64,000 nucleotides of DNA, from the NCBI GenBank assembly GCA_020060775.1, contig JAGUZN010000116.1, forward strand, positions 3,995 through 67,994, written 5' to 3'. Each line of letters opens with the position of its first letter. Position 1 is the first letter of the stretch. The position numbers were made by a program, and so were the translations under genes. Of this stretch, positions 1 to 64,000 are shown one piece after another. Under the pieces are notes generated by a model that saw only the letters and a program-made list of their open reading frames with translations, ran no database searches and was not told the DNA's origin. This DNA comes from Armatimonadota bacterium. Its GTDB lineage: Bacteria; Armatimonadota; Hebobacteria; CAIYQO01.

Positions 1-736
1 CGCCGCCGAGGGCCAGGCTGAAGAAGGGTTGGAATTGATACCAGTAGTGCCCATGCGTGGTGAATCCAGCATCCATCGTGCTGTACATTGACGCATAGGC
101 TCTGTCGGTCGAGGCTCCCTGGAGTTTCAGCACCGGACTGGTGACGCCGACGGTATCGAACACCCACTTTTCGTTCCAGCCGGCAACAGCCCCGTCATCC
201 GGAGTGTAGGTGACCTTCACGCCGTTGCCTTTCTTGGCGGCAATATGGCCGTCGACGTAGGACATGATGGCGATGCCGCTGTGGCGGAAATCGATGTCGT
301 TGGGCATGTAGAGGACGTTGTCGTAGGTCACCGGCGAGGTGGTTGCCGCATGCTGGCCATCGGCGGTGAGGATGGTGTTGGCCGGCGAATCGATCTCGCC
401 GAGGGCCAGGCCAGAGACGGCATTGCTGTAGCCGTAGGCGTTGGCGACTTTCTTGCCCTTGGTGGGGCACATGAGGATGTTGCGATCCACGTTGATCTGC
501 GGCCAGACATCCGCGGAGAAGGGCATCTCTTCGTCGTGATCCTGGGCATACATGAGGATGGCGACGGCGATCTGCCGCTGATTGTTCAAGCAGCTGGATT
601 GCCGTGCCTTCTCCCGCGCCTTGGCGAACACGGGGAAGAGAATCGCGGCCAGGATAGCTATGATGGCAATCACGACGAGGAGTTCAATCAACGTGAACCC
701 TGATCTGGCCCGCACGGAACGGATAGCGAGTTGCAT
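1..736 (-). CDS. Pseudopilin-like protein with prepilin-type N-terminal cleavage/methylation domain and H-X9-DG motif. The 3' end lies outside the window.
   Basis: The minus-strand frame is open from ATG (736..734) to the window edge, so it is missing from the ORF track (no in-window stop). My translation reads [69 protein letters not shown]...[15 protein letters not shown]. An AAGGAGG-type SD lies just upstream. The C-terminal part differs from the other paralogs. Confidence 0.85.
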
Positions 737-853
737 TCGAGGTACCTCCTTTTGAATAATCCCGAAAGATCTGTTATCGATATCCACTCCACCGATATGG
801 TGGAATGTCACACCCCTGGTTCGTGCTCTCTGAGCAGGCGCATAGCTTGCCGT

Positions 854-1816
854 TCACTCCGGCCAGTAGGCGGTGTTGATCATGAACTCGCGGTCGGCAA
901 CCACACGCTCTTTAAACGTCGCTTCCGCGGCTTCGTTAGTTTGCTCATAGGCATAAAGGCCTATGTACAGCTTGCGAGCCTCCAGCGGGTAATCCAGGCT
1001 GGTGGTCACGCCGTAATTGGAGAGTTTCACCGCGCCACCCTCGAGAGCGTCAGCCGGCAGCAACAGGCCGAGCGCTCCCTTTTTCTCATGCTTATCGCCA
1101 TAGAACACCCAGGTATCGGCAGGTGTCAACGGCAGTGCGGGATACGGCTGAGCTTCCGACGGTTTGAAGTCGGGTGGCACTTCGCCGGCAGCACCCTGGG
1201 AGGTGTACGCATAGCGGTGACTGGGAATGCCGTGTGCGGGGCCGAACCCGCCTGGATATCCATGTAGACTCACCTTGATGGACTCCACCGCCATGCCAGG
1301 CAGCGTCAGGTCGACGCGCAGGAAGATGGCATGGCCGTCGTCGGGCACCAGGAAGTTCAATGCCAGCTTGCGGTTCTCGTTGAACTCCCAGATGAAGCGC
1401 AGGTAGCCGTTCGGCCCTTCCTTGCTCTCGACGCGGGTGGCGGGTGCGGCGGCCATAATGTCGTGGCCGTTCACCAGCACGCGGAGGCAATTACCGCGAT
1501 ACCAGTTGCCGAAGGGTCCGCCATCCAGGCCGACGCCCATATCGTAGCCGGCGAGGGAGGGATACTGGCCAGTGAAGTGCGGAGGGACATTCAAGTAGCG
1601 CGTGTAGTGGATTTGCGGTTTGGCGGCTCCGGCGGCAAAGGTCCAGGTTTCACCTTTGAGCGACGGTTTTTTTTCGTCGCCTTCGGTCAGCCGGGCTTTC
1701 TTTTCGATCTTCACATTGGTGTCGCCCATTGCCGCTTTCAAGGCATCCAGGCCATCCGCGGAGGCGAGTGCTGCCGCAAGACAACACACCAGCAGTGCGA
1801 TCAGCAAACGCATCAT
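854..1816 (-). CDS. Secreted hypothetical protein. It is a stand-alone copy of the C-terminal domain carried by the pseudopilin-like proteins.
   Basis: Track ORF 854..1828 starts at GTG. ATG at 1816 follows a GGAAGGTGGAAGG SD and gives the signal peptide MMRLLIALLVCCLAAALASA. By eye it aligns to the pilin C-termini: GNWYRGNCLRVLVNG vs [30 protein letters not shown] vs [22 protein letters not shown] vs CYPAGFN, and PADTW...GLLLPADA...VKL vs PSDSW...[12 protein letters not shown]. Confidence 0.8.
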   Translation of the reverse strand: MMRLLIALLVCCLAAALASADGLDALKAAMGDTNVKIEKKARLTEGDEKKPSLKGETWTFAAGAAKPQIHYTRYLNVPPHFTGQYPSLAGYDMGVGLDGGPFGNWYRGNCLRVLVNGHDIMAAAPATRVESKEGPNGYLRFIWEFNENRKLALNFLVPDDGHAIFLRVDLTLPGMAVESIKVSLHGYPGGFGPAHGIPSHRYAYTSQGAAGEVPPDFKPSEAQPYPALPLTPADTWVFYGDKHEKKGALGLLLPADALEGGAVKLSNYGVTTSLDYPLEARKLYIGLYAYEQTNEAAEATFKERVVADREFMINTAYWPE

Positions 1817-1856
1817 TCTACCTTCCACCTTCCATCATCAACCTTCGAGTGAGTTC

Positions 1857-1977
1857 CTTAGAAATTGTTTTCAACATCTCTGTCCGGTCTCTGATAGCGC
1901 CTCGGAGCCCCCAGACCAACAGCCACGAACATTTACGGAGCGATCCGCGAACAGATCCTGTGAAAATCATTTCTTAG
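1857..1977. repeat. Intergenic palindromic element, copy A (MITE/REP-like)
   Basis: Left arm is CTTAGAAATTGTTTTCAACATCTCTGTCC. Right arm is ACAGATCCTGTGAAAATCATTTCTTAG, its imperfect reverse complement. It shares the GCGATCCGC(G/A)AACAGATCC core with copy B. Confidence 0.7.
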
Positions 1978-2045
1978 TTCTCGATGCACCCTCCACGGGA
2001 GCTGGTTGCCGGAATCAGCATATTGCTCGTATGACACTACAGACC

Positions 2046-2075
2046 TTGATTAGTTCTGTACCGGTGCAGTATACT
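2046..2075 (+). promoter_or_regulatory. Sigma70-like promoter of the LacI gene at 2111
   Basis: TTGATT (2046-2051), 18-nt spacer, TATACT (2070-2075). The predicted TSS falls inside the palindrome at 2080-2093. Confidence 0.5.
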
Positions 2076-2079
2076 GTTA

Positions 2080-2093
2080 TTAAACAAGTTAAC
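2080..2093. promoter_or_regulatory. Operator-like palindrome TTAAACAAGTTAAC (family GTTTAACTTGTTAAAC)
   Basis: Inverted half-sites GTTAAC/TTAAAC around a central AAG/CTT. It lies 17 nt upstream of the LacI start, in the divergent region shared with gene 854..1816. The same motif recurs at 7281, 8912 and 13975. Confidence 0.55.
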
Positions 2094-2110
2094 ATCTCTG
2101 GAGTCCGGGC

Positions 2111-3139
2111 ATGGTCACCGTTCGCCAACTTGCAAAACTTGCCGGCGTTTCCACCGCCACCGTTTCGCTCAGCCTGCGCAATGATCCGCGCATCTCGGCG
2201 GGGACCCGGCAGCGCATCCAGGAACTAGCCGCCCAGCATCAATACCGCAACAACCGCATCACACACATGGCCGGCCGTGGCGAGGCGGTGCCGGTCGGTT
2301 ATCTGATTTCAGCGATCACCTCGGTGTTCGGCATGCAAGCGCTGGATGGCATTATCGAAACGCCCACCAGGAACAGCTACAGCATCCTGCCGATCCAGGT
2401 ACTGAGCAATCCGCTGGTGACCCAGCAGGCCATTCACGACTTTGTCCAGCAACGCGTGGCCGGCGTGCTGATCTTCCCGGGACAGATGGCTCCGGTCACC
2501 TCGGCATCCGTACTGGAGATGTGGAGCCAGGGCATCTACCCCATTGCGCTCAACTACACCCTGTCGGAGATCCCCATCGACAGCGTCTTCACCGACGATG
2601 ATGCGGCCGGAGAGATCGCCGTCGAGTATCTTGCCTCGCTTGGCCATTGCCGCATCGGCTATCTCGGACAGGTAACACACGGTAATGCCGTTCGCCGGGC
2701 GCAGGGCATCCGCGCAGCCCTTGAACGTCGAGGTCTCTCGACCGATTACCTCCTCCATCGCCTGGAATCGCATAAGCTGGACATCTGGGACAGGGCATTG
2801 GCCACATTTCTGGCGATGCCGCACCCACCGACCGCCATCATTGCGCAAACTGCCGGCATCACCGCACGTCTGATGCAACGTGCGACTCGCATTGGGCTGC
2901 GGGTGCCGCAGGATATCAGCCTGCTCGCCGGCAGCGAGTCAACCATTACCGAGTACAATAACCCGGCCATCACCGCGATCGCTGAACATCCCAAAGAGTT
3001 CGGCCGACAAGCTATTCTGTTATTGCAACAGCGGTTGCAGGATGAGGCGCCGCCCTCGGCTATCAAGCCGGCGCTCATCAAGGTTGCCCCCACACTGATC
3101 GTGCGGGAGTCCTGCACTCACCCCCGAGCGCGTGGCTAG
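2111..3139 (+). CDS. LacI/GalR-family transcriptional regulator
   Basis: N-terminal HTH MVTVRQLAKLAGVSTATVSLSLRNDPRISAGTRQRIQELAAQHQY, followed by a periplasmic-binding-protein-like sugar-binding core. Confidence 0.9.
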   Translation: MVTVRQLAKLAGVSTATVSLSLRNDPRISAGTRQRIQELAAQHQYRNNRITHMAGRGEAVPVGYLISAITSVFGMQALDGIIETPTRNSYSILPIQVLSNPLVTQQAIHDFVQQRVAGVLIFPGQMAPVTSASVLEMWSQGIYPIALNYTLSEIPIDSVFTDDDAAGEIAVEYLASLGHCRIGYLGQVTHGNAVRRAQGIRAALERRGLSTDYLLHRLESHKLDIWDRALATFLAMPHPPTAIIAQTAGITARLMQRATRIGLRVPQDISLLAGSESTITEYNNPAITAIAEHPKEFGRQAILLLQQRLQDEAPPSAIKPALIKVAPTLIVRESCTHPRARG

Positions 3140-3285
3140 TTCGGCAATCGGTCGCCAACTTATGCTTTACTAATGCGGATAAGTTAATATATTGTACTGC
3201 TGAGAGTTGCATCCGTCAAGGGGATGGGGTATCGTATTTACTCCGGCACTGTCGATTGCATCGCCTGGTATGCATCGGCATGCCG

Positions 3286-3304
3286 GGTAATTCCACGGAT
3301 TACC
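3286..3304. promoter_or_regulatory. Inverted repeat GGTAAT-N7-ATTACC immediately upstream of the second LacI gene
   Basis: The 6-bp arms are seen directly, 9 nt upstream of ATG 3313. Function is unknown. Confidence 0.25.
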
Positions 3305-3312
3305 GAGGCATT

Positions 3313-4413
3313 ATGCGAGTAACACAACGTGATATTGCCGCTCGCTGCGGCGTTTCCAACGCCACCGTCTCCCTCGCCTTGCGGCACGACCCGCAAATCA
3401 GCGAGGAGACCATCGAACGCATTCATACGGTGGCGGCTGAGATGGGGTATGTGCAGGGCCAGAACCAGGCGGCGCGCCGTCTGGCGCTGCAACGTTTCGG
3501 ACGTCCGGTCATCAATCATGTCATTGCCGCCTTCTTTTCAGACGAGTTCTACCGGCAAGCCTACTCAATGCGCGTGTACCGCGGCATTCTGGAAACGACG
3601 ACGCGGGCCCGTTTTGCCTTGCTCACTGCGACCTTCACCCACCCCACCGACTCGGCCGAGTCGCATGTGCCAGCGGTGTTCACCAGCGGCGAAGTGGACG
3701 GCATCATCACCCATGCCGGCACCGACGCGCATTTCTACCAGGAGTTATCGCGCTACCCCGGATTCCGCTCTCGCCCGGTCGTCTCGTTTTACGAGCCTGT
3801 GCCGGGCTGTGCCTGCGTGCGGTTTGACGATGAACAGGGCTCGTACCAGGCGGCACGCCATCTGCTGGAATTGGGTCACCGGCACCTGCTCCTGTGCATC
3901 ACGCGCGAACTGTGGGCAGATACCGCTGGACCGCGCGTGCACGGCGTGCAGCGCGCCATGGCCGAGATGGACCTCGATGAGCACCGGCACCTCCACCTGC
4001 TGGAAGTGCCGGTCGGTTGGATTCATCCTGATCAGACGATGACGTTTGCCGATATGCCGCGCGATGACGGGGAGTTGTTTCCCGGCCTGCTGGATCTCCT
4101 GTGCCGGCATCCTGAGGTGACGGCGATTCTCGCGCGCAATGACTCGATCGCGCTCCGCGCCTGGCACGATCTCACCCGTGCCGGCTACCGCATCCCCGAG
4201 GATTACAGTCTGGTCGGTTACGACGATTACACCGACATCCCCGACGCGCACGGCGAGAATATACTTACCACGGTGCACGTACCACTGGAGGAGATGGGGC
4301 GGCAGGCAGCGCAGTTGCTCATCGACCAAACCACCGGTGAAAGGACCACGCACCAGGAGATCGTGTTGCCAGTGGAACTCCTGGTGCGTGCATCGACTGC
4401 GCCGCCGCGATAG
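3313..4413 (+). CDS. LacI/GalR-family transcriptional regulator
   Basis: The track ORF starts at 3256. The internal ATG at 3313 gives MRVTQRDIAARCGVSNATVSLALRHDPQISEETIERIHTVAAEMGY, which has typical LacI N-terminal spacing. Confidence 0.88.
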   Translation: MRVTQRDIAARCGVSNATVSLALRHDPQISEETIERIHTVAAEMGYVQGQNQAARRLALQRFGRPVINHVIAAFFSDEFYRQAYSMRVYRGILETTTRARFALLTATFTHPTDSAESHVPAVFTSGEVDGIITHAGTDAHFYQELSRYPGFRSRPVVSFYEPVPGCACVRFDDEQGSYQAARHLLELGHRHLLLCITRELWADTAGPRVHGVQRAMAEMDLDEHRHLHLLEVPVGWIHPDQTMTFADMPRDDGELFPGLLDLLCRHPEVTAILARNDSIALRAWHDLTRAGYRIPEDYSLVGYDDYTDIPDAHGENILTTVHVPLEEMGRQAAQLLIDQTTGERTTHQEIVLPVELLVRASTAPPR

Positions 4414-4416
4414 TCA

Positions 4417-5493
4417 TTAGTCCGCCAGGCGCCGGGCGACTTCCCAGTAGGTGCGTACATTCTCTTCCGGGGTGTCGGGATCGACACCCGAACAGAAGAT
4501 CGTGTAATTCTCGCCTAACGCCTCGCTCATCTGCCAGAGCTTGGCTTCGATCTCTGCCGGCGTCTGCGTGATGAACTGCCCGGGGTCGTAGTAGGCGTGA
4601 ATGAGCGTATGGGGAAAGAGGGCGCGCGCCTTGGCCAGATCGGTGCCGTCACCCAGTTGCAGCAGGGTGATGTTGGGCACCTGGGCAAAGAGCTCGAGTA
4701 AGTGAGTGGAGCGCCCGCAGGAGTGAATGGTGCCGCCTTCACAATCCGCCATGATGCGTTGATAGAGCGGCAGCGAGAACTGCTCGTAGAGCGATGGGGA
4801 GAGCAGGGTGGCGGCGCAGTCGCCCAGGTGGATCTTGGTGCCCTGCCAACCCATGCGCGCGCACACCGCCGCCCATAGGCCCTGGTACTGGCGCATCAGC
4901 CACTCCAGTATCCCTTGTGCTAGTTCCTCTTCGAGGATCATATACTCCATGACGCGCTCGCCCAGCAGGCGGAAGGCGGTGGTGTACGGGGTATGCATCA
5001 CCAGGAAGCTGCGCTCGCCCTGTTCACCTTCCTGATACACATCTTGCACGAAGGCAATGGGGCGGTCGGGGTAAGCCGCGCGCATTACATCTACCTGCCG
5101 GAACAGGTCCTGAAAGAGCGGGTTTTCCTCCCAGACGATATCGCCGAGCCGCTCCAGTGCATCCAGCGAGTCTACGTGTTCCAGCGGCCGGTCCGGCGTC
5201 CACACCGACTCTTCACGCTGGAAGACCATGCGCCCGCCCAGGGCGGCGTTCATGAAATCCAGCGGCTGCACCCCGACGCCCAGCACCGGCTGCGGGTCGG
5301 CATCGCCCATGCCGTACTGTCCAAAGCGTTGGTGTTGTCTGATGGCCAACTGCTGTTCCTGTGCCAAGCGAAACAGGGGGTCGTGATGGTACCGCTCGCC
5401 ATAATCAATGCCGTATGTGCGCGCATTGTACGCGGGGTGGAAATCCAGTTGGGCGCCATGCGGCAGCGCGGTGGTGAGAATTTCCGTTGCCAT
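4417..5493 (-). CDS. Uroporphyrinogen-decarboxylase (URO-D)-like family protein; function unknown
   Basis: 358-aa ORF with an AGGAG SD. The overall pattern (C-terminal ...IHSCG...LQLGD...) recalls URO-D/MtaA-like TIM-barrel proteins. The assignment rests on resemblance only. Confidence 0.5.
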   Translation of the reverse strand: MATEILTTALPHGAQLDFHPAYNARTYGIDYGERYHHDPLFRLAQEQQLAIRQHQRFGQYGMGDADPQPVLGVGVQPLDFMNAALGGRMVFQREESVWTPDRPLEHVDSLDALERLGDIVWEENPLFQDLFRQVDVMRAAYPDRPIAFVQDVYQEGEQGERSFLVMHTPYTTAFRLLGERVMEYMILEEELAQGILEWLMRQYQGLWAAVCARMGWQGTKIHLGDCAATLLSPSLYEQFSLPLYQRIMADCEGGTIHSCGRSTHLLELFAQVPNITLLQLGDGTDLAKARALFPHTLIHAYYDPGQFITQTPAEIEAKLWQMSEALGENYTIFCSGVDPDTPEENVRTYWEVARRLAD

Positions 5494-5606
5494 GTTCTGC
5501 CTACTCCTGAGTAGTTATCTGTCTCGGTCCTGCAGGCGATCATGCGATCAATATACCCGACTTTTCCCTGTCTGTGCAGGGGGAAGAGGCCGACGTTTCG
5601 CGATCG

Positions 5607-6992
5607 CTAAAAGTACGTCCGATAGTTATACGCGTGCGGCGGCGCCACATAGGGCTTTGGTTGGCCGCCGCCATCTTCCTGGGTAAAGATGAAGATCGCC
5701 GTGCCGTTGTATGGCTGATAGAGCACCAGTTCCTCGCGCGCATCGCCGCAGAGGTCCACGGGGAAGGCTTGCGCCGCCAGGTCCTTCTTGGTGTTCCCGC
5801 AGCCCAGCGCTTCACGGACTTCCGCATCATACGATCCCAGGTCGGCCACCAGCCGCCCCCGGCCGTCCACCAGCGCACGGTCCACCGGCAGGTAGAGCAG
5901 TTCGGCATCCGGACGACTCCAGCGCACGGACATCGGCGTATCCGGATATTGTTCGTATTGCGTGAGATGGGTGAATGTCGCGATGGTTGCACCGGTCGCA
6001 GCATCCAACGTGAGAAAGTCGCCGACATGGCCGCTCTTCAGTATGATCGCCTGCATGCCGGGTTCACCCTCGATGAAGCGCCCGACCCACATGCCCTGCC
6101 CGTGGGTGACTTCTTCGGCTGAGGCCTGCCAGATGATGTTCCCCTGCACATCCAGGCAGTAGGCCGGTCCGGTGCCGCAGATGCTCATGAAGAGCCGGGG
6201 TTCCTCACCAGGACACAACGGTTGCGCAGCGGTGAAATCTGCGTGCGAGCCGAAGGTTTTCACCCAGCGCGGCTGTCCATCGGCGCCGGCGAGCATCTGG
6301 CCCAGCAGCAGTTCGGTGCACCCATCGCCGTCGATATCGCACACCGTGCCCATGTGCCCCATGGCATGCGGCTCGGCGTCGATATGCCAGAGCGGCTGCA
6401 GTTGATGATCGAAGGCAAAGGCATGACAGGGAATGCGCCCACTCGCTTCGTACTTCAACACGATGGCCGGCGGGGCGTCGGGGCCGTGGAGATGTGCGAT
6501 GAGCACGTGCGGTGAGGGCCGCCAGCACTCGTAACCAGCCGGTTCGCGAAGGTCGGCGGTGAGGGGAGACGGTATGCCGTATTTCACCTCACCGGTACTG
6601 CCGTCCAGAATGTACAGGTTCGGCCGGCCAGCCTCCCACAACTCGGCGACGACCTCGGTCTTCCCGTCGCCATCCACATCGTAGGCGCAGGCCATTCCCC
6701 GGCACGGCGGTTCATGCCAGTAGCCCTGAGTTGCATGAGTGCGCAGTTCCGGATTTCCGCGTTGCCAGAGCAGGCGGCCGTCGTGATCCAGCGCGCCCAG
6801 CCACGCGGGGGTGGTGAGCGGACCGCAGCGGTGGAGCAGGAAGTCCACGCGCCCATCGTTGTCGAGGTCGCCTAGCGAGAGAAAGGTACGCGACCACTCA
6901 CCCAACTCGATGCGCTTCCAGAGTACGGCGGCAGGTCCCTGGCAATCACCCTCAACGGCACTGGCGCCATATTGCACAGGCTTCACGGTCAC
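5607..6992 (-). CDS. FG-GAP/VCBS-type repeat beta-propeller protein; no signal peptide seen
   Basis: Repeated Ca-binding-like motifs are present: DLDNDGRVDF, DVDGDGKTEV, DIDGDGCTEL, DLCGDAREEL. The start may instead be the GTG at 6986. A distant rhamnogalacturonan-lyase (PL11)-like fold is possible but unsupported. Confidence 0.55.
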   Translation of the reverse strand: MTVKPVQYGASAVEGDCQGPAAVLWKRIELGEWSRTFLSLGDLDNDGRVDFLLHRCGPLTTPAWLGALDHDGRLLWQRGNPELRTHATQGYWHEPPCRGMACAYDVDGDGKTEVVAELWEAGRPNLYILDGSTGEVKYGIPSPLTADLREPAGYECWRPSPHVLIAHLHGPDAPPAIVLKYEASGRIPCHAFAFDHQLQPLWHIDAEPHAMGHMGTVCDIDGDGCTELLLGQMLAGADGQPRWVKTFGSHADFTAAQPLCPGEEPRLFMSICGTGPAYCLDVQGNIIWQASAEEVTHGQGMWVGRFIEGEPGMQAIILKSGHVGDFLTLDAATGATIATFTHLTQYEQYPDTPMSVRWSRPDAELLYLPVDRALVDGRGRLVADLGSYDAEVREALGCGNTKKDLAAQAFPVDLCGDAREELVLYQPYNGTAIFIFTQEDGGGQPKPYVAPPHAYNYRTYF

Positions 6993-7280
6993 CCTCCAAT
7001 ACTGGATCCGATTGCATGCATAGTAGTACGTGTGCCGGGTCAGTCGTCAACGGTTATCGCGCATAATTTGTGCAACATGTTCCGGGCATCGCATCGGGTT
7101 ACTGAGCAGCCTCGATACGCCCGAGCGGCGTTGGCCTGCCCGGCTCACCCGTTCGCGATGCAAACCCACCACGCCCAGGCTTTTGCCGGCACGGCGAAGC
7201 ACGGTTGTAGATATACACCCCAGATTGGCGATGTGTCGCATTATAGCAGAAGCAATGGCCTTCTCGACGGGTTGATGTTC

Positions 7281-7296
7281 GTTTAACTTGTTTAGC
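7281..7296. promoter_or_regulatory. Operator-like palindrome GTTTAACTTGTTTAGC
   Basis: Same motif family as 2080, 8912 and 13975. It lies 20 bp upstream of the putative -35 of gene 7475. Confidence 0.5.
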
Positions 7297-7316
7297 TGAT
7301 ATTTTTCCCCAGATCA

Positions 7317-7346
7317 TTATCGCTACAGCACTTCGCATGATATAAT
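7317..7346 (+). promoter_or_regulatory. Putative promoter of pseudopilin-like gene 7475
   Basis: TTATCG, 18-nt spacer, TATAAT. The ATTATCG(C/A)T box is conserved upstream of genes 7475, 9097 and 14218. Confidence 0.45.
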
Positions 7347-7474
7347 GTACATCGAGCATCATACCGCATCTCGACCGGTAGCAACCCCACCGTAGTGGGT
7401 TCACGCCGGGCATTTTTCAGATCTCGCAGCATGCGGAAGGTCCGGTATGTTTTCGTTCGAAAGGAGCATCAGTT

Positions 7475-8797
7475 ATGCGAACCCCATTTCTAGCAAGGAT
7501 GACGCGGCAGGCAGGGTTTACCCTTATTGAGTTGCTCGTCGTAATCGCCATCATTGCCATTCTGGCGGCGATTCTCTTCCCCGTGTTCGCCAAAGCGCGG
7601 GAAAAGGCCCGACAGTCGTCGTGCATGAACAACCAGCGGCAGATTGCCGTGGCCATGCTCATGTGGGCGCAGGACCACGATGAAACTCTGCCCGACGAAT
7701 CGAATGTTTGGCCGGAGATCAATGTGGACCGCAACATCCTCATGTGCCCTACCAAGGGGAAAAAGGTCGCCAATGCCTATGTGTACAACGGCACGCTTTC
7801 CAGCATAACGCTTGGTGAATTGCCTGACCCCTCTCAGGTGATGCTCACTGCCGACGGTAATGCGACCAGCGGTACACCGGGCGCTTTTGACAATGTTGCG
7901 TATTCGATGGACGATCTCGATTACCGTCACAGTAATCGGACAGTCGTCTCCTTTGTTGATGGCCACATGGGACTCGGCGGAGGATCGAAATTACAAATTG
8001 ATGTCATGCCGCGCACTGCCGCGCCCACGGCCTGGAATCGCACAGACTACGCCTTCAAGGTGAACAGCAACCCGGATAACAACTACTGGCCGCAAGTAAA
8101 TGCCTACCACATGAACGGCAATTACCGCCCTGGCCTGGCCGACCCCACCTGGGCGAAAACCGCCTGGTGGCAGTGGTACTACGGAGGATTCCTCTATGTG
8201 TACTTGAACGGCAGCGAAGTGTGCGGCGCCAGCGCCCCCAGCATCACCTACCGTGAGGGCAACAACTTCGCCTATGTCCGTGAAGTCTGGTCAACCCAGG
8301 GTGGGCAAATGTCAGTCGCCTTTACCGTCCCATATGACGGGCACTGCATTTACATGTCCATCGACTTTGCGAACATCACTGTCTCCAGCCTGGAACTCCT
8401 GTTAGTGGCCTACCCGGGCGGCGCATGGAGTGCCAACAATATGGAAGCTTCGTCGGCCAGCAAGACCATCACCTGTGCCAGCACAGCTTCCGCCCCCTGG
8501 CCTGAACTTGCGGTTTCAGAGCGGGAGAGTTGGGTGTTCAACTCGACTTCCACTGCTCATCGCGGCAGCGTCGGCTATGTGAAGGTGCCCGAGGAGAACG
8601 GCGTTGGCCGAACGGTCGTGACGAACTATCCGATCTACAACTACATCACCTATCCATCGGACTCGAATAGCGTACATGTTGCGCTGTACCAGTATGGTCA
8701 CCTCAACAATTCGTACCGCGACCAGTTTAAACAGTCCCTGGCGCAAACGGCGACGCGGGACATCGGCACCCTTCGGGGAGCGCCGTTCCTGTTCTAG
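7475..8797 (+). CDS. Pseudopilin-like protein: prepilin N-terminal methylation domain, H-X9-DG motif and an uncharacterised C-terminal 'WWQWYYGG' domain
   Basis: [14 protein letters not shown]|[36 protein letters not shown]; [13 protein letters not shown]; C-terminal [16 protein letters not shown]...[14 protein letters not shown]...AYPGGAW...GAPFLF. An AAAGGAG SD precedes the start. Confidence 0.9.
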
Positions 8798-8822
8798 CCG
8801 ACATAGCGACCACAGACAAGCA

Positions 8823-8848
8823 GAGCCCCGGCACACGTGCCGGGGCTC
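8823..8848 (+). terminator. Terminator-like hairpin (no clear U-tract)
   Basis: GAGCCCCGGCA-cacg-TGCCGGGGCTC, an 11-bp perfect stem, lies 26 nt after the stop of gene 7475. The same stem sequence recurs after the other two paralogs. Confidence 0.5.
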
Positions 8849-8911
8849 GCTAAGTAAAGCGGTTCTGCCGCAACAGAGGAACCTGGCACGCCGTTTACGA
8901 TCCCTCGAATC

Positions 8912-8927
8912 GTTTAACTTGTTAACT
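8912..8927. promoter_or_regulatory. Operator-like palindrome GTTTAACTTGTTAACT
   Basis: Same motif family. It is followed by an ATTTTTC...ATTATCGAT box and AT-rich TATAAG/TTATAA -10 candidates upstream of gene 9097. Confidence 0.5.
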
Positions 8928-9096
8928 AACAATTTTTCTTATAAGATTATCGATACAACGTGTTTATAAGTTATAAAAATATTTGAATGCCTTATTATCC
9001 GTGTTTTGGGGCTCCGGTATCAGCGCCTGATTTGACGGCAGGGAGCTTCGATACAAGTATCAAGGCATGCCATGTTTTATTAAAAGGAGGATTAGT

Positions 9097-10378
9097 ATGC
9101 GACACCCATCATTCCGCAGGACGACGCGGCAGGCAGGGTTTACCCTCATTGAATTGCTCGTCGTTATCGCCATTATCGCCATTCTGGCGGCGATTCTCTT
9201 CCCCGTGTTCGCCAAAGCGCGGGAAAAGGCCCGACAATCGTCGTGCATGAACAACCAGCGGCAGATCGCCGTTTCTATCCTCATGTGGGCGCAGGACCAC
9301 GACGAGGAATTGCCCGACTCCTCTAACGTCTGGCCGGAGATCAACGTGGACCGCAACATCCTCATGTGTCCCACCAAGGGCAAGAAAGTCGCCAACGCCT
9401 ACGTGTACAACAATTTCATCGCCGGCAAAGCTCTGGGCGAGTTGCCCTACCCGGACACCACGCAGATGCTCTGGGACGGGCAGCATGCGGCCACCACCTC
9501 CCCGATCACCTACGACAACGTGGCCTACACGGTCGATGATCTCGACTTCCGCCACAGCAACCGCACGCTCACCGCGTTTCTCGATGGCCATGTCGCCATC
9601 CAGGCCGGGGGCACCGACCGGGTAGTCGCCGAACCTCATCCCTATACGGGGTACACCGATCACTGGGTTCATGGTAAAACAACTGACCAAGAAGCATTCC
9701 TTAACATCCGCGTGCTGCAAGCGCCTTATGCCGGCCATCCGGACCAAGACCAACTGGTGGCAGTGGTACTACGGCGGCTTTATGTCGATCTTCGTGAATG
9801 GCGTAAACGTCTCCGGACCGCCCTGTAATACCTATTCTTCACGCGGCGGGGCCAATTATGCCACCGTGCGCCAGACGTGGAATATCGGCAACGGCCAGAT
9901 GAACGTAGATTTCCAGGTGCCTTACGACGAACACTGCATCTACACAACGATCAGTTTTGTGGATGTCACGGTCACCAGCCTGCAAGTGAACAACTGGGCG
10001 TATTCCGCTGGCTTCGTCAATCCCGCGACACGCCGTGTGACAACCGCCAGCGGATCTATCGAAAACGCCCAGGCCACTGATGTCTCAAAGATCTGTCACC
10101 CCTCGGATAGCTGGGCCACCCTGAATGCACCTGATCGTGCGAATCTGGGTGTGTTGGGCATGGTCTGGTTGCCGCAGGAGGGCGTCACCGTTACTCCGCA
10201 CGTCTCGAACTACTGGACGTATATCGGCATGGACTTCCCCTCCGGCACCACCACCGCGCACATGGCGTTCTATGCCTGGAACAAGCCGAGCAACACCGAG
10301 CCGACTATCCGCACGGAATTCCTGAAGACCCTGGAACATGATAAGAACGTGCTGGCCGGCGGCCCGTTCCTCTTTTAA
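9097..10378 (+). pseudogene. Frameshifted pseudopilin-like paralog (prepilin N-terminus, H-X9-[10 protein letters not shown] domain)
   Basis: Two overlapping ORFs, 9067/9097..9828 and 9671..10378, together reconstitute the full architecture of gene 12458. The frame changes around 9736-9750: ...[11 protein letters not shown] in frame 1, then [14 protein letters not shown] in frame 2. ATG 9097 follows AAAAGGAGG. Confidence 0.75.
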
Positions 10379-10402
10379 CACACGTAAGCACTGTACACAC
10401 AG

Positions 10403-10438
10403 CGAGCCCCGGCAAACCTGCCGGGGCTCGGTCTTTTT
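10403..10438 (+). terminator. Rho-independent terminator
   Basis: CGAGCCCCGGCA-aacc-TGCCGGGGCTCG (12-bp stem) followed by GTCTTTTTCC. Confidence 0.8.
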
Positions 10439-10462
10439 CCAGGCATGACGCGAAACACTGCT

Positions 10463-11245
10463 TCAGGGTGTCACGCGTACCCAATCGGCGAAATCACGCT
10501 GAAAACGCGCCAGCACCTGATAGGGGTCTGTCGCCATGTAGTAGAAGCGTCCATGCCGCGTCACCGCGCCTCGCGGCGGCAGCGTACCCAGCCACACGAC
10601 GGTGTGGATGCACCCACCCATTGCACAGTACAGGCGTGAGCAACGCTCCCAGCCGGCGGCGTAGACCTGCGTGCGGTCGATGGACTGACAGAGGATAATC
10701 GGCAGATCGGCGAGGTTCTCCCCGCTCACCTGGCGATTGCTCGGCACAGCGTAATGGACGTTGATGTCACCGACAGTTTTCAGCCCCCACTGCGTGGCAA
10801 CGAAGGAACGCTGTGTCCATTCCGTGTTGCGCTCTTTGCGCGGGCCATGGAACGCACTGTTCACCCAGCTTGTGGGAATATGCTCCGGCATGGTACACCA
10901 GGCGCCGCCATTGTGCGCGAAGCAAAAATCGGCCTCTGCATCGGTATACGACACATCGCCATCGTTGAACAGCGTAAACGTGAGGTCGACGACCTCGTGG
11001 TCGATAACGACCAGATCCGTCTGATAACGCAATCCGCGGTCGCCCAGCGTCTGCCGCACTGACCACCCGCCGGCGATTTCGATCCATTCCGGCCGGGCGA
11101 CATGGCAATGCATGTAGCAGGCTTCCCACCCGCTCACAATTTCCGGCGCCAGCATTGACCAGCGCCGATCACCATCATCGGCTATTCCAATTCGTGAGCA
11201 TTCGAGCATTGGTGTGAGCTTGAGCATCGCAGCAGTAGTCGGCAT
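10463..11245 (-). CDS. Hypothetical protein (260 aa)
   Basis: Long ORF with coding-like composition and no recognisable motifs. It sits between the pilin paralog and a LacI gene. Confidence 0.6.
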   Translation of the reverse strand: MPTTAAMLKLTPMLECSRIGIADDGDRRWSMLAPEIVSGWEACYMHCHVARPEWIEIAGGWSVRQTLGDRGLRYQTDLVVIDHEVVDLTFTLFNDGDVSYTDAEADFCFAHNGGAWCTMPEHIPTSWVNSAFHGPRKERNTEWTQRSFVATQWGLKTVGDINVHYAVPSNRQVSGENLADLPIILCQSIDRTQVYAAGWERCSRLYCAMGGCIHTVVWLGTLPPRGAVTRHGRFYYMATDPYQVLARFQRDFADWVRVTP

Positions 11246-11329
11246 GGTGTCCTCCCCAAAGTTCAGTTACATGACGTACTACGCCGGAATATCAGAATTC
11301 CCTGCTGTCTTTTGGTGAGTCATCAGGGG

Positions 11330-12340
11330 TTATTGCCGCGGAGGGACGCAGGAGGCACGCTTGATCAGTTGCGCCGGGAGGGCGACCTGTGCGAAGTCAC
11401 CGTGCAGCAACGGCGAGGGGTCGTCCATACGGGCGAAGAGCAACTCCACCGCGCGTTTCGCCACCGCCTCGGTGGGTTGGGCAATCGTGGTTAGCGGCGG
11501 AGACAGGTGGGCGGACAGCGGATAATTGCCCACGCCCAGCACGCTGAGCTGGGCAGGCACATTCAGCCCCATGTGCCGAGCTACGGTCATGGCCCTGGCC
11601 GCCAACTCATCGTTATCGCCGATGATTGCCGTCGGGGGATGCTTCGCACCCAACACGACCGCCAACTCGTGGTCGGCATCTTTGAAATCCCGGTCGATGA
11701 GCATATCGGTCGGCAATCCCCGCCGCACCAGTGCTTCAAAGATCGCCCGCGGTCGCCCAGCGACGGGACCTTTCGACAGGAAGCCGAGGTAGGCGATGCG
11801 GCGGTGACCGAGGCGGTACAGGTAATCCACCGCCATCTCCCCCAGTGCCGTTTCATCGGTGCCCACCCAATCGACCGGGCAATCTACGGGGGTCACATCA
11901 TACGTCACCACGGGTATGCCGCATGCGAGCAAGTGCTGAATGAGTTCGGCGGGCAGCGGGTGAAAATGCCCCGAATGCATGATAATGCCATCCACGCCGA
12001 GCGCTTCGAACTCCTGGAGAATAGCCACCGTACGCACAGGCAGGCCCTTATTCAACTGGCAGAGCCAGCGGCAGTGGTGTTGCGCGCAGGCATCCACCAA
12101 TATCGTGCCGAGTGATATCTCAGTAGTCGAATAAAACCCCCGGGACACCCAACCGATCATGCGCTGGTGCGCGGGTAGTTCGACGGGGCCGCGCACCAGC
12201 GGGGCGTAGTGATACGCCGCCGCCATTTGCAGGACGCGCTCTCGTGTCGCCGGCGCGACATTCGCCAGTCCATTCAAGGCCCGGTACGCGGTGGCCGGCG
12301 ATACGCCCGCCAGTTTAGCCAGTTGCCTGAGTGAAAGCAT
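11330..12340 (-). CDS. LacI/GalR-family transcriptional regulator
   Basis: The track ORF runs to 12397. The Met at 12340 gives MLSLRQLAKLAGVSPATAYRALNG, which aligns with MVTVRQLAKLAGVS of the LacI at 2111. The start is uncertain (12349 and 12397 are also possible). Confidence 0.85.
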   Translation of the reverse strand: MLSLRQLAKLAGVSPATAYRALNGLANVAPATRERVLQMAAAYHYAPLVRGPVELPAHQRMIGWVSRGFYSTTEISLGTILVDACAQHHCRWLCQLNKGLPVRTVAILQEFEALGVDGIIMHSGHFHPLPAELIQHLLACGIPVVTYDVTPVDCPVDWVGTDETALGEMAVDYLYRLGHRRIAYLGFLSKGPVAGRPRAIFEALVRRGLPTDMLIDRDFKDADHELAVVLGAKHPPTAIIGDNDELAARAMTVARHMGLNVPAQLSVLGVGNYPLSAHLSPPLTTIAQPTEAVAKRAVELLFARMDDPSPLLHGDFAQVALPAQLIKRASCVPPRQ

Positions 12341-12352
12341 CACGGCCATCCC

Positions 12353-12364
12353 GAAACATGTTTC
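12353..12364. promoter_or_regulatory. Perfect 12-bp palindrome GAAACATGTTTC (LacI-type operator candidate)
   Basis: Seen directly, 13 nt upstream of the preferred LacI start and 22 nt upstream of the putative -35 of divergent gene 12458. The half-sites GAAAC/GTTTC resemble LacI-family operators. Confidence 0.45.
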
Positions 12365-12386
12365 AGAATTATATCGCATTCTCCTG

Positions 12387-12416
12387 TTGACTGGCAAGGG
12401 AACGTGCAGGATACTT
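12387..12416 (+). promoter_or_regulatory. Putative promoter of gene 12458
   Basis: TTGACT, 18-nt spacer, ATACTT. Confidence 0.4.
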
Positions 12417-12457
12417 ATCCTTAAGGGATCATCTCCCAGCTGTTACGTGAAAGGAGC

Positions 12458-13777
12458 ATGCTTATGAAAACCACCCGTCGGGGCTTCACGTTGATCGAGT
12501 TGCTCGTCGTGATCGCCATTATTGCTATCCTCGCCGCCATTCTCTTCCCGGTGTTTGCCAAAGCCCGGGAAAAGGCCCGCCAGTCGTCGTGCCTGAACAA
12601 CCAGCGGCAGATCGCCGTCTCCGTCCTCATGTGGGCGCAGGACCACGATGAGGAACTGCCCGACTCCTCCAACGTGTGGCCGGAGATCAACGTGGACCGC
12701 AACATCCTGATGTGCCCCACCAAGGGCAAGAAGGTCGCCAACGCCTACGTCTACAACAACTGGATCTCCGGCAAGGCGTTGGGCGAACTGAGCTCACCGG
12801 ACACCACCCAGATGACCTGGGACGGCCAGCATGCCGCTACGACAACTCCGCTCACCTATGACAATGTGGCCTACACCATCGAAGACATTGATTTCCGCCA
12901 CAGCAATCGCGTTCTCACCTCATTCCTCGACGGCCATGTGTCTGTGCAGGGCAGCGGCTCGCCGCGGGTGTTAATTGAAAAGTTTGTACAACCCTCCGGC
13001 CACGTCGACTACCGCGTTCACGGCATCACCCCCACCACCCTTCAAACGAAATGGCCGACTGTGCGCGTCATGCAGTCCGGGGCCGGGTACCCGGCATTCA
13101 CGGATGCCCTGGGCGCCTGGACCCATACCGCCTGGTGGCAGTGGTACTACGGCGGGTTTTTGATTGTCTACGTCAATGGCTCGGTAGTTAATAACGTCAT
13201 CTGCAACTCCTACACCGCGCGCGAGGGATTCGATCACGCTTCCGTGCGCCAGACGTGGAACGTGGGCAGCGGACAGTTGCATATCGACTTCCAGATCCCC
13301 TACGATGAGCACTGCATCTATACGACCATCAGCCTCGTTGGGGTCTCGGTGACCAGTCTGCGCGTGCGCAGCCAGTGCTATCCGGCGGGATTCAACCTCC
13401 CGCTCCCCGCCAACGGCTGGGTGAAAAAAGCTACCACCGCGAGCGGCTCGGTCGCCTGCCCGGCTACTCAGGCTACGTATAGCACGTATATATGCAACCC
13501 GTCAGATAGCTGGGTCACCTTCTGTGCGCCCGAACGGGCGAATGCCGGCATTCTCGGCCAGATATGGCTGCCCCAGGAGGGCGCGACTGTGAAGTTGCAA
13601 GCGTCGTACTATGCCTGCGAAACCGACATGGAATTCCCCGCCGGCACCACGATCGCCCATACGGCGTATTACCAATGGATGAAACCGAGCAACACCGAGC
13701 CGACCATTCGCGCGGGGTTCCTGAAGACCCTCAACCATGACAAGAACATGCTGGCCAGCGGACCGTTATTGTTCTAA
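12458..13777 (+). CDS. Pseudopilin-like protein: prepilin N-terminus, H-X9-DG motif and WWQWYYGG C-terminal domain
   Basis: MLMKTTRRG|[36 protein letters not shown]; [13 protein letters not shown]; [16 protein letters not shown]...[14 protein letters not shown]...CYPAGF...SGPLLF. The start could instead be ATG 12464. Confidence 0.9.
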
Positions 13778-13808
13778 CACACTGCCGCAAGCGTAACAGT
13801 ACCTCACC

Positions 13809-13839
13809 GCGGAGCCCCGGCGCCCAGTCGGGGCTCCGC
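13809..13839 (+). terminator. Terminator-like hairpin
   Basis: GCGGAGCCCCG-N9-CGGGGCTCCGC followed by TTCCCC, a weak U-tract. Confidence 0.5.
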
Positions 13840-13854
13840 TTCCCCAAGCAGAGG

Positions 13855-13949
13855 TTCTAAGAAACTGTTTTGAAAGTCTCTGTCCAGTCTCGCTTGATCT
13901 TTTCGCGGCGCGATCCGCAAACAGATCCTTTCAAAACAGTTTCTTAGAA
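13855..13949. repeat. Intergenic palindromic element, copy B (MITE/REP-like)
   Basis: Perfect 22-bp terminal inverted repeat: TTCTAAGAAACTGTTTTGAAAG (13855-13876) and CTTTCAAAACAGTTTCTTAGAA (13928-13949). A further TCTGT/ACAGA pairing extends the stem. Confidence 0.85.
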
Positions 13950-13974
13950 CATCCGGTCTTCTCCCCTTGCAGGA

Positions 13975-13989
13975 GTTAACTTGTTAAAC
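13975..13989. promoter_or_regulatory. Operator-like palindrome GTTAACTTGTTAAAC
   Basis: Same motif family. It abuts the ATTATCGCT box and putative -35 upstream of the 14218-19116 operon. Confidence 0.5.
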
Positions 13990-13990
13990 A

Positions 13991-14019
13991 TTATCGCTTC
14001 CCTGCTGAGGGTATATAAT
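13991..14019 (+). promoter_or_regulatory. Putative promoter of the 14218-19116 operon
   Basis: TTATCG, 17-nt spacer, TATAAT (14014-14019). Confidence 0.45.
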
Positions 14020-14217
14020 GAAACGGTAAAGGATGTCGACAGGCCGCATCTTCACCGTTTGCTTTACGGTAGATGGATGGCAGGCGCTGCTGTTGATGCC
14101 CGGCACCCATTGCCCTACTGCCCCCGCTTTTTCGGTCGACGCCGGGAAGAGGTCCGTTAGAGAGACTTCCCATCCTCCGCGACCACATCAATTGCCATCG
14201 TGAAGGAGACTTGGACT

Positions 14218-16233
14218 ATGACGGTTGTCCGACACTGGCCCGCCTGGGTCGTGCTGGCGCTGCTGGCGAGCATCCCGGGAATGACCCTCCCGGCTGCCGC
14301 CGCCGTCAGCGCCCGCGAGGTCACCAAAGATGGGGGCACGCAGATTGTGCTGAGCAACGATCGCGTGCAACTCACCTTCGCGCCCGCCCATGGGGGGCGA
14401 TGCACCAGTTTCCGCCTGCTGCCATCCGGCGAGGAATTTGTGGGGAAGGACCAGCTCGGTTTCTTTCTCGATCACTGGGCGAAGTACGTCTGGCCGAGCG
14501 GGCTCTATCACCTGCCGTACCAGCATGCGATTGTCGGCGATGGTAAGACCCGCGCCGGCGTCCACCTGTGGATCGTCGTGCCCGCCAAGGGGGGCGGCGC
14601 GGGGGCGTCCGGGGCGAGCGCATCCAAAGCGATCGACACTTCGCCGGAACTGATCGGCCTGGAAGTGCACAAGACGATCTGGCTCACCGCCGGCAGCGAT
14701 CTCGTCGAGGTCGAGCACCGCATTGTGAACCCCACCGAGGGCAGCCGTTCGGTCGCTCCCTACATGCAGCACCATTTCAATATCAACGGCAGCCGCTTTT
14801 TTGATACCTGGTATATGCCCTCCAATCAGGGAGTGATGTGGAGAATCCAGCCGGAAGACGAGTACGGCAAAGCGTATGGCCCGGAGTGGATTATGGAGCC
14901 GACAGCGGGCTGGATGGCGGTACGCGACCGGCAGACCAATGCCGGCCTGCTCTTCACCTTTGACTATAATTATCTGCGCAAGATGTACACCTGCGGTGAG
15001 ACGGCGGAATGGTTTATGGAGGCGGTGCCCGTGTCCGCGGGCAAGCAGTTCACCACCCGCTACTGCGTGAAGCCGGTGACGGGCTTCGACGGTTTTGTGT
15101 ATGGTTCCGAGCGCCTTGTCGCCAACATCGCCGCGCGCGAGAAGGGCAAGGATGTGCATATCACGCACGATGTCATGGCGGTGGGGCAGCCGTTGCCCAA
15201 TGCCGAAACCACCATCATGGTGATGGACTGGAAGAGCAAACAGGTCATCGTGAAACGTTCATGGACGGACAAGGCGATCGGGGGGAAACAGATGCGCCAC
15301 GCGCTCACCTGCACCCCCAGAAAAACGGCAGACGGCCTGCTGATCCGGGTGTCCGTGCAGAGCAAAGGGACCACCGAACAGTACGAGCTGTTCTACGCCG
15401 GTGATATCTATGAGCATGAACGGCGCTACAGCCACTTCGCCACCGGCGGCGGCGCGTTGCCCGAAGCCAAGGGCGATGCCTATTTTGTGCAAGCCCCGCG
15501 CAAAGTCAAAACGATCGACAAGCCGGACTTCGCCGACATCCCCCGCCCCACGCCGGACACGTTCCGCGTCTTTGCGGCCTTCGGGCTGTACACCGACTTC
15601 TTTGCGTTCGACGACGCGGTAGAGGGGTGGAAGAGCCGCGGTGGGGCAGCCCCGCAGTTCACCTGGGTCAACTGCCCGCCCAACGGCATCGAGTCCTTCC
15701 CGGGGAGTTACGAAGAACTGTTCGGTTACAATCTGATCATCCTGGGCGATGTGAACTACCGCGCGCTCGGCGATATCCCGATGGAGATGCTCTGCGACTA
15801 CGTGGAGCAGGGAGGCAGCCTGCTGGTGACCGGCGGGCCGTATGCGCTGGGCAACGGGGAATTTGAGGGGTCGCGTTTCCTGGAGGTGCTGCCCGCCACC
15901 CTGTCCGGCCCCTTCGATATGCAGTGGGCGGGCAAGGGCAAGTCCTGGGCGCTCCAGGCTGCGCCCGACGGGAAAGCGCTGATGCAGGGCGTCGCCTTTG
16001 CACAAACCCCGCGCGTCTACTGGCAGCACGCCGTGACGCCCAAACCCGGCGCCACCGTGGCGCTCACCGCCGGCGGGAAACCGAGCCTGGTGCTCGGGCG
16101 CTATGGCAAAGGACGTGTCGCGCTGTTGACGCTCAGTCCGAACGGCGATCCTGCCGCGGGCGAGACTGCCTGGTGGGACTGGGACGGCTGGTACACGCTG
16201 ATGAAAAATCTGTTCACCTGGTTGAACGTCTGA
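14218..16233 (+). CDS. Secreted protein with a C-terminal class-I glutamine-amidotransferase-like (GATase1-like/DUF1355-type) domain
   Basis: ATG 14218 follows an AAGGAG SD (the track ORF starts at GTG 14200). Signal peptide MTVVRHWPAWVVLALLASIPGMTLPAAAA. C-terminal LFGYNLIILGDVNYRALGD...YVEQGGSLLVTGGPYALGNG...FLEVLPATL...GKGRVALL. Confidence 0.7.
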   Translation: MTVVRHWPAWVVLALLASIPGMTLPAAAAVSAREVTKDGGTQIVLSNDRVQLTFAPAHGGRCTSFRLLPSGEEFVGKDQLGFFLDHWAKYVWPSGLYHLPYQHAIVGDGKTRAGVHLWIVVPAKGGGAGASGASASKAIDTSPELIGLEVHKTIWLTAGSDLVEVEHRIVNPTEGSRSVAPYMQHHFNINGSRFFDTWYMPSNQGVMWRIQPEDEYGKAYGPEWIMEPTAGWMAVRDRQTNAGLLFTFDYNYLRKMYTCGETAEWFMEAVPVSAGKQFTTRYCVKPVTGFDGFVYGSERLVANIAAREKGKDVHITHDVMAVGQPLPNAETTIMVMDWKSKQVIVKRSWTDKAIGGKQMRHALTCTPRKTADGLLIRVSVQSKGTTEQYELFYAGDIYEHERRYSHFATGGGALPEAKGDAYFVQAPRKVKTIDKPDFADIPRPTPDTFRVFAAFGLYTDFFAFDDAVEGWKSRGGAAPQFTWVNCPPNGIESFPGSYEELFGYNLIILGDVNYRALGDIPMEMLCDYVEQGGSLLVTGGPYALGNGEFEGSRFLEVLPATLSGPFDMQWAGKGKSWALQAAPDGKALMQGVAFAQTPRVYWQHAVTPKPGATVALTAGGKPSLVLGRYGKGRVALLTLSPNGDPAAGETAWWDWDGWYTLMKNLFTWLNV

Positions 16234-16248
16234 CGAGGAGGAGCACCC

Positions 16249-19116
16249 ATGAAAGATCAACACACCTGGATTTTCCCCTGGCAGGGGATGCTGTTGACGC
16301 TATTGGCGATCGCACTGCTGGCCTCCTCCCCGCTACACGCGGCAAGCCACTATGTGCGTAACGGCGACTTCAATACCAAGGGGGGCGTGAAGCCCTACTT
16401 CACGCAGGAGAACGTCGATAAGCTGCGCCAGGCTGGTTGGACGTGCCCGGACGCCGACAGCTTTCCGGCCTGGTGCAGCGGGTACGGCGTGAATGTGACG
16501 CTGGAGTGGTTCGCCACCGGCGGCAAGTACAATGACGGCTATATCCGCCTGAAAGGGAAAGACGGCTTCCTCTCAACCTATCACGGTCTGCCGTTGGAAC
16601 CGGTGAACCTTGTCACCTTCTGGACGCGCGGCACGGGTGTGCTGCGTTTTGGTTTTCTCGGCTACAAATTCGAGAACGGCAATACGTATGGCGGCGTTCG
16701 CGTGCCGCATCTGGATGTGCAGGTGAACTCGGAGCACTGGGTGCGCTATCGCTTTATCCTGCGCAGCAGGGACGACCTGCACAATGTGCATACCGCGCTA
16801 TCAGTGCCCGAGGGCATGGTGGATGTGGATGAGATGGATATCGCGCCGACGGATGCGGCGATGGCGCTGGCGGTTGACGATGCGGTAACACTGTATGGGA
16901 AGGGCGCGTTGGTGGAGAACCAGGAGTGGGTGGCGGTGGATGAGGCATTCCTGCAGTGGTCGGCCTCCTTTGCGGAAGCGGTGAAGGCCGTGAAGGCATC
17001 CGCTAAGATCGACAAGGCACTGGCAGAAGCTATCGTCAAGCACACCGACGAACTCAGCCCGTATGTGACGACGAAAGGGTTGAAAACCGTGGCAGCGGTC
17101 CACTACAACGACATGATCGTCTGGACGCGCGTGTGCCGGCAATTGCTCGGCCAGTCGACAGCGAATGCCCCGCAGCAGACGAACGCGCAACCGGCCGCGG
17201 TTGCCGCCTCCCCCGCGCCGGACAAGCCCGACGTCCATAAGCCCGGCGAGCGCGCCGCGCGCCCCGACACGGTCACCATCACTGAGATCAAGTCAAACAA
17301 GGTGCGCTACAACGAAAACGAATCGGCGACCTCCCACGTGACCGTGGCGAATACCCGCGCAACTGGGCAGCAGGGCACGTTGATCGCCACGCTGATCAGT
17401 GACTTGGACACCCGGCGTGAGGTAGGGCGCACGGCGTTTACGCTGGGGGCCGGGCAGCAGGGCCACTGGGATGTGCGCTACAGCGTCGGGCCGGAGACGT
17501 ATGGCCGCACGCTGGAGGTGCGTTTTGTGGACGAGGCGGGCGCGGTGGTCGACACCTGGCGTGAGTTCTACGCGGTGGCCGCCGAGTGGTTCCGCGTGCA
17601 ACAGCACACCTATGGTGCGCAATCGCCGGCTTACCGTGTCGATCCCTGGGTGACTTATATGAACCAGATGCATAACTTTGCCAGCGAACCCTCCGATTGG
17701 GGTGCGTATATGACGGATACCGAGCAATACCTCTCAGGGCAGGCGCGGTATCACGTGATTATGGCTCATCGCAAGGGGTATTACACCCATTTCCGCAATC
17801 TGGGCGTGATGGGCACCTTCTATCAGAATCTCGCCCTGGGCGGGCAGATGGGGTACGAGATCGCCCGCCGGCATCCCGAGTTCGTGCTGTTTGACGCCAA
17901 CGGGCAGTACTCGGTCGACCCGGTGTACGGGGGATATCCCAATCCCATGGAGCTGGCATCGCCGCTGGAGATCGGGCCGAAACGCAAAGTGGCCAAACCG
18001 TATCTCGATCGCAAGCTCACCGGCTGGCATCACACCATGGTCAACAGCGCCAGAGAAGACGTGATCAGGCACATGGCGGAGAGCATCAAGACCTACGCCA
18101 AAGAGCTCGGAGCGGCAGGGATCTATGTCGATGGCAATGTTGGCGTCTACCGTGGTTACAACTACGATGGCACATTGAACGTGCCTACCGATAGCTACGA
18201 TGAGTACGTCCGCCTCAATGCTCGCAACCATCGTCTCTTTAACGAAATTCTCAAACAGGACGACCCGCAGTTCGGCACCTGGTTCAACTGGTCCTACGGC
18301 AGCAACGAATACTATATCCCCCACGGCATGAAGTGTGCCCTCGGTTCAGGGACGACGACGGTTGGTGACACCAAAGATGACGCTATGCGGGCGGTCACCA
18401 GCTTCAAGAACGTCATGTTGCTCGTCGAGTACCAGCACAGCTTGATCGGTTCGCAGCAGCCTGACGGCACGCCTGAAGGGTACTTCAATATGCTGTTGAA
18501 GGAGCGCGACCATATCATCCAGCCGTACGGGGCGAACATGATCACGGGCTATTACGGCATCTCGCCGGTCGACAAGGATGAGCCCGGTCCGTCGCGCTGG
18601 GGCTGGCCCACGTTGAACTACTTCGGCGCGCAAATCACCGCCTCGCAGTTTCACGTGGTCACCTTCTTCCGCCCGAGCATGCGGCCGTGGCTGCAATTCA
18701 TGACGTGCTACTCGCGCTTCTTCTGGGCGCCGGACATCAAAACGCTGCCGGCTGACCAGCAGACGATTGTGGTGAACGCGCCAGCAGGGGAACTCTGGTG
18801 GAAGCGCACGGTGTATACACGCGAGCGCGAAGACGGTCACGACCTGATCGTGCATCTGGTGCGCATCCCGCCCACCAAGCGCTGGGATCTGGAGTGGACG
18901 GTGGAGCCCGAGCCGCTGGCCGGGGTGACCATCGACGCGTTGATCGGCAACGGCCAGTTGCAGAGCGTGACGGCGATGCGCCCGTATTATTACGAGGAGG
19001 AGCAACAGCCGGTGGAGACCGCGCTGCAGGCGACGATGACGAACGGCACAGCGCAGATCAGCGTGCCGCCGTTCCGTTATCATACCATGGTCGTCTTCCG
19101 CGTGAAGACGAAGTAA
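16249..19116 (+). CDS. Large secreted hypothetical protein (955 aa), possible carbohydrate-active enzyme
   Basis: GAGGAGGAG SD. Signal peptide ...LLAIALLASSPLHAAS. The N-terminal jelly-roll-like start (YVRNGDFN) is followed by a P/A-rich linker (17160-17270). The C-terminal region has TIM-barrel-like strands (AAGIYVDGN). It starts 15 nt after the previous gene. Confidence 0.7.
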   Translation: MKDQHTWIFPWQGMLLTLLAIALLASSPLHAASHYVRNGDFNTKGGVKPYFTQENVDKLRQAGWTCPDADSFPAWCSGYGVNVTLEWFATGGKYNDGYIRLKGKDGFLSTYHGLPLEPVNLVTFWTRGTGVLRFGFLGYKFENGNTYGGVRVPHLDVQVNSEHWVRYRFILRSRDDLHNVHTALSVPEGMVDVDEMDIAPTDAAMALAVDDAVTLYGKGALVENQEWVAVDEAFLQWSASFAEAVKAVKASAKIDKALAEAIVKHTDELSPYVTTKGLKTVAAVHYNDMIVWTRVCRQLLGQSTANAPQQTNAQPAAVAASPAPDKPDVHKPGERAARPDTVTITEIKSNKVRYNENESATSHVTVANTRATGQQGTLIATLISDLDTRREVGRTAFTLGAGQQGHWDVRYSVGPETYGRTLEVRFVDEAGAVVDTWREFYAVAAEWFRVQQHTYGAQSPAYRVDPWVTYMNQMHNFASEPSDWGAYMTDTEQYLSGQARYHVIMAHRKGYYTHFRNLGVMGTFYQNLALGGQMGYEIARRHPEFVLFDANGQYSVDPVYGGYPNPMELASPLEIGPKRKVAKPYLDRKLTGWHHTMVNSAREDVIRHMAESIKTYAKELGAAGIYVDGNVGVYRGYNYDGTLNVPTDSYDEYVRLNARNHRLFNEILKQDDPQFGTWFNWSYGSNEYYIPHGMKCALGSGTTTVGDTKDDAMRAVTSFKNVMLLVEYQHSLIGSQQPDGTPEGYFNMLLKERDHIIQPYGANMITGYYGISPVDKDEPGPSRWGWPTLNYFGAQITASQFHVVTFFRPSMRPWLQFMTCYSRFFWAPDIKTLPADQQTIVVNAPAGELWWKRTVYTREREDGHDLIVHLVRIPPTKRWDLEWTVEPEPLAGVTIDALIGNGQLQSVTAMRPYYYEEEQQPVETALQATMTNGTAQISVPPFRYHTMVVFRVKTK

Positions 19117-19141
19117 CCGGCTCGGATATCGCTAATGCCGT

Positions 19142-19173
19142 CGCCGCCCCGGTGCCCAGGTGCCGGGGCGGCG
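19142..19173. terminator. Hairpin between convergent genes (bidirectional terminator candidate)
   Basis: CGCCGCCCCGG-N10-CCGGGGCGGCG, an 11-bp perfect stem. Confidence 0.5.
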
Positions 19174-19186
19174 GTGTGTGTGATGG

Positions 19187-21058
19187 TTACTTCTGCGTGA
19201 GCAACTGCGTATAATCAGTGACGCTGCCGCCATCCAGGCAACAGGTGATGATCTCGCGCCCCAACGGAAGCAGATCCGGCTCATCAAGGTATGGCTTCAG
19301 CTCTCGGTGGAAGAAGCGCGTCAGAATCTCGGCGCCTTGATCGTACCCCTCTTCCCCAATCTCGCGCTGCAGTTGGACCTCCAGGAACCAGGGGGAGATC
19401 TGCGAACCCTCCACGACCATCGACGCCAACGCATACCCGAGCAAGGGGCAGCGGGCGGGCGTGAGCTGATCAGGGCGGAAGCGGGCTCCGCTCCGGCGAG
19501 CGAGATATTCTCGGGCAATCCACTGCGGCATGAAGCCGACTTTCCAGGCGCCGATATGCTGATTGGGAATGAGCACATGGCGGGTTCCCGGCGTATCGCA
19601 GATTTGCGTGAGGAGCAAATTGGCAAAATCCACGTGCCGTTCGGTGGCAAAGGGCCAGAATGAGCCGACGCCTTCGCTGCTCATGCCCGCAGTATCGGTA
19701 ATGCTGGGGTTGGCATCGCCGCGGGGCGACACCAGCCGCCAGAGCCAGGCCAGCGCCGGTGGGATGACGTGGAACAGTCCCATGATGCCGTAGGTCGGTA
19801 GCTCGCGCGTGCAGGGCGGCGTGCGCACGCCAAAGCTGCGCACATCCACTTCGACAGGCTCATTCACCACATCAGGCACCACTCGCCGGGGGAGGATGAC
19901 ACGGGGATTCGGACACGGCTTCCCCGGGGCATCCTCGGTATGCTCCCAGATCAGGCAGGTGCTGTTCGGCACGCTACCGACGTTCAGGAAGATGAGGGGT
20001 TCCGGCGGATGCACGCACAGTTGTTCCAGGTGCGGGTCGGTACCGTAGTGCGTAATGTGATTGATCCGCACAAACCAGCCATCTTCCGCGTCGTGGACGA
20101 CCAGCTTGGAGGGGTGGTGCTGCAAGGTCGGATGGCACAGCGCCATGTCGTCGGTGACCGGGCGCAACTGGCACCCCTGATGCAGCGACACATAGCGCCG
20201 TTCTCCGGTAACCGTGTTTTTCCCCAGCAACAGGCGGCCGTCCGGTTCGCGATGCGGATATTCCAACATTTCGCTTTTCCCACCGCCGCTGGCCCCCTCG
20301 TGCATCATCGTGACGACATTGTCATAGGGGGTGACGACCTGCACGGTGGAGCCATGCGCCGTCAGCCACCCTTCCTGCGCGCCAATGGAGAGCAGCACAC
20401 CGTACACGCCTTTCTTGGCGCTGGGACCGGGATAGAGGTTGAGCGAGAAGATCTCGTGGCAGGCGTCCGTGCGATGGTGCACGACGACTTGCCGTCCCTC
20501 GCACAACGTATGCCGGAACGGCGGCGCGATGTAGATGATGGAGCGCGGGGCGAAGTCGTCGGTAATCGCTTCGAGGGGAAGCATCCCTTGCAGGTCCGCC
20601 AGGGCCAGCGCGAAAAATGCCGCATTTTTCGGGGCGATGACCAGTGCGTCATAGCCAATATGGCTCAACCCGGTGGTAAACGCATAGACCAGCAATTCCT
20701 GCTGGGCCAGCCAGGTGAGAATCTCGGAGCGGACGGGCTGAAAGTCGGCGCCAAAGCGCGTCGAAAACCGTTCCTTGCCCGTCACGCCTTCGTCGCCGAC
20801 CACCAGGCAATCGGGATCCCGCCGCCGCATATAGGCGTCAGCATAGTTGACCGCCAGGCCGTTCCGACACCGGGTCACGATGGCTTCGGTGATCCGGCCG
20901 TGCCCCGGCACATCATAGGCGACCTCGTACTGATCTTCCCCATGGCCGCCCAGTGCGAGCTCGATTAACTCCTGGCGTGTTTGTGGCATGGAATACGATA
21001 CCCCGGTGGGCAACAGCGATTCCAATAGCGATGTAACTACTCGATGCATTGACTCCAA
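19187..21058 (-). CDS. P-loop protein resembling the DUF4914 family (HPr-kinase/PEPCK-like Walker A)
   Basis: 623-aa ORF. HEGASGGGKSEM Walker-A-like motif. N-terminal ...RQELIELALGG...YEVAYDVPGHG...NYADAYMRRRDP. The family call is from memory of DUF4914-type sequences. Confidence 0.55.
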   Translation of the reverse strand: MESMHRVVTSLLESLLPTGVSYSMPQTRQELIELALGGHGEDQYEVAYDVPGHGRITEAIVTRCRNGLAVNYADAYMRRRDPDCLVVGDEGVTGKERFSTRFGADFQPVRSEILTWLAQQELLVYAFTTGLSHIGYDALVIAPKNAAFFALALADLQGMLPLEAITDDFAPRSIIYIAPPFRHTLCEGRQVVVHHRTDACHEIFSLNLYPGPSAKKGVYGVLLSIGAQEGWLTAHGSTVQVVTPYDNVVTMMHEGASGGGKSEMLEYPHREPDGRLLLGKNTVTGERRYVSLHQGCQLRPVTDDMALCHPTLQHHPSKLVVHDAEDGWFVRINHITHYGTDPHLEQLCVHPPEPLIFLNVGSVPNSTCLIWEHTEDAPGKPCPNPRVILPRRVVPDVVNEPVEVDVRSFGVRTPPCTRELPTYGIMGLFHVIPPALAWLWRLVSPRGDANPSITDTAGMSSEGVGSFWPFATERHVDFANLLLTQICDTPGTRHVLIPNQHIGAWKVGFMPQWIAREYLARRSGARFRPDQLTPARCPLLGYALASMVVEGSQISPWFLEVQLQREIGEEGYDQGAEILTRFFHRELKPYLDEPDLLPLGREIITCCLDGGSVTDYTQLLTQK

Positions 21059-21191
21059 CCTCTACAACTGTGTTCAGGTCTGCCGTAAAAATCGCGGCAC
21101 GCTGCACTGGCCTGCAGACTGTAACCGGCCATCAGCGCCGTCTGCCACGTTCGTCAGTATTTTTCGTCATGGAAATGAGATTGTTCCCACG

Positions 21192-21686
21192 TCAGGCCTC
21201 TTGAATCGCGCGATCTTTCGCGCGCACGCTCTCGGCCATCTTTACCCGCATCTCCTGCAAGCGGGTGCGCACCGCCTCATCCGACGTCGCGATAATTTGC
21301 GCCGCCAGCAGGCCCGCATTGCGCGCGCCATTGATCGTGACAGTGGCGACCGGCACCCCGGAGGGCATCTGTACGATGGCGAGCAACGCATCGAGTCCGC
21401 CCAACGTCATCGACGATGAGGCGATCGGCACGCCGATAACCGGCAACGTGGTGTGCGCGGCGATGACGCCCGGCAAATGCGCGGCCCCGCCCGCACCAGC
21501 GATCAGTACCCGTATACCCCGATCCGCGGCAGCGCGCACATAAGTAGCCACATCGTCCGGCGTGCGATGCGCGCTCATCACGTGGATTTCGCAACCGATG
21601 CCGAGTTCCTCGAGCGCCTTGGACGCCTCGCGCATTACCCCCAGGTCAGAATCACTCCCCATGAGGATGCCCACTTGAACGATCAT
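21192..21686 (-). CDS. purE: 5-(carboxyamino)imidazole ribonucleotide mutase PurE
   Basis: MIVQVGILMGSDSDLGVM...MSAHRTPD...AGGAAHLPGV...GVPVATVTINGARNAG. ATG 21686 follows a GAGGAGAAG SD. The upstream part of the track ORF (to 21788) lacks support. Confidence 0.93.
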   Translation of the reverse strand: MIVQVGILMGSDSDLGVMREASKALEELGIGCEIHVMSAHRTPDDVATYVRAAADRGIRVLIAGAGGAAHLPGVIAAHTTLPVIGVPIASSSMTLGGLDALLAIVQMPSGVPVATVTINGARNAGLLAAQIIATSDEAVRTRLQEMRVKMAESVRAKDRAIQEA

Positions 21687-21993
21687 TGTCTTCTCCTCGC
21701 TGTTTGAACGCGAACAGGCCGACAAGTCTCGGAGCACCGAGCGCTTGCCGGCCTGCAAATGACGGGGACAGGCCCCTTCATGTACCAACCAAACACAACG
21801 GCAGCCATCTGATGATGGTCTGCCGGCATACCTGCAGCCTAATCTCGCGATTACTCTGCGCAGTCTTCCTGTATCACACGGGAATATACACGCTAGCTCG
21901 TCTTCCTGTCAATGCCGAGATCGTGAGCACCCCCTTCCCGCCCGTGGCAACGATCTTGGCAGCAGACCATCGCGGTCCAGCGTAAGATCGTCT

Positions 21994-22165
21994 CTGAGAA
22001 GCTGTGTTGAACGTCTCTGCCCCATGTGCCTTGCTCTGTTTCCGCCTGACGGGAGGGGCAGTCCTCTCATGTATGTCCTCACACACTCGCGGACTCCCCC
22101 TCCCGTCAGTCGAAAAAATCTCGGCGGTATCCAAGGACAGATACTTTTTAAAACAGCTTCTTAAG
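21994..22165. repeat. Intergenic palindromic element, copy C, with a nested internal hairpin
   Basis: Arms CTGAGAAGCTGTGTTGAACGTCTCTGCCC and GGACAGATACTTTTTAAAACAGCTTCTTAAG. Internal inverted repeat CTGACGGGAGGGGCAGTCC (22046-22064) / GGACTCCCCCTCCCGTCAG (22091-22109). Confidence 0.65.
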
Positions 22166-22222
22166 GTTCATCCGCTGATTTTTTCCACGAAAAATGGAAG
22201 AACACTGTCAAGGAGGGATGCC

Positions 22223-22927
22223 ATGCGTTGCCTATGGTTGTCTGCGCTGCTGCTGTGCGCTGCCGGGGCGTTTGCCGCGGAGATCAGCGGGCCGATCTAC
22301 TTCAAAGGCAAGCTGACGGAGAATGTGCAGGCAGGGTATGTGGCACTGGTGGAGAAGGGCGATCAGATCAATAACATGGCGGGGATGACGCCCACCGGCG
22401 ACTCCGGACACGTCTGGTGTGACACCTACAAGCCCCGGCGCACGGGCCTGAAATGGCATAAGCAGACGGGACTCACCTTCCAGCATATTAATATTCCGCC
22501 CGGTAAATATTTGCTGTACGTGCGGTACGGCGAGCATTACCTCGACTGGAAAGTGGTGGACGTACCTAAAGCCACCTCAAAACTCACCGCCTCGCTGGCA
22601 ATCAGCCCGAGCACCTTCGGCACGCTGCACCTGGTCATCGGGCGTGGGACGGGTGATTACAATATCCAGCTCACCCCGTTAACCGCGAAGAAGCAATCGC
22701 CGCTGCCGGGAGCCAAGATCGACTTCGGCGGCCCGGTGATCGATGTCGATGTGCAGGGCAGCGAGACCACCCTGCGCGGGGTGAAGGAGGGCGTGTACCG
22801 GGTGACGCTGCGCGCGGCACATCGCCAGGGCACGGAGGAAACGGGCATCTTCACCACCTACGATGATCTCGGCTCGTGGACGATCACCGTGAAGGCGGGG
22901 AAGGCGCTACAGTTCCGTCTGCCGTAG
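22223..22927 (+). CDS. Secreted hypothetical protein (likely tandem Ig/carboxypeptidase-regulatory-like beta-sandwiches)
   Basis: ATG 22223 follows AGGAGGG and gives the signal peptide MRCLWLSALLLCAAGAFAAE. The upstream part of the track ORF (from 22004) overlaps repeat copy C. Confidence 0.7.
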   Translation: MRCLWLSALLLCAAGAFAAEISGPIYFKGKLTENVQAGYVALVEKGDQINNMAGMTPTGDSGHVWCDTYKPRRTGLKWHKQTGLTFQHINIPPGKYLLYVRYGEHYLDWKVVDVPKATSKLTASLAISPSTFGTLHLVIGRGTGDYNIQLTPLTAKKQSPLPGAKIDFGGPVIDVDVQGSETTLRGVKEGVYRVTLRAAHRQGTEETGIFTTYDDLGSWTITVKAGKALQFRLP

Positions 22928-22933
22928 CGGACA

Positions 22934-25900
22934 TCACGCATCCAGCAGGTCGGTGAGCGCGAGTTGTCCGGCATCGGGGCGTTTAGGGCGGCGGTAGTCC
23001 GGGGTGTACGTCTGCAGCAGGCGCTCCTCGATGTCGCGCACGAAGGGCGAAACCTCGCGCTCCAGATGTTCGCCATGCTGCACGCGCGTCTTCGCATAGG
23101 CGAGATACAGGCGGCGGCGCGCGCGCGTCATGCCCACGTAGAAAAGACGGCGCTCTTCGTCGCCGGGGGCGTGGGCATGCGGGAAGCTGCCATCCTCACA
23201 GCCGACCAGGAAAACGACCTCCCACTCCAGCCCCTTGGCGGCATGCACGGTCATCAGCGACACGCGACCGCCACTGGGATCAACGATATCGATATCCTGC
23301 TCCAGGGTGGTCTCGCGTAGGAAGGCGGCGATGCCCCCCGCGCTGCGCGCCAGTTGCCGCAACACCGTCCACGGCGGTTGCGCCAGCACTTCCTCGGTCA
23401 TGCCGCGATGCCGACAGATGCCAAGCAGCGCTTCTTCGGCAGGGAGATCGACCGCCGGATCAAGCAACCCAAGCACTTCACGCACATCCGCGCGTTGGAA
23501 CAGTGCCTTGCGCGACGCCTGCAAGTACGGGATGCCGCTGCGCTCCAGGGCCTGCTGCACCGCCTCACCCATGGCATGCGTGCGATAGAGTACGGCCATA
23601 TCGCTGAATGCCAACCCCTCGCCCGCCCCGTCGCCGCCGCGGCCGGAGTCGATGGAGAAATGGCTGATGCCGCCCAGCAATCCTTCGATAGTCTGCACCA
23701 CGTATTCCGCTTCCGCTTGCGGCGAGGCGAGGCCGGCGACCTCGATGGCGGGACCGGCGCGATCACTCCACAGCGTGCGTCGCCCGAGCAAGCTGCCGGG
23801 CGCAATCACCTGTCCACTGGCCTGCACGATGGTGCGGCTGGAGCGGTAATTGCGCGTGAGTTCGATCTGCGCGGCATCAGGGTAGTCTTGCCGGAAGCGT
23901 AGGAAGTAGCGCACGTCCGCCCCGCGGAATCCGTAGATCGCCTGATCGGGGTCGCCGATGGCGCAGAGATCGCCGCCCGGCGGGCAGAGCAGGCGCAGCA
24001 GGTGATACTGCAAGACGTTGACATCCTGGTATTCGTCGACCACCACATGCGGCCAACGCCGCTGGTAATACGCCCGCACTTCGACATGCTCGGCGAGCAA
24101 CGCCAGCGGGAGCACGAGGAGGTCGGCGAAATCGAGCAGGCCGCGCGCCTGTTTTGCCTCCGCATAGGCGGGAGCCAGACCACGCAGGCGTTCAGCGATG
24201 CCGCGCAGGGCATCCGGGTCACCGGGCGCTTCGGCAAAGTGCAGCGCGAGCGCCTGCTCCAGCGCCTCCCGATTCTTCACCTTCGCCTGTGCGGCATGCG
24301 CGGCAAAGAGCGCATCCGCCTCATCCTCGGGAAGGATGGCGACCGGATCGGGCAGACCTAGCCGCGCGCGCTGTTCGGCGATGACGCGGTAGCCGAGTTT
24401 ATGAAAGGTGGCCACCAGCGGCCGCCCGGGCAGCAGGCAGGCGTCGAGGCGTTCGGCCATTTCGCGCGCGGCGCGATTGGAGAAGGTGAGGGCGAGGATG
24501 CCGGTGGGGTCGATGCCGTGCGCCTGCACCTGATGGCGGATGCGTTCGACCAGCGTGCGTGTTTTCCCGGCGCCGGGGCCGGCGACGATGAGCAGCGGGG
24601 CTGGCGGGTGTTGCACGGCACGCTGTTGTTCCGCGCTCAACCCCTGTTCGACCGTTAAAGTCGGAGCGGCCTCAACAGGGCGCTCCGCTTGGCGGGGATG
24701 CGGTTCCACCTTCTTAGTCGTCACCAATGGCAGCCCGCCAAAGAGCTGGATCTGCCCCAACACCTCGGCGCGTTCATCCTCATCGAAGACGGTGATAATG
24801 CCGTACTCGCCATCGTAACCGGGGATGGCATGGACCTTGCCGGCGCGCATCTTTTCGATGGCGCGGGCGAGGAGTTCGCCGCCCGCGGTGCGGATCTGGT
24901 CGAGTTCGGCCTCGCGCAGGATGTACAATTCCGGCCCGATCGCGGCCAGCAGGTGCTCATACGCAAGTGCCACTTTCTTGCTGCCCGCGCCGGTCTGATA
25001 CAGCTCACCGAGAATTTCCGCCAGCGAGAGCATGCTCTGGAAATTCGCCGCCCCTTCCGGTCGCGCGCCGCGCGGGCGGTCGGCGAGTTCCAGCACGCGG
25101 TATTCGACTCCCAACGTGAGCAGTCCGCCGCAGACCGGGCAGCGACCATCGAGCTCACGGCTCTCTTCCGGCATGCAGGAGAAATCGCACTTGCGGTGGC
25201 CATCCCCGTGATACTTGCCTTCCTCGGGGAAGAACTCGATGGTGCCCCAGAAGCCGGGGGTGACGCGCTTCAGCGCCTCCATCACTGCGGTATACCCCAC
25301 CTCGCAGGTGAAGGCATTCGCTTCGCGCCCGATTTTGGCGGCGGAATGGGCATCCGAGTTGCTCACCAGCGCATACCGATCCAGGCTGGAGACGTGCCAG
25401 TTCATCGGGGGATCGGAGGACAGCCCGGTTTCCACGGCAAAGATGTGTCCGGCCAGATCGCGATAACAGGCCGCGACAGAATCAAAGCCGGATTTAGACC
25501 CGAGCACGGAAAACCACGGCGTCCAGATATGCGCGGGAATGAGCGCGGCACGGGGCGAGGACTCGAGTAAAATCTCCAACAGGTCGCGCGAATCGAGGCC
25601 GAGGATGGGGCGGCCATCCGAGGTGATATTGCCGATGCGCTCCAGCCGGGCGGCGAATTGCTCGGCGGATGCAAGGTCAGGCAGGCAGACGAGGTGATGC
25701 ACCTTGCGGGTGGCACCGTCCGCTTTGTAGATGGTGCTGATCTCGCCAGTGAGCAGGAAGCGAATGTCGTCGGCGCCGGGCAATTCCTCGGCCGGGCGCA
25801 GCTCGTCACGCAGGCGAAAGACGCCGTCGCCCACCGGGAGAAGCCGCTCGCGGATCTCCGCCAGCCAGCCGGGATGCGTGCAGTCGCCCGTGCCGATGAG

Positions 25901-26008
25901 CGTGACGCCTTTCTTCCGGCCCCAGCGATAGAGTTCCTCAAAGCAGAGCTCCCGCGAGGTGGCGCGCGAGTAACGCGAATGGATATGCAGATCGGCGATG
26001 AAGGTCAT
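22934..26008 (-). CDS. Fusion protein: N-terminal EndoQ-like PHP-domain nuclease and C-terminal UvrD/PcrA-type SF1 helicase
   Basis: N-terminus: MTFIADLHIHSRYSRATS, LIGTGDCTHPGW, VHHLVCLP, DGRPILGL, PAHIWTPWFS, ETGLSSD, LVSNSDAHS..IGREANAF, GKYH, CPVCGG...GVEYRVLELADR, GYDGEYGII. Helicase: AGPGAGKTRTL (motif I), TFHKLG, VVVDEYQDVN (motif II), TRNYRSS, TVHAAKGLEWEVVFL, RRLFYVGMTRARRRLYL. Confidence 0.85.
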   Translation of the reverse strand: MTFIADLHIHSRYSRATSRELCFEELYRWGRKKGVTLIGTGDCTHPGWLAEIRERLLPVGDGVFRLRDELRPAEELPGADDIRFLLTGEISTIYKADGATRKVHHLVCLPDLASAEQFAARLERIGNITSDGRPILGLDSRDLLEILLESSPRAALIPAHIWTPWFSVLGSKSGFDSVAACYRDLAGHIFAVETGLSSDPPMNWHVSSLDRYALVSNSDAHSAAKIGREANAFTCEVGYTAVMEALKRVTPGFWGTIEFFPEEGKYHGDGHRKCDFSCMPEESRELDGRCPVCGGLLTLGVEYRVLELADRPRGARPEGAANFQSMLSLAEILGELYQTGAGSKKVALAYEHLLAAIGPELYILREAELDQIRTAGGELLARAIEKMRAGKVHAIPGYDGEYGIITVFDEDERAEVLGQIQLFGGLPLVTTKKVEPHPRQAERPVEAAPTLTVEQGLSAEQQRAVQHPPAPLLIVAGPGAGKTRTLVERIRHQVQAHGIDPTGILALTFSNRAAREMAERLDACLLPGRPLVATFHKLGYRVIAEQRARLGLPDPVAILPEDEADALFAAHAAQAKVKNREALEQALALHFAEAPGDPDALRGIAERLRGLAPAYAEAKQARGLLDFADLLVLPLALLAEHVEVRAYYQRRWPHVVVDEYQDVNVLQYHLLRLLCPPGGDLCAIGDPDQAIYGFRGADVRYFLRFRQDYPDAAQIELTRNYRSSRTIVQASGQVIAPGSLLGRRTLWSDRAGPAIEVAGLASPQAEAEYVVQTIEGLLGGISHFSIDSGRGGDGAGEGLAFSDMAVLYRTHAMGEAVQQALERSGIPYLQASRKALFQRADVREVLGLLDPAVDLPAEEALLGICRHRGMTEEVLAQPPWTVLRQLARSAGGIAAFLRETTLEQDIDIVDPSGGRVSLMTVHAAKGLEWEVVFLVGCEDGSFPHAHAPGDEERRLFYVGMTRARRRLYLAYAKTRVQHGEHLEREVSPFVRDIEERLLQTYTPDYRRPKRPDAGQLALTDLLDA

Positions 26009-26170
26009 AACATCACAACTTTCGTGGATGATTGCATTATAGCGGGCACACTGCGGCATGACCAGTCTACGCAGCCCTGTGCAGTTTCGCCGGCTCTACA
26101 TCAAATTTTCGTTTGTTCGCTAGGCAGAGGGGGCGCTCCGTGCTAGGATGGCAACCAAGGAGATCGCCCA

Positions 26171-26629
26171 ATGTCGTATCAGTGCACGATCCTCGAACAC
26201 CCGGAACAGGCCACTCTCGCCATCCGCACGCGCACCGCGGCGCAAGACCTTCCACAGGCGATCGGCGAAGCGTACGGCCGTATTTGCGCCTACCTGCAGG
26301 CTGCCGGCGTGCAGTCGGCGGGCGCGCCCTATGTCGGGTATTTCAACTGCGACATGCAGGACCTGGATGTGGAGATGGGCATCCCGGTCGCCGAATCGCT
26401 GCCCGGCCAGGGGGAGATTATCTCGAGCAGCCTACCTGCGGGTGCGTATGCCTCCTGTGTGCATACCGGGGCGTACCAGGCGATCGAGCCGGCCTATGCG
26501 ATCCTGATGCAATGGATGCAGGAGCAGGGGCTGGAGGGCACGGGCATTGCTTATGAGATCTACTGGGATGATCCGGCCGAGACTCCCGAGGCGGAACTGC
26601 GCACGCTGGTGCTGCTCCAGTTGCGCTAG
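26171..26629 (+). CDS. GyrI-like small-molecule-binding domain protein
   Basis: 152 aa. Pattern ...ATLAIRTRT...PQAIGEAYGRICAYL...PYVGYF...EMGIPV...HTGAYQAIEPAYAILMQWMQEQG...YEIYWDDP is typical of GyrI/SOUL-like effector-binding domains. Confidence 0.75.
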   Translation: MSYQCTILEHPEQATLAIRTRTAAQDLPQAIGEAYGRICAYLQAAGVQSAGAPYVGYFNCDMQDLDVEMGIPVAESLPGQGEIISSSLPAGAYASCVHTGAYQAIEPAYAILMQWMQEQGLEGTGIAYEIYWDDPAETPEAELRTLVLLQLR

Positions 26630-26654
26630 AACGTGGGGCGAAATCGTATACCGT

Positions 26655-27377
26655 TCAGTATGCGCTGGGCACGCGCGGCATTCCAAAACCGTGCGCTGGC
26701 AGGATGTAGAATGACGCAAAGCTCTTTGCCTGCTCGATGTGGTGCATGAGCAGCTCATACGGTTCGCCGTGCCCGGCCAGCGCAAGCTTGCCGAGGAATT
26801 TGCGCATGCGCTCCAGCGTTTCGACATAATCCTCCGGGTTGGACCCCCAGTGGATATCGACCCACCCGATGCCGCCGTTGGCGTACACGGTGTCGCCAAC
26901 GAAGAGCTCCTGCCCGGAGAGGATATGGATGCTGCCGATGGTGTGGCCCGGCGCGTAGATCACCTCGAAGCTGCGCTCACCCACCGTAAACGTCTCCCCA
27001 CCCTGCACGCGGTGCGCCACCGGACAGGGGAGCAACGCAGACGAGATGTTGGCAAAGGGCAGTTCGGCGGCCGTGACGATGCGGTCAGCCTGTTCGATCG
27101 GGTCAGCGGCATGCATGTGGGCAACCACCGGAACACCGAATTCCTGCTGCCACCAGCCCATGCCGCCGATGTGGTCGCAGTGCGCGTGCGTGATGAAGGC
27201 CAGCGCGATCTCCCGCGGATCAAGCCCCGCCTGCCGGAGGTCGTCGAGGATGAGTTCCCGGTGCTCGAAGAATCCCGAGTCTACGAGCACCAATCCCGCC
27301 GTCGTCTTCACCACGTACATTTCCCCGCCAGCGGGCGGATGCACCCAGAACACGCCGGGGCGAACTTCGCTGATCAT
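26655..27377 (-). CDS. MBL-fold metallo-hydrolase
   Basis: ITHAHCDHIGG metal-binding motif. ATG 27377 follows a GGGAGG SD. The longer track ORF (to 27422) would overlap repeat copy D. Confidence 0.85.
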   Translation of the reverse strand: MISEVRPGVFWVHPPAGGEMYVVKTTAGLVLVDSGFFEHRELILDDLRQAGLDPREIALAFITHAHCDHIGGMGWWQQEFGVPVVAHMHAADPIEQADRIVTAAELPFANISSALLPCPVAHRVQGGETFTVGERSFEVIYAPGHTIGSIHILSGQELFVGDTVYANGGIGWVDIHWGSNPEDYVETLERMRKFLGKLALAGHGEPYELLMHHIEQAKSFASFYILPAHGFGMPRVPSAY

Positions 27378-27389
27378 GTGGATGCCTCC

Positions 27390-27561
27390 CTTAGAGCCTG
27401 TTGAAGCATATCTGTTCGCCACCTCGCTTGCTCTCCCGGCGTCATGCTTTGGCGGGCGTGTTCACCGTATCACCCCGGGATACGCCGTCACACGCCCTTC
27501 GCGCCTGACACCAGGAGCGCGGCGCGATCTGGACAAACATCTATGCTTCACAGGCTCTTAG
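27390..27561. repeat. Intergenic palindromic element, copy D
   Basis: Left arm CTTAGAGCCTGTTGAAGCATATCTGTTCGCC. Right arm GGACAAACATCTATGCTTCACAGGCTCTTAG. The right arm is preceded by GGCGCGATCTGGACAAACATC, similar to copy B's GGCGCGATCCGCAAACAGATC. Confidence 0.7.
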
Positions 27562-27749
27562 AAACTGTCCGAACGCCGGCAGGACCGGCCACCGCCATTG
27601 TACTGCGCCTGGCGTTTCGGGTAAACCCTTGTCACATCCTCAGACGCACGGTGGGGAAGCGATAAATTATTCTTCAGCTAATGTAGGATATCGTACACAT
27701 ATTGCTGAATATAATTAGCACTTATTCACTGCCTGTGAGGAGGCCCCCT

Positions 27750-28433
27750 ATGCGGTTTTGTATGCTTGCCCTGTTGCTGGCGCTGACAGCGACGATCTGG
27801 GCCGCCGACATCGTGACGATGCCTACCGCCAACCAGTTGAAGCAAGGCGAGGTAGATGCCGCAGTGTACTACCTCGATCTGGACATGCCGGCGGGTGCGC
27901 CGCAGCATGTGAACTACCAGACGCTCTACGTGGGCATCACCGACTGGCTGGAACTGGATGTGCATCGCGCGGATGTGGACAACGACAAGGAGTCCATCGT
28001 GCTGGTGAGCAGCGTGAAAGTGCTGTCAGAGACAAACACGCAGCCGGATGTCGTGATCGGCGTGCGCAACCTGACCGGCGAAGCCACCACCAATAACCCT
28101 CTGTTCCGAGAGGCTTCCGATGATCCCTCGTACTTTGTTGCGGCCGCCAAGACCTTCTTCCTGAGAGAGACCCCCGGCCCGCCGCTGGTGCGCGCGCATC
28201 TGGGCCTGGGCACGGAAGACGCGACTCTGCTCGGCGAGGAGCGACATGACGGCCTGTTCGGTGGTCTGCAGTTCCTGTTCGTGCCCACGCTGGGCGCAGT
28301 GGTGCAGCATGACGGCGCTGATCTGATTACCGGCATCACCTACATGCCCGCCAACACCGGGCTCACGTTGAAGGCCGGCACCTACGGCGATCACCGCTGG
28401 GTCGGCATCGCATTCAACCGTGATTGGTTCTGA
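27750..28433 (+). CDS. Secreted protein, possible small outer-membrane beta-barrel
   Basis: ATG 27750 follows GAGGAGG. Signal peptide MRFCMLALLLALTATIWAAD. Alternating hydrophobic pattern and C-terminal ...GIAFNRDWF (terminal aromatic residue). Confidence 0.6.
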   Translation: MRFCMLALLLALTATIWAADIVTMPTANQLKQGEVDAAVYYLDLDMPAGAPQHVNYQTLYVGITDWLELDVHRADVDNDKESIVLVSSVKVLSETNTQPDVVIGVRNLTGEATTNNPLFREASDDPSYFVAAAKTFFLRETPGPPLVRAHLGLGTEDATLLGEERHDGLFGGLQFLFVPTLGAVVQHDGADLITGITYMPANTGLTLKAGTYGDHRWVGIAFNRDWF

Positions 28434-28455
28434 CCCTCGATCACCGTACCATAGT

Positions 28456-28489
28456 AAGGCCGCCCCTGCAGAGCGGGCGGCCTTTTTTA
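28456..28489 (+). terminator. Rho-independent terminator
   Basis: AAGGCCGCCC...GGGCGGCCTT stem followed by TTTTTT. Confidence 0.85.
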
Positions 28490-28642
28490 TAACATTAAAC
28501 ACGATCATTTCGGTGACTAATGTGGCAATATGGAATATACATGCAACCCGCGGTATAATGTCCGTAGAGAACGACAATCGCCGTTGCGGTTGCCTGATCG
28601 TCACGCCATAGTATCTATCGATTCCAGAGGGATGGTGGCCTC

Positions 28643-29170
28643 ATGAAGCGTGTTTGCGCCTGGTGCACGACCGTCATTGCAGAAGAGGGCGATGATGAGA
28701 TGGTCACACACACCATCTGTGATTCGTGCAAAGACAATATCGAGTTTCAGTCGGGTGTGGCGCTGCAGCGCTACATCGACAGCCTGCACATACCCATCTT
28801 CGTGATGAACTGCGCCGGGCAACTCACCGCGGCGAACACGGCGGCCTGTGAACTGCTGAACAAGTCGCTGGAAACGATCTACGACCAGTTGGGCGGCGAT
28901 GTCTTCGAATGCGCATACGCGCGACGGCCTGAAGGCTGCGGACAGACGGTGCATTGTTCGGGGTGCGCGATCCGGCGTACGGTGATGGACACCTTCACCA
29001 CCGGCGAAAGCCACTACCGCGTGCCCGCACATCTTACGCGCAGCTCTGAGTCCAATGCACCGATTGACTTGTGGATCACCACGGAGAAAATCGGCAACAG
29101 CGTGCTGCTGACCCTGGACGCCTTCGCACACCGCACGTACAGGGCACCGTGCATTGCGCAAGCTTCGTAA
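28643..29170 (+). CDS. Small Cys-rich PAS-like domain protein
   Basis: N-terminal CAWC...CDSC pair, followed by a PAS-like core (IPIFVMNCAGQLTAANTAACELLNKSLETI...) with extra Cys residues (CGQTVHCSGC). Confidence 0.6.
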   Translation: MKRVCAWCTTVIAEEGDDEMVTHTICDSCKDNIEFQSGVALQRYIDSLHIPIFVMNCAGQLTAANTAACELLNKSLETIYDQLGGDVFECAYARRPEGCGQTVHCSGCAIRRTVMDTFTTGESHYRVPAHLTRSSESNAPIDLWITTEKIGNSVLLTLDAFAHRTYRAPCIAQAS

Positions 29171-29191
29171 GCCTTCGGCAGCGCCAGACAG

Positions 29192-31804
29192 CTATGTGGA
29201 CGATCCGGTGAACTCCAGGACAATTTCCGCCTCTCCGCTGAACGCCGGGATCGTGACCGTTTCGGTACTGGGATCATAGACACCGATATTCACGCGGCCT
29301 TCCTGTTGCCCGTCTGGATGCGGCAAGCGCAGCGTTATGCTCAATGGCTTGCGCTCTGTCGCACAGATCACCCGAGCCGTGATGCGCCCATGATCGACGT
29401 CGGACTCCACCTGCAGGGAGAATGGGCCGAAGTAGCTTGCGGCGTTGAGGATATCGATGTGCCGGCCCTGCGCCAACCACGCACGCGGCACAGCGGATAA
29501 CAGGTGCAACCCCTCTCCACGCTCCCGGTAGAGCATCCAGCGTGTCCGCATGAGGAACCAGGCCTCTTCGTGCGTTTTATGCGGGCTGGCATGATAGAAA
29601 TGTTCCCAGAAGGTGTAGGTTTCGCGATCCGCTAACCCGGCCATCGCCGAGTAATATTCCTTGAGAAACGCCTTGACTTCGCCCCGCTGCAGATGCGCCC
29701 ACGGGTGCGGGCTGTAGTACGGTTGGCTCATCGCTACGTTGCGCGTATGCATCAACTCCGCGTGGTACTCCAGCAGCCAGGTGCTGATCTGCTCCTGTGG
29801 CGACAGCACTTCGGATAAGATAAGATACAGCGGGCCAATCAGCGAATCGCGCGCGGCAAAAGCCCCATGGGTCCACCATTGTTCCATATCGGTGAACAAG
29901 CCCACCGGACCGCGACCGCCCGCCCAGGGGCTTAATGTCGGGCACCAACGGCCATCGCCCAACGGCACGACCGGGGATTCGGCCAGGTTCGTCTCGATGC
30001 TTGCGCGCAGATCCTCGCACAACATTGCCGCCTCCTGCGCCACCGCCCTGGAGGCCGACGGGGCGATACTCTCCAGCATCTCCGCCACCCGGATCATCCC
30101 CAGGTAGGCTAAGCCGTTGAGCATAAAGGCGAAGAACGGATCTTCCGGATCGGCCACCTTGCCATCCATCAAGCCGTACCCCCGCCCGCGCAATTCCTCG
30201 CTCTGGTTCCGCGCACGCCAGGTGCGCAGGTAATCAACCGCCCGCAGCAGTTGCGGGGCGATCCGCCGCACCCAGGCCTCATCGCGCGTGTAGCGATAGT
30301 GCTCCCCCATCGTCCACAGCGCCGGCCCGGTTTCCAGCATGTAGTTGGCGAAATTCTGCATGAAGCCATCAGCATGCTGCTTATCGAGGAAATATTGCAG
30401 CGCGCGCTCCGCCAGCGCATGCCATCCCACCGAGTCCATGAACTGGATGATCGGCGCACTCTCCGAGCCGATGGGACAGTAGATCCCGATGGTGGGGGCT
30501 ACGGCGCCGTCCGGCTCCAATCCAAAGGTGACCAGATCCAGGTGCAACAGCCCGGCCCGCACCATCTCGTCAATGCGCGGCTCAGGCAGGTGCATCTGCG
30601 TTCCCTCGGCCAGCTTTGCCTGCCATAATGCCCGACACTCGGCATGCCGATCCGCGAAGGACTGCTCGAGCAAAGCCACGGCGCGCTCGCGCGGGATCGG
30701 CTGGTGGGTCAGGAAGCACTCCAGGGTCGCCGTCTCCTGCGGCTTCAACAGCACGGCAAACTCGCCTTTGGCTACCGGCTCGCCATTCAGTCGGGCCACA
30801 TGGCAGACACGTCCGCTGGACGATATCGTCGCACACCCACCGTCATACGTCATCGGCAGGCCTGCCGGTTGCGGCAGCTTCAACCAGGCATAACGTGGAA
30901 CTTTGCCATGATTGACCGCCTGCATGCGGAGGTAGAGGATGGTTTCCTCTTCCCGAACCATCTCGCCGGGCTGCAAGGCTTGTGTTTGTGCGGCTTGCTC
31001 CTCGGTCTGCATATTCCCGCAGCCATGGGCATCGGCCACTAAAAAGTGGGTGCCGCGTAGCGCGTCGCTGGTGAGTGGTGATTGCTCGCAAGAGACAAAG
31101 GCGGTGGCGTGATACGCCACTTCATCATCCGTCATGTCGGCATGCAGGATCGGCAACACGCCATCCTCGAGCCGGCGAGCGATCTCACGCACCGGGCCGA
31201 CGCCCTTGCCGAACGCGAACTGATAGGTTAGCGGCTGATTATGTTCCAGTTCGGGTATATTGACCGGATCATAATGGAAGCGCGGCTTGCACGCAAACGC
31301 GATCTCCCCTGGTGGAAAGTGTATCTCGAAGATGCGCATATCCCGGCTGAGCCCTAACCAGGTCGGCACATATTCCCGGCGCACCGCCGCTGCCGCAGCC
31401 GCAAAGCTCTCTTCGGGTTCTGCGGCGATCCGCTGCAACTCCGTGTGGCCTCCGCGCCGACGCACCGCTTCTACGATTTCCGCAAACGCACGGGGATCGT
31501 CCCCTTCCGTCACCACCACGCCGTATTCCGGAATCCATATGGGGTAGTCCCGGGATACGTCGCGCAGCAACAGGGTGAATGGATGCTCTGAGGTGCGCAC
31601 CGTGACCATCGTCGGCATCGCGTTGTATGATACTTGCTCGTCAGCAATCATCACTTCCAGCCGACAGGGGCTCTGTGCGGTAAACTTCGTCCCCTCAACG
31701 GTGCCCGTGCCGCGAGAAATGCGCATGCCGGCCAGTGTACCGTGAGTCACCTTAACGACACCGGCCGGCAGGCCTTCGCTCCATTCAATCGCGATTGTAA
31801 TCAT
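29192..31804 (-). CDS. Large cytoplasmic (alpha/alpha)6-barrel-like protein, putative glycoside hydrolase (870 aa)
   Basis: No signal peptide. The C-terminal half is rich in W/Y helix-hairpin-like repeats (...DKQHADGFMQNF...GYGLMDGKVADPEDPF...WWTHGAFAARD...). The family is unassigned. Confidence 0.6.
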   Translation of the reverse strand: MITIAIEWSEGLPAGVVKVTHGTLAGMRISRGTGTVEGTKFTAQSPCRLEVMIADEQVSYNAMPTMVTVRTSEHPFTLLLRDVSRDYPIWIPEYGVVVTEGDDPRAFAEIVEAVRRRGGHTELQRIAAEPEESFAAAAAAVRREYVPTWLGLSRDMRIFEIHFPPGEIAFACKPRFHYDPVNIPELEHNQPLTYQFAFGKGVGPVREIARRLEDGVLPILHADMTDDEVAYHATAFVSCEQSPLTSDALRGTHFLVADAHGCGNMQTEEQAAQTQALQPGEMVREEETILYLRMQAVNHGKVPRYAWLKLPQPAGLPMTYDGGCATISSSGRVCHVARLNGEPVAKGEFAVLLKPQETATLECFLTHQPIPRERAVALLEQSFADRHAECRALWQAKLAEGTQMHLPEPRIDEMVRAGLLHLDLVTFGLEPDGAVAPTIGIYCPIGSESAPIIQFMDSVGWHALAERALQYFLDKQHADGFMQNFANYMLETGPALWTMGEHYRYTRDEAWVRRIAPQLLRAVDYLRTWRARNQSEELRGRGYGLMDGKVADPEDPFFAFMLNGLAYLGMIRVAEMLESIAPSASRAVAQEAAMLCEDLRASIETNLAESPVVPLGDGRWCPTLSPWAGGRGPVGLFTDMEQWWTHGAFAARDSLIGPLYLILSEVLSPQEQISTWLLEYHAELMHTRNVAMSQPYYSPHPWAHLQRGEVKAFLKEYYSAMAGLADRETYTFWEHFYHASPHKTHEEAWFLMRTRWMLYRERGEGLHLLSAVPRAWLAQGRHIDILNAASYFGPFSLQVESDVDHGRITARVICATERKPLSITLRLPHPDGQQEGRVNIGVYDPSTETVTIPAFSGEAEIVLEFTGSST

Positions 31805-31824
31805 GCTACATTACCACCACACGC

Positions 31825-32649
31825 CTACTGTACGACAGTTGCGCCAAGATACTCAAGTGTCTGCTGCAAGGAACGGTGGTGGTCAGCCATAGCCGGGAAA
31901 TATTCCAGCCCGAAGCAGCCCTGATAGCCGAGATCACGGATCGTCCGCACCACGGCGGGGTAGTGAATCTCGCCGTCGAACAACTCATGCCGCCCCGGCA
32001 CGCCCGCCGAGTGGAAGTGCCCGATAATGTCGATATGCCGGGTGATGTTGCTGAGCAGATTGCCTTCCATGATTTGCATGTGGTAGACATCGTACAGCAG
32101 GCGCAGTGACGGCATATTGATCGCCCGCACGATGTCGGCGCCCTCCTGCGACGATCCGAGATAGTACCCCGGGTGATCGACATGGAGGTTCAGCGGCTCC
32201 ACGAGCAAGATGAAGTCATGCCTGGCGGCGGTCTCGGCGGCCAGGCCGTATGCCTGCTCCAGGTTAGCGCGCTGGCGCTCGCGCGGGAGTTCCGGCTGCA
32301 GCAGCCCCGCGCAGGTGATGGCCTTATGGCAATCGATCGATTGCGCATACGCGATCACTTCTTCCACGCGCTCCAGGTACCGCGACAGGTCCTCCGCACG
32401 CGTCGGCGATCCCCCGAGACTGCCGTCCCAGGCATTGACCACGATATTGTTGATGGTCACCCCGGCGGCGGCGCACGCCTGCCGGATGGCCGCGGCGTCT
32501 TTCAACTCCGTGCGGAAGGCATCGCGATACGCCGTGGCATCGTGAAACCAGAACTCGGCATGCGTGTAGCCGGCCTGCGCCACTAACGCGATGCGCTGTT
32601 CCACCGGCTGATCGTCAAAAACGGCTTCAAGGCACACATCGATATGCAT
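31825..32649 (-). CDS. Xylose-isomerase-like TIM-barrel protein, hydroxypyruvate-isomerase (Hyi/OtnI)-like
   Basis: MHIDVCLEAVF...AGYTHAEFW...LLVEPLN...LLYDVYHMQIMEGNL...IGHFHSAGVPGRHE...GLEY. ATG 32649 is preferred over the track start at 32703. Confidence 0.75.
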   Translation of the reverse strand: MHIDVCLEAVFDDQPVEQRIALVAQAGYTHAEFWFHDATAYRDAFRTELKDAAAIRQACAAAGVTINNIVVNAWDGSLGGSPTRAEDLSRYLERVEEVIAYAQSIDCHKAITCAGLLQPELPRERQRANLEQAYGLAAETAARHDFILLVEPLNLHVDHPGYYLGSSQEGADIVRAINMPSLRLLYDVYHMQIMEGNLLSNITRHIDIIGHFHSAGVPGRHELFDGEIHYPAVVRTIRDLGYQGCFGLEYFPAMADHHRSLQQTLEYLGATVVQ

Positions 32650-32662
32650 GGGTCTGCTCCCT

Positions 32663-33961
32663 TCAGAGGATGGCTTTCGCCACCTTGCGAATCCCCTTGG
32701 CAATCATGTCGCAATCGTCTTCGGTCATTTGGGCGGGGATGTCCAGGTGGATGGCGCGCGATAAGTACTCGCCAATCTTCGGACACGACTCTTCGCTATA
32801 GGTAATCTCACCGCCCTTCGCGGTGTAATGCGGGCAGGTGTAGGGACACCCCTCGGGAGTCGGCGTCGCTTTGCGCATGATATGTTTCCAATGGTAGTAA
32901 ATGTGCCAGTCGGGAATGCCTTTGCCGAACACGCTCGACGCAGCCACCCCTTCCGCCTGCAGGGCAGTGGCGAACTCCTGCACTTTCTCCGGATCATCGA
33001 GCAGGAAGATGAGGCTAATGGCCGTGTCGCCTGCCTCATCGAGCACCCGACGGAAGGTGAGGCCCGGCAGGTCGGCGATTTGCGACTTGATGCGCGCCTT
33101 ATGCTGCCGCATCTGCTGCAACAGCCCATCCAGCTTGCCCAGTTGCGCCTGCATGACTGCGCCGGTCAACTCGCTCATGCGGTAGTTCACGCCGCAGAAC
33201 AGTTCACCTTCGTACCGCTCTTCGCCAAAACGGTCAGGACGCCAGCAGGCGGCGGTATCGTGATACCCCATCAGGCGATCGTAGAGCTTCGGGTCGTCGG
33301 TGAGGCACATGCCGCCCTCGCCCGCCGTGATGATCTTATGGTATTGGAAACTGAAGCACCCCACATCGCCGAACGTGCCCAGCATCTTTCCGTTGAACGA
33401 CCCGCCGCACGCCTGCGCGACATCCTCGATCAACTTGAGGTTATGCTTCCGGCAGATGGCGGCAATGCGCTCGATGTCGCAGGGCACGCCGCGCATGTGC
33501 ACGGCAATTACCGCTTTGGTGCGCGGGGTGATCTTTCGCTCGAGGTCGTCAGGATCCATGGTAAGCGTGTCATCAATGTCGCAGATCACCGGCACCGCTT
33601 TGGCCGCAACAATCGACGCACAGGAGGCAAAGAAGGTGTATCCCGTGACGATCACCTCATCGCCTGGACCCACCCCCACCGCCACCAGCGCACTGATCAA
33701 GGCAGAGGTGCAGGAGGTAACCGCCAGCGCATATTTCGCGCCGAACTTCTCGGCAAAGGCCTGCTCCAACTCAGCGACTTTCGAGGGATACTGCTCGGGG
33801 CCGTAGTAACGGAACAGGTACTTGCGATCCAACACTTCCAATACCAAGCGCTTCTCTTCATCGCCTATGGACAGGCCGCCGGGATACATCGGGATATTCG
33901 GCGTGGTTTTGGCTTTCGGCCCTCCGTAAATCGCCAGTTGCTCGTCAGTCGTCATCGCCAT
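32663..33961 (-). CDS. DegT/DnrJ/EryC1/StrS-family PLP-dependent aminotransferase
   Basis: ...VTSCTSALISALVA...IAVHMRGVPCDI...GDVGCFSFQYHKIITAGEGG (catalytic Lys context). AAGGAGG SD. Confidence 0.88.
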   Translation of the reverse strand: MAMTTDEQLAIYGGPKAKTTPNIPMYPGGLSIGDEEKRLVLEVLDRKYLFRYYGPEQYPSKVAELEQAFAEKFGAKYALAVTSCTSALISALVAVGVGPGDEVIVTGYTFFASCASIVAAKAVPVICDIDDTLTMDPDDLERKITPRTKAVIAVHMRGVPCDIERIAAICRKHNLKLIEDVAQACGGSFNGKMLGTFGDVGCFSFQYHKIITAGEGGMCLTDDPKLYDRLMGYHDTAACWRPDRFGEERYEGELFCGVNYRMSELTGAVMQAQLGKLDGLLQQMRQHKARIKSQIADLPGLTFRRVLDEAGDTAISLIFLLDDPEKVQEFATALQAEGVAASSVFGKGIPDWHIYYHWKHIMRKATPTPEGCPYTCPHYTAKGGEITYSEESCPKIGEYLSRAIHLDIPAQMTEDDCDMIAKGIRKVAKAIL

Positions 33962-34014
33962 GGGGTGTGACCCTCCTTTTCAGTACGCAGGATCGGTGGA
34001 GCGGAACGGTTATG

Positions 34015-34045
34015 CTTTATACAGAACAGTGCGTTCTGTATAAAG
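34015..34045. promoter_or_regulatory. Perfect 13-bp inverted repeat CTTTATACAGAAC-N5-GTTCTGTATAAAG (operator candidate)
   Basis: Seen directly in the divergent intergenic region between the DegT operon (start 33961) and the XRE-cupin regulator (start 34163). Confidence 0.5.
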
Positions 34046-34162
34046 ATACATGCCGTCATGCACGGTTGTCAATACCCAGTACGGCCTCCGATGTGTACGA
34101 CAAGGTGTTTCTCCCGTGGAAGCGAATACTATAACCATCGGCACTGATTGGGGAAGTGATGC

Positions 34163-34732
34163 ATGAGCGACCAATTGGCGAATGAACAGGCACTTGGCAT
34201 ACGCCTGCGGACCTTGCGCAAGCAAGCGAAACTCTCCATACGGCAACTCAGTAAGCTGGCCGGCGTGTCTGCCAGCTATGTCACCGGCGTGGAGTCCGGG
34301 CGCATTTCGCCCACCATCAGCACCTTCCGCAAGCTGCTGACTGCACTGGGCACTGACCTCGGTGGGTTCTTCGCCGAAGATACCGCACTGGGAGTAGAAG
34401 ACCATATCTTTCGCGCCGAGGCCATGCATCTGCTCAACGATGCTCACCGACGCTACACCTTTGTGCTGCCCCGTCGCACGAATATCCACGTCGAGGTGGT
34501 CGACGAGCGCATTCTGCCTGCCGACGCACCGGAATACGAGGTGCTCGCCTCCGACCTGGCCGGGTACGTGCTGGAGGGGGATATGGTGTTGGATATCAAA
34601 GATCAGCCGCCGCAACGCCTGCACCCGTTCGATGCCTTCTATATACCGGCGGGCACGCCGGTGCGCGGATTCTGTGCGCATTCGGACACCCCGGTGCACC
34701 TGATCACCATCTACACTCCGCCGCGCTACTAA
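34163..34732 (+). CDS. XRE-family HTH and cupin-domain transcriptional regulator
   Basis: LGIRLRTLRKQAKLSIRQLSKLAGVSASYVTGVESGRISPTISTFRKLLTALG, followed by a C-terminal cupin-like beta-barrel. Confidence 0.85.
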   Translation: MSDQLANEQALGIRLRTLRKQAKLSIRQLSKLAGVSASYVTGVESGRISPTISTFRKLLTALGTDLGGFFAEDTALGVEDHIFRAEAMHLLNDAHRRYTFVLPRRTNIHVEVVDERILPADAPEYEVLASDLAGYVLEGDMVLDIKDQPPQRLHPFDAFYIPAGTPVRGFCAHSDTPVHLITIYTPPRY

Positions 34733-34811
34733 CGGCTGCGATGAAGCGATCGCGCAAGCGTCATGCAACGTTATTTGCCGTCGCCTGTTAGACAGACTGT
34801 TCTCTATCATG

Positions 34812-34825
34812 GTACACTAGTGTAC
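34812..34825. promoter_or_regulatory. Perfect palindrome GTACACTAGTGTAC upstream of gene 34850
   Basis: Seen directly, flanked by TAGACAG / CTGTCTA. Function unknown. Confidence 0.3.
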
Positions 34826-34849
34826 TGTCTATGATCACAGAGGTGGCGT

Positions 34850-35911
34850 ATGAGCATCGCACTCCCCCTGCCCGGCATGACCTCACCTTATTTTGAGGGC
34901 GTTATCGGCCACACGGTGCCGGCATCGACCTTCCCGCTCGGGAATCTGCTCATCGATGACACGCGCTACGATTACGAGGGAAACTGGGCCTTCTGCCGCT
35001 TCACCGGCGATGAGGTGCTCGGGGCGCGCTTCGGCTTTGGCCGTGGCAAGGTCGACCTGCGGGATTACGGCGCTACTCATGAACCATCCTCCTCTTTCCT
35101 CATGCTGCATGTGGAGTTGATGCTGCGTGAAGGCGCCGTGCAGTGGCTGGCCACTGGCAACTATGATGCCCATCAGTTGACGGTCGCCGCCGATCTTCAT
35201 GACAACCGGCTGATTGACGGGGATCGGGAGATCATCCGCATCAGCGGTTGGCCCACGATGGATTGGCATATGGTTTCGGCGGACGGCGAGGCGGAGGTGG
35301 ATGTTGCCATCGCCTGCAAGACGGTGACCATCCTGCCCGACTGCCTTATGCCCAATAATCGCTTTGCCATGTGGCTAGCCATCGGTGCGATTCACGGCTC
35401 CGTGCGCTTCCGGGACCGTGTGCTGCCGGTATCCGGCACCGCCTTTTACGATCACCCGCGCATCAATGTCGTCTCGCACGCCGTGCCGCCGGTCGGTTGG
35501 TATCTCTACACGCCCATGCACTTTGATGACGGATCATCTCTCATCGCCTATTTCATGAAAGATGGGCATGGCAAGCAAGTGGAGTACTATACTTTCGGTC
35601 TCTTCATCGATCCGCAGGGGCAGGCCTCCTGGCTGCCGGAAGCGGAAATTATCGACCTTTCCTTCGATGCCGATGACAAACCTGCCGCCTGGCGAGCGTC
35701 GTTCCACACTGACGACCTGGACATCACGATGCAGGCACGTGTGGATGCGTGTACCGTAGTGAAGGCCTGGGGCAATGCACGCGTGGCGCATACACGACGA
35801 GAGAATACGAACTTCCCGCTGGTATTCAATGCCGAAGCCCGGATCAGGCGTGGCCTGCAGGATGCCATAATCAACGGCGGGGGATTGGCCGAATACATCG
35901 CCCACGCATAG
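34850..35911 (+). CDS. Hypothetical protein (353 aa)
   Basis: Long ORF with coding-like composition and no confident family motif. Confidence 0.6.
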   Translation: MSIALPLPGMTSPYFEGVIGHTVPASTFPLGNLLIDDTRYDYEGNWAFCRFTGDEVLGARFGFGRGKVDLRDYGATHEPSSSFLMLHVELMLREGAVQWLATGNYDAHQLTVAADLHDNRLIDGDREIIRISGWPTMDWHMVSADGEAEVDVAIACKTVTILPDCLMPNNRFAMWLAIGAIHGSVRFRDRVLPVSGTAFYDHPRINVVSHAVPPVGWYLYTPMHFDDGSSLIAYFMKDGHGKQVEYYTFGLFIDPQGQASWLPEAEIIDLSFDADDKPAAWRASFHTDDLDITMQARVDACTVVKAWGNARVAHTRRENTNFPLVFNAEARIRRGLQDAIINGGGLAEYIAHA

Positions 35912-35920
35912 TACAACACA

Positions 35921-35950
35921 CTGCGCCCCCGGTTGTCGCCGGGGGCGCAG
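35921..35950. terminator. Bidirectional terminator-like hairpin
   Basis: CTGCGCCCCCGG-ttgtcg-CCGGGGGCGCAG, a 12-bp perfect stem between convergent genes. Confidence 0.6.
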
Positions 35951-35974
35951 GCACGTATGCGTCCTGGCGTCGTG

Positions 35975-37141
35975 TTACGGTAACTGCACCTCGTAGGTGC
36001 GTCCCTCGTCGGACTCGCGGAGCTGCAATCGCTTCGGCTCCACTCCTTCCGGCATGCCAAACAGCGTGCGTACGCGCAGGGTTTGACCAGGCTTGAGCTC
36101 CTGCTCCACCAAACGATTTGCCGTAGCGTGCCACAGCACTTCGTACCATTCCAGTAGCTCGCCGTCTTCAGTGAACAGCGCAGGGATAAATGAATCCCAG
36201 CGTATATCACGATTCTCTCGCGTCTGATTCTTCACCGTGAGCGTCACGATTGCCAGCTTGCCGCCCTCTTCGGGTTCCTGATCTCCCACCGGGCCGTCAC
36301 TGTACTCCACTTTCTCCACCGTGGCATCGAATGCTTCCAGGCTGATCGGCGTGTTCATCTCGAAAGGCACGACATCCAGTGCATGGGCTCCCGTGTCATC
36401 AACCGGATCCACGTAAGGCGCCGATAACGGCGTCACCTTGCCGCGCAGGTCATAGCGGAGCACCGGGCCGTCATCGCCCGGCAGCACCATCAATTTCGGC
36501 ACCACGCCTTTCGCCGGTACGGTAAACAGGGTGTACCCCTCGACTTTTTGCGCCGGCTTTAACGCCATATCCAGTAGCTCGCCCGTTCGCTCATCGCCGA
36601 CGTAGTCGACCTGTTCGTGATTGATATTGAACGCATCCACCACGGTAAAGCGCAATGTATCCCAGCGGGCCAGCACTTCCTGGTCCGATTGGGGATTCTG
36701 CAACGCGTAATGGATGACGAGCAACTTCTCGCCGGCTTTGGGCACGAACAGCCGGTCGCCGATGCACACGCGCTGCGTGGTATACTCTGCTCGCAGCAGG
36801 GTGAAGTAGACCGGATTGCTCTGTCGCATGGCATAGACCACACCGAACTCAGCATTCTCGCCCGGGAGTTGCGCGGTGCCCGCGGCAGCGGTCTTGGTGG
36901 GTTGCGGTGTTGTCGTAGCGGTTGCGCCGTTGATGTACACCTTATGATTGGCGGCATCGTACGTCGCCTTGCCGCCGAGCAGCTTCATCAACGTCATAAT
37001 ATCGACATACGCCTTGCCGTCTTTCTCGATCACGGGCACGGCAGCCTGCTTCCCATTCACAATGACAGTCGTGGCGGCCACTGCCTGCATGGGAAGGGCC
37101 AGCACCAATGCAACTACGACAATATAGGCCATGCGCACCAT
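35975..37141 (-). CDS. Secreted protein with a copper-amine-oxidase-N-terminal-like 'stalk' domain and DUF4352-like Ig-fold domains
   Basis: ATG 37141 follows AAGGAG. Signal peptide MVRMAYIVVVALVLALPMQAVA. VIVNGKQAAVPVIEKDGKAYVDIMTLMKLLGGKATYD. Later beta-sandwich repeats are present (...LLVIHYALQNP...). Confidence 0.6.
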   Translation of the reverse strand: MVRMAYIVVVALVLALPMQAVAATTVIVNGKQAAVPVIEKDGKAYVDIMTLMKLLGGKATYDAANHKVYINGATATTTPQPTKTAAAGTAQLPGENAEFGVVYAMRQSNPVYFTLLRAEYTTQRVCIGDRLFVPKAGEKLLVIHYALQNPQSDQEVLARWDTLRFTVVDAFNINHEQVDYVGDERTGELLDMALKPAQKVEGYTLFTVPAKGVVPKLMVLPGDDGPVLRYDLRGKVTPLSAPYVDPVDDTGAHALDVVPFEMNTPISLEAFDATVEKVEYSDGPVGDQEPEEGGKLAIVTLTVKNQTRENRDIRWDSFIPALFTEDGELLEWYEVLWHATANRLVEQELKPGQTLRVRTLFGMPEGVEPKRLQLRESDEGRTYEVQLP

Positions 37142-37445
37142 AGAAATGCTCCTTCTTCGCTCGTATGATGTGCGAGCGGATAACACGGGTAACACGCCAA
37201 TGATGACGTGCTCCTTCCTCTTGTTCGCCATTCCGTCCACTACTCCTCGTATCACAAAGCCTGACTGCGAACACGGGTTGCAGCAGCTGGTACCGGTATA
37301 CGTATGATTACGTTGGGCGGCACGGCGAAAAGCAATACGATACCGAGGTTGTTGTCTTGTGAAATAAACGTTAATTCGTTATACTTCGTACCATCGGCAA
37401 TCTCCCCCATAACACCGATGGCACTCTAACTGTAGGTGGAACCAG

Positions 37446-38810
37446 ATGATGGATATGACTCAGGTGAATGTACCGGCTGAAACGCAGACTGCAACGCTGC
37501 ACCTGCCCGGCCAACCGCCCTTTGACATGGCGGTAACCGTGGGCACGGAAAACGAGCATGCCTTTGATGTTACGCAACTCCGCAGTAACACCGGCTATAT
37601 TACATTGGATAACGGCTATGGCAACACAGGCTCCTGCACCAGCGCCATCACCTATATTGACGGTGACAAGGGCATTCTGCGCTACCGCGGCTATCCGATC
37701 GAGCAGTTGGCGGTAAACAGCTCGTTTGTCGAGGTGGCGTGGCTGCTCATCTATGGTGAATTGCCCACCCCTCAGCAACTCCGACGCTTCCGGCAGTTGT
37801 TGACTGAACATGAAATGCTGCACGAGGGGCTGCGTCATCATTTTGAGGGCTTCCCGCCCAGTGCGCATCCGATGGCCATGCTCTCGGCCATGATCAACGC
37901 CTCCAGTTGCTACCATCCCGAACTGATAGAAAACGACGACGAGGAGAACTTCATGGCCTCGGCCGCCAAGCTGATGAGCAAAGTGCGCACCATCGCCGCC
38001 TTTAGCTTCAAGAAATCGCTGGGGCAGCCGATCGTCTACCCGCATCCTGAAAAAAGCTATTGCCGCAACTTCCTGCACATGATGTTCTCCATCCCCTATG
38101 CGCCGTACGAGCCGAGTCCCGAGGTGCTGGGGGCGTTCATGAAGTTCCTCATTCTGCATGCCGACCACGAGCAGAACTGCTCCACTTCGACAGTGCGCAT
38201 GGTCTGCTCCTCCGGGGCCAATCTCTTCGCTTCGGTGGCGGCGGGCGTGTGCGCGCTCTGGGGACCGCTGCACGGTGGCGCCAACCAATCAGCCATCGAG
38301 ATGCTGCAGAAGATTTACGCGAGCGGCGAGAGCGTGAAAACCATCGTCGAACAGGTGAAAGAGAAGAAGTTCCGCCTGATGGGCTTTGGCCATCGCGTGT
38401 ACAAGAGCTACGACCCGCGCGCCATCATCCTCAAGCAGGCGCTGCAAGATCTGCTGAAGCGTACCGGACAGGAAGATCCACTGATGGATATCGCGATGGA
38501 GCTCGAAGAGGTCGCCCTTACCGACGACTACTTCATCAGCCGCAGCTTATACCCGAACGTGGACTTTTATTCGGGGCTGATTCTGCGCAACATCGGCATC
38601 CCGGTGAATATGTTCACCGTGATGTTCGCCATTGGCCGCATCCCCGGCTGGATTGCCCACTGGTACGAGCAGCGCCGCAGCGGCGGTCGCATTTTCCGCC
38701 CACGGCAGGTGTATACCGGTGCGACCGAGCGTAATTACCTGTCAATTGAGGAGCGCAATGGTTGTGCAAACGACCTTGGTTGTGATGCCGCGTACCTGCG
38801 TGGCATCTAG
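37446..38810 (+). CDS. gltA: Citrate synthase
   Basis: ILRYRGYPIEQLA, LILHADHEQNCSTSTVRMV, GPLHGGANQ, GFGHRVYKSYDPRA. Confidence 0.95.
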   Translation: MMDMTQVNVPAETQTATLHLPGQPPFDMAVTVGTENEHAFDVTQLRSNTGYITLDNGYGNTGSCTSAITYIDGDKGILRYRGYPIEQLAVNSSFVEVAWLLIYGELPTPQQLRRFRQLLTEHEMLHEGLRHHFEGFPPSAHPMAMLSAMINASSCYHPELIENDDEENFMASAAKLMSKVRTIAAFSFKKSLGQPIVYPHPEKSYCRNFLHMMFSIPYAPYEPSPEVLGAFMKFLILHADHEQNCSTSTVRMVCSSGANLFASVAAGVCALWGPLHGGANQSAIEMLQKIYASGESVKTIVEQVKEKKFRLMGFGHRVYKSYDPRAIILKQALQDLLKRTGQEDPLMDIAMELEEVALTDDYFISRSLYPNVDFYSGLILRNIGIPVNMFTVMFAIGRIPGWIAHWYEQRRSGGRIFRPRQVYTGATERNYLSIEERNGCANDLGCDAAYLRGI

Positions 38811-38834
38811 CAATCGATCGACACACCCCTCCGC

Positions 38835-38866
38835 CGCCCCCGCGTTGCTCGATCAGCGCGGGGGCG
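38835..38866 (+). terminator. Terminator-like hairpin after gltA
   Basis: CGCCCCCGCG-N12-CGCGGGGGCG, a 10-bp perfect stem. Confidence 0.5.
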
Positions 38867-38900
38867 AAGTATTATGTACAGGCGCATCAGTAGTCGTACA

Positions 38901-38940
38901 AGACAACGCCCCCTGGCATCTGCACCAGGGGGCGTTGTCT
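38901..38940. terminator. Long perfect hairpin between convergent genes
   Basis: AGACAACGCCCCCTGG-catctgca-CCAGGGGGCGTTGTCT, a 16-bp perfect stem. Confidence 0.6.
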
Positions 38941-38960
38941 ACGCACGACTGTGCGATGAC

Positions 38961-40238
38961 TTACAAGCCGTATTTCGTCTCCAGATACTGCATCACGCTC
39001 TTCCGGTCGCCGTCAGACAACGCCGGGGTGAACATCAGCACTTCGGCAATGTCGATCTGCGCCGGGTTGTAGTACCAGGCACCGCAGCAGAAGCGCATGC
39101 CGACAAAGGTATCGGCGAAATAGACGGTTGCAGGCGTGGCATCGTAAGCAGAGTAGTTATCGTCAATGAACACGGCGTGTTTGTTGCCGGCAGCCGGACT
39201 CACCGATGTCCCGAGGATGTGGAAATGACCAGGGCCGTGATCCCCCACAGTCTCAGTTTTGTTCGGGAAGACCCACCAGGAGCTTAACGCGCTGATCTGT
39301 GTGCTGGCGGTGAGCGGATTGCCCGCCTGTGTCTCCAGGCAGAACCCGGTCGTCCAGTTGCTGAGTGTCGTGCTGCAGCTCACCACGGAACTGATGTGAG
39401 CGGCCGGCGTATTGGCATTCGGGGCAGCGACCGCCATGATGGTAGCGCCGGCGCCGCCATCATTGTTGGGGTTGAACGCCGCGGCATTACGCAAGAATCC
39501 ATTGTTCGACACATTGGCGGCCGGGGCAGTCGCGCGGAAGCGCAGGGCCGGCATCCCATTGCGCGTGGCACTGGCGATGAATTGCGGGCTGGCGCCCGCG
39601 CCGGCATTGGCCATACTCACCATGTGGTTGCCCTTCGGGCTGAGATCGTCCCAGGTCGTGACTTCACTACTATTGGTTGCACCCAACACATCAGCCGCCA
39701 GCCAGAGTACCAGCCCATTGCCCGTGGGCAGGAAGGGCGTGCGGAAGATGCTGACATGGCCGTCCATGAACGCGGCGACCGCGACATTGCTGTGCCGAAA
39801 ATCAGCATCTTCGGCATAGTAGGCCACATTGTCATAGGTGACCGTCGGGGTAGTGGTGGCGGCATGCTGGCCGTCAGCGATGAGAAAAGTTGTTGAAGGC
39901 GAGGCAAACTCGCCCAGCGACTTGCTGCTGACCAGATTGCTGTACACGTACGCGTTGGCGACCTTTTTGCCTTTGGTGGGGCACATGAGGATGTTGCGAT
40001 CCACGTTGATCTCCGGCCACACGTTGGACGAGTCGGGCAGCATTTCATCGTGGTCCTGCGCCCACATGAGGATGGCGACGGCGATCTGCCGCTGGTTGTT
40101 CAGGCAGCTCGACTGACGCGCTTTCTCACGCGCTTTGGCAAAGACCGGGAAGAGTATCGCCGCCAAGATGGCAATGATAGCGATGACGACTAGGAGCTCG
40201 ATGAGCGTGAAGCCCATCCGTTGAGATGGTGTGCGCAT
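38961..40238 (-). CDS. Pseudopilin-like protein: prepilin N-terminus, H-X9-DG motif and a C-terminal LamG/concanavalin-A-like domain
   Basis: MRTPSQRMG|[36 protein letters not shown]; [13 protein letters not shown]. The C-terminus (GLVLWLAAD...[12 protein letters not shown]...[31 protein letters not shown]) is typical of LamG_3. Confidence 0.88.
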
Positions 40239-40528
40239 GAGTAATTCCCTCCTACAGTGAGTATCGATTCATTGTTTATCCATACCGCGCTATGGTTAGC
40301 GGTAACGGGATTGAATGATGATATCACAGCTAGTGCAGTTTGACAAGCCGTGCGACAGTTACGTGAGAAACTTCAATGGAACTGTCGCTGAACGCTGCAG
40401 ACGCATCCCCTGTCGTGACAGGGGATGTTCGGCAACAGCACACACTGGGTTACGAAACACGGCGATATTGTCCCTTCACTGTTATAATGGATGGCAGCAG
40501 GAACGGTGTTTGACACCGGGAGAGAATT

Positions 40529-40951
40529 ATGCGTACGGCGGTGATCTACAAATCCGTTTTCCATTCGACAGCGCAGTATGCGCGCTGGTTGGCTGAAGCA
40601 TTGGGGGCCGAATTGCTCGCAATGAACAAGGCGAAAGATCTTGCGCGTTTCGATCGGGTCGTCGTCATGTCCGGCACATATGCGGGTGGAATGCCGCTCG
40701 TCGGGTACTTGAAGAAATACTGGCCACAACTGCAGGGCAAAGAGGTGGTGGTGGTTGCCGTGGGCGCTGCTCCGGCGGATGATCCGGCAAGCCAGTTGAG
40801 CTACGAGAAGATCCCTCCGGAGATTCGCGAGCAGATCACCTACTTCAAGATTCGCGGGGCCACACCGTTTGCCAAGGCAGCCCAGCGCGAACAGGAGGTT
40901 CGTCGCGAACATCTTGCGCCGGTGTTGCAGCACTTGCAACGGGACGAGTAG
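40529..40951 (+). CDS. Flavodoxin-like domain protein
   Basis: MRTAVIYKSVFHSTAQYARWLAEALGAEL...VVVMSGTYAGG. Confidence 0.7.
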   Translation: MRTAVIYKSVFHSTAQYARWLAEALGAELLAMNKAKDLARFDRVVVMSGTYAGGMPLVGYLKKYWPQLQGKEVVVVAVGAAPADDPASQLSYEKIPPEIREQITYFKIRGATPFAKAAQREQEVRREHLAPVLQHLQRDE

Positions 40952-40957
40952 CACAGA

Positions 40958-43231
40958 TCACGATGCTTCTTGTCCTGCAGTTGCACGGGGCAGTGTGAAG
41001 AAGAACGTGCTCCCCTTGCCCAATTCGCTCTCCACCCAGATGCGTCCGCCATGCGCTTCCACGAGCAGACGAGTGATGTAGAGTCCTAAGCCGATCCCCT
41101 CGGCACGGCTCTCGCCGCGCGCACGGTAGTAGCGCTGGAACAACAGCGGTATTTCATCGGGGGGTATGCCCTGCCCCCGGTCGGTCACGGCCATCACCAC
41201 TTCACCGTCGTGCGGATAGGCGCGCACGGTCACCGGCGTGCCGGGATCAGAATACTTCAGTGCATTGGACAGCAGGTTAATCACAATACGCTCCAGCCGG
41301 TCATAGTCGGCCCATACCGGGGGCAGGTCGTCGGGTATATCCAGCTGGATGCGCTCGGTTTCCAACACGGTCCCCGTCCGCCTGAGGAGGCGCGTGAGAT
41401 ATTCCGGCAGCACCACCGCTTCACGCGTCAGCGGCAACCTCCTCCCTTCATAGCGCGCCACATCCACGAGATCCTGAATCATATTGTTCAGCCGTTGTGC
41501 GCTTCGTAGAATCGCAAAGACGCCGGCCTGGTACTCCTCTCGCGCAGCACTCGCTGCCAGATCTTCTTTGAGCAACTGGGCGTGGCCTTGAATCACCGAG
41601 AGCGGCACGCGCAAGTCATGGGAAATCAGCCGGAGCATCTCTTCCATTTGCTCCTGGGTATCATGCACTTCCGTGATGTCAGTAAACGTTCCCACCACGC
41701 CCAGCACCTCGCCCGCGGTGGTGCGAATCGGCGCGGCGCCCAGCGAAACCCAGCGGCGCATGCCGCTGCGCGTGACCATCACAGCAATACTGCCCTGCAT
41801 CGCTTCACCGTGCAGGGCGCGTTGCAACGGCACCATCTCCTGCGGGAAGGGAGAGCTTTGCGGCATTTCGACCGTCATGTCGCCGAGCAACTCGGCAAAT
41901 GTCGTCGGCTCGGCGCCCGGCGTGTATTCCAGCAACGCCTGCGCGGCCGGGTTTACACGAATCACCTCGCCTGCCGCATTGGCAATCACGACGCCGTCGG
42001 TGATGGAGGCAATGGTCGTATCCAGTTCCGCCAGCAAGCGTTCCCGCTCATCTTCGGCGCGCTTGCGTTCGCTGATATCGCGCACATTAGCCATGATGAC
42101 ATCCTGGCCATGCAGTTGAATCGCGCGCAGGTAGACTTCGACATAGAACTCCTCGCCGGTATGCGGGCGACGCGCCAGCCATTCAAAGAACTGGGGCTGG
42201 CCCGCAATGACGCGAGACCAGATGCTCGGCAACTCATCAAGCGGATTGCTCGGCGAGGAAAAATCATGAACAATGGTCATACGACGCGCTTCTTCACGCG
42301 TCACCCCGTACATGGCCAGCATGCGATCGTTGACATCGATAATGGCGCCGTCGCGCGCATGCAAAAAGATCGCATCGTAGACACTGTTGAAAATGGTGCG
42401 TAACCGCTCTTCCGATTCGCGCAAGGCCCGTTCAGCCTGAATCCGAGCGGTGATATCATGCCCAATGGCCGAAATGCCGATGATCCGGTTACGGGCATCG
42501 ATGATGGGAGAGAGGCTCAACGAGACATGGATGCGTACGCCATCCTTGCGCAAACGTTCTGTCTCCATCCGGGCCACGCGCTCGCCGTGCGCGACACGGC
42601 GAAACAGCGCATGATAGGCTGGTAATTCTTCAGGAGGGATGATGATATCAATCGGATGTCCGATCACTTCTTCGGCGGTATACCCGTATAAATGCATAGC
42701 ACCGGCATTCCAACTGGTGATGATGCCATCGACGGTTTTCCCGATAATCGCGTCCTCTGACGAACTCACAATCGCCGCCAGGCGGGCGCGTACCTCCTCA
42801 TCCCGCTTGCGTTGGGTGATATCGGTCAGTACGACCACCACCCCTTCCAACTGCCTTTTCGGGTCAAAGAGTGGCGCCGCATTCATCAGCAAGGTCAGGC
42901 GCGATTCGTCCGGCCGGACCAGCACAATTTCGACCGCCGAGATGGCGCGCGCCTCGCGCAACACCTGCATGAAGGGGATCTCACTTCCGGTAAGCCGTTC
43001 ATCCTCCAATGAATAGAACTGCCAGGCGAGATCATCAGGTGAACGACCCACGAGCGCTTGCCGCGGTACCGCAAAAATGTGTATCGCATTGTTATTGGCA
43101 TATGTGACCACCCCCTGGTCATTCAGGATGAGAATACCGTCGGTGACGGTTTCCACCACGCGAGCGAATTGCTCATCATAGACGCAGGCTGGACACGATT
43201 CATCCGGTTCCATTCCCTCGGGTACCGCCAT
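40958..43231 (-). CDS. Cytoplasmic multi-PAS sensor histidine kinase
   Basis: Several PAS repeats (...[12 protein letters not shown]..., ...[14 protein letters not shown]..., ...[13 protein letters not shown]..., ...[13 protein letters not shown]...). H-box [14 protein letters not shown]. HATPase [37 protein letters not shown]. No TM segment is evident, and no response regulator is adjacent. Confidence 0.9.
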
Positions 43232-43411
43232 TCCTCGCTCTCCACTGTGCTGGACACGCTATGCTGGTTATAGCATAGCGCCAACATTACATGCGGGCTG
43301 ACCGCAAACGCCACATCATTTTCACCAGGTGCGAACATATCCGCTGTTCACACGATCCGATGCAATCGTATACATCAATGTGGTTATCCCAGCGGTGGAC
43401 CGACCAATCTA

Positions 43412-43440
43412 TTGACGGGATGGCTGTGCTCGGCTATAGT
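43412..43440 (+). promoter_or_regulatory. Near-consensus sigma70-like promoter upstream of the giant-gene operon
   Basis: TTGACG (43412-43417), 17-nt spacer, TATAGT (43435-43440). It implies a ~185-nt leader before ATG 43632. Confidence 0.55.
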
Positions 43441-43631
43441 GAACACAGCAACAGTACCTACAGCCAAGTACGCTTTGACCGATTCGGTCGCAGAGCAGCG
43501 TATGCCTCTGGATGCCCCACATGCCTGGGCGTCCCACGCCGGGAACACGGACTGCCCGCGTGCAACCTTCAGCCCCACCTGCGGCAGCAGCCTTCATCTC
43601 TGCCACTTTAGCGTAACAAGAGGGGGGGATT

Positions 43632-46600
43632 ATGATTCGCGTCACGATGCTGTTAGCGCTGTGCGCCCTCGGTGTGTTGGCTCTGGGGCCTATCGCCCGC
43701 GCGGCCGGACAGGATCCGGTGTTCCACCTCTCCTTTGACCAGGGGCTATTGCCTGACGTCGGCCCCGACGCCCCCTGTCAGTGGGCCGCTCAATGGAGCG
43801 CCCAGGCCGCCGAGCCACCCCAGTTCTACAAAGAGGGCCTCACCGGCAGTGCCCTGCTTATCACCGATAATCCTGCCAGCGCCGGCATGGTGGCCATACC
43901 GGCAACCATCACCGATGCGCTAACGGAGCGCGGCACGTTCACCTTCTGGCTGCGCGGCATGCAGCAATGGAATCTCTGGAGCATGGGCGAGGACGCGAAG
44001 GGCGGATGCTATGTCTTCATGGGCGGGGGGATGATCTACAAGTGGAACTGGTATGCCGAGATTGCCCTCTTCGGTCATGGCCCCACTCTCTTCTACCAGC
44101 ATTTTGACCAGTACCAGTGGACGCAACTCGGCGTCACCTGGCAGCGCGAAGGTGACGGCAAGACGCGCAACCGCATTTACCTGAACGGCAAGCTGGTCGG
44201 GGAAGCCTCCGGTGCACTGGATATCCGTAATCTACGCTTTGGCAGCACTCCGCTTGAGCCGGGTGGCCGCCTGTTGATCGACGAATGCACACTCTGGAAC
44301 CGCGTGCTCACCGAGCCGGAGATGAAACGCCTCTACCGCCAGAATGGGCAATGGGCGAATACGCCAATCATCACTGCTTCTCGATTGGCGACCGCGCCAA
44401 CGATCGACGGTAGAATTTCTCCAGCAGAGTGGTCGACCGCTTCCCGCCTCACGGGTCTGCTTGAAGCTGCGACCGGCGAGATCGCCATCGACCAGAGCGC
44501 ATTCTACCTGGGCTACGACGATCGCTTCCTGTACCTGGCGATGATCGGCGAGATGACTGAACTGGCGCGCACCAATCCCGCCGCGGTGATCGAGCGTTTC
44601 CTCCGCGCCGAACAGACCGGACGTAGCGACAAGGTGGCAACCGATGATGTCGTTGAACTGTTGCTGTCGCCGGAATACTGGAAAGCGGATGACCACCGGA
44701 CGCCGGGCGCGTGGAATGAGTACCGGCTATTGGCCAATGCGGCAGGCGGTTACGATGCCCGCGCGTATCGACTCAAGGGGATCGATGCTTCGTGGAAGGT
44801 GAACGGACAAACTGCCAGCACTGTGGGCGCATCCGGTTGGCAGTTCGAGGCGCGCATCCCACTGGATGCCCTGGGCACGAAACCCGCACCGGGAGATCGT
44901 TGGGGCCTGCAACTTGGGCGGCACTGGCAACACCTGAAGCAGCAACGCGACCTGTGGGCATGGGGATCCCGCGCGACCCCCGACCCGGCGATCTCCGCCA
45001 AACGCAGTGAACAGTACGTTAAGCGCGACGTACCCGAACAGCCCGACCTCGTGCAGCGCATGCACCTGCATGCCGCTGTCCCTGCGCCGCATGCCGCCCC
45101 CGGCGTGTTGCGCTTTGCCGGGCCCGAGACGCCGGTCGTACAGGTCGAGCGTATCGGCAACCTCGGTGAACGGCTTATCGATTTTTCCGCTGTCATCACC
45201 AATCCCGCGCCGGCCGAGCAAAAAGTTGCCGTGCGGCTCTACACCGACACGGATGCTCTACAGTATACAGATACCCTCACCCTGCCGCCCAACGGCAGGG
45301 CAGAAGTACACAAACGCCAGGAGATCGCCGACTATGCGACCTCGCGTCTGGTTTTCGAGGTTGCCGATGCCACCGGGATCGTCATCCACCGGACAGTAGC
45401 TCCGGTGTATCTCAAGCAATCGTTCGGCGTTTGGCTTGCCCAGCGCCCGAACTATGAGAACTTCCTGCTGGACCTCGATCTCGGCACGCTCTCCAATGTG
45501 CCGGCGTCAGAGTTGCGCGTCGATGTGCAGCTCACCGATGCTGCAGGCGGGGTCGCCTTTGCGGAAAAGGACCGGCGCGTTTCCTCATACGTGGCGCGTC
45601 TGGAATACCCGGCGAAAGGTATCGCGTGCGGCGATTATGCCCTCGTCGTCGCCATCCGCCATGGCGATGTGGTGCTGGCGCATGAGACGCTCGATTTCAC
45701 CCAACACACGAAAGCGCCCTGGTACGGCAACCGGTATGGCTGCGAGGATATGGACCTGGATGTCGTCCCCTACCCCTGGACGGACATGAAGGTCGATAAG
45801 GAGACGGTGCAGGTGTGGGGACGGGAGTATCGTTTCGGCAAAAGCCTCTTCCCCGAGCAGATCACCACGCTGGAGGCGCCGATGTTGCGCGCCCCGGTGC
45901 GGGTGGTGCTGAATACCCAGGATGGCGAAACACTGGATTCCGCCGTTGTTGAGGCCAAAGGGGAGTGGACGAAATCCCATCGCACGCGGGTGGAAGGCAC
46001 GCGCACGATTACGGGGAATGCATGCTCGCTGACACATGCCTTTTGGGCCGAGTACGATGGCCTGTTGTGGAGTACATTGACACTGGCTCCGCAAGGGAAA
46101 GTCAACGTGGCTTCCATGGCCGTAGAGATTCCGCTGCATCCGGCATTCACTGATGTGATCAAAGCCAGCGCATTGGTCGGCGTGCTGAAACCTGAGGGCT
46201 ATCAGCAGGTGCTCGGTCCGGTTTGGCTGGGCAACGGCGATGGTGGCATCCAGTGGTTGCCCGGCGAGGGGAACCTGCATGTGCGCGACAAGAACGTCAT
46301 ACGCGTCGACGTCACCCCCGAGGGGGCCATGTTGCGCATTGTGCTCATCGACACGCCCACCGAGCTCGATGCGCCCTACACCGTGCAATTCGGTATGAAT
46401 GTGACCCCCGTGCGCCCCAACATCACGCGCACGCCCTTCTTCCGTGCGCGCAGCACCCGTGGCGGCGGTCCCTTCTATCCCAAAGGGCTGGAATCCCTGC
46501 CCGCAGCTGACCCCGGCACCGATTTCTACGGCTATGGATCAAAGGCCGGCAATCTCTACGTATGGACGGCTTCGGTCAGCACCGCCGTCGATGCTGCGGG

Positions 46601-47789
46601 CACCGACGATTTCAAGCGGTATGGCGCGGAGTGGATGAGCGATCCCTTCCAGCGCCCGCAACGCGGGTGGGAAACAGATGTCGTCTTCCCGACCACCTCC
46701 TCCGACAGCTTCCGCGATTACTTCATCTGGCGCTACTGGCGCTACCAGCAGAAGTATGGATATGCCGGGCACTACTGCGACAACCCCGGCGGCGGCTCCA
46801 CGCTGGAGGTGCGTGAACTGCTGAAGCGGCTCTACAACGTGACCTCGAGCAACCTGCATTTCGCCGCCCGCGAGGCCAATATCGGCATCGCCTCCAACGG
46901 TGGATTCAATATGGGGTTCGGCGGATTCTTCACCTACCAATGGGACGGTGAACACCTTAACTCGCACGTCAGTTCACAGCAACCCACCTACCGGGGCATC
47001 CTCAATCCGGGGGCGTACCGTGCCGAATACATGGGGCACAACTACGGTTGGCCGGTTTACTTCCTCGGGCAGGCGCGCATCAAACCGGAATGGGTGCAGG
47101 CCAACGGTGGCCCAGAGGCGGTGATCGATCACGTGCAGGGGTTGGAGCTGCTGCATGATGTACAGCCGAGCGGCTGGCATTTTCCCGGTCCCATGGATCA
47201 GGTCTGCCAGCGGGCGCAAAACGCGGTGAAGGAGCACAACCTGTTCCACTGGATCTACCAGTTCACTCCCTACTGGAAACAGGATATCGTGACCCTGCCC
47301 GACAAGGATATGCACGCCTCCCTCTACATCGCACGGCCATCCAAGCTTGCGTCCACCAACCCGCGCGATGAGATGGGTTACCCATGGGGGCACCGGGCGG
47401 TCACCTTCCGCCATTACTTCAATCAGCACCTGCCGGGCTACATCATCACCCAAAACTTCTACGACACGGAAGCGGCCCGGGATGCGTTCACCCGCATGCC
47501 GGATACAGCGGTGCTGATCGTCTACAACAACACCGAGTGGGAAGGCGAGATGCGCCTGAAGGTCGATTGGCAGAAGCTCGGTCTCGGCGCGCCCGACACT
47601 CTGACAGTGACAAACGCCGTACACAGCACCGGTTTCCGCCTGGAGAAAGGGAACGATGCGGACGGCAAGGAGATCGAGAAAGCCGTCTTCTTCGAACGCC
47701 CTGAAGAGTTCGCAAAGATTGAAAACGGTGAACTGGTTTTCCCAATGACGCAATTCAACTATCGGATGATCGTCATCGGGAAGGAATAA
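43632..47789 (+). CDS. Giant secreted paralog 1 (1385 aa): LamG, CBM9-like domain, Ig-like region and an uncharacterised C-terminal module
   Basis: Signal peptide MIRVTMLLALCALGVLALGPIARAAG. LamG end: RIYLNGKLVG...LIDECTLWNRVLTEPEMKRLY. CBM9-like: APTIDGRISPAEW...DQSAFYLGYDDRFLYLAM...WQFEARIPLDALG..PGDRWGLQLGR. Family motifs: VPYPWTDM..VQVWGREYRFG, GNGDGGIQ, DYFIWRYWRYQQKYGYAGHYCDNP, WDGEHLN, RAEYMGHNYGWPVYFLGQ, C-terminal ENGELVFPMTQFNYRMIVI. Confidence 0.9.
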   Translation: MIRVTMLLALCALGVLALGPIARAAGQDPVFHLSFDQGLLPDVGPDAPCQWAAQWSAQAAEPPQFYKEGLTGSALLITDNPASAGMVAIPATITDALTERGTFTFWLRGMQQWNLWSMGEDAKGGCYVFMGGGMIYKWNWYAEIALFGHGPTLFYQHFDQYQWTQLGVTWQREGDGKTRNRIYLNGKLVGEASGALDIRNLRFGSTPLEPGGRLLIDECTLWNRVLTEPEMKRLYRQNGQWANTPIITASRLATAPTIDGRISPAEWSTASRLTGLLEAATGEIAIDQSAFYLGYDDRFLYLAMIGEMTELARTNPAAVIERFLRAEQTGRSDKVATDDVVELLLSPEYWKADDHRTPGAWNEYRLLANAAGGYDARAYRLKGIDASWKVNGQTASTVGASGWQFEARIPLDALGTKPAPGDRWGLQLGRHWQHLKQQRDLWAWGSRATPDPAISAKRSEQYVKRDVPEQPDLVQRMHLHAAVPAPHAAPGVLRFAGPETPVVQVERIGNLGERLIDFSAVITNPAPAEQKVAVRLYTDTDALQYTDTLTLPPNGRAEVHKRQEIADYATSRLVFEVADATGIVIHRTVAPVYLKQSFGVWLAQRPNYENFLLDLDLGTLSNVPASELRVDVQLTDAAGGVAFAEKDRRVSSYVARLEYPAKGIACGDYALVVAIRHGDVVLAHETLDFTQHTKAPWYGNRYGCEDMDLDVVPYPWTDMKVDKETVQVWGREYRFGKSLFPEQITTLEAPMLRAPVRVVLNTQDGETLDSAVVEAKGEWTKSHRTRVEGTRTITGNACSLTHAFWAEYDGLLWSTLTLAPQGKVNVASMAVEIPLHPAFTDVIKASALVGVLKPEGYQQVLGPVWLGNGDGGIQWLPGEGNLHVRDKNVIRVDVTPEGAMLRIVLIDTPTELDAPYTVQFGMNVTPVRPNITRTPFFRARSTRGGGPFYPKGLESLPAADPGTDFYGYGSKAGNLYVWTASVSTAVDAAGTDDFKRYGAEWMSDPFQRPQRGWETDVVFPTTSSDSFRDYFIWRYWRYQQKYGYAGHYCDNPGGGSTLEVRELLKRLYNVTSSNLHFAAREANIGIASNGGFNMGFGGFFTYQWDGEHLNSHVSSQQPTYRGILNPGAYRAEYMGHNYGWPVYFLGQARIKPEWVQANGGPEAVIDHVQGLELLHDVQPSGWHFPGPMDQVCQRAQNAVKEHNLFHWIYQFTPYWKQDIVTLPDKDMHASLYIARPSKLASTNPRDEMGYPWGHRAVTFRHYFNQHLPGYIITQNFYDTEAARDAFTRMPDTAVLIVYNNTEWEGEMRLKVDWQKLGLGAPDTLTVTNAVHSTGFRLEKGNDADGKEIEKAVFFERPEEFAKIENGELVFPMTQFNYRMIVIGKE

Positions 47790-47866
47790 CGATTGCATGG
47801 TAATGACCGGGCGGACAACACCGGTCAACGCTGTCCTGTGGCGAAACGATGAGGGAGAATACCACA

Positions 47867-50800
47867 ATGCAATGTATCACGGCGTGGTTGTTATGCTCGA
47901 GTCTCCTGGTGGGCGGATTGTTGAGCGCTGCCCCGGCGCACGCCCTGGAGGGCCCGGCACTGCATCTGGCTTTCGAGGAGGGGCTAACGCCGTGGGTGGG
48001 ACAGCAGGACGCGTTTAAGTGGAATTCGCCGCAGCCGCCCGAGTTCGCCGAGGACGGGATTGCCGGCAAGTCCTTGCGTATCACCGGAGCCGGCCAGATG
48101 CTCGGCCTGTTGTTCCCAGAGACAGAGCGCAAGACCGGCACGTTGCTCTTCTGGGTGAAGGAGCCGCAGGGCGACGCGGGCAGTAGGATCATCGGTAGCT
48201 GGGGGCCGGGCTGGTCGGCTGTGACCAGGAACAGCCTGCAGAACAGCGAGATGGAGCAATTTCTCGCCCCTCTCTCATTTCCTGCTTTGGACACACAGTG
48301 GACCCAGTTCGGCATCTCGTGGGACAATGCGCCAAACGACAAGGGCGTGATGAGTGGGCGCGTACGCATCTATCGCAACGGAGTGCGCATACAGGAAGGC
48401 GTCGGCTTTTTTTCCGCCAACAGCATACTACTCGGTTCCCAACACGCTCTTCCCGAAGGCAAGAGCCGTCTGCTCGATGAAGTGCGCCTGTGGAACCGGG
48501 TGCTGACCGATGCTGAAGTTAAACAGTGGTACCATGCCGACTTTCAGGGTCGGACGGAGCCGTTTGTCTCGATCCCCCTCCTCACGCACGCGCCAACCGT
48601 GAACGGCATCATCGATCCGACGGAGTGGGCCGGAGCTGCCCGCATTACAGGGCTGCTGGCTGCACCGAGTGGCGAATTGGCGGTTGATCAGAGTGCCTTT
48701 TTTCTGGGGTATGATGCGGAACATCTGTATGTCGCCATGGCTGGCGACATGACGGAACTGGCGCGCACGCGACCCGCCGCCGTTTTTGAGCGCTTTGTGC
48801 GCGCAGAGCACACCGCCCGCACGAGCCATGTGGAACGCGATGATGTGCTTGAACTCATCCTGTCTCCCAACTATTGGCAGGCGGAAACGCGCGACGAGCC
48901 GGGGAACTGGCGTGAATACCGTCTGCTGGGCAACGCGGTCGGCGGCTATCAAGCGACGACCTATGAAAAGACCAGCGTCGATAACGCCTGGCCTGTCGAG
49001 TGGCAGACAGCAAGCCGTGTGAGCAACGCGGGCTGGCAAATCGAGGCGCGAATCCCATTGGCATCGTTTGGTGCGGCGGCGCCCGAGCCCGGTGCACGCT
49101 GGGGTCTGCAGCTTGGGCGAATCTGGCAACAGCTTAAAGAGACGCACGATGTATGGACATGGGGACATCGCCTGTCGCGGACCCAACCGGCCCCCCAGCG
49201 ATTGCATGTGCATGACGCGCCCGGATTCCCGCCGCTCTCCAATTTCGGGGTGATGCAATTCGCCGACCGCGACGAGGTGGTCGTACGGATCAACCGCATC
49301 GGACAACTTACGGATGGACGCATCGATCTGCAGGCGGAGCTGTTCAATCCCTCGAACACCCAGCACACCGTGACGGTTACGGCCTTTACCGACACCCCCG
49401 ACATCAACCAGAGCGAACCGGTTACGCTGGCTGCCGGCGAACGGAAGGTGGTGAAATTTGCCCGCCAGATCATGGACTTCGCAGCCTCACGCTTCACGTT
49501 TACGGTCGCCAAGCCCGACGGCGCACTCCTCCACCGCACTCAGGTCGGCTTCCACATCGAACAGCGCTTCGAAACCCGGATCGTGCAATACCCCAATTAC
49601 GAGAGGTATCTGGTGGCACTGAACCTGGGGGTGTTCAGTGATGCCCCGCTCGATCAACTGCGCGTGGACATCCGATTCCATAATGAAGCCGGCAAGCAGG
49701 TCGTTGCGAGCGAGGACAACACGATCACGACCTACACGCCGGAACTCACCGGCGCCACTTCGAAGCTTGCCTTCGACCCTCACGTGTTATCCGTCACCAT
49801 CCGGCAGGGCGACAAAGTGCTGGCTGTCGAGAAACACCCATTCACCCGAATCAAAAAGGCGGTATGGTGGAACAACCGGCTTGGCTACGAGGACATGGAT
49901 CATGACATCGTGCCGTACCCCTGGACGGACATGGGCGTAAAAGGCGCGACAGTGCAGGTATGGGGACGGGAATACCGTTTTGGCACGTCGCTGCTCCCCG
50001 AGCAGGTGACGACGCTCGACGACCCCATTTTGCGCAGTCCGATGCGCGTGACCATGAAGATGGCGGATGGGGCGCTGTTCGATTCAACGAAGGTCAAGGC
50101 GACAACCGCATGGACCAAACGGAAGAACACCAGGGTGGAAGGCATCCGGACGGCGGCTGGCAAAGGGTTCTCGCTGAAGAACACGTTCTGGGCGGAATAC
50201 GACGGGCTGGTCTGGTGTACCCTGACACTCGAACCGAAGGGTAAGCTCACCGTCGAACACCTGGAAATCGAAATACCGATCTCACGGCAATTCTCTGATG
50301 TCAGCGCATTTGGTTGGATTGGCAACGGCGACGGCGGTATCCAGATCTACCAGGAAGGGAATACCTTCTATCTGGACAAGCAGGAGCCCGTGCGCGTGGA
50401 ACGCCAGGACGGTGCTGATACCTGGCGCATGACGCTGGTCAACACGCCGACGGAATTCGCCACATCCTATGACATCACCCTGGGATTCATGGCCACGCCC
50501 GGCCGTCCCAAGACCTGGCGCACACCCGAGTATCAGGGATGGGATCGAAGACCCGGCATGTATGGATTCGCCGCCCTCGGAGGAGGGCCGTTCTATCCTG
50601 ACTCGCACACCTTCAAGCCGGGGCCGGACCCTGAAGGGAAGGGGCACGGAGGAACGGGATGTTATGTCTGGACCACCCACGTCAACCTCACGCCCGACGC
50701 CGTCAGCGCCGATGACAGCAAGTATTATGTCGAGTGGTTGATCAATCCCTTCCAGGGCGGTGGAAACCTGACCCAGGGTCTGATTCGTCCTGAAACGTTG

Positions 50801-51913
50801 AAATCACAAAGCCTGCGAGACTGGTTTGTCTGGCGCTACTGGCGATACCGTGAAAACCACGGACTCACAGCCCTGTACTATGACAACGTACACCGGGAAG
50901 GCTTGTACTCCAGAGATATCGCCAAACGGCTCTACAATCTTCTGCCCTACAGCCAAACAGCCGCTCGCGTATTCCCAAAAGACAACAAGCCGTATACCCA
51001 CGGTTCCGGCAATGTAGGCGGTGCGGCCAACGGCTATATCGATTTGCGCTATATGAACTTCTGGAAATACCATTGGGACGGCGAGAATCTCAATGGCCCG
51101 ATCCCCCAGTGGAAGACCTATATCGGTCATCTCACCCCGGAACTCTTCCGTGCAGAATATATGGGGCACAATTTCGCCTGGCCGGTCATGTTCCTCGGGC
51201 AGGGGCGCATCAAACAGGAGTGGGCTGACGCCCATGGCGGCGCCGAGTTGGCGCATGACCATCTGGCCGGGCTGGCGATGCTGCACGACATGGGCGGCAA
51301 CCTGTGTTGCCACGCACCAGGGCCGCTTGGGCGTGCGGCGTATCAACGCTGGTATGACACCCTTGATCGCCTGCGCTTCAATCACTGGGTCTATCAGTTC
51401 CTGCCCTACTGGCATCAGGACATTGTTCAGGTTCCCGATAAGGAGATGTACGCCTCCTGGTACATCGGGCAACCCTCGAAATTGGTGAACGCCACACCGG
51501 AAGTGATTGACGCGTACTTTGAGACGTACCAATGCCGACAGTTACCAGAGCACATGCGTAAACGCATCCGCCGGGAAGTCCTCGAGCAACCCGTGCCCTG
51601 GCGCGAGCGGCTGGAAGAGATGACGGACAGGGCCATCCTGGTCTTTTTCAACCACAGCGTTTGGGAAGGCGAAGTGCGATTGAAGGTAGACTGGGCCAAA
51701 CTCGGCTTTGGGGCGCCGGATACGCTGACCGTAGACAACGCAGTGCACAAACGCGGCATCCGCGTCGAGAAGGTCAATAACGACCAGGGCGAAGAAGTCG
51801 AGCAGGGCGTGTTCTTCGACAACCCCGCCGAATACGCCAGGATCGAGAACGGCGAATTGGTTTTCCCGATGACGAAGTTCAACTATCGGATGATCGTGCT
51901 GGAAAAGAAGTAG
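47867..51913 (+). CDS. Giant secreted paralog 2 (~1348 aa), same architecture
   Basis: ATG 47867 follows GAGGGAG (the track ORF starts at 47849). Signal peptide MQCITAWLLCSSLLVGGLLSAAPAHA. All family motifs are conserved: LLDEVRLWNRVLTDAEVKQWY, APTVNGIIDPTEW, VQVWGREYRFG, DWFVWRYWRYRENHGLTALYYDN, ENGELVFPMTKFNYRMIVL. Confidence 0.9.
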   Translation: MQCITAWLLCSSLLVGGLLSAAPAHALEGPALHLAFEEGLTPWVGQQDAFKWNSPQPPEFAEDGIAGKSLRITGAGQMLGLLFPETERKTGTLLFWVKEPQGDAGSRIIGSWGPGWSAVTRNSLQNSEMEQFLAPLSFPALDTQWTQFGISWDNAPNDKGVMSGRVRIYRNGVRIQEGVGFFSANSILLGSQHALPEGKSRLLDEVRLWNRVLTDAEVKQWYHADFQGRTEPFVSIPLLTHAPTVNGIIDPTEWAGAARITGLLAAPSGELAVDQSAFFLGYDAEHLYVAMAGDMTELARTRPAAVFERFVRAEHTARTSHVERDDVLELILSPNYWQAETRDEPGNWREYRLLGNAVGGYQATTYEKTSVDNAWPVEWQTASRVSNAGWQIEARIPLASFGAAAPEPGARWGLQLGRIWQQLKETHDVWTWGHRLSRTQPAPQRLHVHDAPGFPPLSNFGVMQFADRDEVVVRINRIGQLTDGRIDLQAELFNPSNTQHTVTVTAFTDTPDINQSEPVTLAAGERKVVKFARQIMDFAASRFTFTVAKPDGALLHRTQVGFHIEQRFETRIVQYPNYERYLVALNLGVFSDAPLDQLRVDIRFHNEAGKQVVASEDNTITTYTPELTGATSKLAFDPHVLSVTIRQGDKVLAVEKHPFTRIKKAVWWNNRLGYEDMDHDIVPYPWTDMGVKGATVQVWGREYRFGTSLLPEQVTTLDDPILRSPMRVTMKMADGALFDSTKVKATTAWTKRKNTRVEGIRTAAGKGFSLKNTFWAEYDGLVWCTLTLEPKGKLTVEHLEIEIPISRQFSDVSAFGWIGNGDGGIQIYQEGNTFYLDKQEPVRVERQDGADTWRMTLVNTPTEFATSYDITLGFMATPGRPKTWRTPEYQGWDRRPGMYGFAALGGGPFYPDSHTFKPGPDPEGKGHGGTGCYVWTTHVNLTPDAVSADDSKYYVEWLINPFQGGGNLTQGLIRPETLKSQSLRDWFVWRYWRYRENHGLTALYYDNVHREGLYSRDIAKRLYNLLPYSQTAARVFPKDNKPYTHGSGNVGGAANGYIDLRYMNFWKYHWDGENLNGPIPQWKTYIGHLTPELFRAEYMGHNFAWPVMFLGQGRIKQEWADAHGGAELAHDHLAGLAMLHDMGGNLCCHAPGPLGRAAYQRWYDTLDRLRFNHWVYQFLPYWHQDIVQVPDKEMYASWYIGQPSKLVNATPEVIDAYFETYQCRQLPEHMRKRIRREVLEQPVPWRERLEEMTDRAILVFFNHSVWEGEVRLKVDWAKLGFGAPDTLTVDNAVHKRGIRVEKVNNDQGEEVEQGVFFDNPAEYARIENGELVFPMTKFNYRMIVLEKK

Positions 51914-51927
51914 AAGAAGGAGAGCGT

Positions 51928-54312
51928 GTGACGAAGCATCGGTGGCTGACAGTGATTGGCGTGACGGTACTGGGGGTGTGCCTGTGGGCATCCGGCGCAG
52001 GGGCGGCGGAGCCGAATTGGCTTGATGCCTATAACGTGTCGTGGAACACGCCGGGGGTGACGTCGGCTGGTTCCATGCCGCTGGGCAACGGCGATATCGG
52101 CATCAATGTGTGGGTGGAGGCCGGCGGTGACCTGGTGTTCTACGTCAGCAAAACCGATGCGTTTGACGGCAACCATGAGCTGCGGAAGCTCGGACGACTA
52201 CATGTCGCTCTCACGCCCAATCCGTTTCAGCGTGACGCCCACAATCAGCCGCGCCCGTTCCGCCAAACGCTCAAGCTGCGGCAGGGCGAGATCGAAATCC
52301 AGGCGGGCACGCCCGGCTCGCAGGTCACGTTGCACCTGTGGGTGGACGCCAAACATCCGGTGATCCATGTTGAAGCCGACGGCGAACAGCCCTTCGACAT
52401 GCGAGTGACGGCGGATACGTGGAGCGACGTACATACAATTGTGGAGGGGCAGGATGACCGGATTGTTATGTATAGTCGCAATACCTGGTCCATCTATGGC
52501 AAGAACCTGGCGAACTCGGGACTGGAAGGCCTTGCGCCCCAATTCCAGGATCCGCTGTTCAATCGGACCTACGGGATGATGGTCAAAGGTCCCGATCTAA
52601 TCAGCCGTATGCCAGATGTCCTGGAAACACGGAAGCCTGTACAGAAAACACTGGTATCGGTGTATGCACTCACCCGGCAGACCGATACCGTAGAAGCCTG
52701 GCTGACGGCCCTGGATGCAGAGATCGCGAAAGCGGATGCGGCGGGTCTGGAGACGGCGCGCGAAGCGCACCGGTCCTGGTGGGACGCCTTCTGGGAGCGG
52801 AGTTGGATTCGCGCTTCGGGAGGCGCGCAGCGGGTCGACTCCCCGGGCTTCCCGGGCATGCCGGAAAGCGAGGCGGTCAGCAAAGGATACCAGTTACAAC
52901 GGTTTATCACCGCCTGCGCCGGTCGCGGCAACGCACCGATTAAATTCAATGGGTCGATCTTCACCTTTGATTGTCTCGATATCTGGAAGTTGACCGAGCC
53001 CCATCCCGCCGATGACCGGGCCTGGGGCGGCTATTACTGGTTTCAGAATACGCGGCATCCCTACTATCCGATGCTTGCCGGCGGCGATTTTGAAATGATG
53101 GCGCCGCTGTTCACGATGTATCGCGACGCGTTGCCGCTTGCCAGGGAACGGACCCGCGTCAACTTCGGCCACGGCGGAGCAGCTTTCCACGAGACGATCA
53201 CGCTGTGGGGCAACTATCCAAGCGGTGAAAAGTGGACGCGTTTCGCCCACTGGAAGCAGTATCAGGAAAAGATCGCCATGATGTACAAGCAGATGGAGCT
53301 GGGCACACCGCCTGCCCGGTACACGGCGGAGGCAAAAGAGGCGGCGGATGTGCCTGGTTGGTATTTGGGGAACCCCCATATCCAGTATTTCTATTCCGGC
53401 GGCCTCGAACTCTCGGCGATGATGCTGGACTACTACGGCTACACCGGTGACAAAGAATTCGCAATACACTCACTCATTCCTTTTGCCAAAGAGATTATTG
53501 AGTTTTACGACCAGCACTACGGCCGGGATAAGAACGGTAAGCTTTTCATCTTCCCATCGCAAGCAGGGGAGTCAGGCAACCATTGGCTGGTGGTGAATCC
53601 CATGGATGTGGTGGCGGGTCTGCACAGCGTCATTCGAGGGCTGCTCGCCCTTCCAACCGACATGACGGCGGAAGGCGACCGCGCTGTGTGGAAACGACTG
53701 CAAGGCGAGCTTCCAGCACTACCAAAAATCACACTTGCCGACGGCAGGACAGTGCTCCTGCAGGGGCAGCGGGCGGGCGGCGCAACTGAGGACGCGAAAG
53801 CAGTTGCCTTCTGGGGCCATATGAATATCGAGTCGTATGCCATCTTTCCCTTCCGCCTGTACGGCGTGGGCAAACCCGATCTACCGGTGGCAAAAGACAC
53901 CACGAACAATCTCACGCAACGTATGGGTGGCTGGAACCAATTGCCGATTGTGGAAGCATATGCAGGCTTAGACACCGGCGTCTCCGGCTGGCTGGCGAAT
54001 CAGGGTGGGGGCGCACGCTTCCCGGCATTTTGGAAAGGCCCTTTCGACTGGATCCCTGATCAGTGTCAGGGCGGTGTGGGCATGAAGGCACTACAGGCGA
54101 AACTACTGCAGGCAGAAGGAGCTGCCGAGGGCGGAGCGATCTACCTCTTCCCCGCCTGGCCGAGGGACTGGGACGTCGCCTTCAAGCTCCACGCGCCATA
54201 CAACACAACCGTGGAGGGCATCTATCGGAACGGCAAACTGGAGTCGCTAATCGTCACTCCTCCAGCACGGGCCAAGGATGTTGTCAACATGCTTGAAAAG
54301 CCAGCTGTATAA
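51928..54312 (+). CDS. GH95-like / DUF5703-type putative glycoside hydrolase (794 aa)
   Basis: GTG start 5 nt after GAAGGAG and 14 nt after the previous stop. Signal peptide present. N-terminal SMPLGNGDIGINVWVEAGGDLVFYVSKTDAFDGNHELRKLGRLHVAL is characteristic, from memory, of DUF5703/GH95-N-type domains. Confidence 0.65.
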   Translation: MTKHRWLTVIGVTVLGVCLWASGAGAAEPNWLDAYNVSWNTPGVTSAGSMPLGNGDIGINVWVEAGGDLVFYVSKTDAFDGNHELRKLGRLHVALTPNPFQRDAHNQPRPFRQTLKLRQGEIEIQAGTPGSQVTLHLWVDAKHPVIHVEADGEQPFDMRVTADTWSDVHTIVEGQDDRIVMYSRNTWSIYGKNLANSGLEGLAPQFQDPLFNRTYGMMVKGPDLISRMPDVLETRKPVQKTLVSVYALTRQTDTVEAWLTALDAEIAKADAAGLETAREAHRSWWDAFWERSWIRASGGAQRVDSPGFPGMPESEAVSKGYQLQRFITACAGRGNAPIKFNGSIFTFDCLDIWKLTEPHPADDRAWGGYYWFQNTRHPYYPMLAGGDFEMMAPLFTMYRDALPLARERTRVNFGHGGAAFHETITLWGNYPSGEKWTRFAHWKQYQEKIAMMYKQMELGTPPARYTAEAKEAADVPGWYLGNPHIQYFYSGGLELSAMMLDYYGYTGDKEFAIHSLIPFAKEIIEFYDQHYGRDKNGKLFIFPSQAGESGNHWLVVNPMDVVAGLHSVIRGLLALPTDMTAEGDRAVWKRLQGELPALPKITLADGRTVLLQGQRAGGATEDAKAVAFWGHMNIESYAIFPFRLYGVGKPDLPVAKDTTNNLTQRMGGWNQLPIVEAYAGLDTGVSGWLANQGGGARFPAFWKGPFDWIPDQCQGGVGMKALQAKLLQAEGAAEGGAIYLFPAWPRDWDVAFKLHAPYNTTVEGIYRNGKLESLIVTPPARAKDVVNMLEKPAV

Positions 54313-54390
54313 CTTGCGATGAAGTCGGCATCAGCGTACTCCATCTAAATCCGTGATGTATCTAAAAATCACCCAGTAAAGAGGGCAGGC

Positions 54391-57300
54391 ATGATGAGCG
54401 CACGACATAAGCATAGTGTGAAGTCGTACAGTGTTCTGCTGTGCGTGTGGCTGATATCCTTGTACCTGTATGGGGCGCTCGGCTGGCCGGCGCACGCGGA
54501 GGCCGACATCCCGAAGCCCGTGCTCTTCCTATCGTTTGAACAGGGGCTGAAGCCGGATATCGGTCCGGAAGGCGAATTACAGTGGTCCGGTCGGAAACCG
54601 CCGCAGCCGCCGCAGTACGTCGAGCAAGGCGTGCAGGGTAAAGCGCTGTGCATCACCGAGGATAATTTCAACCTGGGCTTTACCATCCCCGACCGGGAAC
54701 GACCGCGCGGGACGCTGCTTCTGTGGATCAAAGAGCCACAAGGCCCTACTGGCAGTCGATTTATCAGCAGTTGGGGGCCGGGATGGACCGGCGTTAATCG
54801 CGATATGCTGCAGACCAGTGTGCTGTTGGGCGGCGTGCGCTATCCCGCCTGGGGCACGCAGTGGACGCAGATCGGCATCTCCTGGCAGAACGCAGGCGAT
54901 TCCGGGCGGGTACGCATCTACTTGAATGGGAAACGCGTGCAGGAGGTGACCGGATTCTTCTCCACGCAACGGCTGCTCATCGGCGCCGATTTCATGCCCG
55001 AAGGGCATAGCCGTCTTTTTGACAATGTCCGCATGTGGGACCGCGTGCTCACCGATGCGGAGGTCAAACGCGTCTATCGCCAGGACTTTCGCGAGACCAA
55101 TCAACCGATCGTTTCTGCCCCCCGCCTGCGCCAAACGCCGAATCTCGACGGGAAAATCGCACCTGAAGAGTGGACCGGCGCCGCCCGGATCACCGGCATG
55201 CTCGATGCGGAACTGGGCGAAGTAGCTGCCGACCAGAGCGCTTTCCTCTTCGGTTATGACACCACCCACCTCTATATCGCTTTGCACGGTGAAATGACCG
55301 AACTGGCGCGCACTAATCCGGCGCTCGTCTACGAAAAGTTCCTCCGCGCCGAAGGCAAAGGGAATGACGGCAAGGTGACGGATGATGACGCCGTAGAGAT
55401 TGTGCTCGCGCCGGAATTCTGGCGAGTGGAAAGCCATAGGGAATCAGGAGCCTGGAAAGAGTATCGCGTGCTCGCCAATGCCGTCGGAGGACACTACGCA
55501 CAATCGTACGCACAGCATGCTGCCCCGTCAGCCTGGAATGTACCCTGGCAATCCGCCAGTGCAGCCGGGCCGCACGGCTGGCAACTCGAGGCGCGCATCC
55601 CGCTCGACGCGCTCGGCGTTCCCCCTCCCCAACCCGGGGACCGCTGGGGTCTGCAGCTTGCGCGCATCTGGAAGCAACTCAAAGACACGACCGACCTCTG
55701 GGCGTGGGGCCTCCGCACGCCGGATGATGCCCCGCAACGCCTGCACTTGCACCAGCACGCAGCCACACCGATGACCAATCTCGGCGCTTTGCGCTTTGCC
55801 GGAGACGATGAGGTGGTGGTGCGGGTGGAACGCATCGGGCGACTGCGCGACGGTCAACTCGATTTCCAGGCGACCCTGTACAATCCTTCGGCGGGTGAAC
55901 AGCAGGTCACCCTACGCCTCGTCACGGATACCGGCGACTGCGCGTACGAAGAGTCCCTCACCCTGCCCGCCGGCAAACAGGGGCGCTATAGCCGGCGGCA
56001 GCAACTCACCGATTACGCCGCGTCAGGGCTGACCTTTGAAGTCGTCTTACCTGATGGGACGCTCATCCATCGCACGGCCGTGGGATTCCACCGCACCCAG
56101 CAGTTCGGCATGCGCACCGTCGCCTATCCGAACTACGACCGCTTCCTGGTGGAGCTGGACCTGGGCATCTTCGCGGACATTCCGGCAGATGAGTTGCGCA
56201 TCGACCTGAACATGCGCAATGCTGCCGGCAAAACCGTCCTGCTGAAAACCGATCAGCGGGCCTCGGCCTACCTGGTGCATTCGATGCAGTCGATGAAGAG
56301 TATCGCTGTTGGCAACTACACGCTCACCGCGGCCATTCGCCGCGGCAGCACCGTGCTGGCGAAAGAAGAGCAGCCGTTCGTGAAGCATGCGAAAGCCGCC
56401 TGGTGGGGTCAGCGATACGGCTTTGACGATGTCGATCAGGACAAAGTGCCCTACCCGTGGACGGACATGCAGGTGGCGCGGGACACGGTTCAGGTCTGGG
56501 GACGGGAATATCGTTTCGGCAAGAACCTGCTCCCCGAACAAATCACTTCGCTCGATGCGCCCATGCTGCGCGCACCGGTGCGCCTGCTGGTAAAGACCGC
56601 CAGTGGCGATGTGCTGGATACCGCACAAACGGGTGCTCAATCATCCTGGACGTCAAAGAAGCACACCCGCGTGGAAGGCGTTCGTTCTGTCGAGGCCCCT
56701 TTCCTCTCCGTGAAGAACGTCGTCTGGGCGGAATATGATGGGCTGCTCTGGTGTACATTGACGGTCACCCCGCGCAAGAAAGTCGACATCGACTCCCTGG
56801 TCGTTGAAGTCCCCCTGAACAGAGCCTTCTCCGATGTACACATTCTCGGCGGGGGGTACTGGATCGGCAATGGCGACGGGGGAGTGCAGGTCTTTCAGGA
56901 GGACAACACCTTCTTTGTCGATGACAAGAACCCCGTCCGTGTCGATACCGAGGATGGACTCGCCACCTGGCGGATGGTGCTCATCGATAAGCCCACCGAA
57001 CTTACCGCGCCGTACACGATCACGCTGGGGATGATGGCTACCCCCGTGCGCCCCAAGGTGTGGCGCACTGCGGCCTTTGATGAACGCAGCGTGCAGGGCG
57101 GCGGACCCTGGTTTCCACAAGGGCTGGAGTTCATGCCGGCCGCCGATCCCGGCGTAGATTACTACAGTGGGGCGCATGGCGGACGCCTCTACGTGCACAC
57201 GGAAATCAAGCCGACGCCGCACATCACCACCGATGCCGAGGGGACGACGGACTGGGATCGGTACGGCTATGAGTGGGTGCGCGACCCGGGCTACCGCTAT

Positions 57301-58407
57301 GCCGGCAGCGGCCGGGTGGTGATGGATCTGCATTCCAAGAGTTTTCGCGAATATTTCGTCTGGCGCTTCTGGCGTTACCAGCAGAAGTATGGGTTCGCCG
57401 GCCTGTACTTCGACAACCCCGACCGCGAGGGGCTTGCCACGCGCGAGGTCATCAAGCGCATGAATAATATCGCGCTGGGTAACACCAAGTTTCACCCCTG
57501 GGCGCAACCAATCGGCGGCGCCACCAACGGCTTTGTCGACATGCGCTACATGTCTTTCTGGCAATACCACTGGGACGGCGAGCACCTGAACGGTGCAATC
57601 CAGCAATGGCACACCTACATCGGCCACATCAATCCAGCGAGTTACCGCAAGGAATATATGGGACACAACCTCGGCTGGCCGGTGATGTTTCTCGGTCAGG
57701 GGCGCATCACGCGGGAATGGGTGGAGGCCAATGGCGGGGCCGAGGCGGTGTTTGATCAAATCTACGGCCTGAACCTGCTGCATGACGGCGGCAATGTCTG
57801 CTGCATCTTGCCGGGCGACGTCACCCGCCAACTGCAACTCCGCCGCCAGGAAGACGTGAAAGCGCTCAGCTTGCATCACTGGGCCTACCAGTTCCTCCCC
57901 TACTGGCGGCAGGATATCGTCACACTGCCGCGCGAAGGGTTGTATGCCTCGCTGTATATCGGGCATCCCACGGCACTGGCCCGTGCCGATGCCAACACGA
58001 TCGACGCCTACTTCGAGCGCTACCAGCCCCGGCAGTTGCCGGAGGTGCTGCGAACGCTCAATCGCCAGAAGGTGGAGCACGCTCGCGACGAACTCGCCGC
58101 GATGCCGGATAAAGCCTTCCTGGTTGTCTACAACGACAGCGACTGGCAGGGAGAGGTTCGCCTGAAAGTGGATTGGCAACAGCTTGGATTGGGCGCGCCT
58201 GACACTCTGCAGGTCACCAACGCCCTGCACCGCACCGGCTTCCGCGTGGAGAAGGCCCGGGATAAGGACGGCAAAGAGGTCGAGAAAGGGGTCTACTTCG
58301 AACGAACCGAAGAGTTCGCGAAAATCGAAAACGGCGAATTGGTCTTTCCGATGACTAAACACAACTACCGGTTGATTGTCATCGAACAACGCCCCGCACA
58401 GGAGTGA
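54391..58407 (+). CDS. Giant secreted paralog 3 (1338 aa), same architecture
   Basis: LFDNVRMWDRVLTDAEVKRVY; TPNLDGKIAPEEW...DQSAFLFGYDTTHLYIAL...WQLEARIPLDALG..PGDRWGLQLAR; VQVWGREYRFG; EYFVWRFWRYQQKYGFAGLYFDNP; ENGELVFPMTKHNYRLIVI. Confidence 0.9.
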   Translation: MMSARHKHSVKSYSVLLCVWLISLYLYGALGWPAHAEADIPKPVLFLSFEQGLKPDIGPEGELQWSGRKPPQPPQYVEQGVQGKALCITEDNFNLGFTIPDRERPRGTLLLWIKEPQGPTGSRFISSWGPGWTGVNRDMLQTSVLLGGVRYPAWGTQWTQIGISWQNAGDSGRVRIYLNGKRVQEVTGFFSTQRLLIGADFMPEGHSRLFDNVRMWDRVLTDAEVKRVYRQDFRETNQPIVSAPRLRQTPNLDGKIAPEEWTGAARITGMLDAELGEVAADQSAFLFGYDTTHLYIALHGEMTELARTNPALVYEKFLRAEGKGNDGKVTDDDAVEIVLAPEFWRVESHRESGAWKEYRVLANAVGGHYAQSYAQHAAPSAWNVPWQSASAAGPHGWQLEARIPLDALGVPPPQPGDRWGLQLARIWKQLKDTTDLWAWGLRTPDDAPQRLHLHQHAATPMTNLGALRFAGDDEVVVRVERIGRLRDGQLDFQATLYNPSAGEQQVTLRLVTDTGDCAYEESLTLPAGKQGRYSRRQQLTDYAASGLTFEVVLPDGTLIHRTAVGFHRTQQFGMRTVAYPNYDRFLVELDLGIFADIPADELRIDLNMRNAAGKTVLLKTDQRASAYLVHSMQSMKSIAVGNYTLTAAIRRGSTVLAKEEQPFVKHAKAAWWGQRYGFDDVDQDKVPYPWTDMQVARDTVQVWGREYRFGKNLLPEQITSLDAPMLRAPVRLLVKTASGDVLDTAQTGAQSSWTSKKHTRVEGVRSVEAPFLSVKNVVWAEYDGLLWCTLTVTPRKKVDIDSLVVEVPLNRAFSDVHILGGGYWIGNGDGGVQVFQEDNTFFVDDKNPVRVDTEDGLATWRMVLIDKPTELTAPYTITLGMMATPVRPKVWRTAAFDERSVQGGGPWFPQGLEFMPAADPGVDYYSGAHGGRLYVHTEIKPTPHITTDAEGTTDWDRYGYEWVRDPGYRYAGSGRVVMDLHSKSFREYFVWRFWRYQQKYGFAGLYFDNPDREGLATREVIKRMNNIALGNTKFHPWAQPIGGATNGFVDMRYMSFWQYHWDGEHLNGAIQQWHTYIGHINPASYRKEYMGHNLGWPVMFLGQGRITREWVEANGGAEAVFDQIYGLNLLHDGGNVCCILPGDVTRQLQLRRQEDVKALSLHHWAYQFLPYWRQDIVTLPREGLYASLYIGHPTALARADANTIDAYFERYQPRQLPEVLRTLNRQKVEHARDELAAMPDKAFLVVYNDSDWQGEVRLKVDWQQLGLGAPDTLQVTNALHRTGFRVEKARDKDGKEVEKGVYFERTEEFAKIENGELVFPMTKHNYRLIVIEQRPAQE

Positions 58408-58463
58408 CCCTACGCCCCGCACGACAATAGCATCTAACACCGGAACGAGAAGGAGAATGATCG

Positions 58464-61400
58464 ATGTTCAAGTACATCCTGCCCGCGCTACTGAGCCTGA
58501 GCGCGTGCATCCTCATGCCGGCACTGGCCAACGAGGCGAAGTCGGCATCGCGACGCACCTATGAATCCGGCGACCTTGGTAAACGCATCGCCGTGGTGAA
58601 GATGAAGTCACCGCCCACCATTGACGGCATCATGGAGCCGGGGGAGTGGGAGAACGCGACCAGGATCACCGGCCTGACGGAAGCTGGTGTCATATTCCAG
58701 GCCGGCGTACACGGTTGCGTCTGTGTCATAGACCACCCCACACTGGGCCGCTTGAAGAATATCGCCACCAATCAATCGGCATTCTGGGTGAGCTATGATG
58801 ATGAGTATTTATATGTTGCGCATTTGAGTCCGCCGCCGGCCGGCATTCGCGATAACCCGGCGATGATCCAGGTGATGCTCAAGAGGGCGCAAACATTACA
58901 TGACGCCAACATCGATCAGGATGACAGCATCAGTATCGAGATCATGTCGCCAGTCTATCCGGACGGTGACAACTACATCATCCAGGTCAATTCGATCGGC
59001 ACCACCTTCGACTGCATCTGGGGCGGCGCCAAGGGGAAAATGCCGGGCATCACCGTCGGCTGGGAGCCCGAAGTCATCAACAAGTCGACGCTGACGCTGG
59101 ACGGCTGGATCATCGAAACGGCCATTCCCTGGAAAGACTTTGGACCACACATAGAAAAACCCGCACCGGGCACGGTGCTGCCGATGAACTTTGGCCGCAT
59201 CTGGCGGGAGGTGACCAACGAATTTCATGCCTGGCAGGCCTTCGACGGCTTTCGCCCCAAGGGTGATGTCCTGTTCTGCGGCGATGAGGGCGTCGTCGTG
59301 CAATTGAATGACGCCGGCAATCTGCCGCGCGGGCAGGCGAAGTTTGATGCCAATCTGAAGAACCTTTCCGCGACGGAGGCCAGGGTGATTGCCGAGGTGT
59401 CGACCGACTCCGGCGACCTCAACGACCGCAAGGAACTGCTCCTGCCTCCCAATCAATCCGTGCCCTATCTGTTCACCGGCAGGATTACCGATCTGGCCAC
59501 CACGACCATCGCCTTGACCATCAAAGAGGCGACCGGCGGCACGATTATCCATCAGACCGTCCTGCCGGTCATTCGTAAAACCGCTCCGGATATCTACACG
59601 CGCAGATACCGCAGCCGGGAACTCGTCAAGTTCGAAGTGGATATGGGCTTCATCGGATCGGCAGACCCGGCGAAAACCAGCATCAAATTGAGCATCACCG
59701 ATAACAAGAACGGGAAGCGGATCGTGAACAAGACGTTTAAGGGATTTGACTCCTACGATCCGGTCCTCGAACTCTCCTCCGAAGGGTGGGCACCGGCGGA
59801 TTACACCGCCAAGTTCGTCTTCACGGCCCCGGGCATGAAGGCCTACGAGGCGAGCATCCCCTACAAGCACCCGCAACTTCCCGAATGGTGGAACAACCGG
59901 TATGGCCTTGAAGATCTGGATTACGACCGGGTTCCCTTCCCCTGGACGAATGTCGAAGTCAAAGATGATGCAATCCAGGTGTGGGGGAGGAGCTACCAGT
60001 TCAGCGAGGCCTTCCTGCCCAAACAGATCACCACGCTGGACTTCCCGATACTGCGTGGGCCGGCGCGCCTGGTAATAGAAACGGCTGACGGCAAGGTGCT
60101 GGACACCGCGTCGGCAACGGTGGAGAAGCAGTGGACCAGCACCCGGCGTACGCGTGTGGAAGGCGAGCGCACGATCGCGGCAGATGGCTTCGCCTTGCGC
60201 AACGCGCTGTGGGCGGAGTACGACGGCTTGCTCTGGAATACGCTCGAGTTAAAGCCGGACAAGACGATCACCGTGAAGTCCATGGAACTGATCATCCCGT
60301 TAACCCGCGAGTTCACCGACGTGATGAACAACATGGATTACTCGCTACGCACCACCGGCAAGCTGAAGCCCGAGGGATTTGTTGCGCCGGCGGCACGACC
60401 GCTCTGGCTCGGTAATGGAGACGGCGGCATCCAGATCGCAGCGAAAGAAGACAATCAGTACTTTGTGCAGGACATCAAAAAGACCATGCATGTGGACATG
60501 AGCGCTGACGGCGCCATCCTGCGCATGGTGCTGGTCGATGTGCCCACGGAATTCACCGCTCCATACTCCGTGCAGATCGGCTTGATCGCCACCCCGGTGC
60601 GCCCCAAGCTCACGCGCACGCCCTTCTTCCGACAAAGCAGCCTGGTGGGCGGCGGGGCCTGGTATCCGCAAGGCATGGAGTTCGTGGCAGCAGCGGATCC
60701 CGGTTTCGATCCATATGGCTACGGGACGAAGGCCGGCAGAATTTACGTGCATACCGCGCCGGTGAACGTATCGCCGGAATCAATGAAAATGGACGCCGCC
60801 GGTGCGGAGGATTATCTCTTCGCTGACGAGATCCGCGCCAATCCCTCCGACCGCAGCCTTGACCGCATTAACACCGATTACGAGTCCAAAGTGGCGCGCG
60901 ACTACTTCGTCTGGCGGCATTGGCGCTACCAGAATAAATACGGGTTCAAGGGCCTGTACTATGACGGCACCGGCGGCGTGATCCTCGGCTTGCGCGATCT
61001 CATGCGCCGGCTGTACAACATCACCCTGATCAACCAGCCGTACGGCGCACGCGAGGCGAACGTCGGCATTCACTCGTCGGCGATGTTCAATATGGCGGCC
61101 TATGCCTTCGGTACGTACAACTGGGATGCCGAAAACTACAATTCGATTATCAACGAAACCCAGCAGACGTATCGCGGCGAGGTGGACCCGGCGAGATTTC
61201 GTGCCGAGCACTTGGGGCACAACTTCGGGTGGCCGCTCTACTTCCTCGGCCAGGGGCGCATCAAGCGCGAGTGGGTGGAGGCCAACGGCGGCCCAGAAGC
61301 GGTGTTTGACCAGATCTATGGATTGAACCTGCTGCATGACGGCGGCGGCGTCTGCTGCATCCTGCCCACCCCCATGCGCGATCTGGAAGTTCGGCGTGCC

Positions 61401-61964
61401 GGCGATGTGAAAGCCCTTGGCCTGCACCACTGGATCTACCAGTTCACCCCCTACTGGCATCAGGACATCGTCGCGTTGCCACATGAAAATATGCACGCGT
61501 CGTTCTATATCGCCCGGCCTTCGAAACTTGCCGCAACCGATCCCAACGACAGGTCGGGAGAAGGCCATCGGGTACGAACGTTCACAGGCTACTTTGACAA
61601 ACACCTGCCTTGGTATATCAAAGTGGCCAATATAAACGAAACCGAAGACGCCAGGGCCGAGTTCACTGGGATGAAAGACCGCATCATCATGGTCGTCTAC
61701 AACGATACGGCCTGGGAAGGCGAGATGCGCCTGAAGGTGGATTGGCAGAAGCTCGGGCTGGGCACACCCGACACCTTGACGGCCACCAATGCGTTGCATC
61801 GCACTGGCTTCCGCGTGGAGAAGGTGAAAGACAAGGATGGCAAAGAGGTGGAGAAAGCGGTGTTCTTCGAGCGCCCGGAGGAGTATGCCCGCATCGAGAA
61901 TGGCGAACTGCTCTTCCCCATGACGCCATACAACTATCGCCTGATCGTCATCGAGCAGCGGTAG
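58464..61964 (+). CDS. Giant secreted paralog 4 (1166 aa), lacking the N-terminal LamG domain
   Basis: The signal peptide MFKYILPALLSLSACILMPALA is followed directly by the CBM9-like domain (PPTIDGIMEPGEW...NQSAFWVSYDDEYLYVAHL...WIIETAIPWKDFG). Then IQVWGRSYQF, DYFVWRHWRYQNKYGFKGLYYDG and ENGELLFPMTPYNYRLIVI. Confidence 0.9.
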   Translation: MFKYILPALLSLSACILMPALANEAKSASRRTYESGDLGKRIAVVKMKSPPTIDGIMEPGEWENATRITGLTEAGVIFQAGVHGCVCVIDHPTLGRLKNIATNQSAFWVSYDDEYLYVAHLSPPPAGIRDNPAMIQVMLKRAQTLHDANIDQDDSISIEIMSPVYPDGDNYIIQVNSIGTTFDCIWGGAKGKMPGITVGWEPEVINKSTLTLDGWIIETAIPWKDFGPHIEKPAPGTVLPMNFGRIWREVTNEFHAWQAFDGFRPKGDVLFCGDEGVVVQLNDAGNLPRGQAKFDANLKNLSATEARVIAEVSTDSGDLNDRKELLLPPNQSVPYLFTGRITDLATTTIALTIKEATGGTIIHQTVLPVIRKTAPDIYTRRYRSRELVKFEVDMGFIGSADPAKTSIKLSITDNKNGKRIVNKTFKGFDSYDPVLELSSEGWAPADYTAKFVFTAPGMKAYEASIPYKHPQLPEWWNNRYGLEDLDYDRVPFPWTNVEVKDDAIQVWGRSYQFSEAFLPKQITTLDFPILRGPARLVIETADGKVLDTASATVEKQWTSTRRTRVEGERTIAADGFALRNALWAEYDGLLWNTLELKPDKTITVKSMELIIPLTREFTDVMNNMDYSLRTTGKLKPEGFVAPAARPLWLGNGDGGIQIAAKEDNQYFVQDIKKTMHVDMSADGAILRMVLVDVPTEFTAPYSVQIGLIATPVRPKLTRTPFFRQSSLVGGGAWYPQGMEFVAAADPGFDPYGYGTKAGRIYVHTAPVNVSPESMKMDAAGAEDYLFADEIRANPSDRSLDRINTDYESKVARDYFVWRHWRYQNKYGFKGLYYDGTGGVILGLRDLMRRLYNITLINQPYGAREANVGIHSSAMFNMAAYAFGTYNWDAENYNSIINETQQTYRGEVDPARFRAEHLGHNFGWPLYFLGQGRIKREWVEANGGPEAVFDQIYGLNLLHDGGGVCCILPTPMRDLEVRRAGDVKALGLHHWIYQFTPYWHQDIVALPHENMHASFYIARPSKLAATDPNDRSGEGHRVRTFTGYFDKHLPWYIKVANINETEDARAEFTGMKDRIIMVVYNDTAWEGEMRLKVDWQKLGLGTPDTLTATNALHRTGFRVEKVKDKDGKEVEKAVFFERPEEYARIENGELLFPMTPYNYRLIVIEQR

Positions 61965-62099
61965 GGACATTACCGTGCCGGCCGATTTCATCCGGGGACG
62001 GAACGGATGCTTCCTCGGGTGAAATCGGTCTGTATCGGATGGGCCGCTGGCTAAATATTCGAAGATCGATATGGCGTCTGACGTGAGTGGAGATACACG

Positions 62100-63836
62100 A
62101 TGAAGCGAAAGCATTACCTGGTGCTAAGTGCGTTCAGCATCTTATGCTTGTGGACCGCTGCGGTGAACGCTGCGCCTGCAACAATTACCATCTCGGATCC
62201 AGCGCCGGCCGATGAGGGGATGATCGGGTCGCTGAATCCAACGCTGTCGGTCACCGTGCGCCATAGCGCGCGCAAGCGCATGACCATTACGTTCAGTTCC
62301 GATGCCTCCGGCCAGCGAAAGGAGATCTCCCGCTTCACCCAAGCCTCCTCTGGCGTGTACACCGTGCGGCCAAGAACGATGACACGACGGGGGATGACTT
62401 ACCATTGGACAGTTACGGCGACCGACGGCAAAGTCACCGCGACCCGGACGTTCAGCATCAATATTGCCCAGTTTATCGGCACGCGCGACACGCTCATCAC
62501 CCACTCAGATTGCTGGAAATACGGCTACATCAAGCATGGGTGGGAGAAAGGTAAATTCTTCGTCACGACGCAACGCGGAACCTGGGCGGCCTATGACCTG
62601 GATAAGGGATGGTATCGTACCTACCAACGCCTGCTGCGACGTCAGGAGTATACCGGGGCATGGCGAAGCCTGGAAGACGGCGGTAATCTGGGGCATCCGT
62701 TCTGGGGCTACTGGGACGGGCAGTACCATGCGCTGGGTGCCTTCAGACACGGCTCATCCGGATGGGAATCCGCATCCAGCAGAACCTTCGAAGGCCTTGC
62801 ACAACTCCGCTACGAAACCGACGTCAAAGACCTTGGCCTGCGCACGCAACAGCCGAATTGGCATGAAGGAGTCACCTATACCTTTAGTGAGGATCGGGCG
62901 TGGATCATTGCGCTCGATTTTGACGCGACGCAATCGCCACGGGATGCGGATACAAGTTGGGTCCACCACAAAGGCCGTGGTGTCGTGAAGTATTGGCAGT
63001 GGACGAAAGCTGGCGGGTGGGAGAAACCCGTCACCATCGGCACGGTGTCCAATCACACCGGCCGTGTTGCCCTGGTACGTCATACCCGTGACCTCTGGTA
63101 CTTATTTGTGACGGAGGGCGAACACGGCAGCCTGGATGGCAAAGGTAATGCCAACTTCACATCCACACTGAAATATTTCAAATCCACCGATGCCGGGGCT
63201 ACCTGGAGCGATCTGCACGACACCGGTGTCCCCGCACACGCCATATGGAGCAGTGTGTCCTTCGCGCGGTATGGCGATAATTACTATGTGTTCCTCTCGG
63301 CCGGCAACGACTCGTACGTACAGTTTACGACGAACCTCGAGGAGTGGGTCACCGACGGTGTCAACCGCAAGCGCGTCGCCAGAGATGCGTGGATGAAGCC
63401 ACACGGCACGTTGCTGCATCAAAGCGCGTTAATCATGACGGTTGCCGCCGATTTGGACTATCTCGACGAACAGTATGGCATCATTATCGTGGTGCCGGAA
63501 ATGATCGCGCACCCCGAACCACCGACCGGTCCGCTGCCCGTAGCCGGCGCTCAATTACCGGCAGGCGTGAATGAAGCGGAACTCTCCGTGACAGTGCATG
63601 GGCCGCAAACCTACGATGTCGCATTCTACTGGGAGGACGGCACGTTCATCGGTGAGGATAAATTGCTGCGCGAGGGCGAACGGGCGCGGGTAACCGTTGC
63701 CAACCTCACACCGGGAAAGACATACACCTGGTATGCGGTCGCTCGTGGGGCGCTGCTGGAATACTACGGCTGCGAACCGGATACCACCAGCGACGAACAG
63801 TGGTCGGAGGCGAGTAGCTTTCGAACGTCAAAATGA
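62100..63836 (+). CDS. Secreted BNR/Asp-box (sialidase-fold-like) beta-propeller protein flanked by Ig/FN3-like domains
   Basis: Signal peptide MKRKHYLVLSAFSILCLWTAAVNA. One clear Asp-box, FKSTDAGATWSD. N- and C-terminal beta-sandwich-like segments are present (...YHWTVTATDG..., ...TYTWYAVARG...). Confidence 0.6.
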   Translation: MKRKHYLVLSAFSILCLWTAAVNAAPATITISDPAPADEGMIGSLNPTLSVTVRHSARKRMTITFSSDASGQRKEISRFTQASSGVYTVRPRTMTRRGMTYHWTVTATDGKVTATRTFSINIAQFIGTRDTLITHSDCWKYGYIKHGWEKGKFFVTTQRGTWAAYDLDKGWYRTYQRLLRRQEYTGAWRSLEDGGNLGHPFWGYWDGQYHALGAFRHGSSGWESASSRTFEGLAQLRYETDVKDLGLRTQQPNWHEGVTYTFSEDRAWIIALDFDATQSPRDADTSWVHHKGRGVVKYWQWTKAGGWEKPVTIGTVSNHTGRVALVRHTRDLWYLFVTEGEHGSLDGKGNANFTSTLKYFKSTDAGATWSDLHDTGVPAHAIWSSVSFARYGDNYYVFLSAGNDSYVQFTTNLEEWVTDGVNRKRVARDAWMKPHGTLLHQSALIMTVAADLDYLDEQYGIIIVVPEMIAHPEPPTGPLPVAGAQLPAGVNEAELSVTVHGPQTYDVAFYWEDGTFIGEDKLLREGERARVTVANLTPGKTYTWYAVARGALLEYYGCEPDTTSDEQWSEASSFRTSK

Positions 63837-63909
63837 ACAACATCGCTGACCCAAACAAGGGGCAGTGAGCAATAACATACGGAGTGATGGGAAACAGAAA
63901 GGAATTGCT

Positions 63910-64000
63910 ATGCTGGTGCACCTTACTAGGAAAAATGTTTGGAGATGTCTCATCTCCATTGCGGTAGTTATGTTGTGTTGCACGTCATCTCTCTCCACGG
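63910..64000 (+). CDS. 5' end of a further secreted/membrane protein gene (truncated by the window)
   Basis: ATG 63910 opens a frame to the window end: MLVHLTRKNVWRCLISIAVVMLCCTSSLST, which is signal-peptide-like. Only 30 codons are visible. Confidence 0.3.
   Translation, partial: MLVHLTRKNVWRCLISIAVVMLCCTSSLST

Follow-up and report, generated by a model that had tools for sequence, protein, structure and literature searches.

The window, the whole 64-kb stretch of Armatimonadota DNA that was analysed, contains genes in which a pilin-like anchor is joined to a C-terminal head domain, a stand-alone copy of that domain and a fifth anchor with a different head (Table 1). A sequence-only reading of this DNA had described three fusion genes of one design. 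All three were found as open reading frames, the third one split (9067..9828 and 9671..10378). This gene had been correctly described as frameshifted, but the start given for it, 9097, falls on a Met inside the frame that opens at 9067. The frame swap was placed by comparison with the 12458 paralogue, and the frameshift may come from an assembly error or mark a pseudogene. It is one of the four fusions in the window. The blocks quoted for the common domain, WWQWYYGGF, VPYD(E/G)HCIY, YPGG/YPAG, DSW, LPQEG and GPFLF, were present in the translations, and the three reported LacI genes were located as well.

Table 1. Features of the locus, with window coordinates
Position	Strand	Feature
1..736	-	5' part of fourth pilin-head fusion gene; cut by window edge
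854..1828	-	Stand-alone domain copy with Sec signal; 324 aa from GTG start
2111..3139	+	LacI-family regulator
3256..4413	+	LacI-family regulator
7475..8797	+	Pilin-head fusion, 440 aa; anchor ~7475..7990, head ~8000..8794
9067..9828	+	Anchor part of frameshifted pilin-head gene; frame valid until about 9725-9760
9671..10378	+	Head part of frameshifted 9067..10378 gene; 59% identity to 12458 head
11330..12397	-	LacI-family regulator; divergent from 12458 pilin-head gene
12458..13777	+	Pilin-head fusion, 439 aa; H-X9-DG at about 151-162; head residues ~170-439
14200..16233	+	677-aa protein with C-terminal GATase1_like module; downstream of 12458 fusion
38961..40238	-	Pilin anchor common with fusions; unrelated ~250-aa head, no family match

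The gene at 1..736 had been taken for a further pseudopilin. It does encode a pilin anchor, but it is not only a pseudopilin, as a divergent copy of the head is present in the full product. This product is the 449-aa protein P0208 from the same 68,995-bp contig, and the translation of 1..736 is identical to its first 245 residues. The 1..736 product was 64% identical to P0065, whose head matched both the domain profile (E 1.1e-25) and the free protein (E 1e-20). The free gene and the 1..736 fusion gene adjoin in the window. In two orthologous pairs, P0002/P0192 and P0003/P0207, both members have a longest contig of equal length (5183 and 23499 bp, respectively), and this suggests that each pair lies on one contig. 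The N-terminus of the free protein, MRLLIALLVCCLAAALASA, resembles a signal peptide on inspection; an ATG start at 1816 would shorten the protein to 320 aa. The earlier reading also needs correcting on strand: the minus strand carries the genes at 1..736, 854..1828 and 38961..40238.

Anchors of the DUF1559 / H-X9-DG class

The products of 7475, 12458 and the split gene carry a G↓FTLIE leader with E+5 and an H-X9-DG motif (RHSNRxxxSFxDG). In all five anchors, an RQAG↓ leader with a hydrophobic segment was read from the translations, and H-x9-DG was read directly. Pfam returned N_methyl (PF07963, E 1e-9) and the N-terminal part of DUF1559/SBP_bac_10 (PF07596); the latter scored 25.8-30.5 bits against a cut-off of 23.3 and covered only profile positions 2-47 of 268. 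TIGR02532 of NCBIfam scored 33-36 bits against a cut-off of 16.3. By their class III signals, the anchors are predicted members of the type IV pilin/pseudopilin superfamily; they fall in the DUF1559 / H-X9-DG prepilin-type family, which the names of close homologues at JGI also cite. Prepilin processing would be expected from the leaders. The T2SS pseudopilins GspG/H/I/J/K were rejected as an identification: scores fell below the equivalog cut-offs (GspG, 30-34 bits against 88.85; GspH, 29 against 80; GspJ, 19-20 against 64.85), and the N-terminal helix alone matched. The window anchors have in common with the DUF1559 family the leader, a conserved N-terminal region of ~100 residues and H-X9-DG. 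Typical DUF1559 members end shortly after H-X9-DG, whereas the window fusions run ~270 residues past it.

More than 1,400 database proteins have similar first ~160 residues, with identities of up to 83% (~48-83% among the 120 listed relatives). Their C-terminal halves vary and include Laminin_G_3, RCC1, FGE-sulfatase, PA14 and F5/8-type-C domains. The proposal of interchangeable heads thus holds in that one anchor occurs with many heads, but it is not a new principle, since modular type IV pilins have been published (PMC8179133). The LamG head proposed for the fifth anchor (38961..40238) was not recovered: this head had no Pfam match at E<=1, no NCBIfam match and no PDB sequence match, and the product aligned with the LamG-headed relative P0193 only at a BLASTP E of 0.3.

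In agreement with the earlier reading, no T2SS/T4P ATPase (GspE/PilB), platform protein, secretin or prepilin peptidase was found among the scanned ORFs of the window, comprising every long ORF regarded as a gene apart from 37446..38810 (citrate synthase by eye). Because genes for pilins frequently lie away from those for the assembly machinery, little can be concluded from the lack of assembly genes in 64 kb. The suggestion that the locus serves substrate capture or display instead of forming a classical pilus was not borne out by the evidence in the window.

A head domain without a curated model

The heads were 46-59% identical among themselves. That the Sec-exported product at 854 contains the same domain was confirmed by BLASTP against the 7475 product (E 9e-24) and the 12458 product (E 2e-15), in both cases over ~200 residues. 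A profile-profile comparison, named beforehand as able to refute this relationship, upheld it, with a probability of 99.8% and an E of 4.6e-30 over 215 columns when the pilin heads were aligned with the free family by hhalign. The free product had 41 homologues, each of ~320 aa and all lacking Pfam domains. At E<=1, neither the head nor the free protein was matched by any model of Pfam or NCBIfam, and the head had no PDB sequence match. CBM models likewise gave nothing on the head at E<=1, CBM9_1 being found only as a neighbour or fusion partner. By these searches, the head lies outside the described Pfam/CBM families, as had been claimed. These comparisons support the ~270-aa head as a real domain that lacks a curated model and that also exists as a stand-alone, probably Sec-exported protein.

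The proposed survey with an HMM of the domain was carried out as an exhaustive profile search and yielded 296 cluster representatives at E<=1e-3. Pilin fusions made up four of the 187 proteins retrieved, which include the 150 best of the 296 representatives, and one of the four was the window's own; nine pilin-head fusion proteins from outside the window were seen overall. Among these proteins, pilin fusion is a rare branch of the family. The usual setting of the domain is a secreted stand-alone protein or a glycoside-hydrolase-type multidomain protein. In 28 multidomain members, the partners were GH42/GH42M (6), DUF4838 (5), GATase1_like (5), GH2_N (4), GH67N (3), BetaGal_ABD2 (3), CBM9_1 (2), GH20b (2), NAGidase (1) and GH123_N_2 (1). 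The GATase1_like module of the window's 14200..16233 product is 37% identical to that of P0103, in which the head domain is fused to GATase1_like, and the product is a candidate functional partner of the head.

The free-domain gene recurs in a cassette with a plain pseudopilin gene, a gene for a ~1190-aa GH42-like protein and a CBM9-like gene in MAGs of Verrucomicrobiota, Kiritimatiellae, Lentisphaeria and Armatimonadia. The GH42-like gene adjoined the free-domain gene in 16 of the 17 fetched free-domain loci (about 13 distinct places; the exception is L007). PF02449 scored 30-34 bits against a cut-off of 21 on two of the three scanned copies of the GH42-like protein, which has no homologue in the window. 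A CBM9_1-like gene was present in most of the loci. In L010, L013, L014, L015 and L017, the gene directly upstream of the free-domain gene encodes a plain DUF1559 pseudopilin, and no adjacent pilin was seen in L001, L005, L008, L011 and L016. Gene boundaries in the cassettes are contiguous or overlapping. The pair of pilin and domain genes found elsewhere corresponds to the pilin-domain fusion in the window. The collection scans detected no pilin-head fusion locus outside the window, and the conservation of neighbours is that of the free-domain loci.

The AF2 model of the free protein had a pLDDT of 92.8. In the model of the full 12458 product, the head mostly reached 80-98; the alpha-1 helix spans residues 12-62, and the pilin globular module (residues 63-166) was poor, with pLDDT <50. 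From the WY motif to the C-terminus, the two independent models both show 14 strands followed by a C-terminal helix. The AlphaFold/Foldseek check that had been suggested returned the same structural class from the PDB for both models (probability 1.0, E 1e-4 to 2e-6). The matches were the P1 domain of YidC, the N-domains of GH63, GH36, GH94, GH65, GH38 and GH101, and also heparinase III, xanthan lyase and aldose epimerases. TM-scores were low, 0.25-0.48 where at least 0.5 marks superposition at fold level, with RMSD values of 6-16 Å and ~10% identity, and for this reason the galactose-mutarotase-like beta-supersandwich predicted for the head is a fold-level resemblance and not a family assignment. 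The best structural matches were the supersandwich domains of GH36/63/94/65/38 (N-domains), heparinase III, YidC P1 and aldose 1-epimerases. Many glycoside hydrolases, phosphorylases and lyases have this fold in a non-catalytic N-domain. A glycoside-hydrolase context is common to the head and the supersandwich N-domains. The head differs from supersandwich domains in the missing sequence-profile match and an added long C-terminal helix, and it is stand-alone or fused to a pilin, whereas in the supersandwich enzymes the domain is the N-domain of a catalytic barrel.

Possible roles of the pilin-head proteins

Modular type IV pilins are known from Streptococcus sanguinis, where PilB carries a vWA module and PilC a concanavalin-A-like lectin module (Raynaud et al. 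2021, PMC8179133). More than 1,200 modular pilins in 264 architectures have been listed, and many more with signature-less modules are predicted (PMC8179133). By their architecture, the window fusions fit the modular type IV pilins in the sense of Raynaud et al. (2021): both have a class III signal, a small pilin module and a bulky independent C-terminal module. The added module also occurs outside pilins, here as a free protein and in glycoside-hydrolase-type proteins, and ligand binding has been proposed for it in modular pilins. There are differences as well. The window anchors belong to the DUF1559 / H-X9-DG class, typical of PVC bacteria and Armatimonadota, unlike the S. sanguinis proteins; their module is an uncurated family with a predicted supersandwich-like fold that is also a free protein in a glycosidase cassette, unlike the S. 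sanguinis modules. Incorporation into filaments is known for the S. sanguinis modular pilins, whereas the window proteins are known from their genes.

A carbohydrate-related role for the head is plausible on the basis of its predicted fold, fusion partners and conserved neighbours. On balance, we lean towards the view that these are modular DUF1559 / H-X9-DG pilin-like proteins with a glycan-binding or enzyme-accessory head tethered to the envelope. Each protein is built of three parts: a prepilin-type (class III) signal followed by a hydrophobic alpha-1 helix, a small pilin module that closes with H-X9-DG, and a grafted module of ~270 residues. The grafted module would be a non-catalytic glycan-binding or accessory domain acting alongside GH42-like and related glycosidases. 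With the pilin anchor, the module would be fixed in the cell envelope. The fusion could be part of a type IV filament or pseudopilus, as its tip or as a subunit of low abundance, or else a periplasmic protein anchored in the membrane, and a bound polysaccharide or partner enzyme would be kept at the cell. Surface display, filament assembly and glycan binding may all be properties of the head proteins. We infer that the head is non-catalytic because W, Y, G and P are the sole invariant columns across free proteins and heads, and R116, D123 and H204, invariant polar residues of the free subfamily, are lost in the heads.

Another possible explanation, which we consider rather unlikely, is that the anchor does not polymerise at all, in which case the class III signal would be only a membrane-anchoring and processing route, with the alpha-1 helix holding periplasmic or surface-tethered proteins. 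This would fit the huge paralogy of the anchor, with its >1,400 relatives and at least five copies on the window's contig, and the absence of assembly genes nearby. It would also fit the DUF1559 / H-X9-DG family (PF07596 SBP_bac_10) of Planctopirus limnophila, the largest paralogue family of that organism with 68 genes, two of them essential and their function unknown (PMC10632474), and the class III signal peptides on the sugar-binding proteins of the Sulfolobus solfataricus bindosome (PMC3047682). However, E+5 and a full-length alpha-1 helix, features of filament packing, are retained in the anchors, and bulky heads do not keep the modular pilins of S. sanguinis from forming filaments (PMC8179133).

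It is also doubtful that the head is a protein-protein docking or cargo module. The free protein would then bind the adjacent pseudopilin, much as the secreted CofJ and TcpF bind the tip minor pilins CofB of ETEC and TcpB of V. cholerae (discussed in PMC8179133), for export by, or presentation on, a pseudopilus, and the window fusions would make this interaction covalent. In those systems, as in the window, a pilin with C-terminal beta-rich domains is accompanied by a separately secreted protein encoded nearby. There is no sequence or fold relation between them and the window proteins, and the secreted partner is homologous to the pilin head in the window but non-homologous in CofB/CofJ and TcpB/TcpF. 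The upstream pseudopilin in five loci, the adjoining free and fusion genes in the window and the Rosetta-stone relation between the gene pair of other genomes and the window fusion all favour docking, as does YidC P1, which has a related fold and is not known as a sugar binder. Against it, most family members have no pilin and are fused to glycoside-hydrolase-type modules instead, and five cassettes lack an adjacent pilin. Docking and glycan binding are, moreover, compatible.

That the head is itself an enzyme, for example with mutarotase/epimerase or lyase-type activity, is improbable: aldose 1-epimerases are among the structural neighbours (3ty1, 4bze, 3mwx, 1snz) and invariant polar residues occur in the free subfamily (R77, N80, R116, D123, S203, H204, R205, D245), but the pilin heads and the wider family do not conserve them, no Aldose_epim or other enzyme model matched at E<=1, and the supersandwich fold is a non-catalytic N-domain in nearly all of the neighbours.

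An extension of the envelope-tethered glycan-binding reading, which we put forward as speculative and unlikely as it stands, is a bindosome- or cellulosome-like scaffold. In PVC bacteria and Armatimonadota, DUF1559 / H-X9-DG pseudopilins would carry swappable heads that trap polysaccharides and act as docking sites for large glycosidases, with the supersandwich-like domain as the adaptor to GH42-like enzymes. Supersandwich, LamG, PA14, discoidin, RCC1 and FGE-sulfatase heads would sit on a filament or membrane-anchored array, and the link between pseudopilin and enzyme adaptor would be covalent in the window fusions and non-covalent in the four-gene cassette. In the bindosome, too, pilin-type signal peptides put sugar-capturing proteins in the cell envelope, but that system is archaeal, with heads from ABC-transporter solute-binding proteins and the Bas assembly system, none of which was seen in the window.

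In Planctomycetes and related bacteria, few paralogous families are as large as the DUF1559 / H-X9-DG pseudopilins. The locus ties these anchors to a domain that elsewhere is found fused with glycoside-hydrolase-type proteins or has its gene next to theirs. This link and the recurrent cassette therefore lead to the hypothesis that the anchors tether glycan-handling modules. The head domain, as an uncurated family, could enter domain databases, and the scaffold, if true, would provide a function for one of the largest families of unknown function in PVC bacteria and Armatimonadota.

The head domain, its free form and their predicted fold

ORF calling recovered the two intact pilin-head genes and the frameshifted pair as the sequence-only reading had described them, and the features are listed in the table below. 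The free-domain gene, the truncated gene at the start of the window and the gene at 38961 lie on the minus strand, which that reading had left unstated. Pairwise identity among the heads was 46-59%. The free protein had been proposed to carry the same domain as the C-termini of the pilin-like proteins, and it passed a profile-profile test: hhalign, comparing a profile of five pilin heads with 16 free proteins, gave a probability of 99.8% and an E-value of 4.6e-30 over 215 columns. Together with the direct matches of the free protein to the heads (E 9e-24 and 2e-15 over about 200 residues), this rules out a chance likeness. Invariant in both heads and free proteins are W109, Y110, W147, Y191, G194, W240, Y272 and P281 (free-protein numbering). 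The free protein begins with a Sec-type signal (MRLLIALLVCCLAAALASA), and its stop-to-stop ORF leaves no space for a lost anchor.

No Pfam or NCBIfam model matched the head or the free protein at E<=1, and no PDB sequence matched the family profile at E<=10, in agreement with the claim that the head belongs to no described family. The free protein has 41 close homologues, which are annotated as "hypothetical" and in which Pfam finds no domain. Within the window, HMMs made from 25 sequences or from the full set of retrieved hits matched only the four known copies of the domain. A candidate copy in the N-terminus of the 677-aa protein encoded from 14200 was rejected, since the HMMs did not match it and its likeness to P0103, a database protein that fuses the domain to a GATase1_like module, is limited to that module.

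An AlphaFold2 model of the free protein, with the family alignment as input, reached a pLDDT of 92.8 and a pTM of 0.86. The full 12458 pilin-head product was modelled independently; this second model placed a helix at residues 12-62 and was confident for the head at residues ~170-439; the pilin globule was poorly modelled (pLDDT <50 at residues 63-166), and the alignment was shallow there. Between the WY motif and the C-terminus, the head and the free model have the same series of 14 strands with a C-terminal helix. Structural matches in the PDB common to both models were the YidC P1 domain, heparinase III, xanthan lyase, MdoD, aldose 1-epimerases and the N-domains of GH63, GH36, GH94, GH65, GH38 and GH101 enzymes. 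Foldseek gave these probabilities of 1.0, with TM-scores of only 0.25-0.48 and identities of about 10%. Both models would thus fall approximately in the galactose-mutarotase-like beta-supersandwich class, on a likeness of fold that is not taken as membership of a family. The head represents a genuine domain family that no database curates, with a predicted fold of a known type, and it is grafted here onto pilin anchors of the DUF1559 class.

Pilin-like anchors and their heads in the window

Features of the window discussed in the text
Feature	Position	Strand	Basis or remark
Pilin-head fusion, 440 aa	7475..8797	+	ORF
Pilin-head fusion, 439 aa	12458..13777	+	ORF
Frameshifted pilin-head gene	9067..9828 and 9671..10378, overlapping	+	ORF pair reads as one interrupted gene
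Free-domain protein	854..1828	-	ORF
5' part of fourth pilin-head fusion gene, 245 visible residues	1..736	-	identity to P0208 start
Anchor with other head	38961..40238	-	ORF
Four paralogous giant proteins (1385, 1354, 1338, 1166 aa)	43632..61964	+	weak GH123_N each; Laminin_G_3 in three
GH95-like/DUF5703_N protein, interrupting the giant-protein run	51928..54312	in + run
DUF4914 protein	19187..21058	-	full-length very strong match, 1022 bits

Common to all the anchors are the G|FTLIE leader (Glu at +5), the H-x9-DG motif and a long hydrophobic helix. In Pfam they match N_methyl and DUF1559/SBP_bac_10, the latter over its first ~45 positions, and in NCBIfam they match TIGR02532; every score against the Gsp and Com pilin equivalogs of NCBIfam was far under the cut-off. 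The five anchors share long identical DNA stretches within their first ~300 nt. Because the differences sit mostly at third codon positions, the anchors are old paralogues under selection rather than recent copies.

Comparison with the 12458 paralogue located the frame swap of the interrupted gene at about 9725-9760, and its linker is shorter than that of the paralogue. Programmed frameshifting was considered, but a pseudogene or an assembly error, either of which the frame change could be, is the simpler explanation. At the start of the window, the visible part of the truncated product agrees at every residue with the beginning of P0208. This 449-aa database protein, from the same 68,995-bp contig, goes on into a divergent head that contains CYPGGY, and its C-terminus is APMVF. 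With P0065, another database relative, whose head matched the free protein at E 1e-20, the visible part shares 64% identity. Judged by these alignments, the truncated gene is a fourth pilin-head fusion. Palindromes are present 5' of the pilin genes, with no shared motif that would mark a common LacI-type operator. Separately, a near-perfect 20-nt GC-rich palindrome, CCCCGGCACACGTGCCGGGG, lies at 8826..8845, 29 nt past the stop of the 7475 gene, and is probably a terminator hairpin.

The idea of one anchor with interchangeable heads is correct and applies generally. At E<=1e-20 the 12458 product matched more than 1,400 proteins; the best 120 are mostly about 350-450 aa long, and for about 108 of these the alignment, at about 48-83% identity, is confined to the first ~35-55% of the query. 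Laminin_G_3, RCC1, FGE-sulfatase, PA14 or F5/8-type-C domains are present in some of the differing C-terminal halves, and most have no Pfam domain. The nearest named homologues of the anchor are labelled Armatimonadota, the probable origin of the window. The LamG assignment made for the head of the 38961 gene gained no support from any sequence method. Modular pilins have been described previously, with >1,200 proteins in 264 architectures and more with unannotated modules explicitly expected (PMC8179133); the head-bearing anchors found here are a variant of that theme.

Distribution of the family and its gene neighbours

Searched exhaustively with HMMER, 1.84 billion cluster representatives yielded 296 proteins of the domain family at E<=1e-3, 144 of them at E<=1e-10. 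Of the 187 proteins retrieved up to then, only four had the prepilin motif, one being the window's own. A later search added the full-length pilin-head fusions P0189, P0190, P0192, P0207 and P0219. Scans for both head subtypes across 185,579 GTDB species genomes and JGI metagenome contigs yielded no further fusions and, therefore, the pilin fusion is rare. Named members and fetched loci come from MAGs of Planctomycetota, Verrucomicrobiota, Kiritimatiellae, Lentisphaeria/Victivallales and Armatimonadia.

The 145 newly retrieved profile hits fell into ~320-aa secreted proteins (58), a ~390-aa secreted subfamily (48) and multidomain proteins. The ~390-aa subfamily (among P0067-P0148) bears a helical C-terminal extension of ~80 residues, in which a W-[ED]-[VL]-[KR]-[LF]-x-x-L-L motif is conserved at the C-terminus. 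The partners in 28 multidomain members were GH42/GH42M (6), DUF4838 (5), GATase1_like (5), GH2_N (4), GH67N (3), BetaGal_ABD2 (3), CBM9_1 (2), GH20b (2), NAGidase (1) and GH123_N_2 (1), nearly all from glycoside-hydrolase-type proteins. In P0136 (876 aa), the family profile matched 16 separate short stretches at profile positions 172-207, which suggests a repeat protein built from one domain segment or a low-complexity artefact. P0060 (554 aa) has a Sec signal, a ~330-aa N-terminal region of no known family and a pilin-subtype head (AWWLWYCGNGG...); its longest contig equals that of the fusion P0189 in size (10468 bp), and the two may be encoded on the same contig.

A gene for a conserved ~1190-aa protein abuts the free-family gene in 16 of the 17 loci fetched for free-family members, which amounts to about 13 distinct places; L007 is the one locus without it. 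Three scanned copies scored 30.7, 34.3 and 19.9 bits against PF02449 (Glyco_hydro_42; cut-off 21), and there was a weak GH42M match. A ~315-aa CBM9_1-like protein adjoins in most loci, and five of them (L010, L013, L014, L015 and L017) have a plain DUF1559 pseudopilin gene directly upstream of the free-domain gene. The boundaries between these genes are contiguous or overlapping. The same neighbourhood is mirrored in fusions, of CBM9_1 with the domain in P0043 and of GH42-like regions with it in P0075 and P0105, and the pilin-domain fusions of the window are the fused form of the recurring pilin and domain gene pair. In the window, the P0208 fusion gene follows the free gene after 118 bp. The orthologous pairs P0002/P0192 and P0003/P0207 have the same longest-contig size within each pair (5183 and 23499 bp), which suggests, and does not prove, that each pair shares one contig. 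No homologue of the ~1190-aa partner was found in the window.

Directly downstream of the 12458 fusion, 14200..19116 (+) encodes the 677-aa protein (a ~490-aa N-terminus of no known family plus GATase1_like) and then a 955-aa protein that matches nothing in Pfam or NCBIfam. The GATase1_like module of the 677-aa protein shares 37% identity with the one in P0103; modules of this type are recurrently fused to the head domain. A URO-D-like gene (uroporphyrinogen decarboxylase/methyltransferase-type) lies near the pilin-head genes at 4417..5493 (-), and another stands at 1..934 of L005, about 4 kb upstream of the cassette; this may be coincidence.

The remaining window is rich in glycan-degradation genes, with an FG-GAP/RGL11_C protein, GH123_N proteins, a GH95-like protein and the three LacI regulators already noticed in the sequence-only reading. 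CBM9-like proteins of the cassette loci are weakly similar to residues ~250-460 of three of the giant GH123_N proteins. The DUF4914 gene has no evident link to the pilin genes.

Proposed role of the domain and its anchor

We infer that the pilin anchor would tether the domain in the envelope, either on a filament or as a membrane-anchored protein, for which the Sulfolobus bindosome offers an analogue (PMC3047682). That the pilin-like anchor is not polymerised at all is a possibility, though a doubtful one. We consider it unlikely that the domain is instead a protein that docks to the pseudopilin. Universal conservation is confined to aromatic and structural residues, and the heads have lost the polar residues that are invariant in the free subfamily; a catalytic domain is, thus, quite improbable, and these sequence features point to a putative non-catalytic module that would bind glycans or assist enzymes.

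The function of the DUF1559 family is described as unknown (PMC10632474), and the literature on the function of DUF1559 or H-X9-DG holds passing mentions only. Among the new results, the conserved link of the pseudopilin, the head domain and the GH42-like and CBM9-like proteins is the most useful. This link provides a testable hypothesis for the DUF1559 family.

Follow-up and report, generated by a model that had tools for sequence, protein, structure and literature searches.

What do four giant secreted proteins encoded side by side do, and can the module that they share at their C termini be assigned to an enzyme type already described? The question is raised by the window analyzed here, a 64,000-nucleotide stretch from an Armatimonadota bacterium. 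As the first-pass annotation had reported, six plus-strand open reading frames (g1 to g6) lie in tandem at the coordinates listed below, with gaps of 14 to 135 nt (in order, 59, or 77 if g2 starts at 47867, then 14, 78, 56, and 135 nt).

40958..43231, minus strand: histidine kinase with four PAS domains, divergently oriented
43412..43440, plus strand: sigma-70-like match TTGACG-N17-TATAGT (10/12), in the 400-nt gap preceding g1
43632..47789, plus strand: g1, 1385 aa; signal peptide, LamG, CBM9-like, Ig-like, and DUF6067 module (beta-supersandwich, barrel, and C-terminal sandwich, as predicted)
47849..51913, plus strand: g2, 1354 aa from the first ATG; architecture as g1
51928..54312, plus strand: g3, 794 aa; GH139 family
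54391..58407, plus strand: g4, 1338 aa from the first ATG; architecture as g1
58464..61964, plus strand: g5, 1166 aa; short form without LamG
62100..63836, plus strand: g6, 578 aa; secreted, no family match
63910..64000, plus strand: seventh open reading frame, beginning MLVHLTRKNVWRCLISIAVVMLCCTSS...; signal-like N terminus, continues past the window edge

The seventh frame means that the row does not end at 63836, as had been supposed. For g2, a start at 47867 (1348 aa), with GAGGGAG upstream, is likelier than the first ATG. The public gene call for g4 begins 23 codons further in, giving 1315 aa, and P0027 is 100% identical to g4 across those 1315 aa. Signal-peptide-like N termini, already noted for the paralogs, were found by eye on all six genes, as were upstream Shine-Dalgarno-like motifs. 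No terminator-like sites occur on the plus strand within the intergenic gaps and, together with the short gaps and the ribosome-binding motifs, this makes it plausible that the six genes form an operon and would be cotranscribed. The promoter-like site proposed for it is indeed present at 43412 to 43440 but carries no statistical weight, as 4 sites of this kind were observed in the region versus 6.9 +/- 2.6 expected by chance. The leader ahead of g1 has no Rfam match and a structure that is not unusual. It is possible that the PAS histidine kinase regulates the row.

The products of g1, g2, g4, and g5 are clear paralogs, as had been stated, with 45 to 50% identity to g1 in a MAFFT alignment and pairwise identities of 35 to 50% by BLASTP. 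A "fourfold tandem expansion," if meant as a recent local event, does not fit the data. The nearest relative of each paralog sits in another genome, at 52 to 67% identity versus 35 to 50% within the window (53% for g1, in a Planctomycetia metagenome-assembled genome [MAG], L013; 67% for g2, P0028; 60% for g5, in a Victivallaceae MAG, L004), and DNA identity between the four copies is 61 to 81%. Both observations indicate that the paralogs diverged anciently and are not recent local copies. Tandem sets of DUF6067 genes are also found in MAGs of the PVC group, which includes Planctomycetes, Verrucomicrobia, Lentisphaerae, and Kiritimatiellae.

The domain map of the paralogs is most easily read from g5, the short form. 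All features below are on the plus strand.

58581..59273, plus strand: CBM9-like domain, residues 40-270 (AF2 model, Foldseek match to 4jpq, PF06452 in relatives)
59292..59873, plus strand: two Ig-like beta-sandwiches, residues 277-470 (AF2 model; most variable region)
59931..60599, plus strand: beta-supersandwich, residues 490-712 (PF19543 match, AF2, Foldseek)
60741..61667, plus strand: predicted (beta/alpha)8-type barrel, residues 760-1068 (AF2; first strands poorly modeled)
60963..60965, plus strand: candidate catalytic Asp, D834, last residue of a barrel strand
61131..61133, plus strand: candidate acid/base Glu, E890, two residues past the second strand downstream
61680..61958, plus strand: C-terminal beta-sandwich, residues 1073-1165 (AF2, conservation)
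46779-46781 (g1 D1050), 50882-50884 (g2 D1012), 57412-57414 (g4 D1008), plus strand: equivalents of D834
46950-46952 (g1 E1107), 51083-51085 (g2 E1079), 57580-57582 (g4 E1064), plus strand: equivalents of E890

Much of the first-pass domain assignment was borne out. The LamG domain of g1, g2, and g4 is supported by Pfam Laminin_G_3 scores of 21.9, 27.9, and 29.6 bits, respectively (cut-off, 27.6), and by profile matches to LamG-type PDB domains at 1e-15. The CBM9-like domain is supported by PF06452 matches in relatives and by a Foldseek match to 4jpq (TMt, 0.65). The Ig-like stretch, called variable, is the region of greatest variation (20 to 45% identity), and the C-terminal beta-sandwich is the best-conserved domain (63 to 77% identity among the four paralogs). 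The C-terminal module is common to all four, at roughly 700 aa instead of the ~650 aa first given. Its seven proposed motif blocks occur in loosened versions in all four paralogs, but read literally, only the last block fits all four. The first reading of a same-strand cluster of secreted, multimodular, carbohydrate-related proteins was right.

The guess that the module is DUF6067-like also proved correct. PF19543, the former DUF6067 under its present name "GH123_N" (InterPro IPR045711), scored above the gathering cut-off in all four paralogs (37.7 bits in g1; cut-off, 22) and in 45/45 diverse relatives; the family comprises 2538 clusters at 50% identity (E<=1e-3). Full-length relatives at 41 to 60% identity bear the NCBI name "DUF6067 family protein," and typical ones are ~1300 aa long with the same module at the C terminus, as in the window. 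The Pfam model covers only the supersandwich part (about 308 to 521 of 969) in the paralogs and 10 other members; in g5 this is the sole part matched, at profile positions 326 to 521 of 969. PF19543 is a catalogue entry for which no characterized function, assay, or structure was found. Literature searches under DUF6067 and DUF5703 returned no paper, and the sole mention of PF19543/IPR045711 was a database table. The first reading was also right that the module could not be placed in a characterized enzyme family; a 119-sequence profile of the module matched no PDB sequence (E<=10).

In an AF2 model of the module alone (pLDDT, 83.6; pTM, 0.86), a beta-supersandwich is followed by a (beta/alpha)8 barrel and then by a C-terminal beta-sandwich. 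Barrel strands 1 to 3 are of low confidence (pLDDT, 36 to 64), which makes strand numbering insecure. The best Foldseek matches in the PDB align across ~800 columns and belong to GH97 (5e1q at 1.9e-12, 3a24, 5xfm), GH36 (8x1b and 9ayu at about 1e-10, TM 0.36 to 0.39; 3mi6), and GH31 (MYORG). Matches of ~300 columns to LacZ, GH38, and GH94 chains were taken, given their length, as supersandwich matches. TM-scores to GH97, GH36, and GH31 are low (0.2 to 0.39) and rmsd is high, and so the modeled module resembles these families in domain order and fold without superposing closely. Enzymes such as BT1871 (5e1q/3a24), FpGalNase (9ayu/8x1b), and MYORG (7qqh) have the predicted domain order and, like the module, an Asp closing one strand with the acid group two strands on. 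They differ in showing no sequence, profile, or Pfam similarity to the module (hhalign against a 12-sequence GH36 alignment gave a probability of 0.04%, no signal) and in lacking the N-terminal LamG, CBM9-like, and Ig modules. In addition, the putative acid/base of the module is Glu, whereas in GH27, GH31, and GH36 it is Asp.

A family-wide Pfam scan, counted by member and not by position, gave cross-matches to DUF6259 (6 members; best, 5e-7), GHL6 (3 members; best, 1.9e-6), and GH66, Melibiase_C, and Malt_amylase_C (1 to 3 members each), all under the gathering score wherever a cut-off was given. Weak matches to Melibiase_C, Malt_amylase_C, and GLGE_C in relatives are in keeping with the C-terminal sandwich. 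Two matches span the equivalent of D834: one to DUF6259 in P0174 (1.8e-4, with a weak GHL10 match beside it) and one to GH29 Alpha_L_fucos in P0145 (1.5e-4). GH29 enzymes have a (beta/alpha)8-like barrel in which Asp serves as the nucleophile and Glu as the acid/base; the match is confined to this one relative, is below cut-off (21.8 versus 25.2 bits), and is absent from the window proteins themselves.

Conservation points to a candidate active site. Five strands in succession carry family-conserved residues at, or just beyond, their C-terminal ends: D834, H870, E890, Q/E930, and Y997-W998. Across relatives sharing just 21 to 35% identity, the D834 position is Asp in 123/125, E890 is Glu in 124/125, R849 is kept in 125/125, and H958 in 120/125. 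All four paralogs keep E585, D587, D834, R844, R849, E890, H958, D959, Y997, and W998; E585 and D587 belong to a near-invariant E585-x-D587-G588 turn within the supersandwich. The offset of 56 residues from D834 to E890 in g5 resembles the nucleophile-to-acid/base spacing in GH27, GH31, and GH36. D834 and E890 would fit a retaining Asp/Glu glycosidase. The paralogs also depart from the family at otherwise near-invariant positions: residue 870, His in 114/125 relatives, is Ala in g1, g2, and g4, and g5 lacks W790 and G889 (W790I, G889A). These differences suggest that specificities probably differ among the four and that some copies may be inactive or binding-only.

The first-pass annotation had also sensed a GH123/DUF4091 flavor, and a divergent GH123-type beta-N-acetylgalactosaminidase using substrate-assisted catalysis is what the Pfam/InterPro name implies; a 2026 annotation resource takes PF19543 as a GH123 signature. 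GH123 enzymes and the DUF4091 groups share that label and, broadly, a domain order that runs from an N-terminal beta-sandwich through a (beta/alpha)8 barrel to a C-terminal domain (PMC11087588), and the family-invariant Asp closes a barrel strand like the GH123 Asp. However, every test was negative, and we rejected this relationship, which we regard as very improbable. The residue after the Asp is Glu in only 2/125 relatives and 0/4 paralogs, confirming the D-N or D-G noticed earlier, whereas the DE motif is retained in 94% of DUF4091 proteins (PMC11087588). At E<=1, neither the window proteins nor the 45 relatives scanned matched PF13320 (DUF4091/GH123_cat). Solved GH123 structures exist in the PDB (PMC11087588), yet none was matched by the 119-sequence module profile at E<=10 or appeared among the top 50 Foldseek matches of either model. 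With hhalign, 11 beta-NGA sequences (groups 1 to 4 of PMC11087588, without any founding GH123 enzyme and cut at about 400 residues) gave a probability of 0.13%. The predicted architecture is nearest GH97, GH36, and GH31. The missing Glu is no sign of inactivity, judging from conservation, as another near-invariant Glu, E890, lies two strands on.

The same barrel might instead support other chemistry, as a metal-site inverting hydrolase like inverting GH97, a transglycosylase, an alpha-glucan-lyase-like enzyme, or an esterase. GH97, which supplies the best Foldseek matches, includes retaining as well as inverting enzymes and binds Ca2+ through several Glu; conserved acidic residues are many in the DUF6067 family, including the E-x-D-G turn, and one relative matches GH66, which includes transglycosylases. 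We consider this doubtful, since a metal site is not directly supported and a single Asp and a single Glu at strand ends is the simplest reading. Somewhat less probable still is that the four proteins are noncatalytic, with a barrel that is a degenerate enzyme fold, and serve as adhesins or glycan-binding proteins, secreted or at the cell surface, that capture polysaccharide for other enzymes. Each carries several lectin/CBM-type modules (LamG, CBM9-like, Ig), the C-terminal sandwich is better conserved than the barrel, the substitutions at 870, 790, and 889 could be read this way, and a GH139 homologue without its catalytic acid has been proposed as a binding protein (PMC12282258), so that such degeneration occurs in these bacteria. 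Set against this, the near-invariant charged strand-end residues D834, E890, R849, and H958 are typical of an active site, and the Asp and Glu are kept in all four paralogs.

The interpretation we favor, to which we give about an even chance, is a secreted glycan-processing cluster in which the DUF6067 modules are retaining glycoside hydrolases acting beside a GH139 enzyme. The LamG (in three paralogs), CBM9-like, and two Ig-like domains would form a sugar-binding part joined to a catalytic-type module with the domain order of the GH97, GH36, and GH31 alpha-glycosidases. D834 of g5, at a barrel strand end, would be the nucleophile and E890, two strands later, the acid/base, a mechanism distinct from the substrate-assisted Asp-Glu of GH123. 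The four paralogs, probably of different specificity, would act with the GH139 enzyme (2-O-methyl-alpha-L-fucosidase type) on a complex polysaccharide possibly bearing fucose or galactose-type sugars. The paralogs probably cleave sugars, as enzymes of a previously unassayed kind.

The GH139 partner is g3. Its description as GH95/DUF5703-like was right as to domains (DUF5703_N at 6e-67 and a GH95-like [alpha/alpha]6 domain) but missed that it belongs to the characterized family GH139, with matches to PDB 9HMB (4e-126) and 9HYQ (BT0984, a 2-O-methyl-alpha-L-fucosidase; 3e-95). The catalytic base and acid are intact: g3 keeps the Q/N pair (Q373/N374, with N374 as the base) and the acid Glu (E548), along with the -1 subsite Trp and D723 (in g3, W669 and D707), and differs from BT0984 in having Cys713 at the place of N729. 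Bacteroidota are the source of >90% of GH139 sequences (PMC12282258). The homologue from Verrucomicrobium, to which g3 is nearer, has an open pocket and no Trp triad, and so the substrate of g3 need not be rhamnogalacturonan II.

Gene partners of the DUF6067 paralogs are not fixed between genomes. GH139 and a g6 homologue recur once each across 26 related loci; genes found in related loci include GH36, GH39, GH29, GH139, sulfatase, rhamnogalacturonase-like proteins, and LacI regulators. The "BNR propeller" proposed for g6 found no profile support: its sequence has one Asp-box (STDAGATW, residue 362), no Pfam BNR match at a threshold as loose as E<=10, and no match in the PDB, and the C-terminal end gives weak, sub-threshold fn3/Ig-type Pfam matches. 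In L005, the g6 homologue (65% identical) is flanked on both sides by DUF6067 genes.

ORF calling recovered six genes on the plus strand (g1 to g6) exactly where the first-pass annotation had placed them, together with the start of a seventh:

43632-47789, plus strand: g1, large paralog, 1385 aa
47849-51913, plus strand: g2, large paralog, 1354 aa, or 1348 aa from a start at 47867
51928-54312, plus strand: g3, 794 aa, GTG start
54391-58407, plus strand: g4, large paralog, 1338 aa
58464-61964, plus strand: g5, large paralog, 1166 aa
62100-63836, plus strand: g6, 578 aa
63910-64000, plus strand: seventh ORF, continuing past the window end, with a Shine-Dalgarno-like motif and a signal- or lipoprotein-like N terminus (MLVHLTRKNVWRCLISIAVVMLCCTSS...)

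The gaps between g1 and g6 are 14 to 135 nt, and a site scan of the region found no plus-strand terminator-like sites within them. Read by eye, a purine-rich Shine-Dalgarno-like motif precedes each of the six starts (GAGGGAG for the g2 start at 47867), and a signal-peptide-like segment opens every product, in line with the signal peptides originally described. Short gaps, ribosome-binding motifs, and gaps free of plus-strand terminator-like sites are indirect signs that g1 to g6 may form an operon with a single transcript. The array had been taken to end at 63836; as the seventh ORF starts 73 nt after g6, it is longer than that. The public gene call for g4 (P0027, 1315 aa) uses a TTG start at 54460, 23 codons downstream of 54391. 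That start would cost g4 most of its signal peptide, and the ATG at 54391, with AGAGGG upstream, looks like the better one.

The proposed promoter, TTGACG-N17-TATAGT, is present at 43412-43440, but such sites are not more frequent than expected by chance (4 in the region versus 6.9 ± 2.6 in shuffles), so it can be regarded as a candidate only. The 190-nt leader matched no Rfam family, and folding revealed no unusual structure. A four-PAS histidine kinase gene (40958-43231, minus strand) is divergent from g1. After it comes an ORF of 193 aa (40373-40954, minus strand) that matched nothing in Pfam, and no response regulator was seen adjoining the kinase.

The products of g1, g2, g4, and g5 are clear paralogs, as had been proposed, with 35 to 50% pairwise identity. 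All four score 35.7 to 44.2 bits against PF19543, for which the Pfam gathering cutoff is 22 bits, and all 45 relatives scanned also exceed the cutoff. PF19543, formerly DUF6067, now bears the name "GH123_N", and relatives at 41 to 60% identity are called "DUF6067 family protein" by NCBI; none of the six proteins matched an NCBIfam model. When a profile of the four C-terminal modules (~700 aa) was searched exhaustively, E<=1e-3 yielded 2538 clusters (50% identity level) and E<=1e-30 yielded 167; many are ~1300 aa long with the module at the C terminus. By these sequence criteria, the window paralogs are members of a large, catalogued, uncharacterized family. The earlier description of the cluster as an uncharacterized secreted glycan-processing system is borne out. 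Name searches for DUF6067, DUF5703, and GH123-like proteins found no relevant paper, and PF19543/IPR045711 had a single mention in the literature, in a database-construction table that uses PF19543 as a GH123 signature.

AlphaFold2 (AF2) models of g5 were built from input alignments of 21 sequences, further homologue searches having brought no extra module relatives. The full-length model had a pLDDT of 78.8, and the C-terminal module alone reached a pLDDT of 83.6 and a pTM of 0.86. Together with the signal peptide, the models predict the following architecture (g5 residue numbers, used throughout):

1-23: signal peptide
40-270: CBM9-like sandwich (AF2 model)
277-470: two Ig-like sandwiches (AF2 model)
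490-712: beta-supersandwich (AF2 model)
728-761: disordered loop (AF2 model)
760-1068: alpha/beta barrel (AF2 model)
1073-1165: C-terminal beta-sandwich (AF2 model)

The N-terminal LamG domain reported for g1, g2, and g4 is supported by Pfam Laminin_G_3 and by LamG-type PDB domains matched by profile at 1e-15, and the CBM9-like domain by PF06452 matches in relatives and a Foldseek match to 4jpq. PF19543 itself covers only the supersandwich (profile positions ~308 to 521 of 969), as it does in ten other members. The seven motif blocks described for the C-terminal module are all present, and loosened patterns fit all four paralogs; only the last block is literal in all four. In a 125-sequence alignment, 17 residues near-invariant in the family and spread over the whole C-terminal module are kept in every paralog, namely, W475, P493, R509, E585, D587, G655, P711, Y832, D834, R844, R849, E890, H958, D959, Y997, W998, and N1080.

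The best-conserved domain among the paralogs is the C-terminal beta-sandwich (plus strand; g1, 47515-47783; g2, 51639-51907; g4, 58121-58389; g5, 61680-61958), at 63 to 77% identity versus 41 to 53% for the barrel. The g5 sandwich is 77% identical to that of g4 and 73% to that of g1, versus 68% to that of its nearest orthologue (P0002). DNA identity among the copies is only 70 to 78%, which rules out recent gene conversion. It is possible that this domain has a shared partner or sorting role.

The first-pass annotation had sensed a GH123/DUF4091-like flavor in the module. The GH123/DUF4091 group is defined by an N-terminal sandwich, a (beta/alpha)8 barrel, a DUF4091 region, and an adjacent Asp-Glu pair that is kept in 94% of DUF4091 proteins (PMC11087588). 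Whereas this catalytic pair closes barrel strand 4 in GH123, the corresponding position reads D-N in g1, g2, and g4 and D-G in g5, just as first read. Across 125 diverse relatives, the equivalent of D834 is Asp in 123, and the residue after it is V, G, N, C, L, or S, with Glu in only 2. PF13320 (DUF4091/GH123_cat) was absent from the g5 module at E<=10 and from 45 relatives at E<=1. At E<=10, a 119-sequence profile matched the module to none of the PDB chains, although the PDB does contain GH123 structures, and no GH123 structure appeared among the 50 best Foldseek matches of either g5 model. Finally, hhalign against eleven beta-NGA sequences (groups 1 to 4 from the supplement of PMC11087588, cut at ~400 aa to span the N-domain and DE motif) gave a probability of 0.13%. 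GH123 membership found no support on any of these counts: the Asp-Glu pair, PF13320, sequence, profile, and top-50 structure comparisons. The GH123 label is therefore unsupported by any defining feature tested and should be dropped.

A different resemblance emerged at the level of fold. Foldseek searches with the full-length model gave diffuse multidomain matches (LacZ first, at a TM-score of ~0.13), and so the module-only model was used instead. Over ~800 columns, it matched GH97 (5e1q at 1.9e-12, 3a24, and 5xfm), GH36 (8x1b and 9ayu at ~1e-10 with TM-scores of 0.36 to 0.39, and also 3mi6), and the GH31 protein MYORG. In all of these GH97, GH36, and GH31 structures, the supersandwich comes first, then the barrel, and last the C-terminal sandwich. 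The predicted module appears to share this succession (beta-supersandwich, then (beta/alpha)8 barrel, then C-terminal beta-sandwich) with the clan GH-D/GH97 type. The TM-scores of these matches are low (0.2 to 0.39), so the likeness is one of fold and domain order rather than a close match. LacZ, GH38, and GH94 chains matched over only ~300 columns, a length from which we read them as supersandwich matches.

Sequence comparisons did not confirm this likeness. PDB searches with 4- and 119-sequence profiles returned the LamG and CBM9-like parts and nothing for the C-terminal module. No match to the Melibiase, GH31, or GH97 catalytic-domain Pfam families was found. In hhalign, the module alignment (125 sequences) showed no signal with an alignment of 12 GH36 sequences drawn from a metagenome scan (probability, 0.04%), nor was anything found against a single GH36 sequence. 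The forced alignment with GH36 matched D834 to the Asp of the GH36 "RLDYN" motif but set the acid/base of GH36 against the H870 strand, and was not used. The 45 relatives did contain weak, mostly subthreshold Pfam cross-matches: DUF6259 in 6 (best, 5e-7), GHL6 in 3 (best, 1.9e-6), and GH66, GH29, Melibiase_C (2 relatives), Malt_amylase_C, and GLGE_C in 1 to 3 each. The two cross-matches that were located both cover the strand with the D834 equivalent, one being GH29 in P0145 (1.5e-4) and the other DUF6259 (1.8e-4) with a weak GHL10 match in P0174. The possibility, raised at the outset, that the module belongs to an already characterized family found no support from sequence searches, the PDB included, and the Foldseek result is a low-TM likeness at the fold level.

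In the AF2 model, five barrel strands in succession have family-conserved residues at or just past their C-terminal ends:

D834: kept in 123/125; last residue of strand 830-834
H870: kept in 114/125; last residue of strand 866-870
E890: kept in 124/125; two residues past strand 885-888
Q/E930: kept in 111/125 (Q in 69, E in 42); after strand 925-928
Y997-W998: kept in 124/125; after strand 992-995

Such a pattern, as modeled, is typical of TIM-barrel active sites. Aligning the paralogs for invariant acids, as the first-pass annotation had advised, returned D834 and E890 in all four. D834 closes one strand; E890 comes 56 residues later, past the second strand downstream. The strand numbering is tentative because strands 1 to 3 are poorly modeled (pLDDT, 36 to 64). 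In clan GH-D/GH97-type enzymes, an Asp nucleophile stands at the end of strand 4 and the acid/base at the end of strand 6, and in GH27, GH31, GH36, and GH29 the Asp nucleophile is likewise followed two strands on by the acid/base, in a retaining double-displacement mechanism. By analogy with these families, we infer that the C-terminal module may be a retaining double-displacement glycosidase, in which D834 would be the nucleophile and E890 the acid/base. The Glu missing after D834 is better explained in this way, because a separate conserved Glu exists at E890. The supersandwich also has an almost invariant turn, E585-x-D587-G588. Since the N-domains of GH31 and GH97 supply loops to the active site, one could speculate that this turn does the same. 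The paralogs differ at some of the conserved positions: H870 and S872 are replaced by Ala and Asn in g1, g2, and g4, and W790 and G889 by Ile and Ala in g5. These differences suggest that the copies have different specificities or that some may have lost activity.

The partner genes fared differently. The g3 product matched 9hmb_A (4.3e-126) and 9hyq_A (3.3e-95), each in three stretches across residues 36 to 786. The two solved GH139 structures are those of the 2-O-methyl-alpha-L-fucosidase BT0984 and an inactive Verrucomicrobium homologue (PMC12282258). The "GH95-like" label first given to g3 is therefore replaced by GH139, with homology to BT0984 or SDT91673.1 over its full length; the first-pass description of the cluster is largely correct, with this one partner already in a characterized family. 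Functional residues of BT0984 compare with g3 as follows:

g3 Q373/N374, BT0984 Q411/N412: helper and catalytic base, kept
g3 E548, BT0984 E561: catalytic acid, kept
g3 W669, BT0984 W683: -1 subsite stacking, kept
g3 D707, BT0984 D723: activates base, kept
g3 C713, BT0984 N729: not kept

Given that the catalytic residues are kept, g3 is probably an active GH139 enzyme from outside the Bacteroidota, which hold >90% of the family (PMC12282258); this makes it one of few such examples. Within GH139, a Trp triad marks binders of rhamnogalacturonan II (RG-II) chain B (PMC12282258). For g6, we found no Pfam, NCBIfam, or PDB match, with Pfam BNR and the PDB searched at E<=10. Its sequence holds a single S-x-D-x-G-x-x-W motif (residue 362), and with one Asp-box and no BNR or sialidase profile match, the BNR propeller originally assigned to it can be regarded as a candidate fold only.

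Related loci numbered 26 in a scan of species-representative genomes. All are in metagenome-assembled genomes (MAGs), often several per genome, from Victivallaceae/Lentisphaerae, Kiritimatiellae, Planctomycetia, Thermoguttaceae, Phycisphaerae, Verrucomicrobia, "Omnitrophota," Armatimonadetes, and a few others. Tandem DUF6067 genes occur in loci L001 (four), L002 to L004 (three each), and L005, L007, L011, L012, and L023 (two each), and L017 has two such genes 6 kb apart. A g1-type gene and a g5-type gene (long, then short) also lie next to each other in a Victivallaceae MAG. Each window paralog is closer to a relative elsewhere than to any copy in the window: g1 to one in a Planctomycetia MAG (L013, 53%), g2 to P0028 (67%), g4 to one at L010 (52%), and g5 to one in a Victivallaceae MAG (L004, 60%). 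DNA identity between copies is 61 to 81%, without near-identical tracts. Recent duplication or gene conversion is ruled out by the DNA values, and the fourfold tandem set first described is therefore old and maintained rather than newly expanded.

The partners are less constant. Among the 26 loci, homologues of g3 (L015, 47%) and g6 (L005, 65%, flanked by two DUF6067 genes) each recur once. Other neighbors include LacI regulators, DUF1559, URO-D, rhamnogalacturonase-like, DegT, AP_endonuc_2, GH29, GH36, and GH39 proteins and a sulfatase. Because the neighbors vary, the partners are not fixed, and we rejected a fixed multigene "system." In L005 (2676-11419), from a MAG labeled Omnitrophota, the order is DUF6067, g6-like, DUF6067; so high an identity (65%) between nominal phyla points to horizontal transfer or misbinning.

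The public protein collection searched contains ~2500 DUF6067 clusters at 50% identity. Genomes of uncultured Planctomycetes, Verrucomicrobia, Kiritimatiellae, and Lentisphaerae (the PVC group), which are known for complex polysaccharide breakdown, carry the family in multiple copies. Databases give DUF6067 a GH123 name, and one annotation pipeline already counts it as GH123. If that label is wrong, metagenomic surveys would overcount beta-N-acetylgalactosaminidases and miss a separate enzyme family. The family itself is already catalogued and unstudied; what is new here is the argued mislabeling and a concrete, testable catalytic pair (D834/E890), for which g5, at 1166 aa, is a compact target. 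A wider picture is tentative, and we think it rather unlikely to hold in every part: DUF6067 may be an undescribed glycoside hydrolase family, large, PVC-concentrated, mislabeled GH123, and kin to GH97, GH36, GH31, and GH29 only at the fold level. Its retaining pair would be an Asp on strand 4 and a Glu on strand 6, helped by the acidic supersandwich loop. Its tandem old paralogs would form a secreted multispecificity toolkit kept by PVC bacteria, acting here with GH139 on a methyl-fucose-bearing polysaccharide other than RG-II.

Elsewhere, the window has DUF1559/N-methyl proteins, a LacI regulator, and a DegT and AP_endonuc_2 pair, gene content consistent with a PVC-type genome. This DegT-type aminotransferase and AP_endonuc_2 protein (a xylose-isomerase-like TIM barrel) lie ~10 kb upstream (31825-33961, minus strand), and DegT or AP_endonuc_2 genes are also near DUF6067 genes in L001 (2269-3075), L002 (1619-2761), and L006 (12911-14032), a loose but recurring association. 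Two ORFs, of 955 aa (16249-19116, plus strand) and 870 aa (29192-31804, minus strand), had no Pfam match at E<=0.001, and 19187-21058 (minus strand) encodes a full-length DUF4914 protein (1022 bits), a member of another uncharacterized family.
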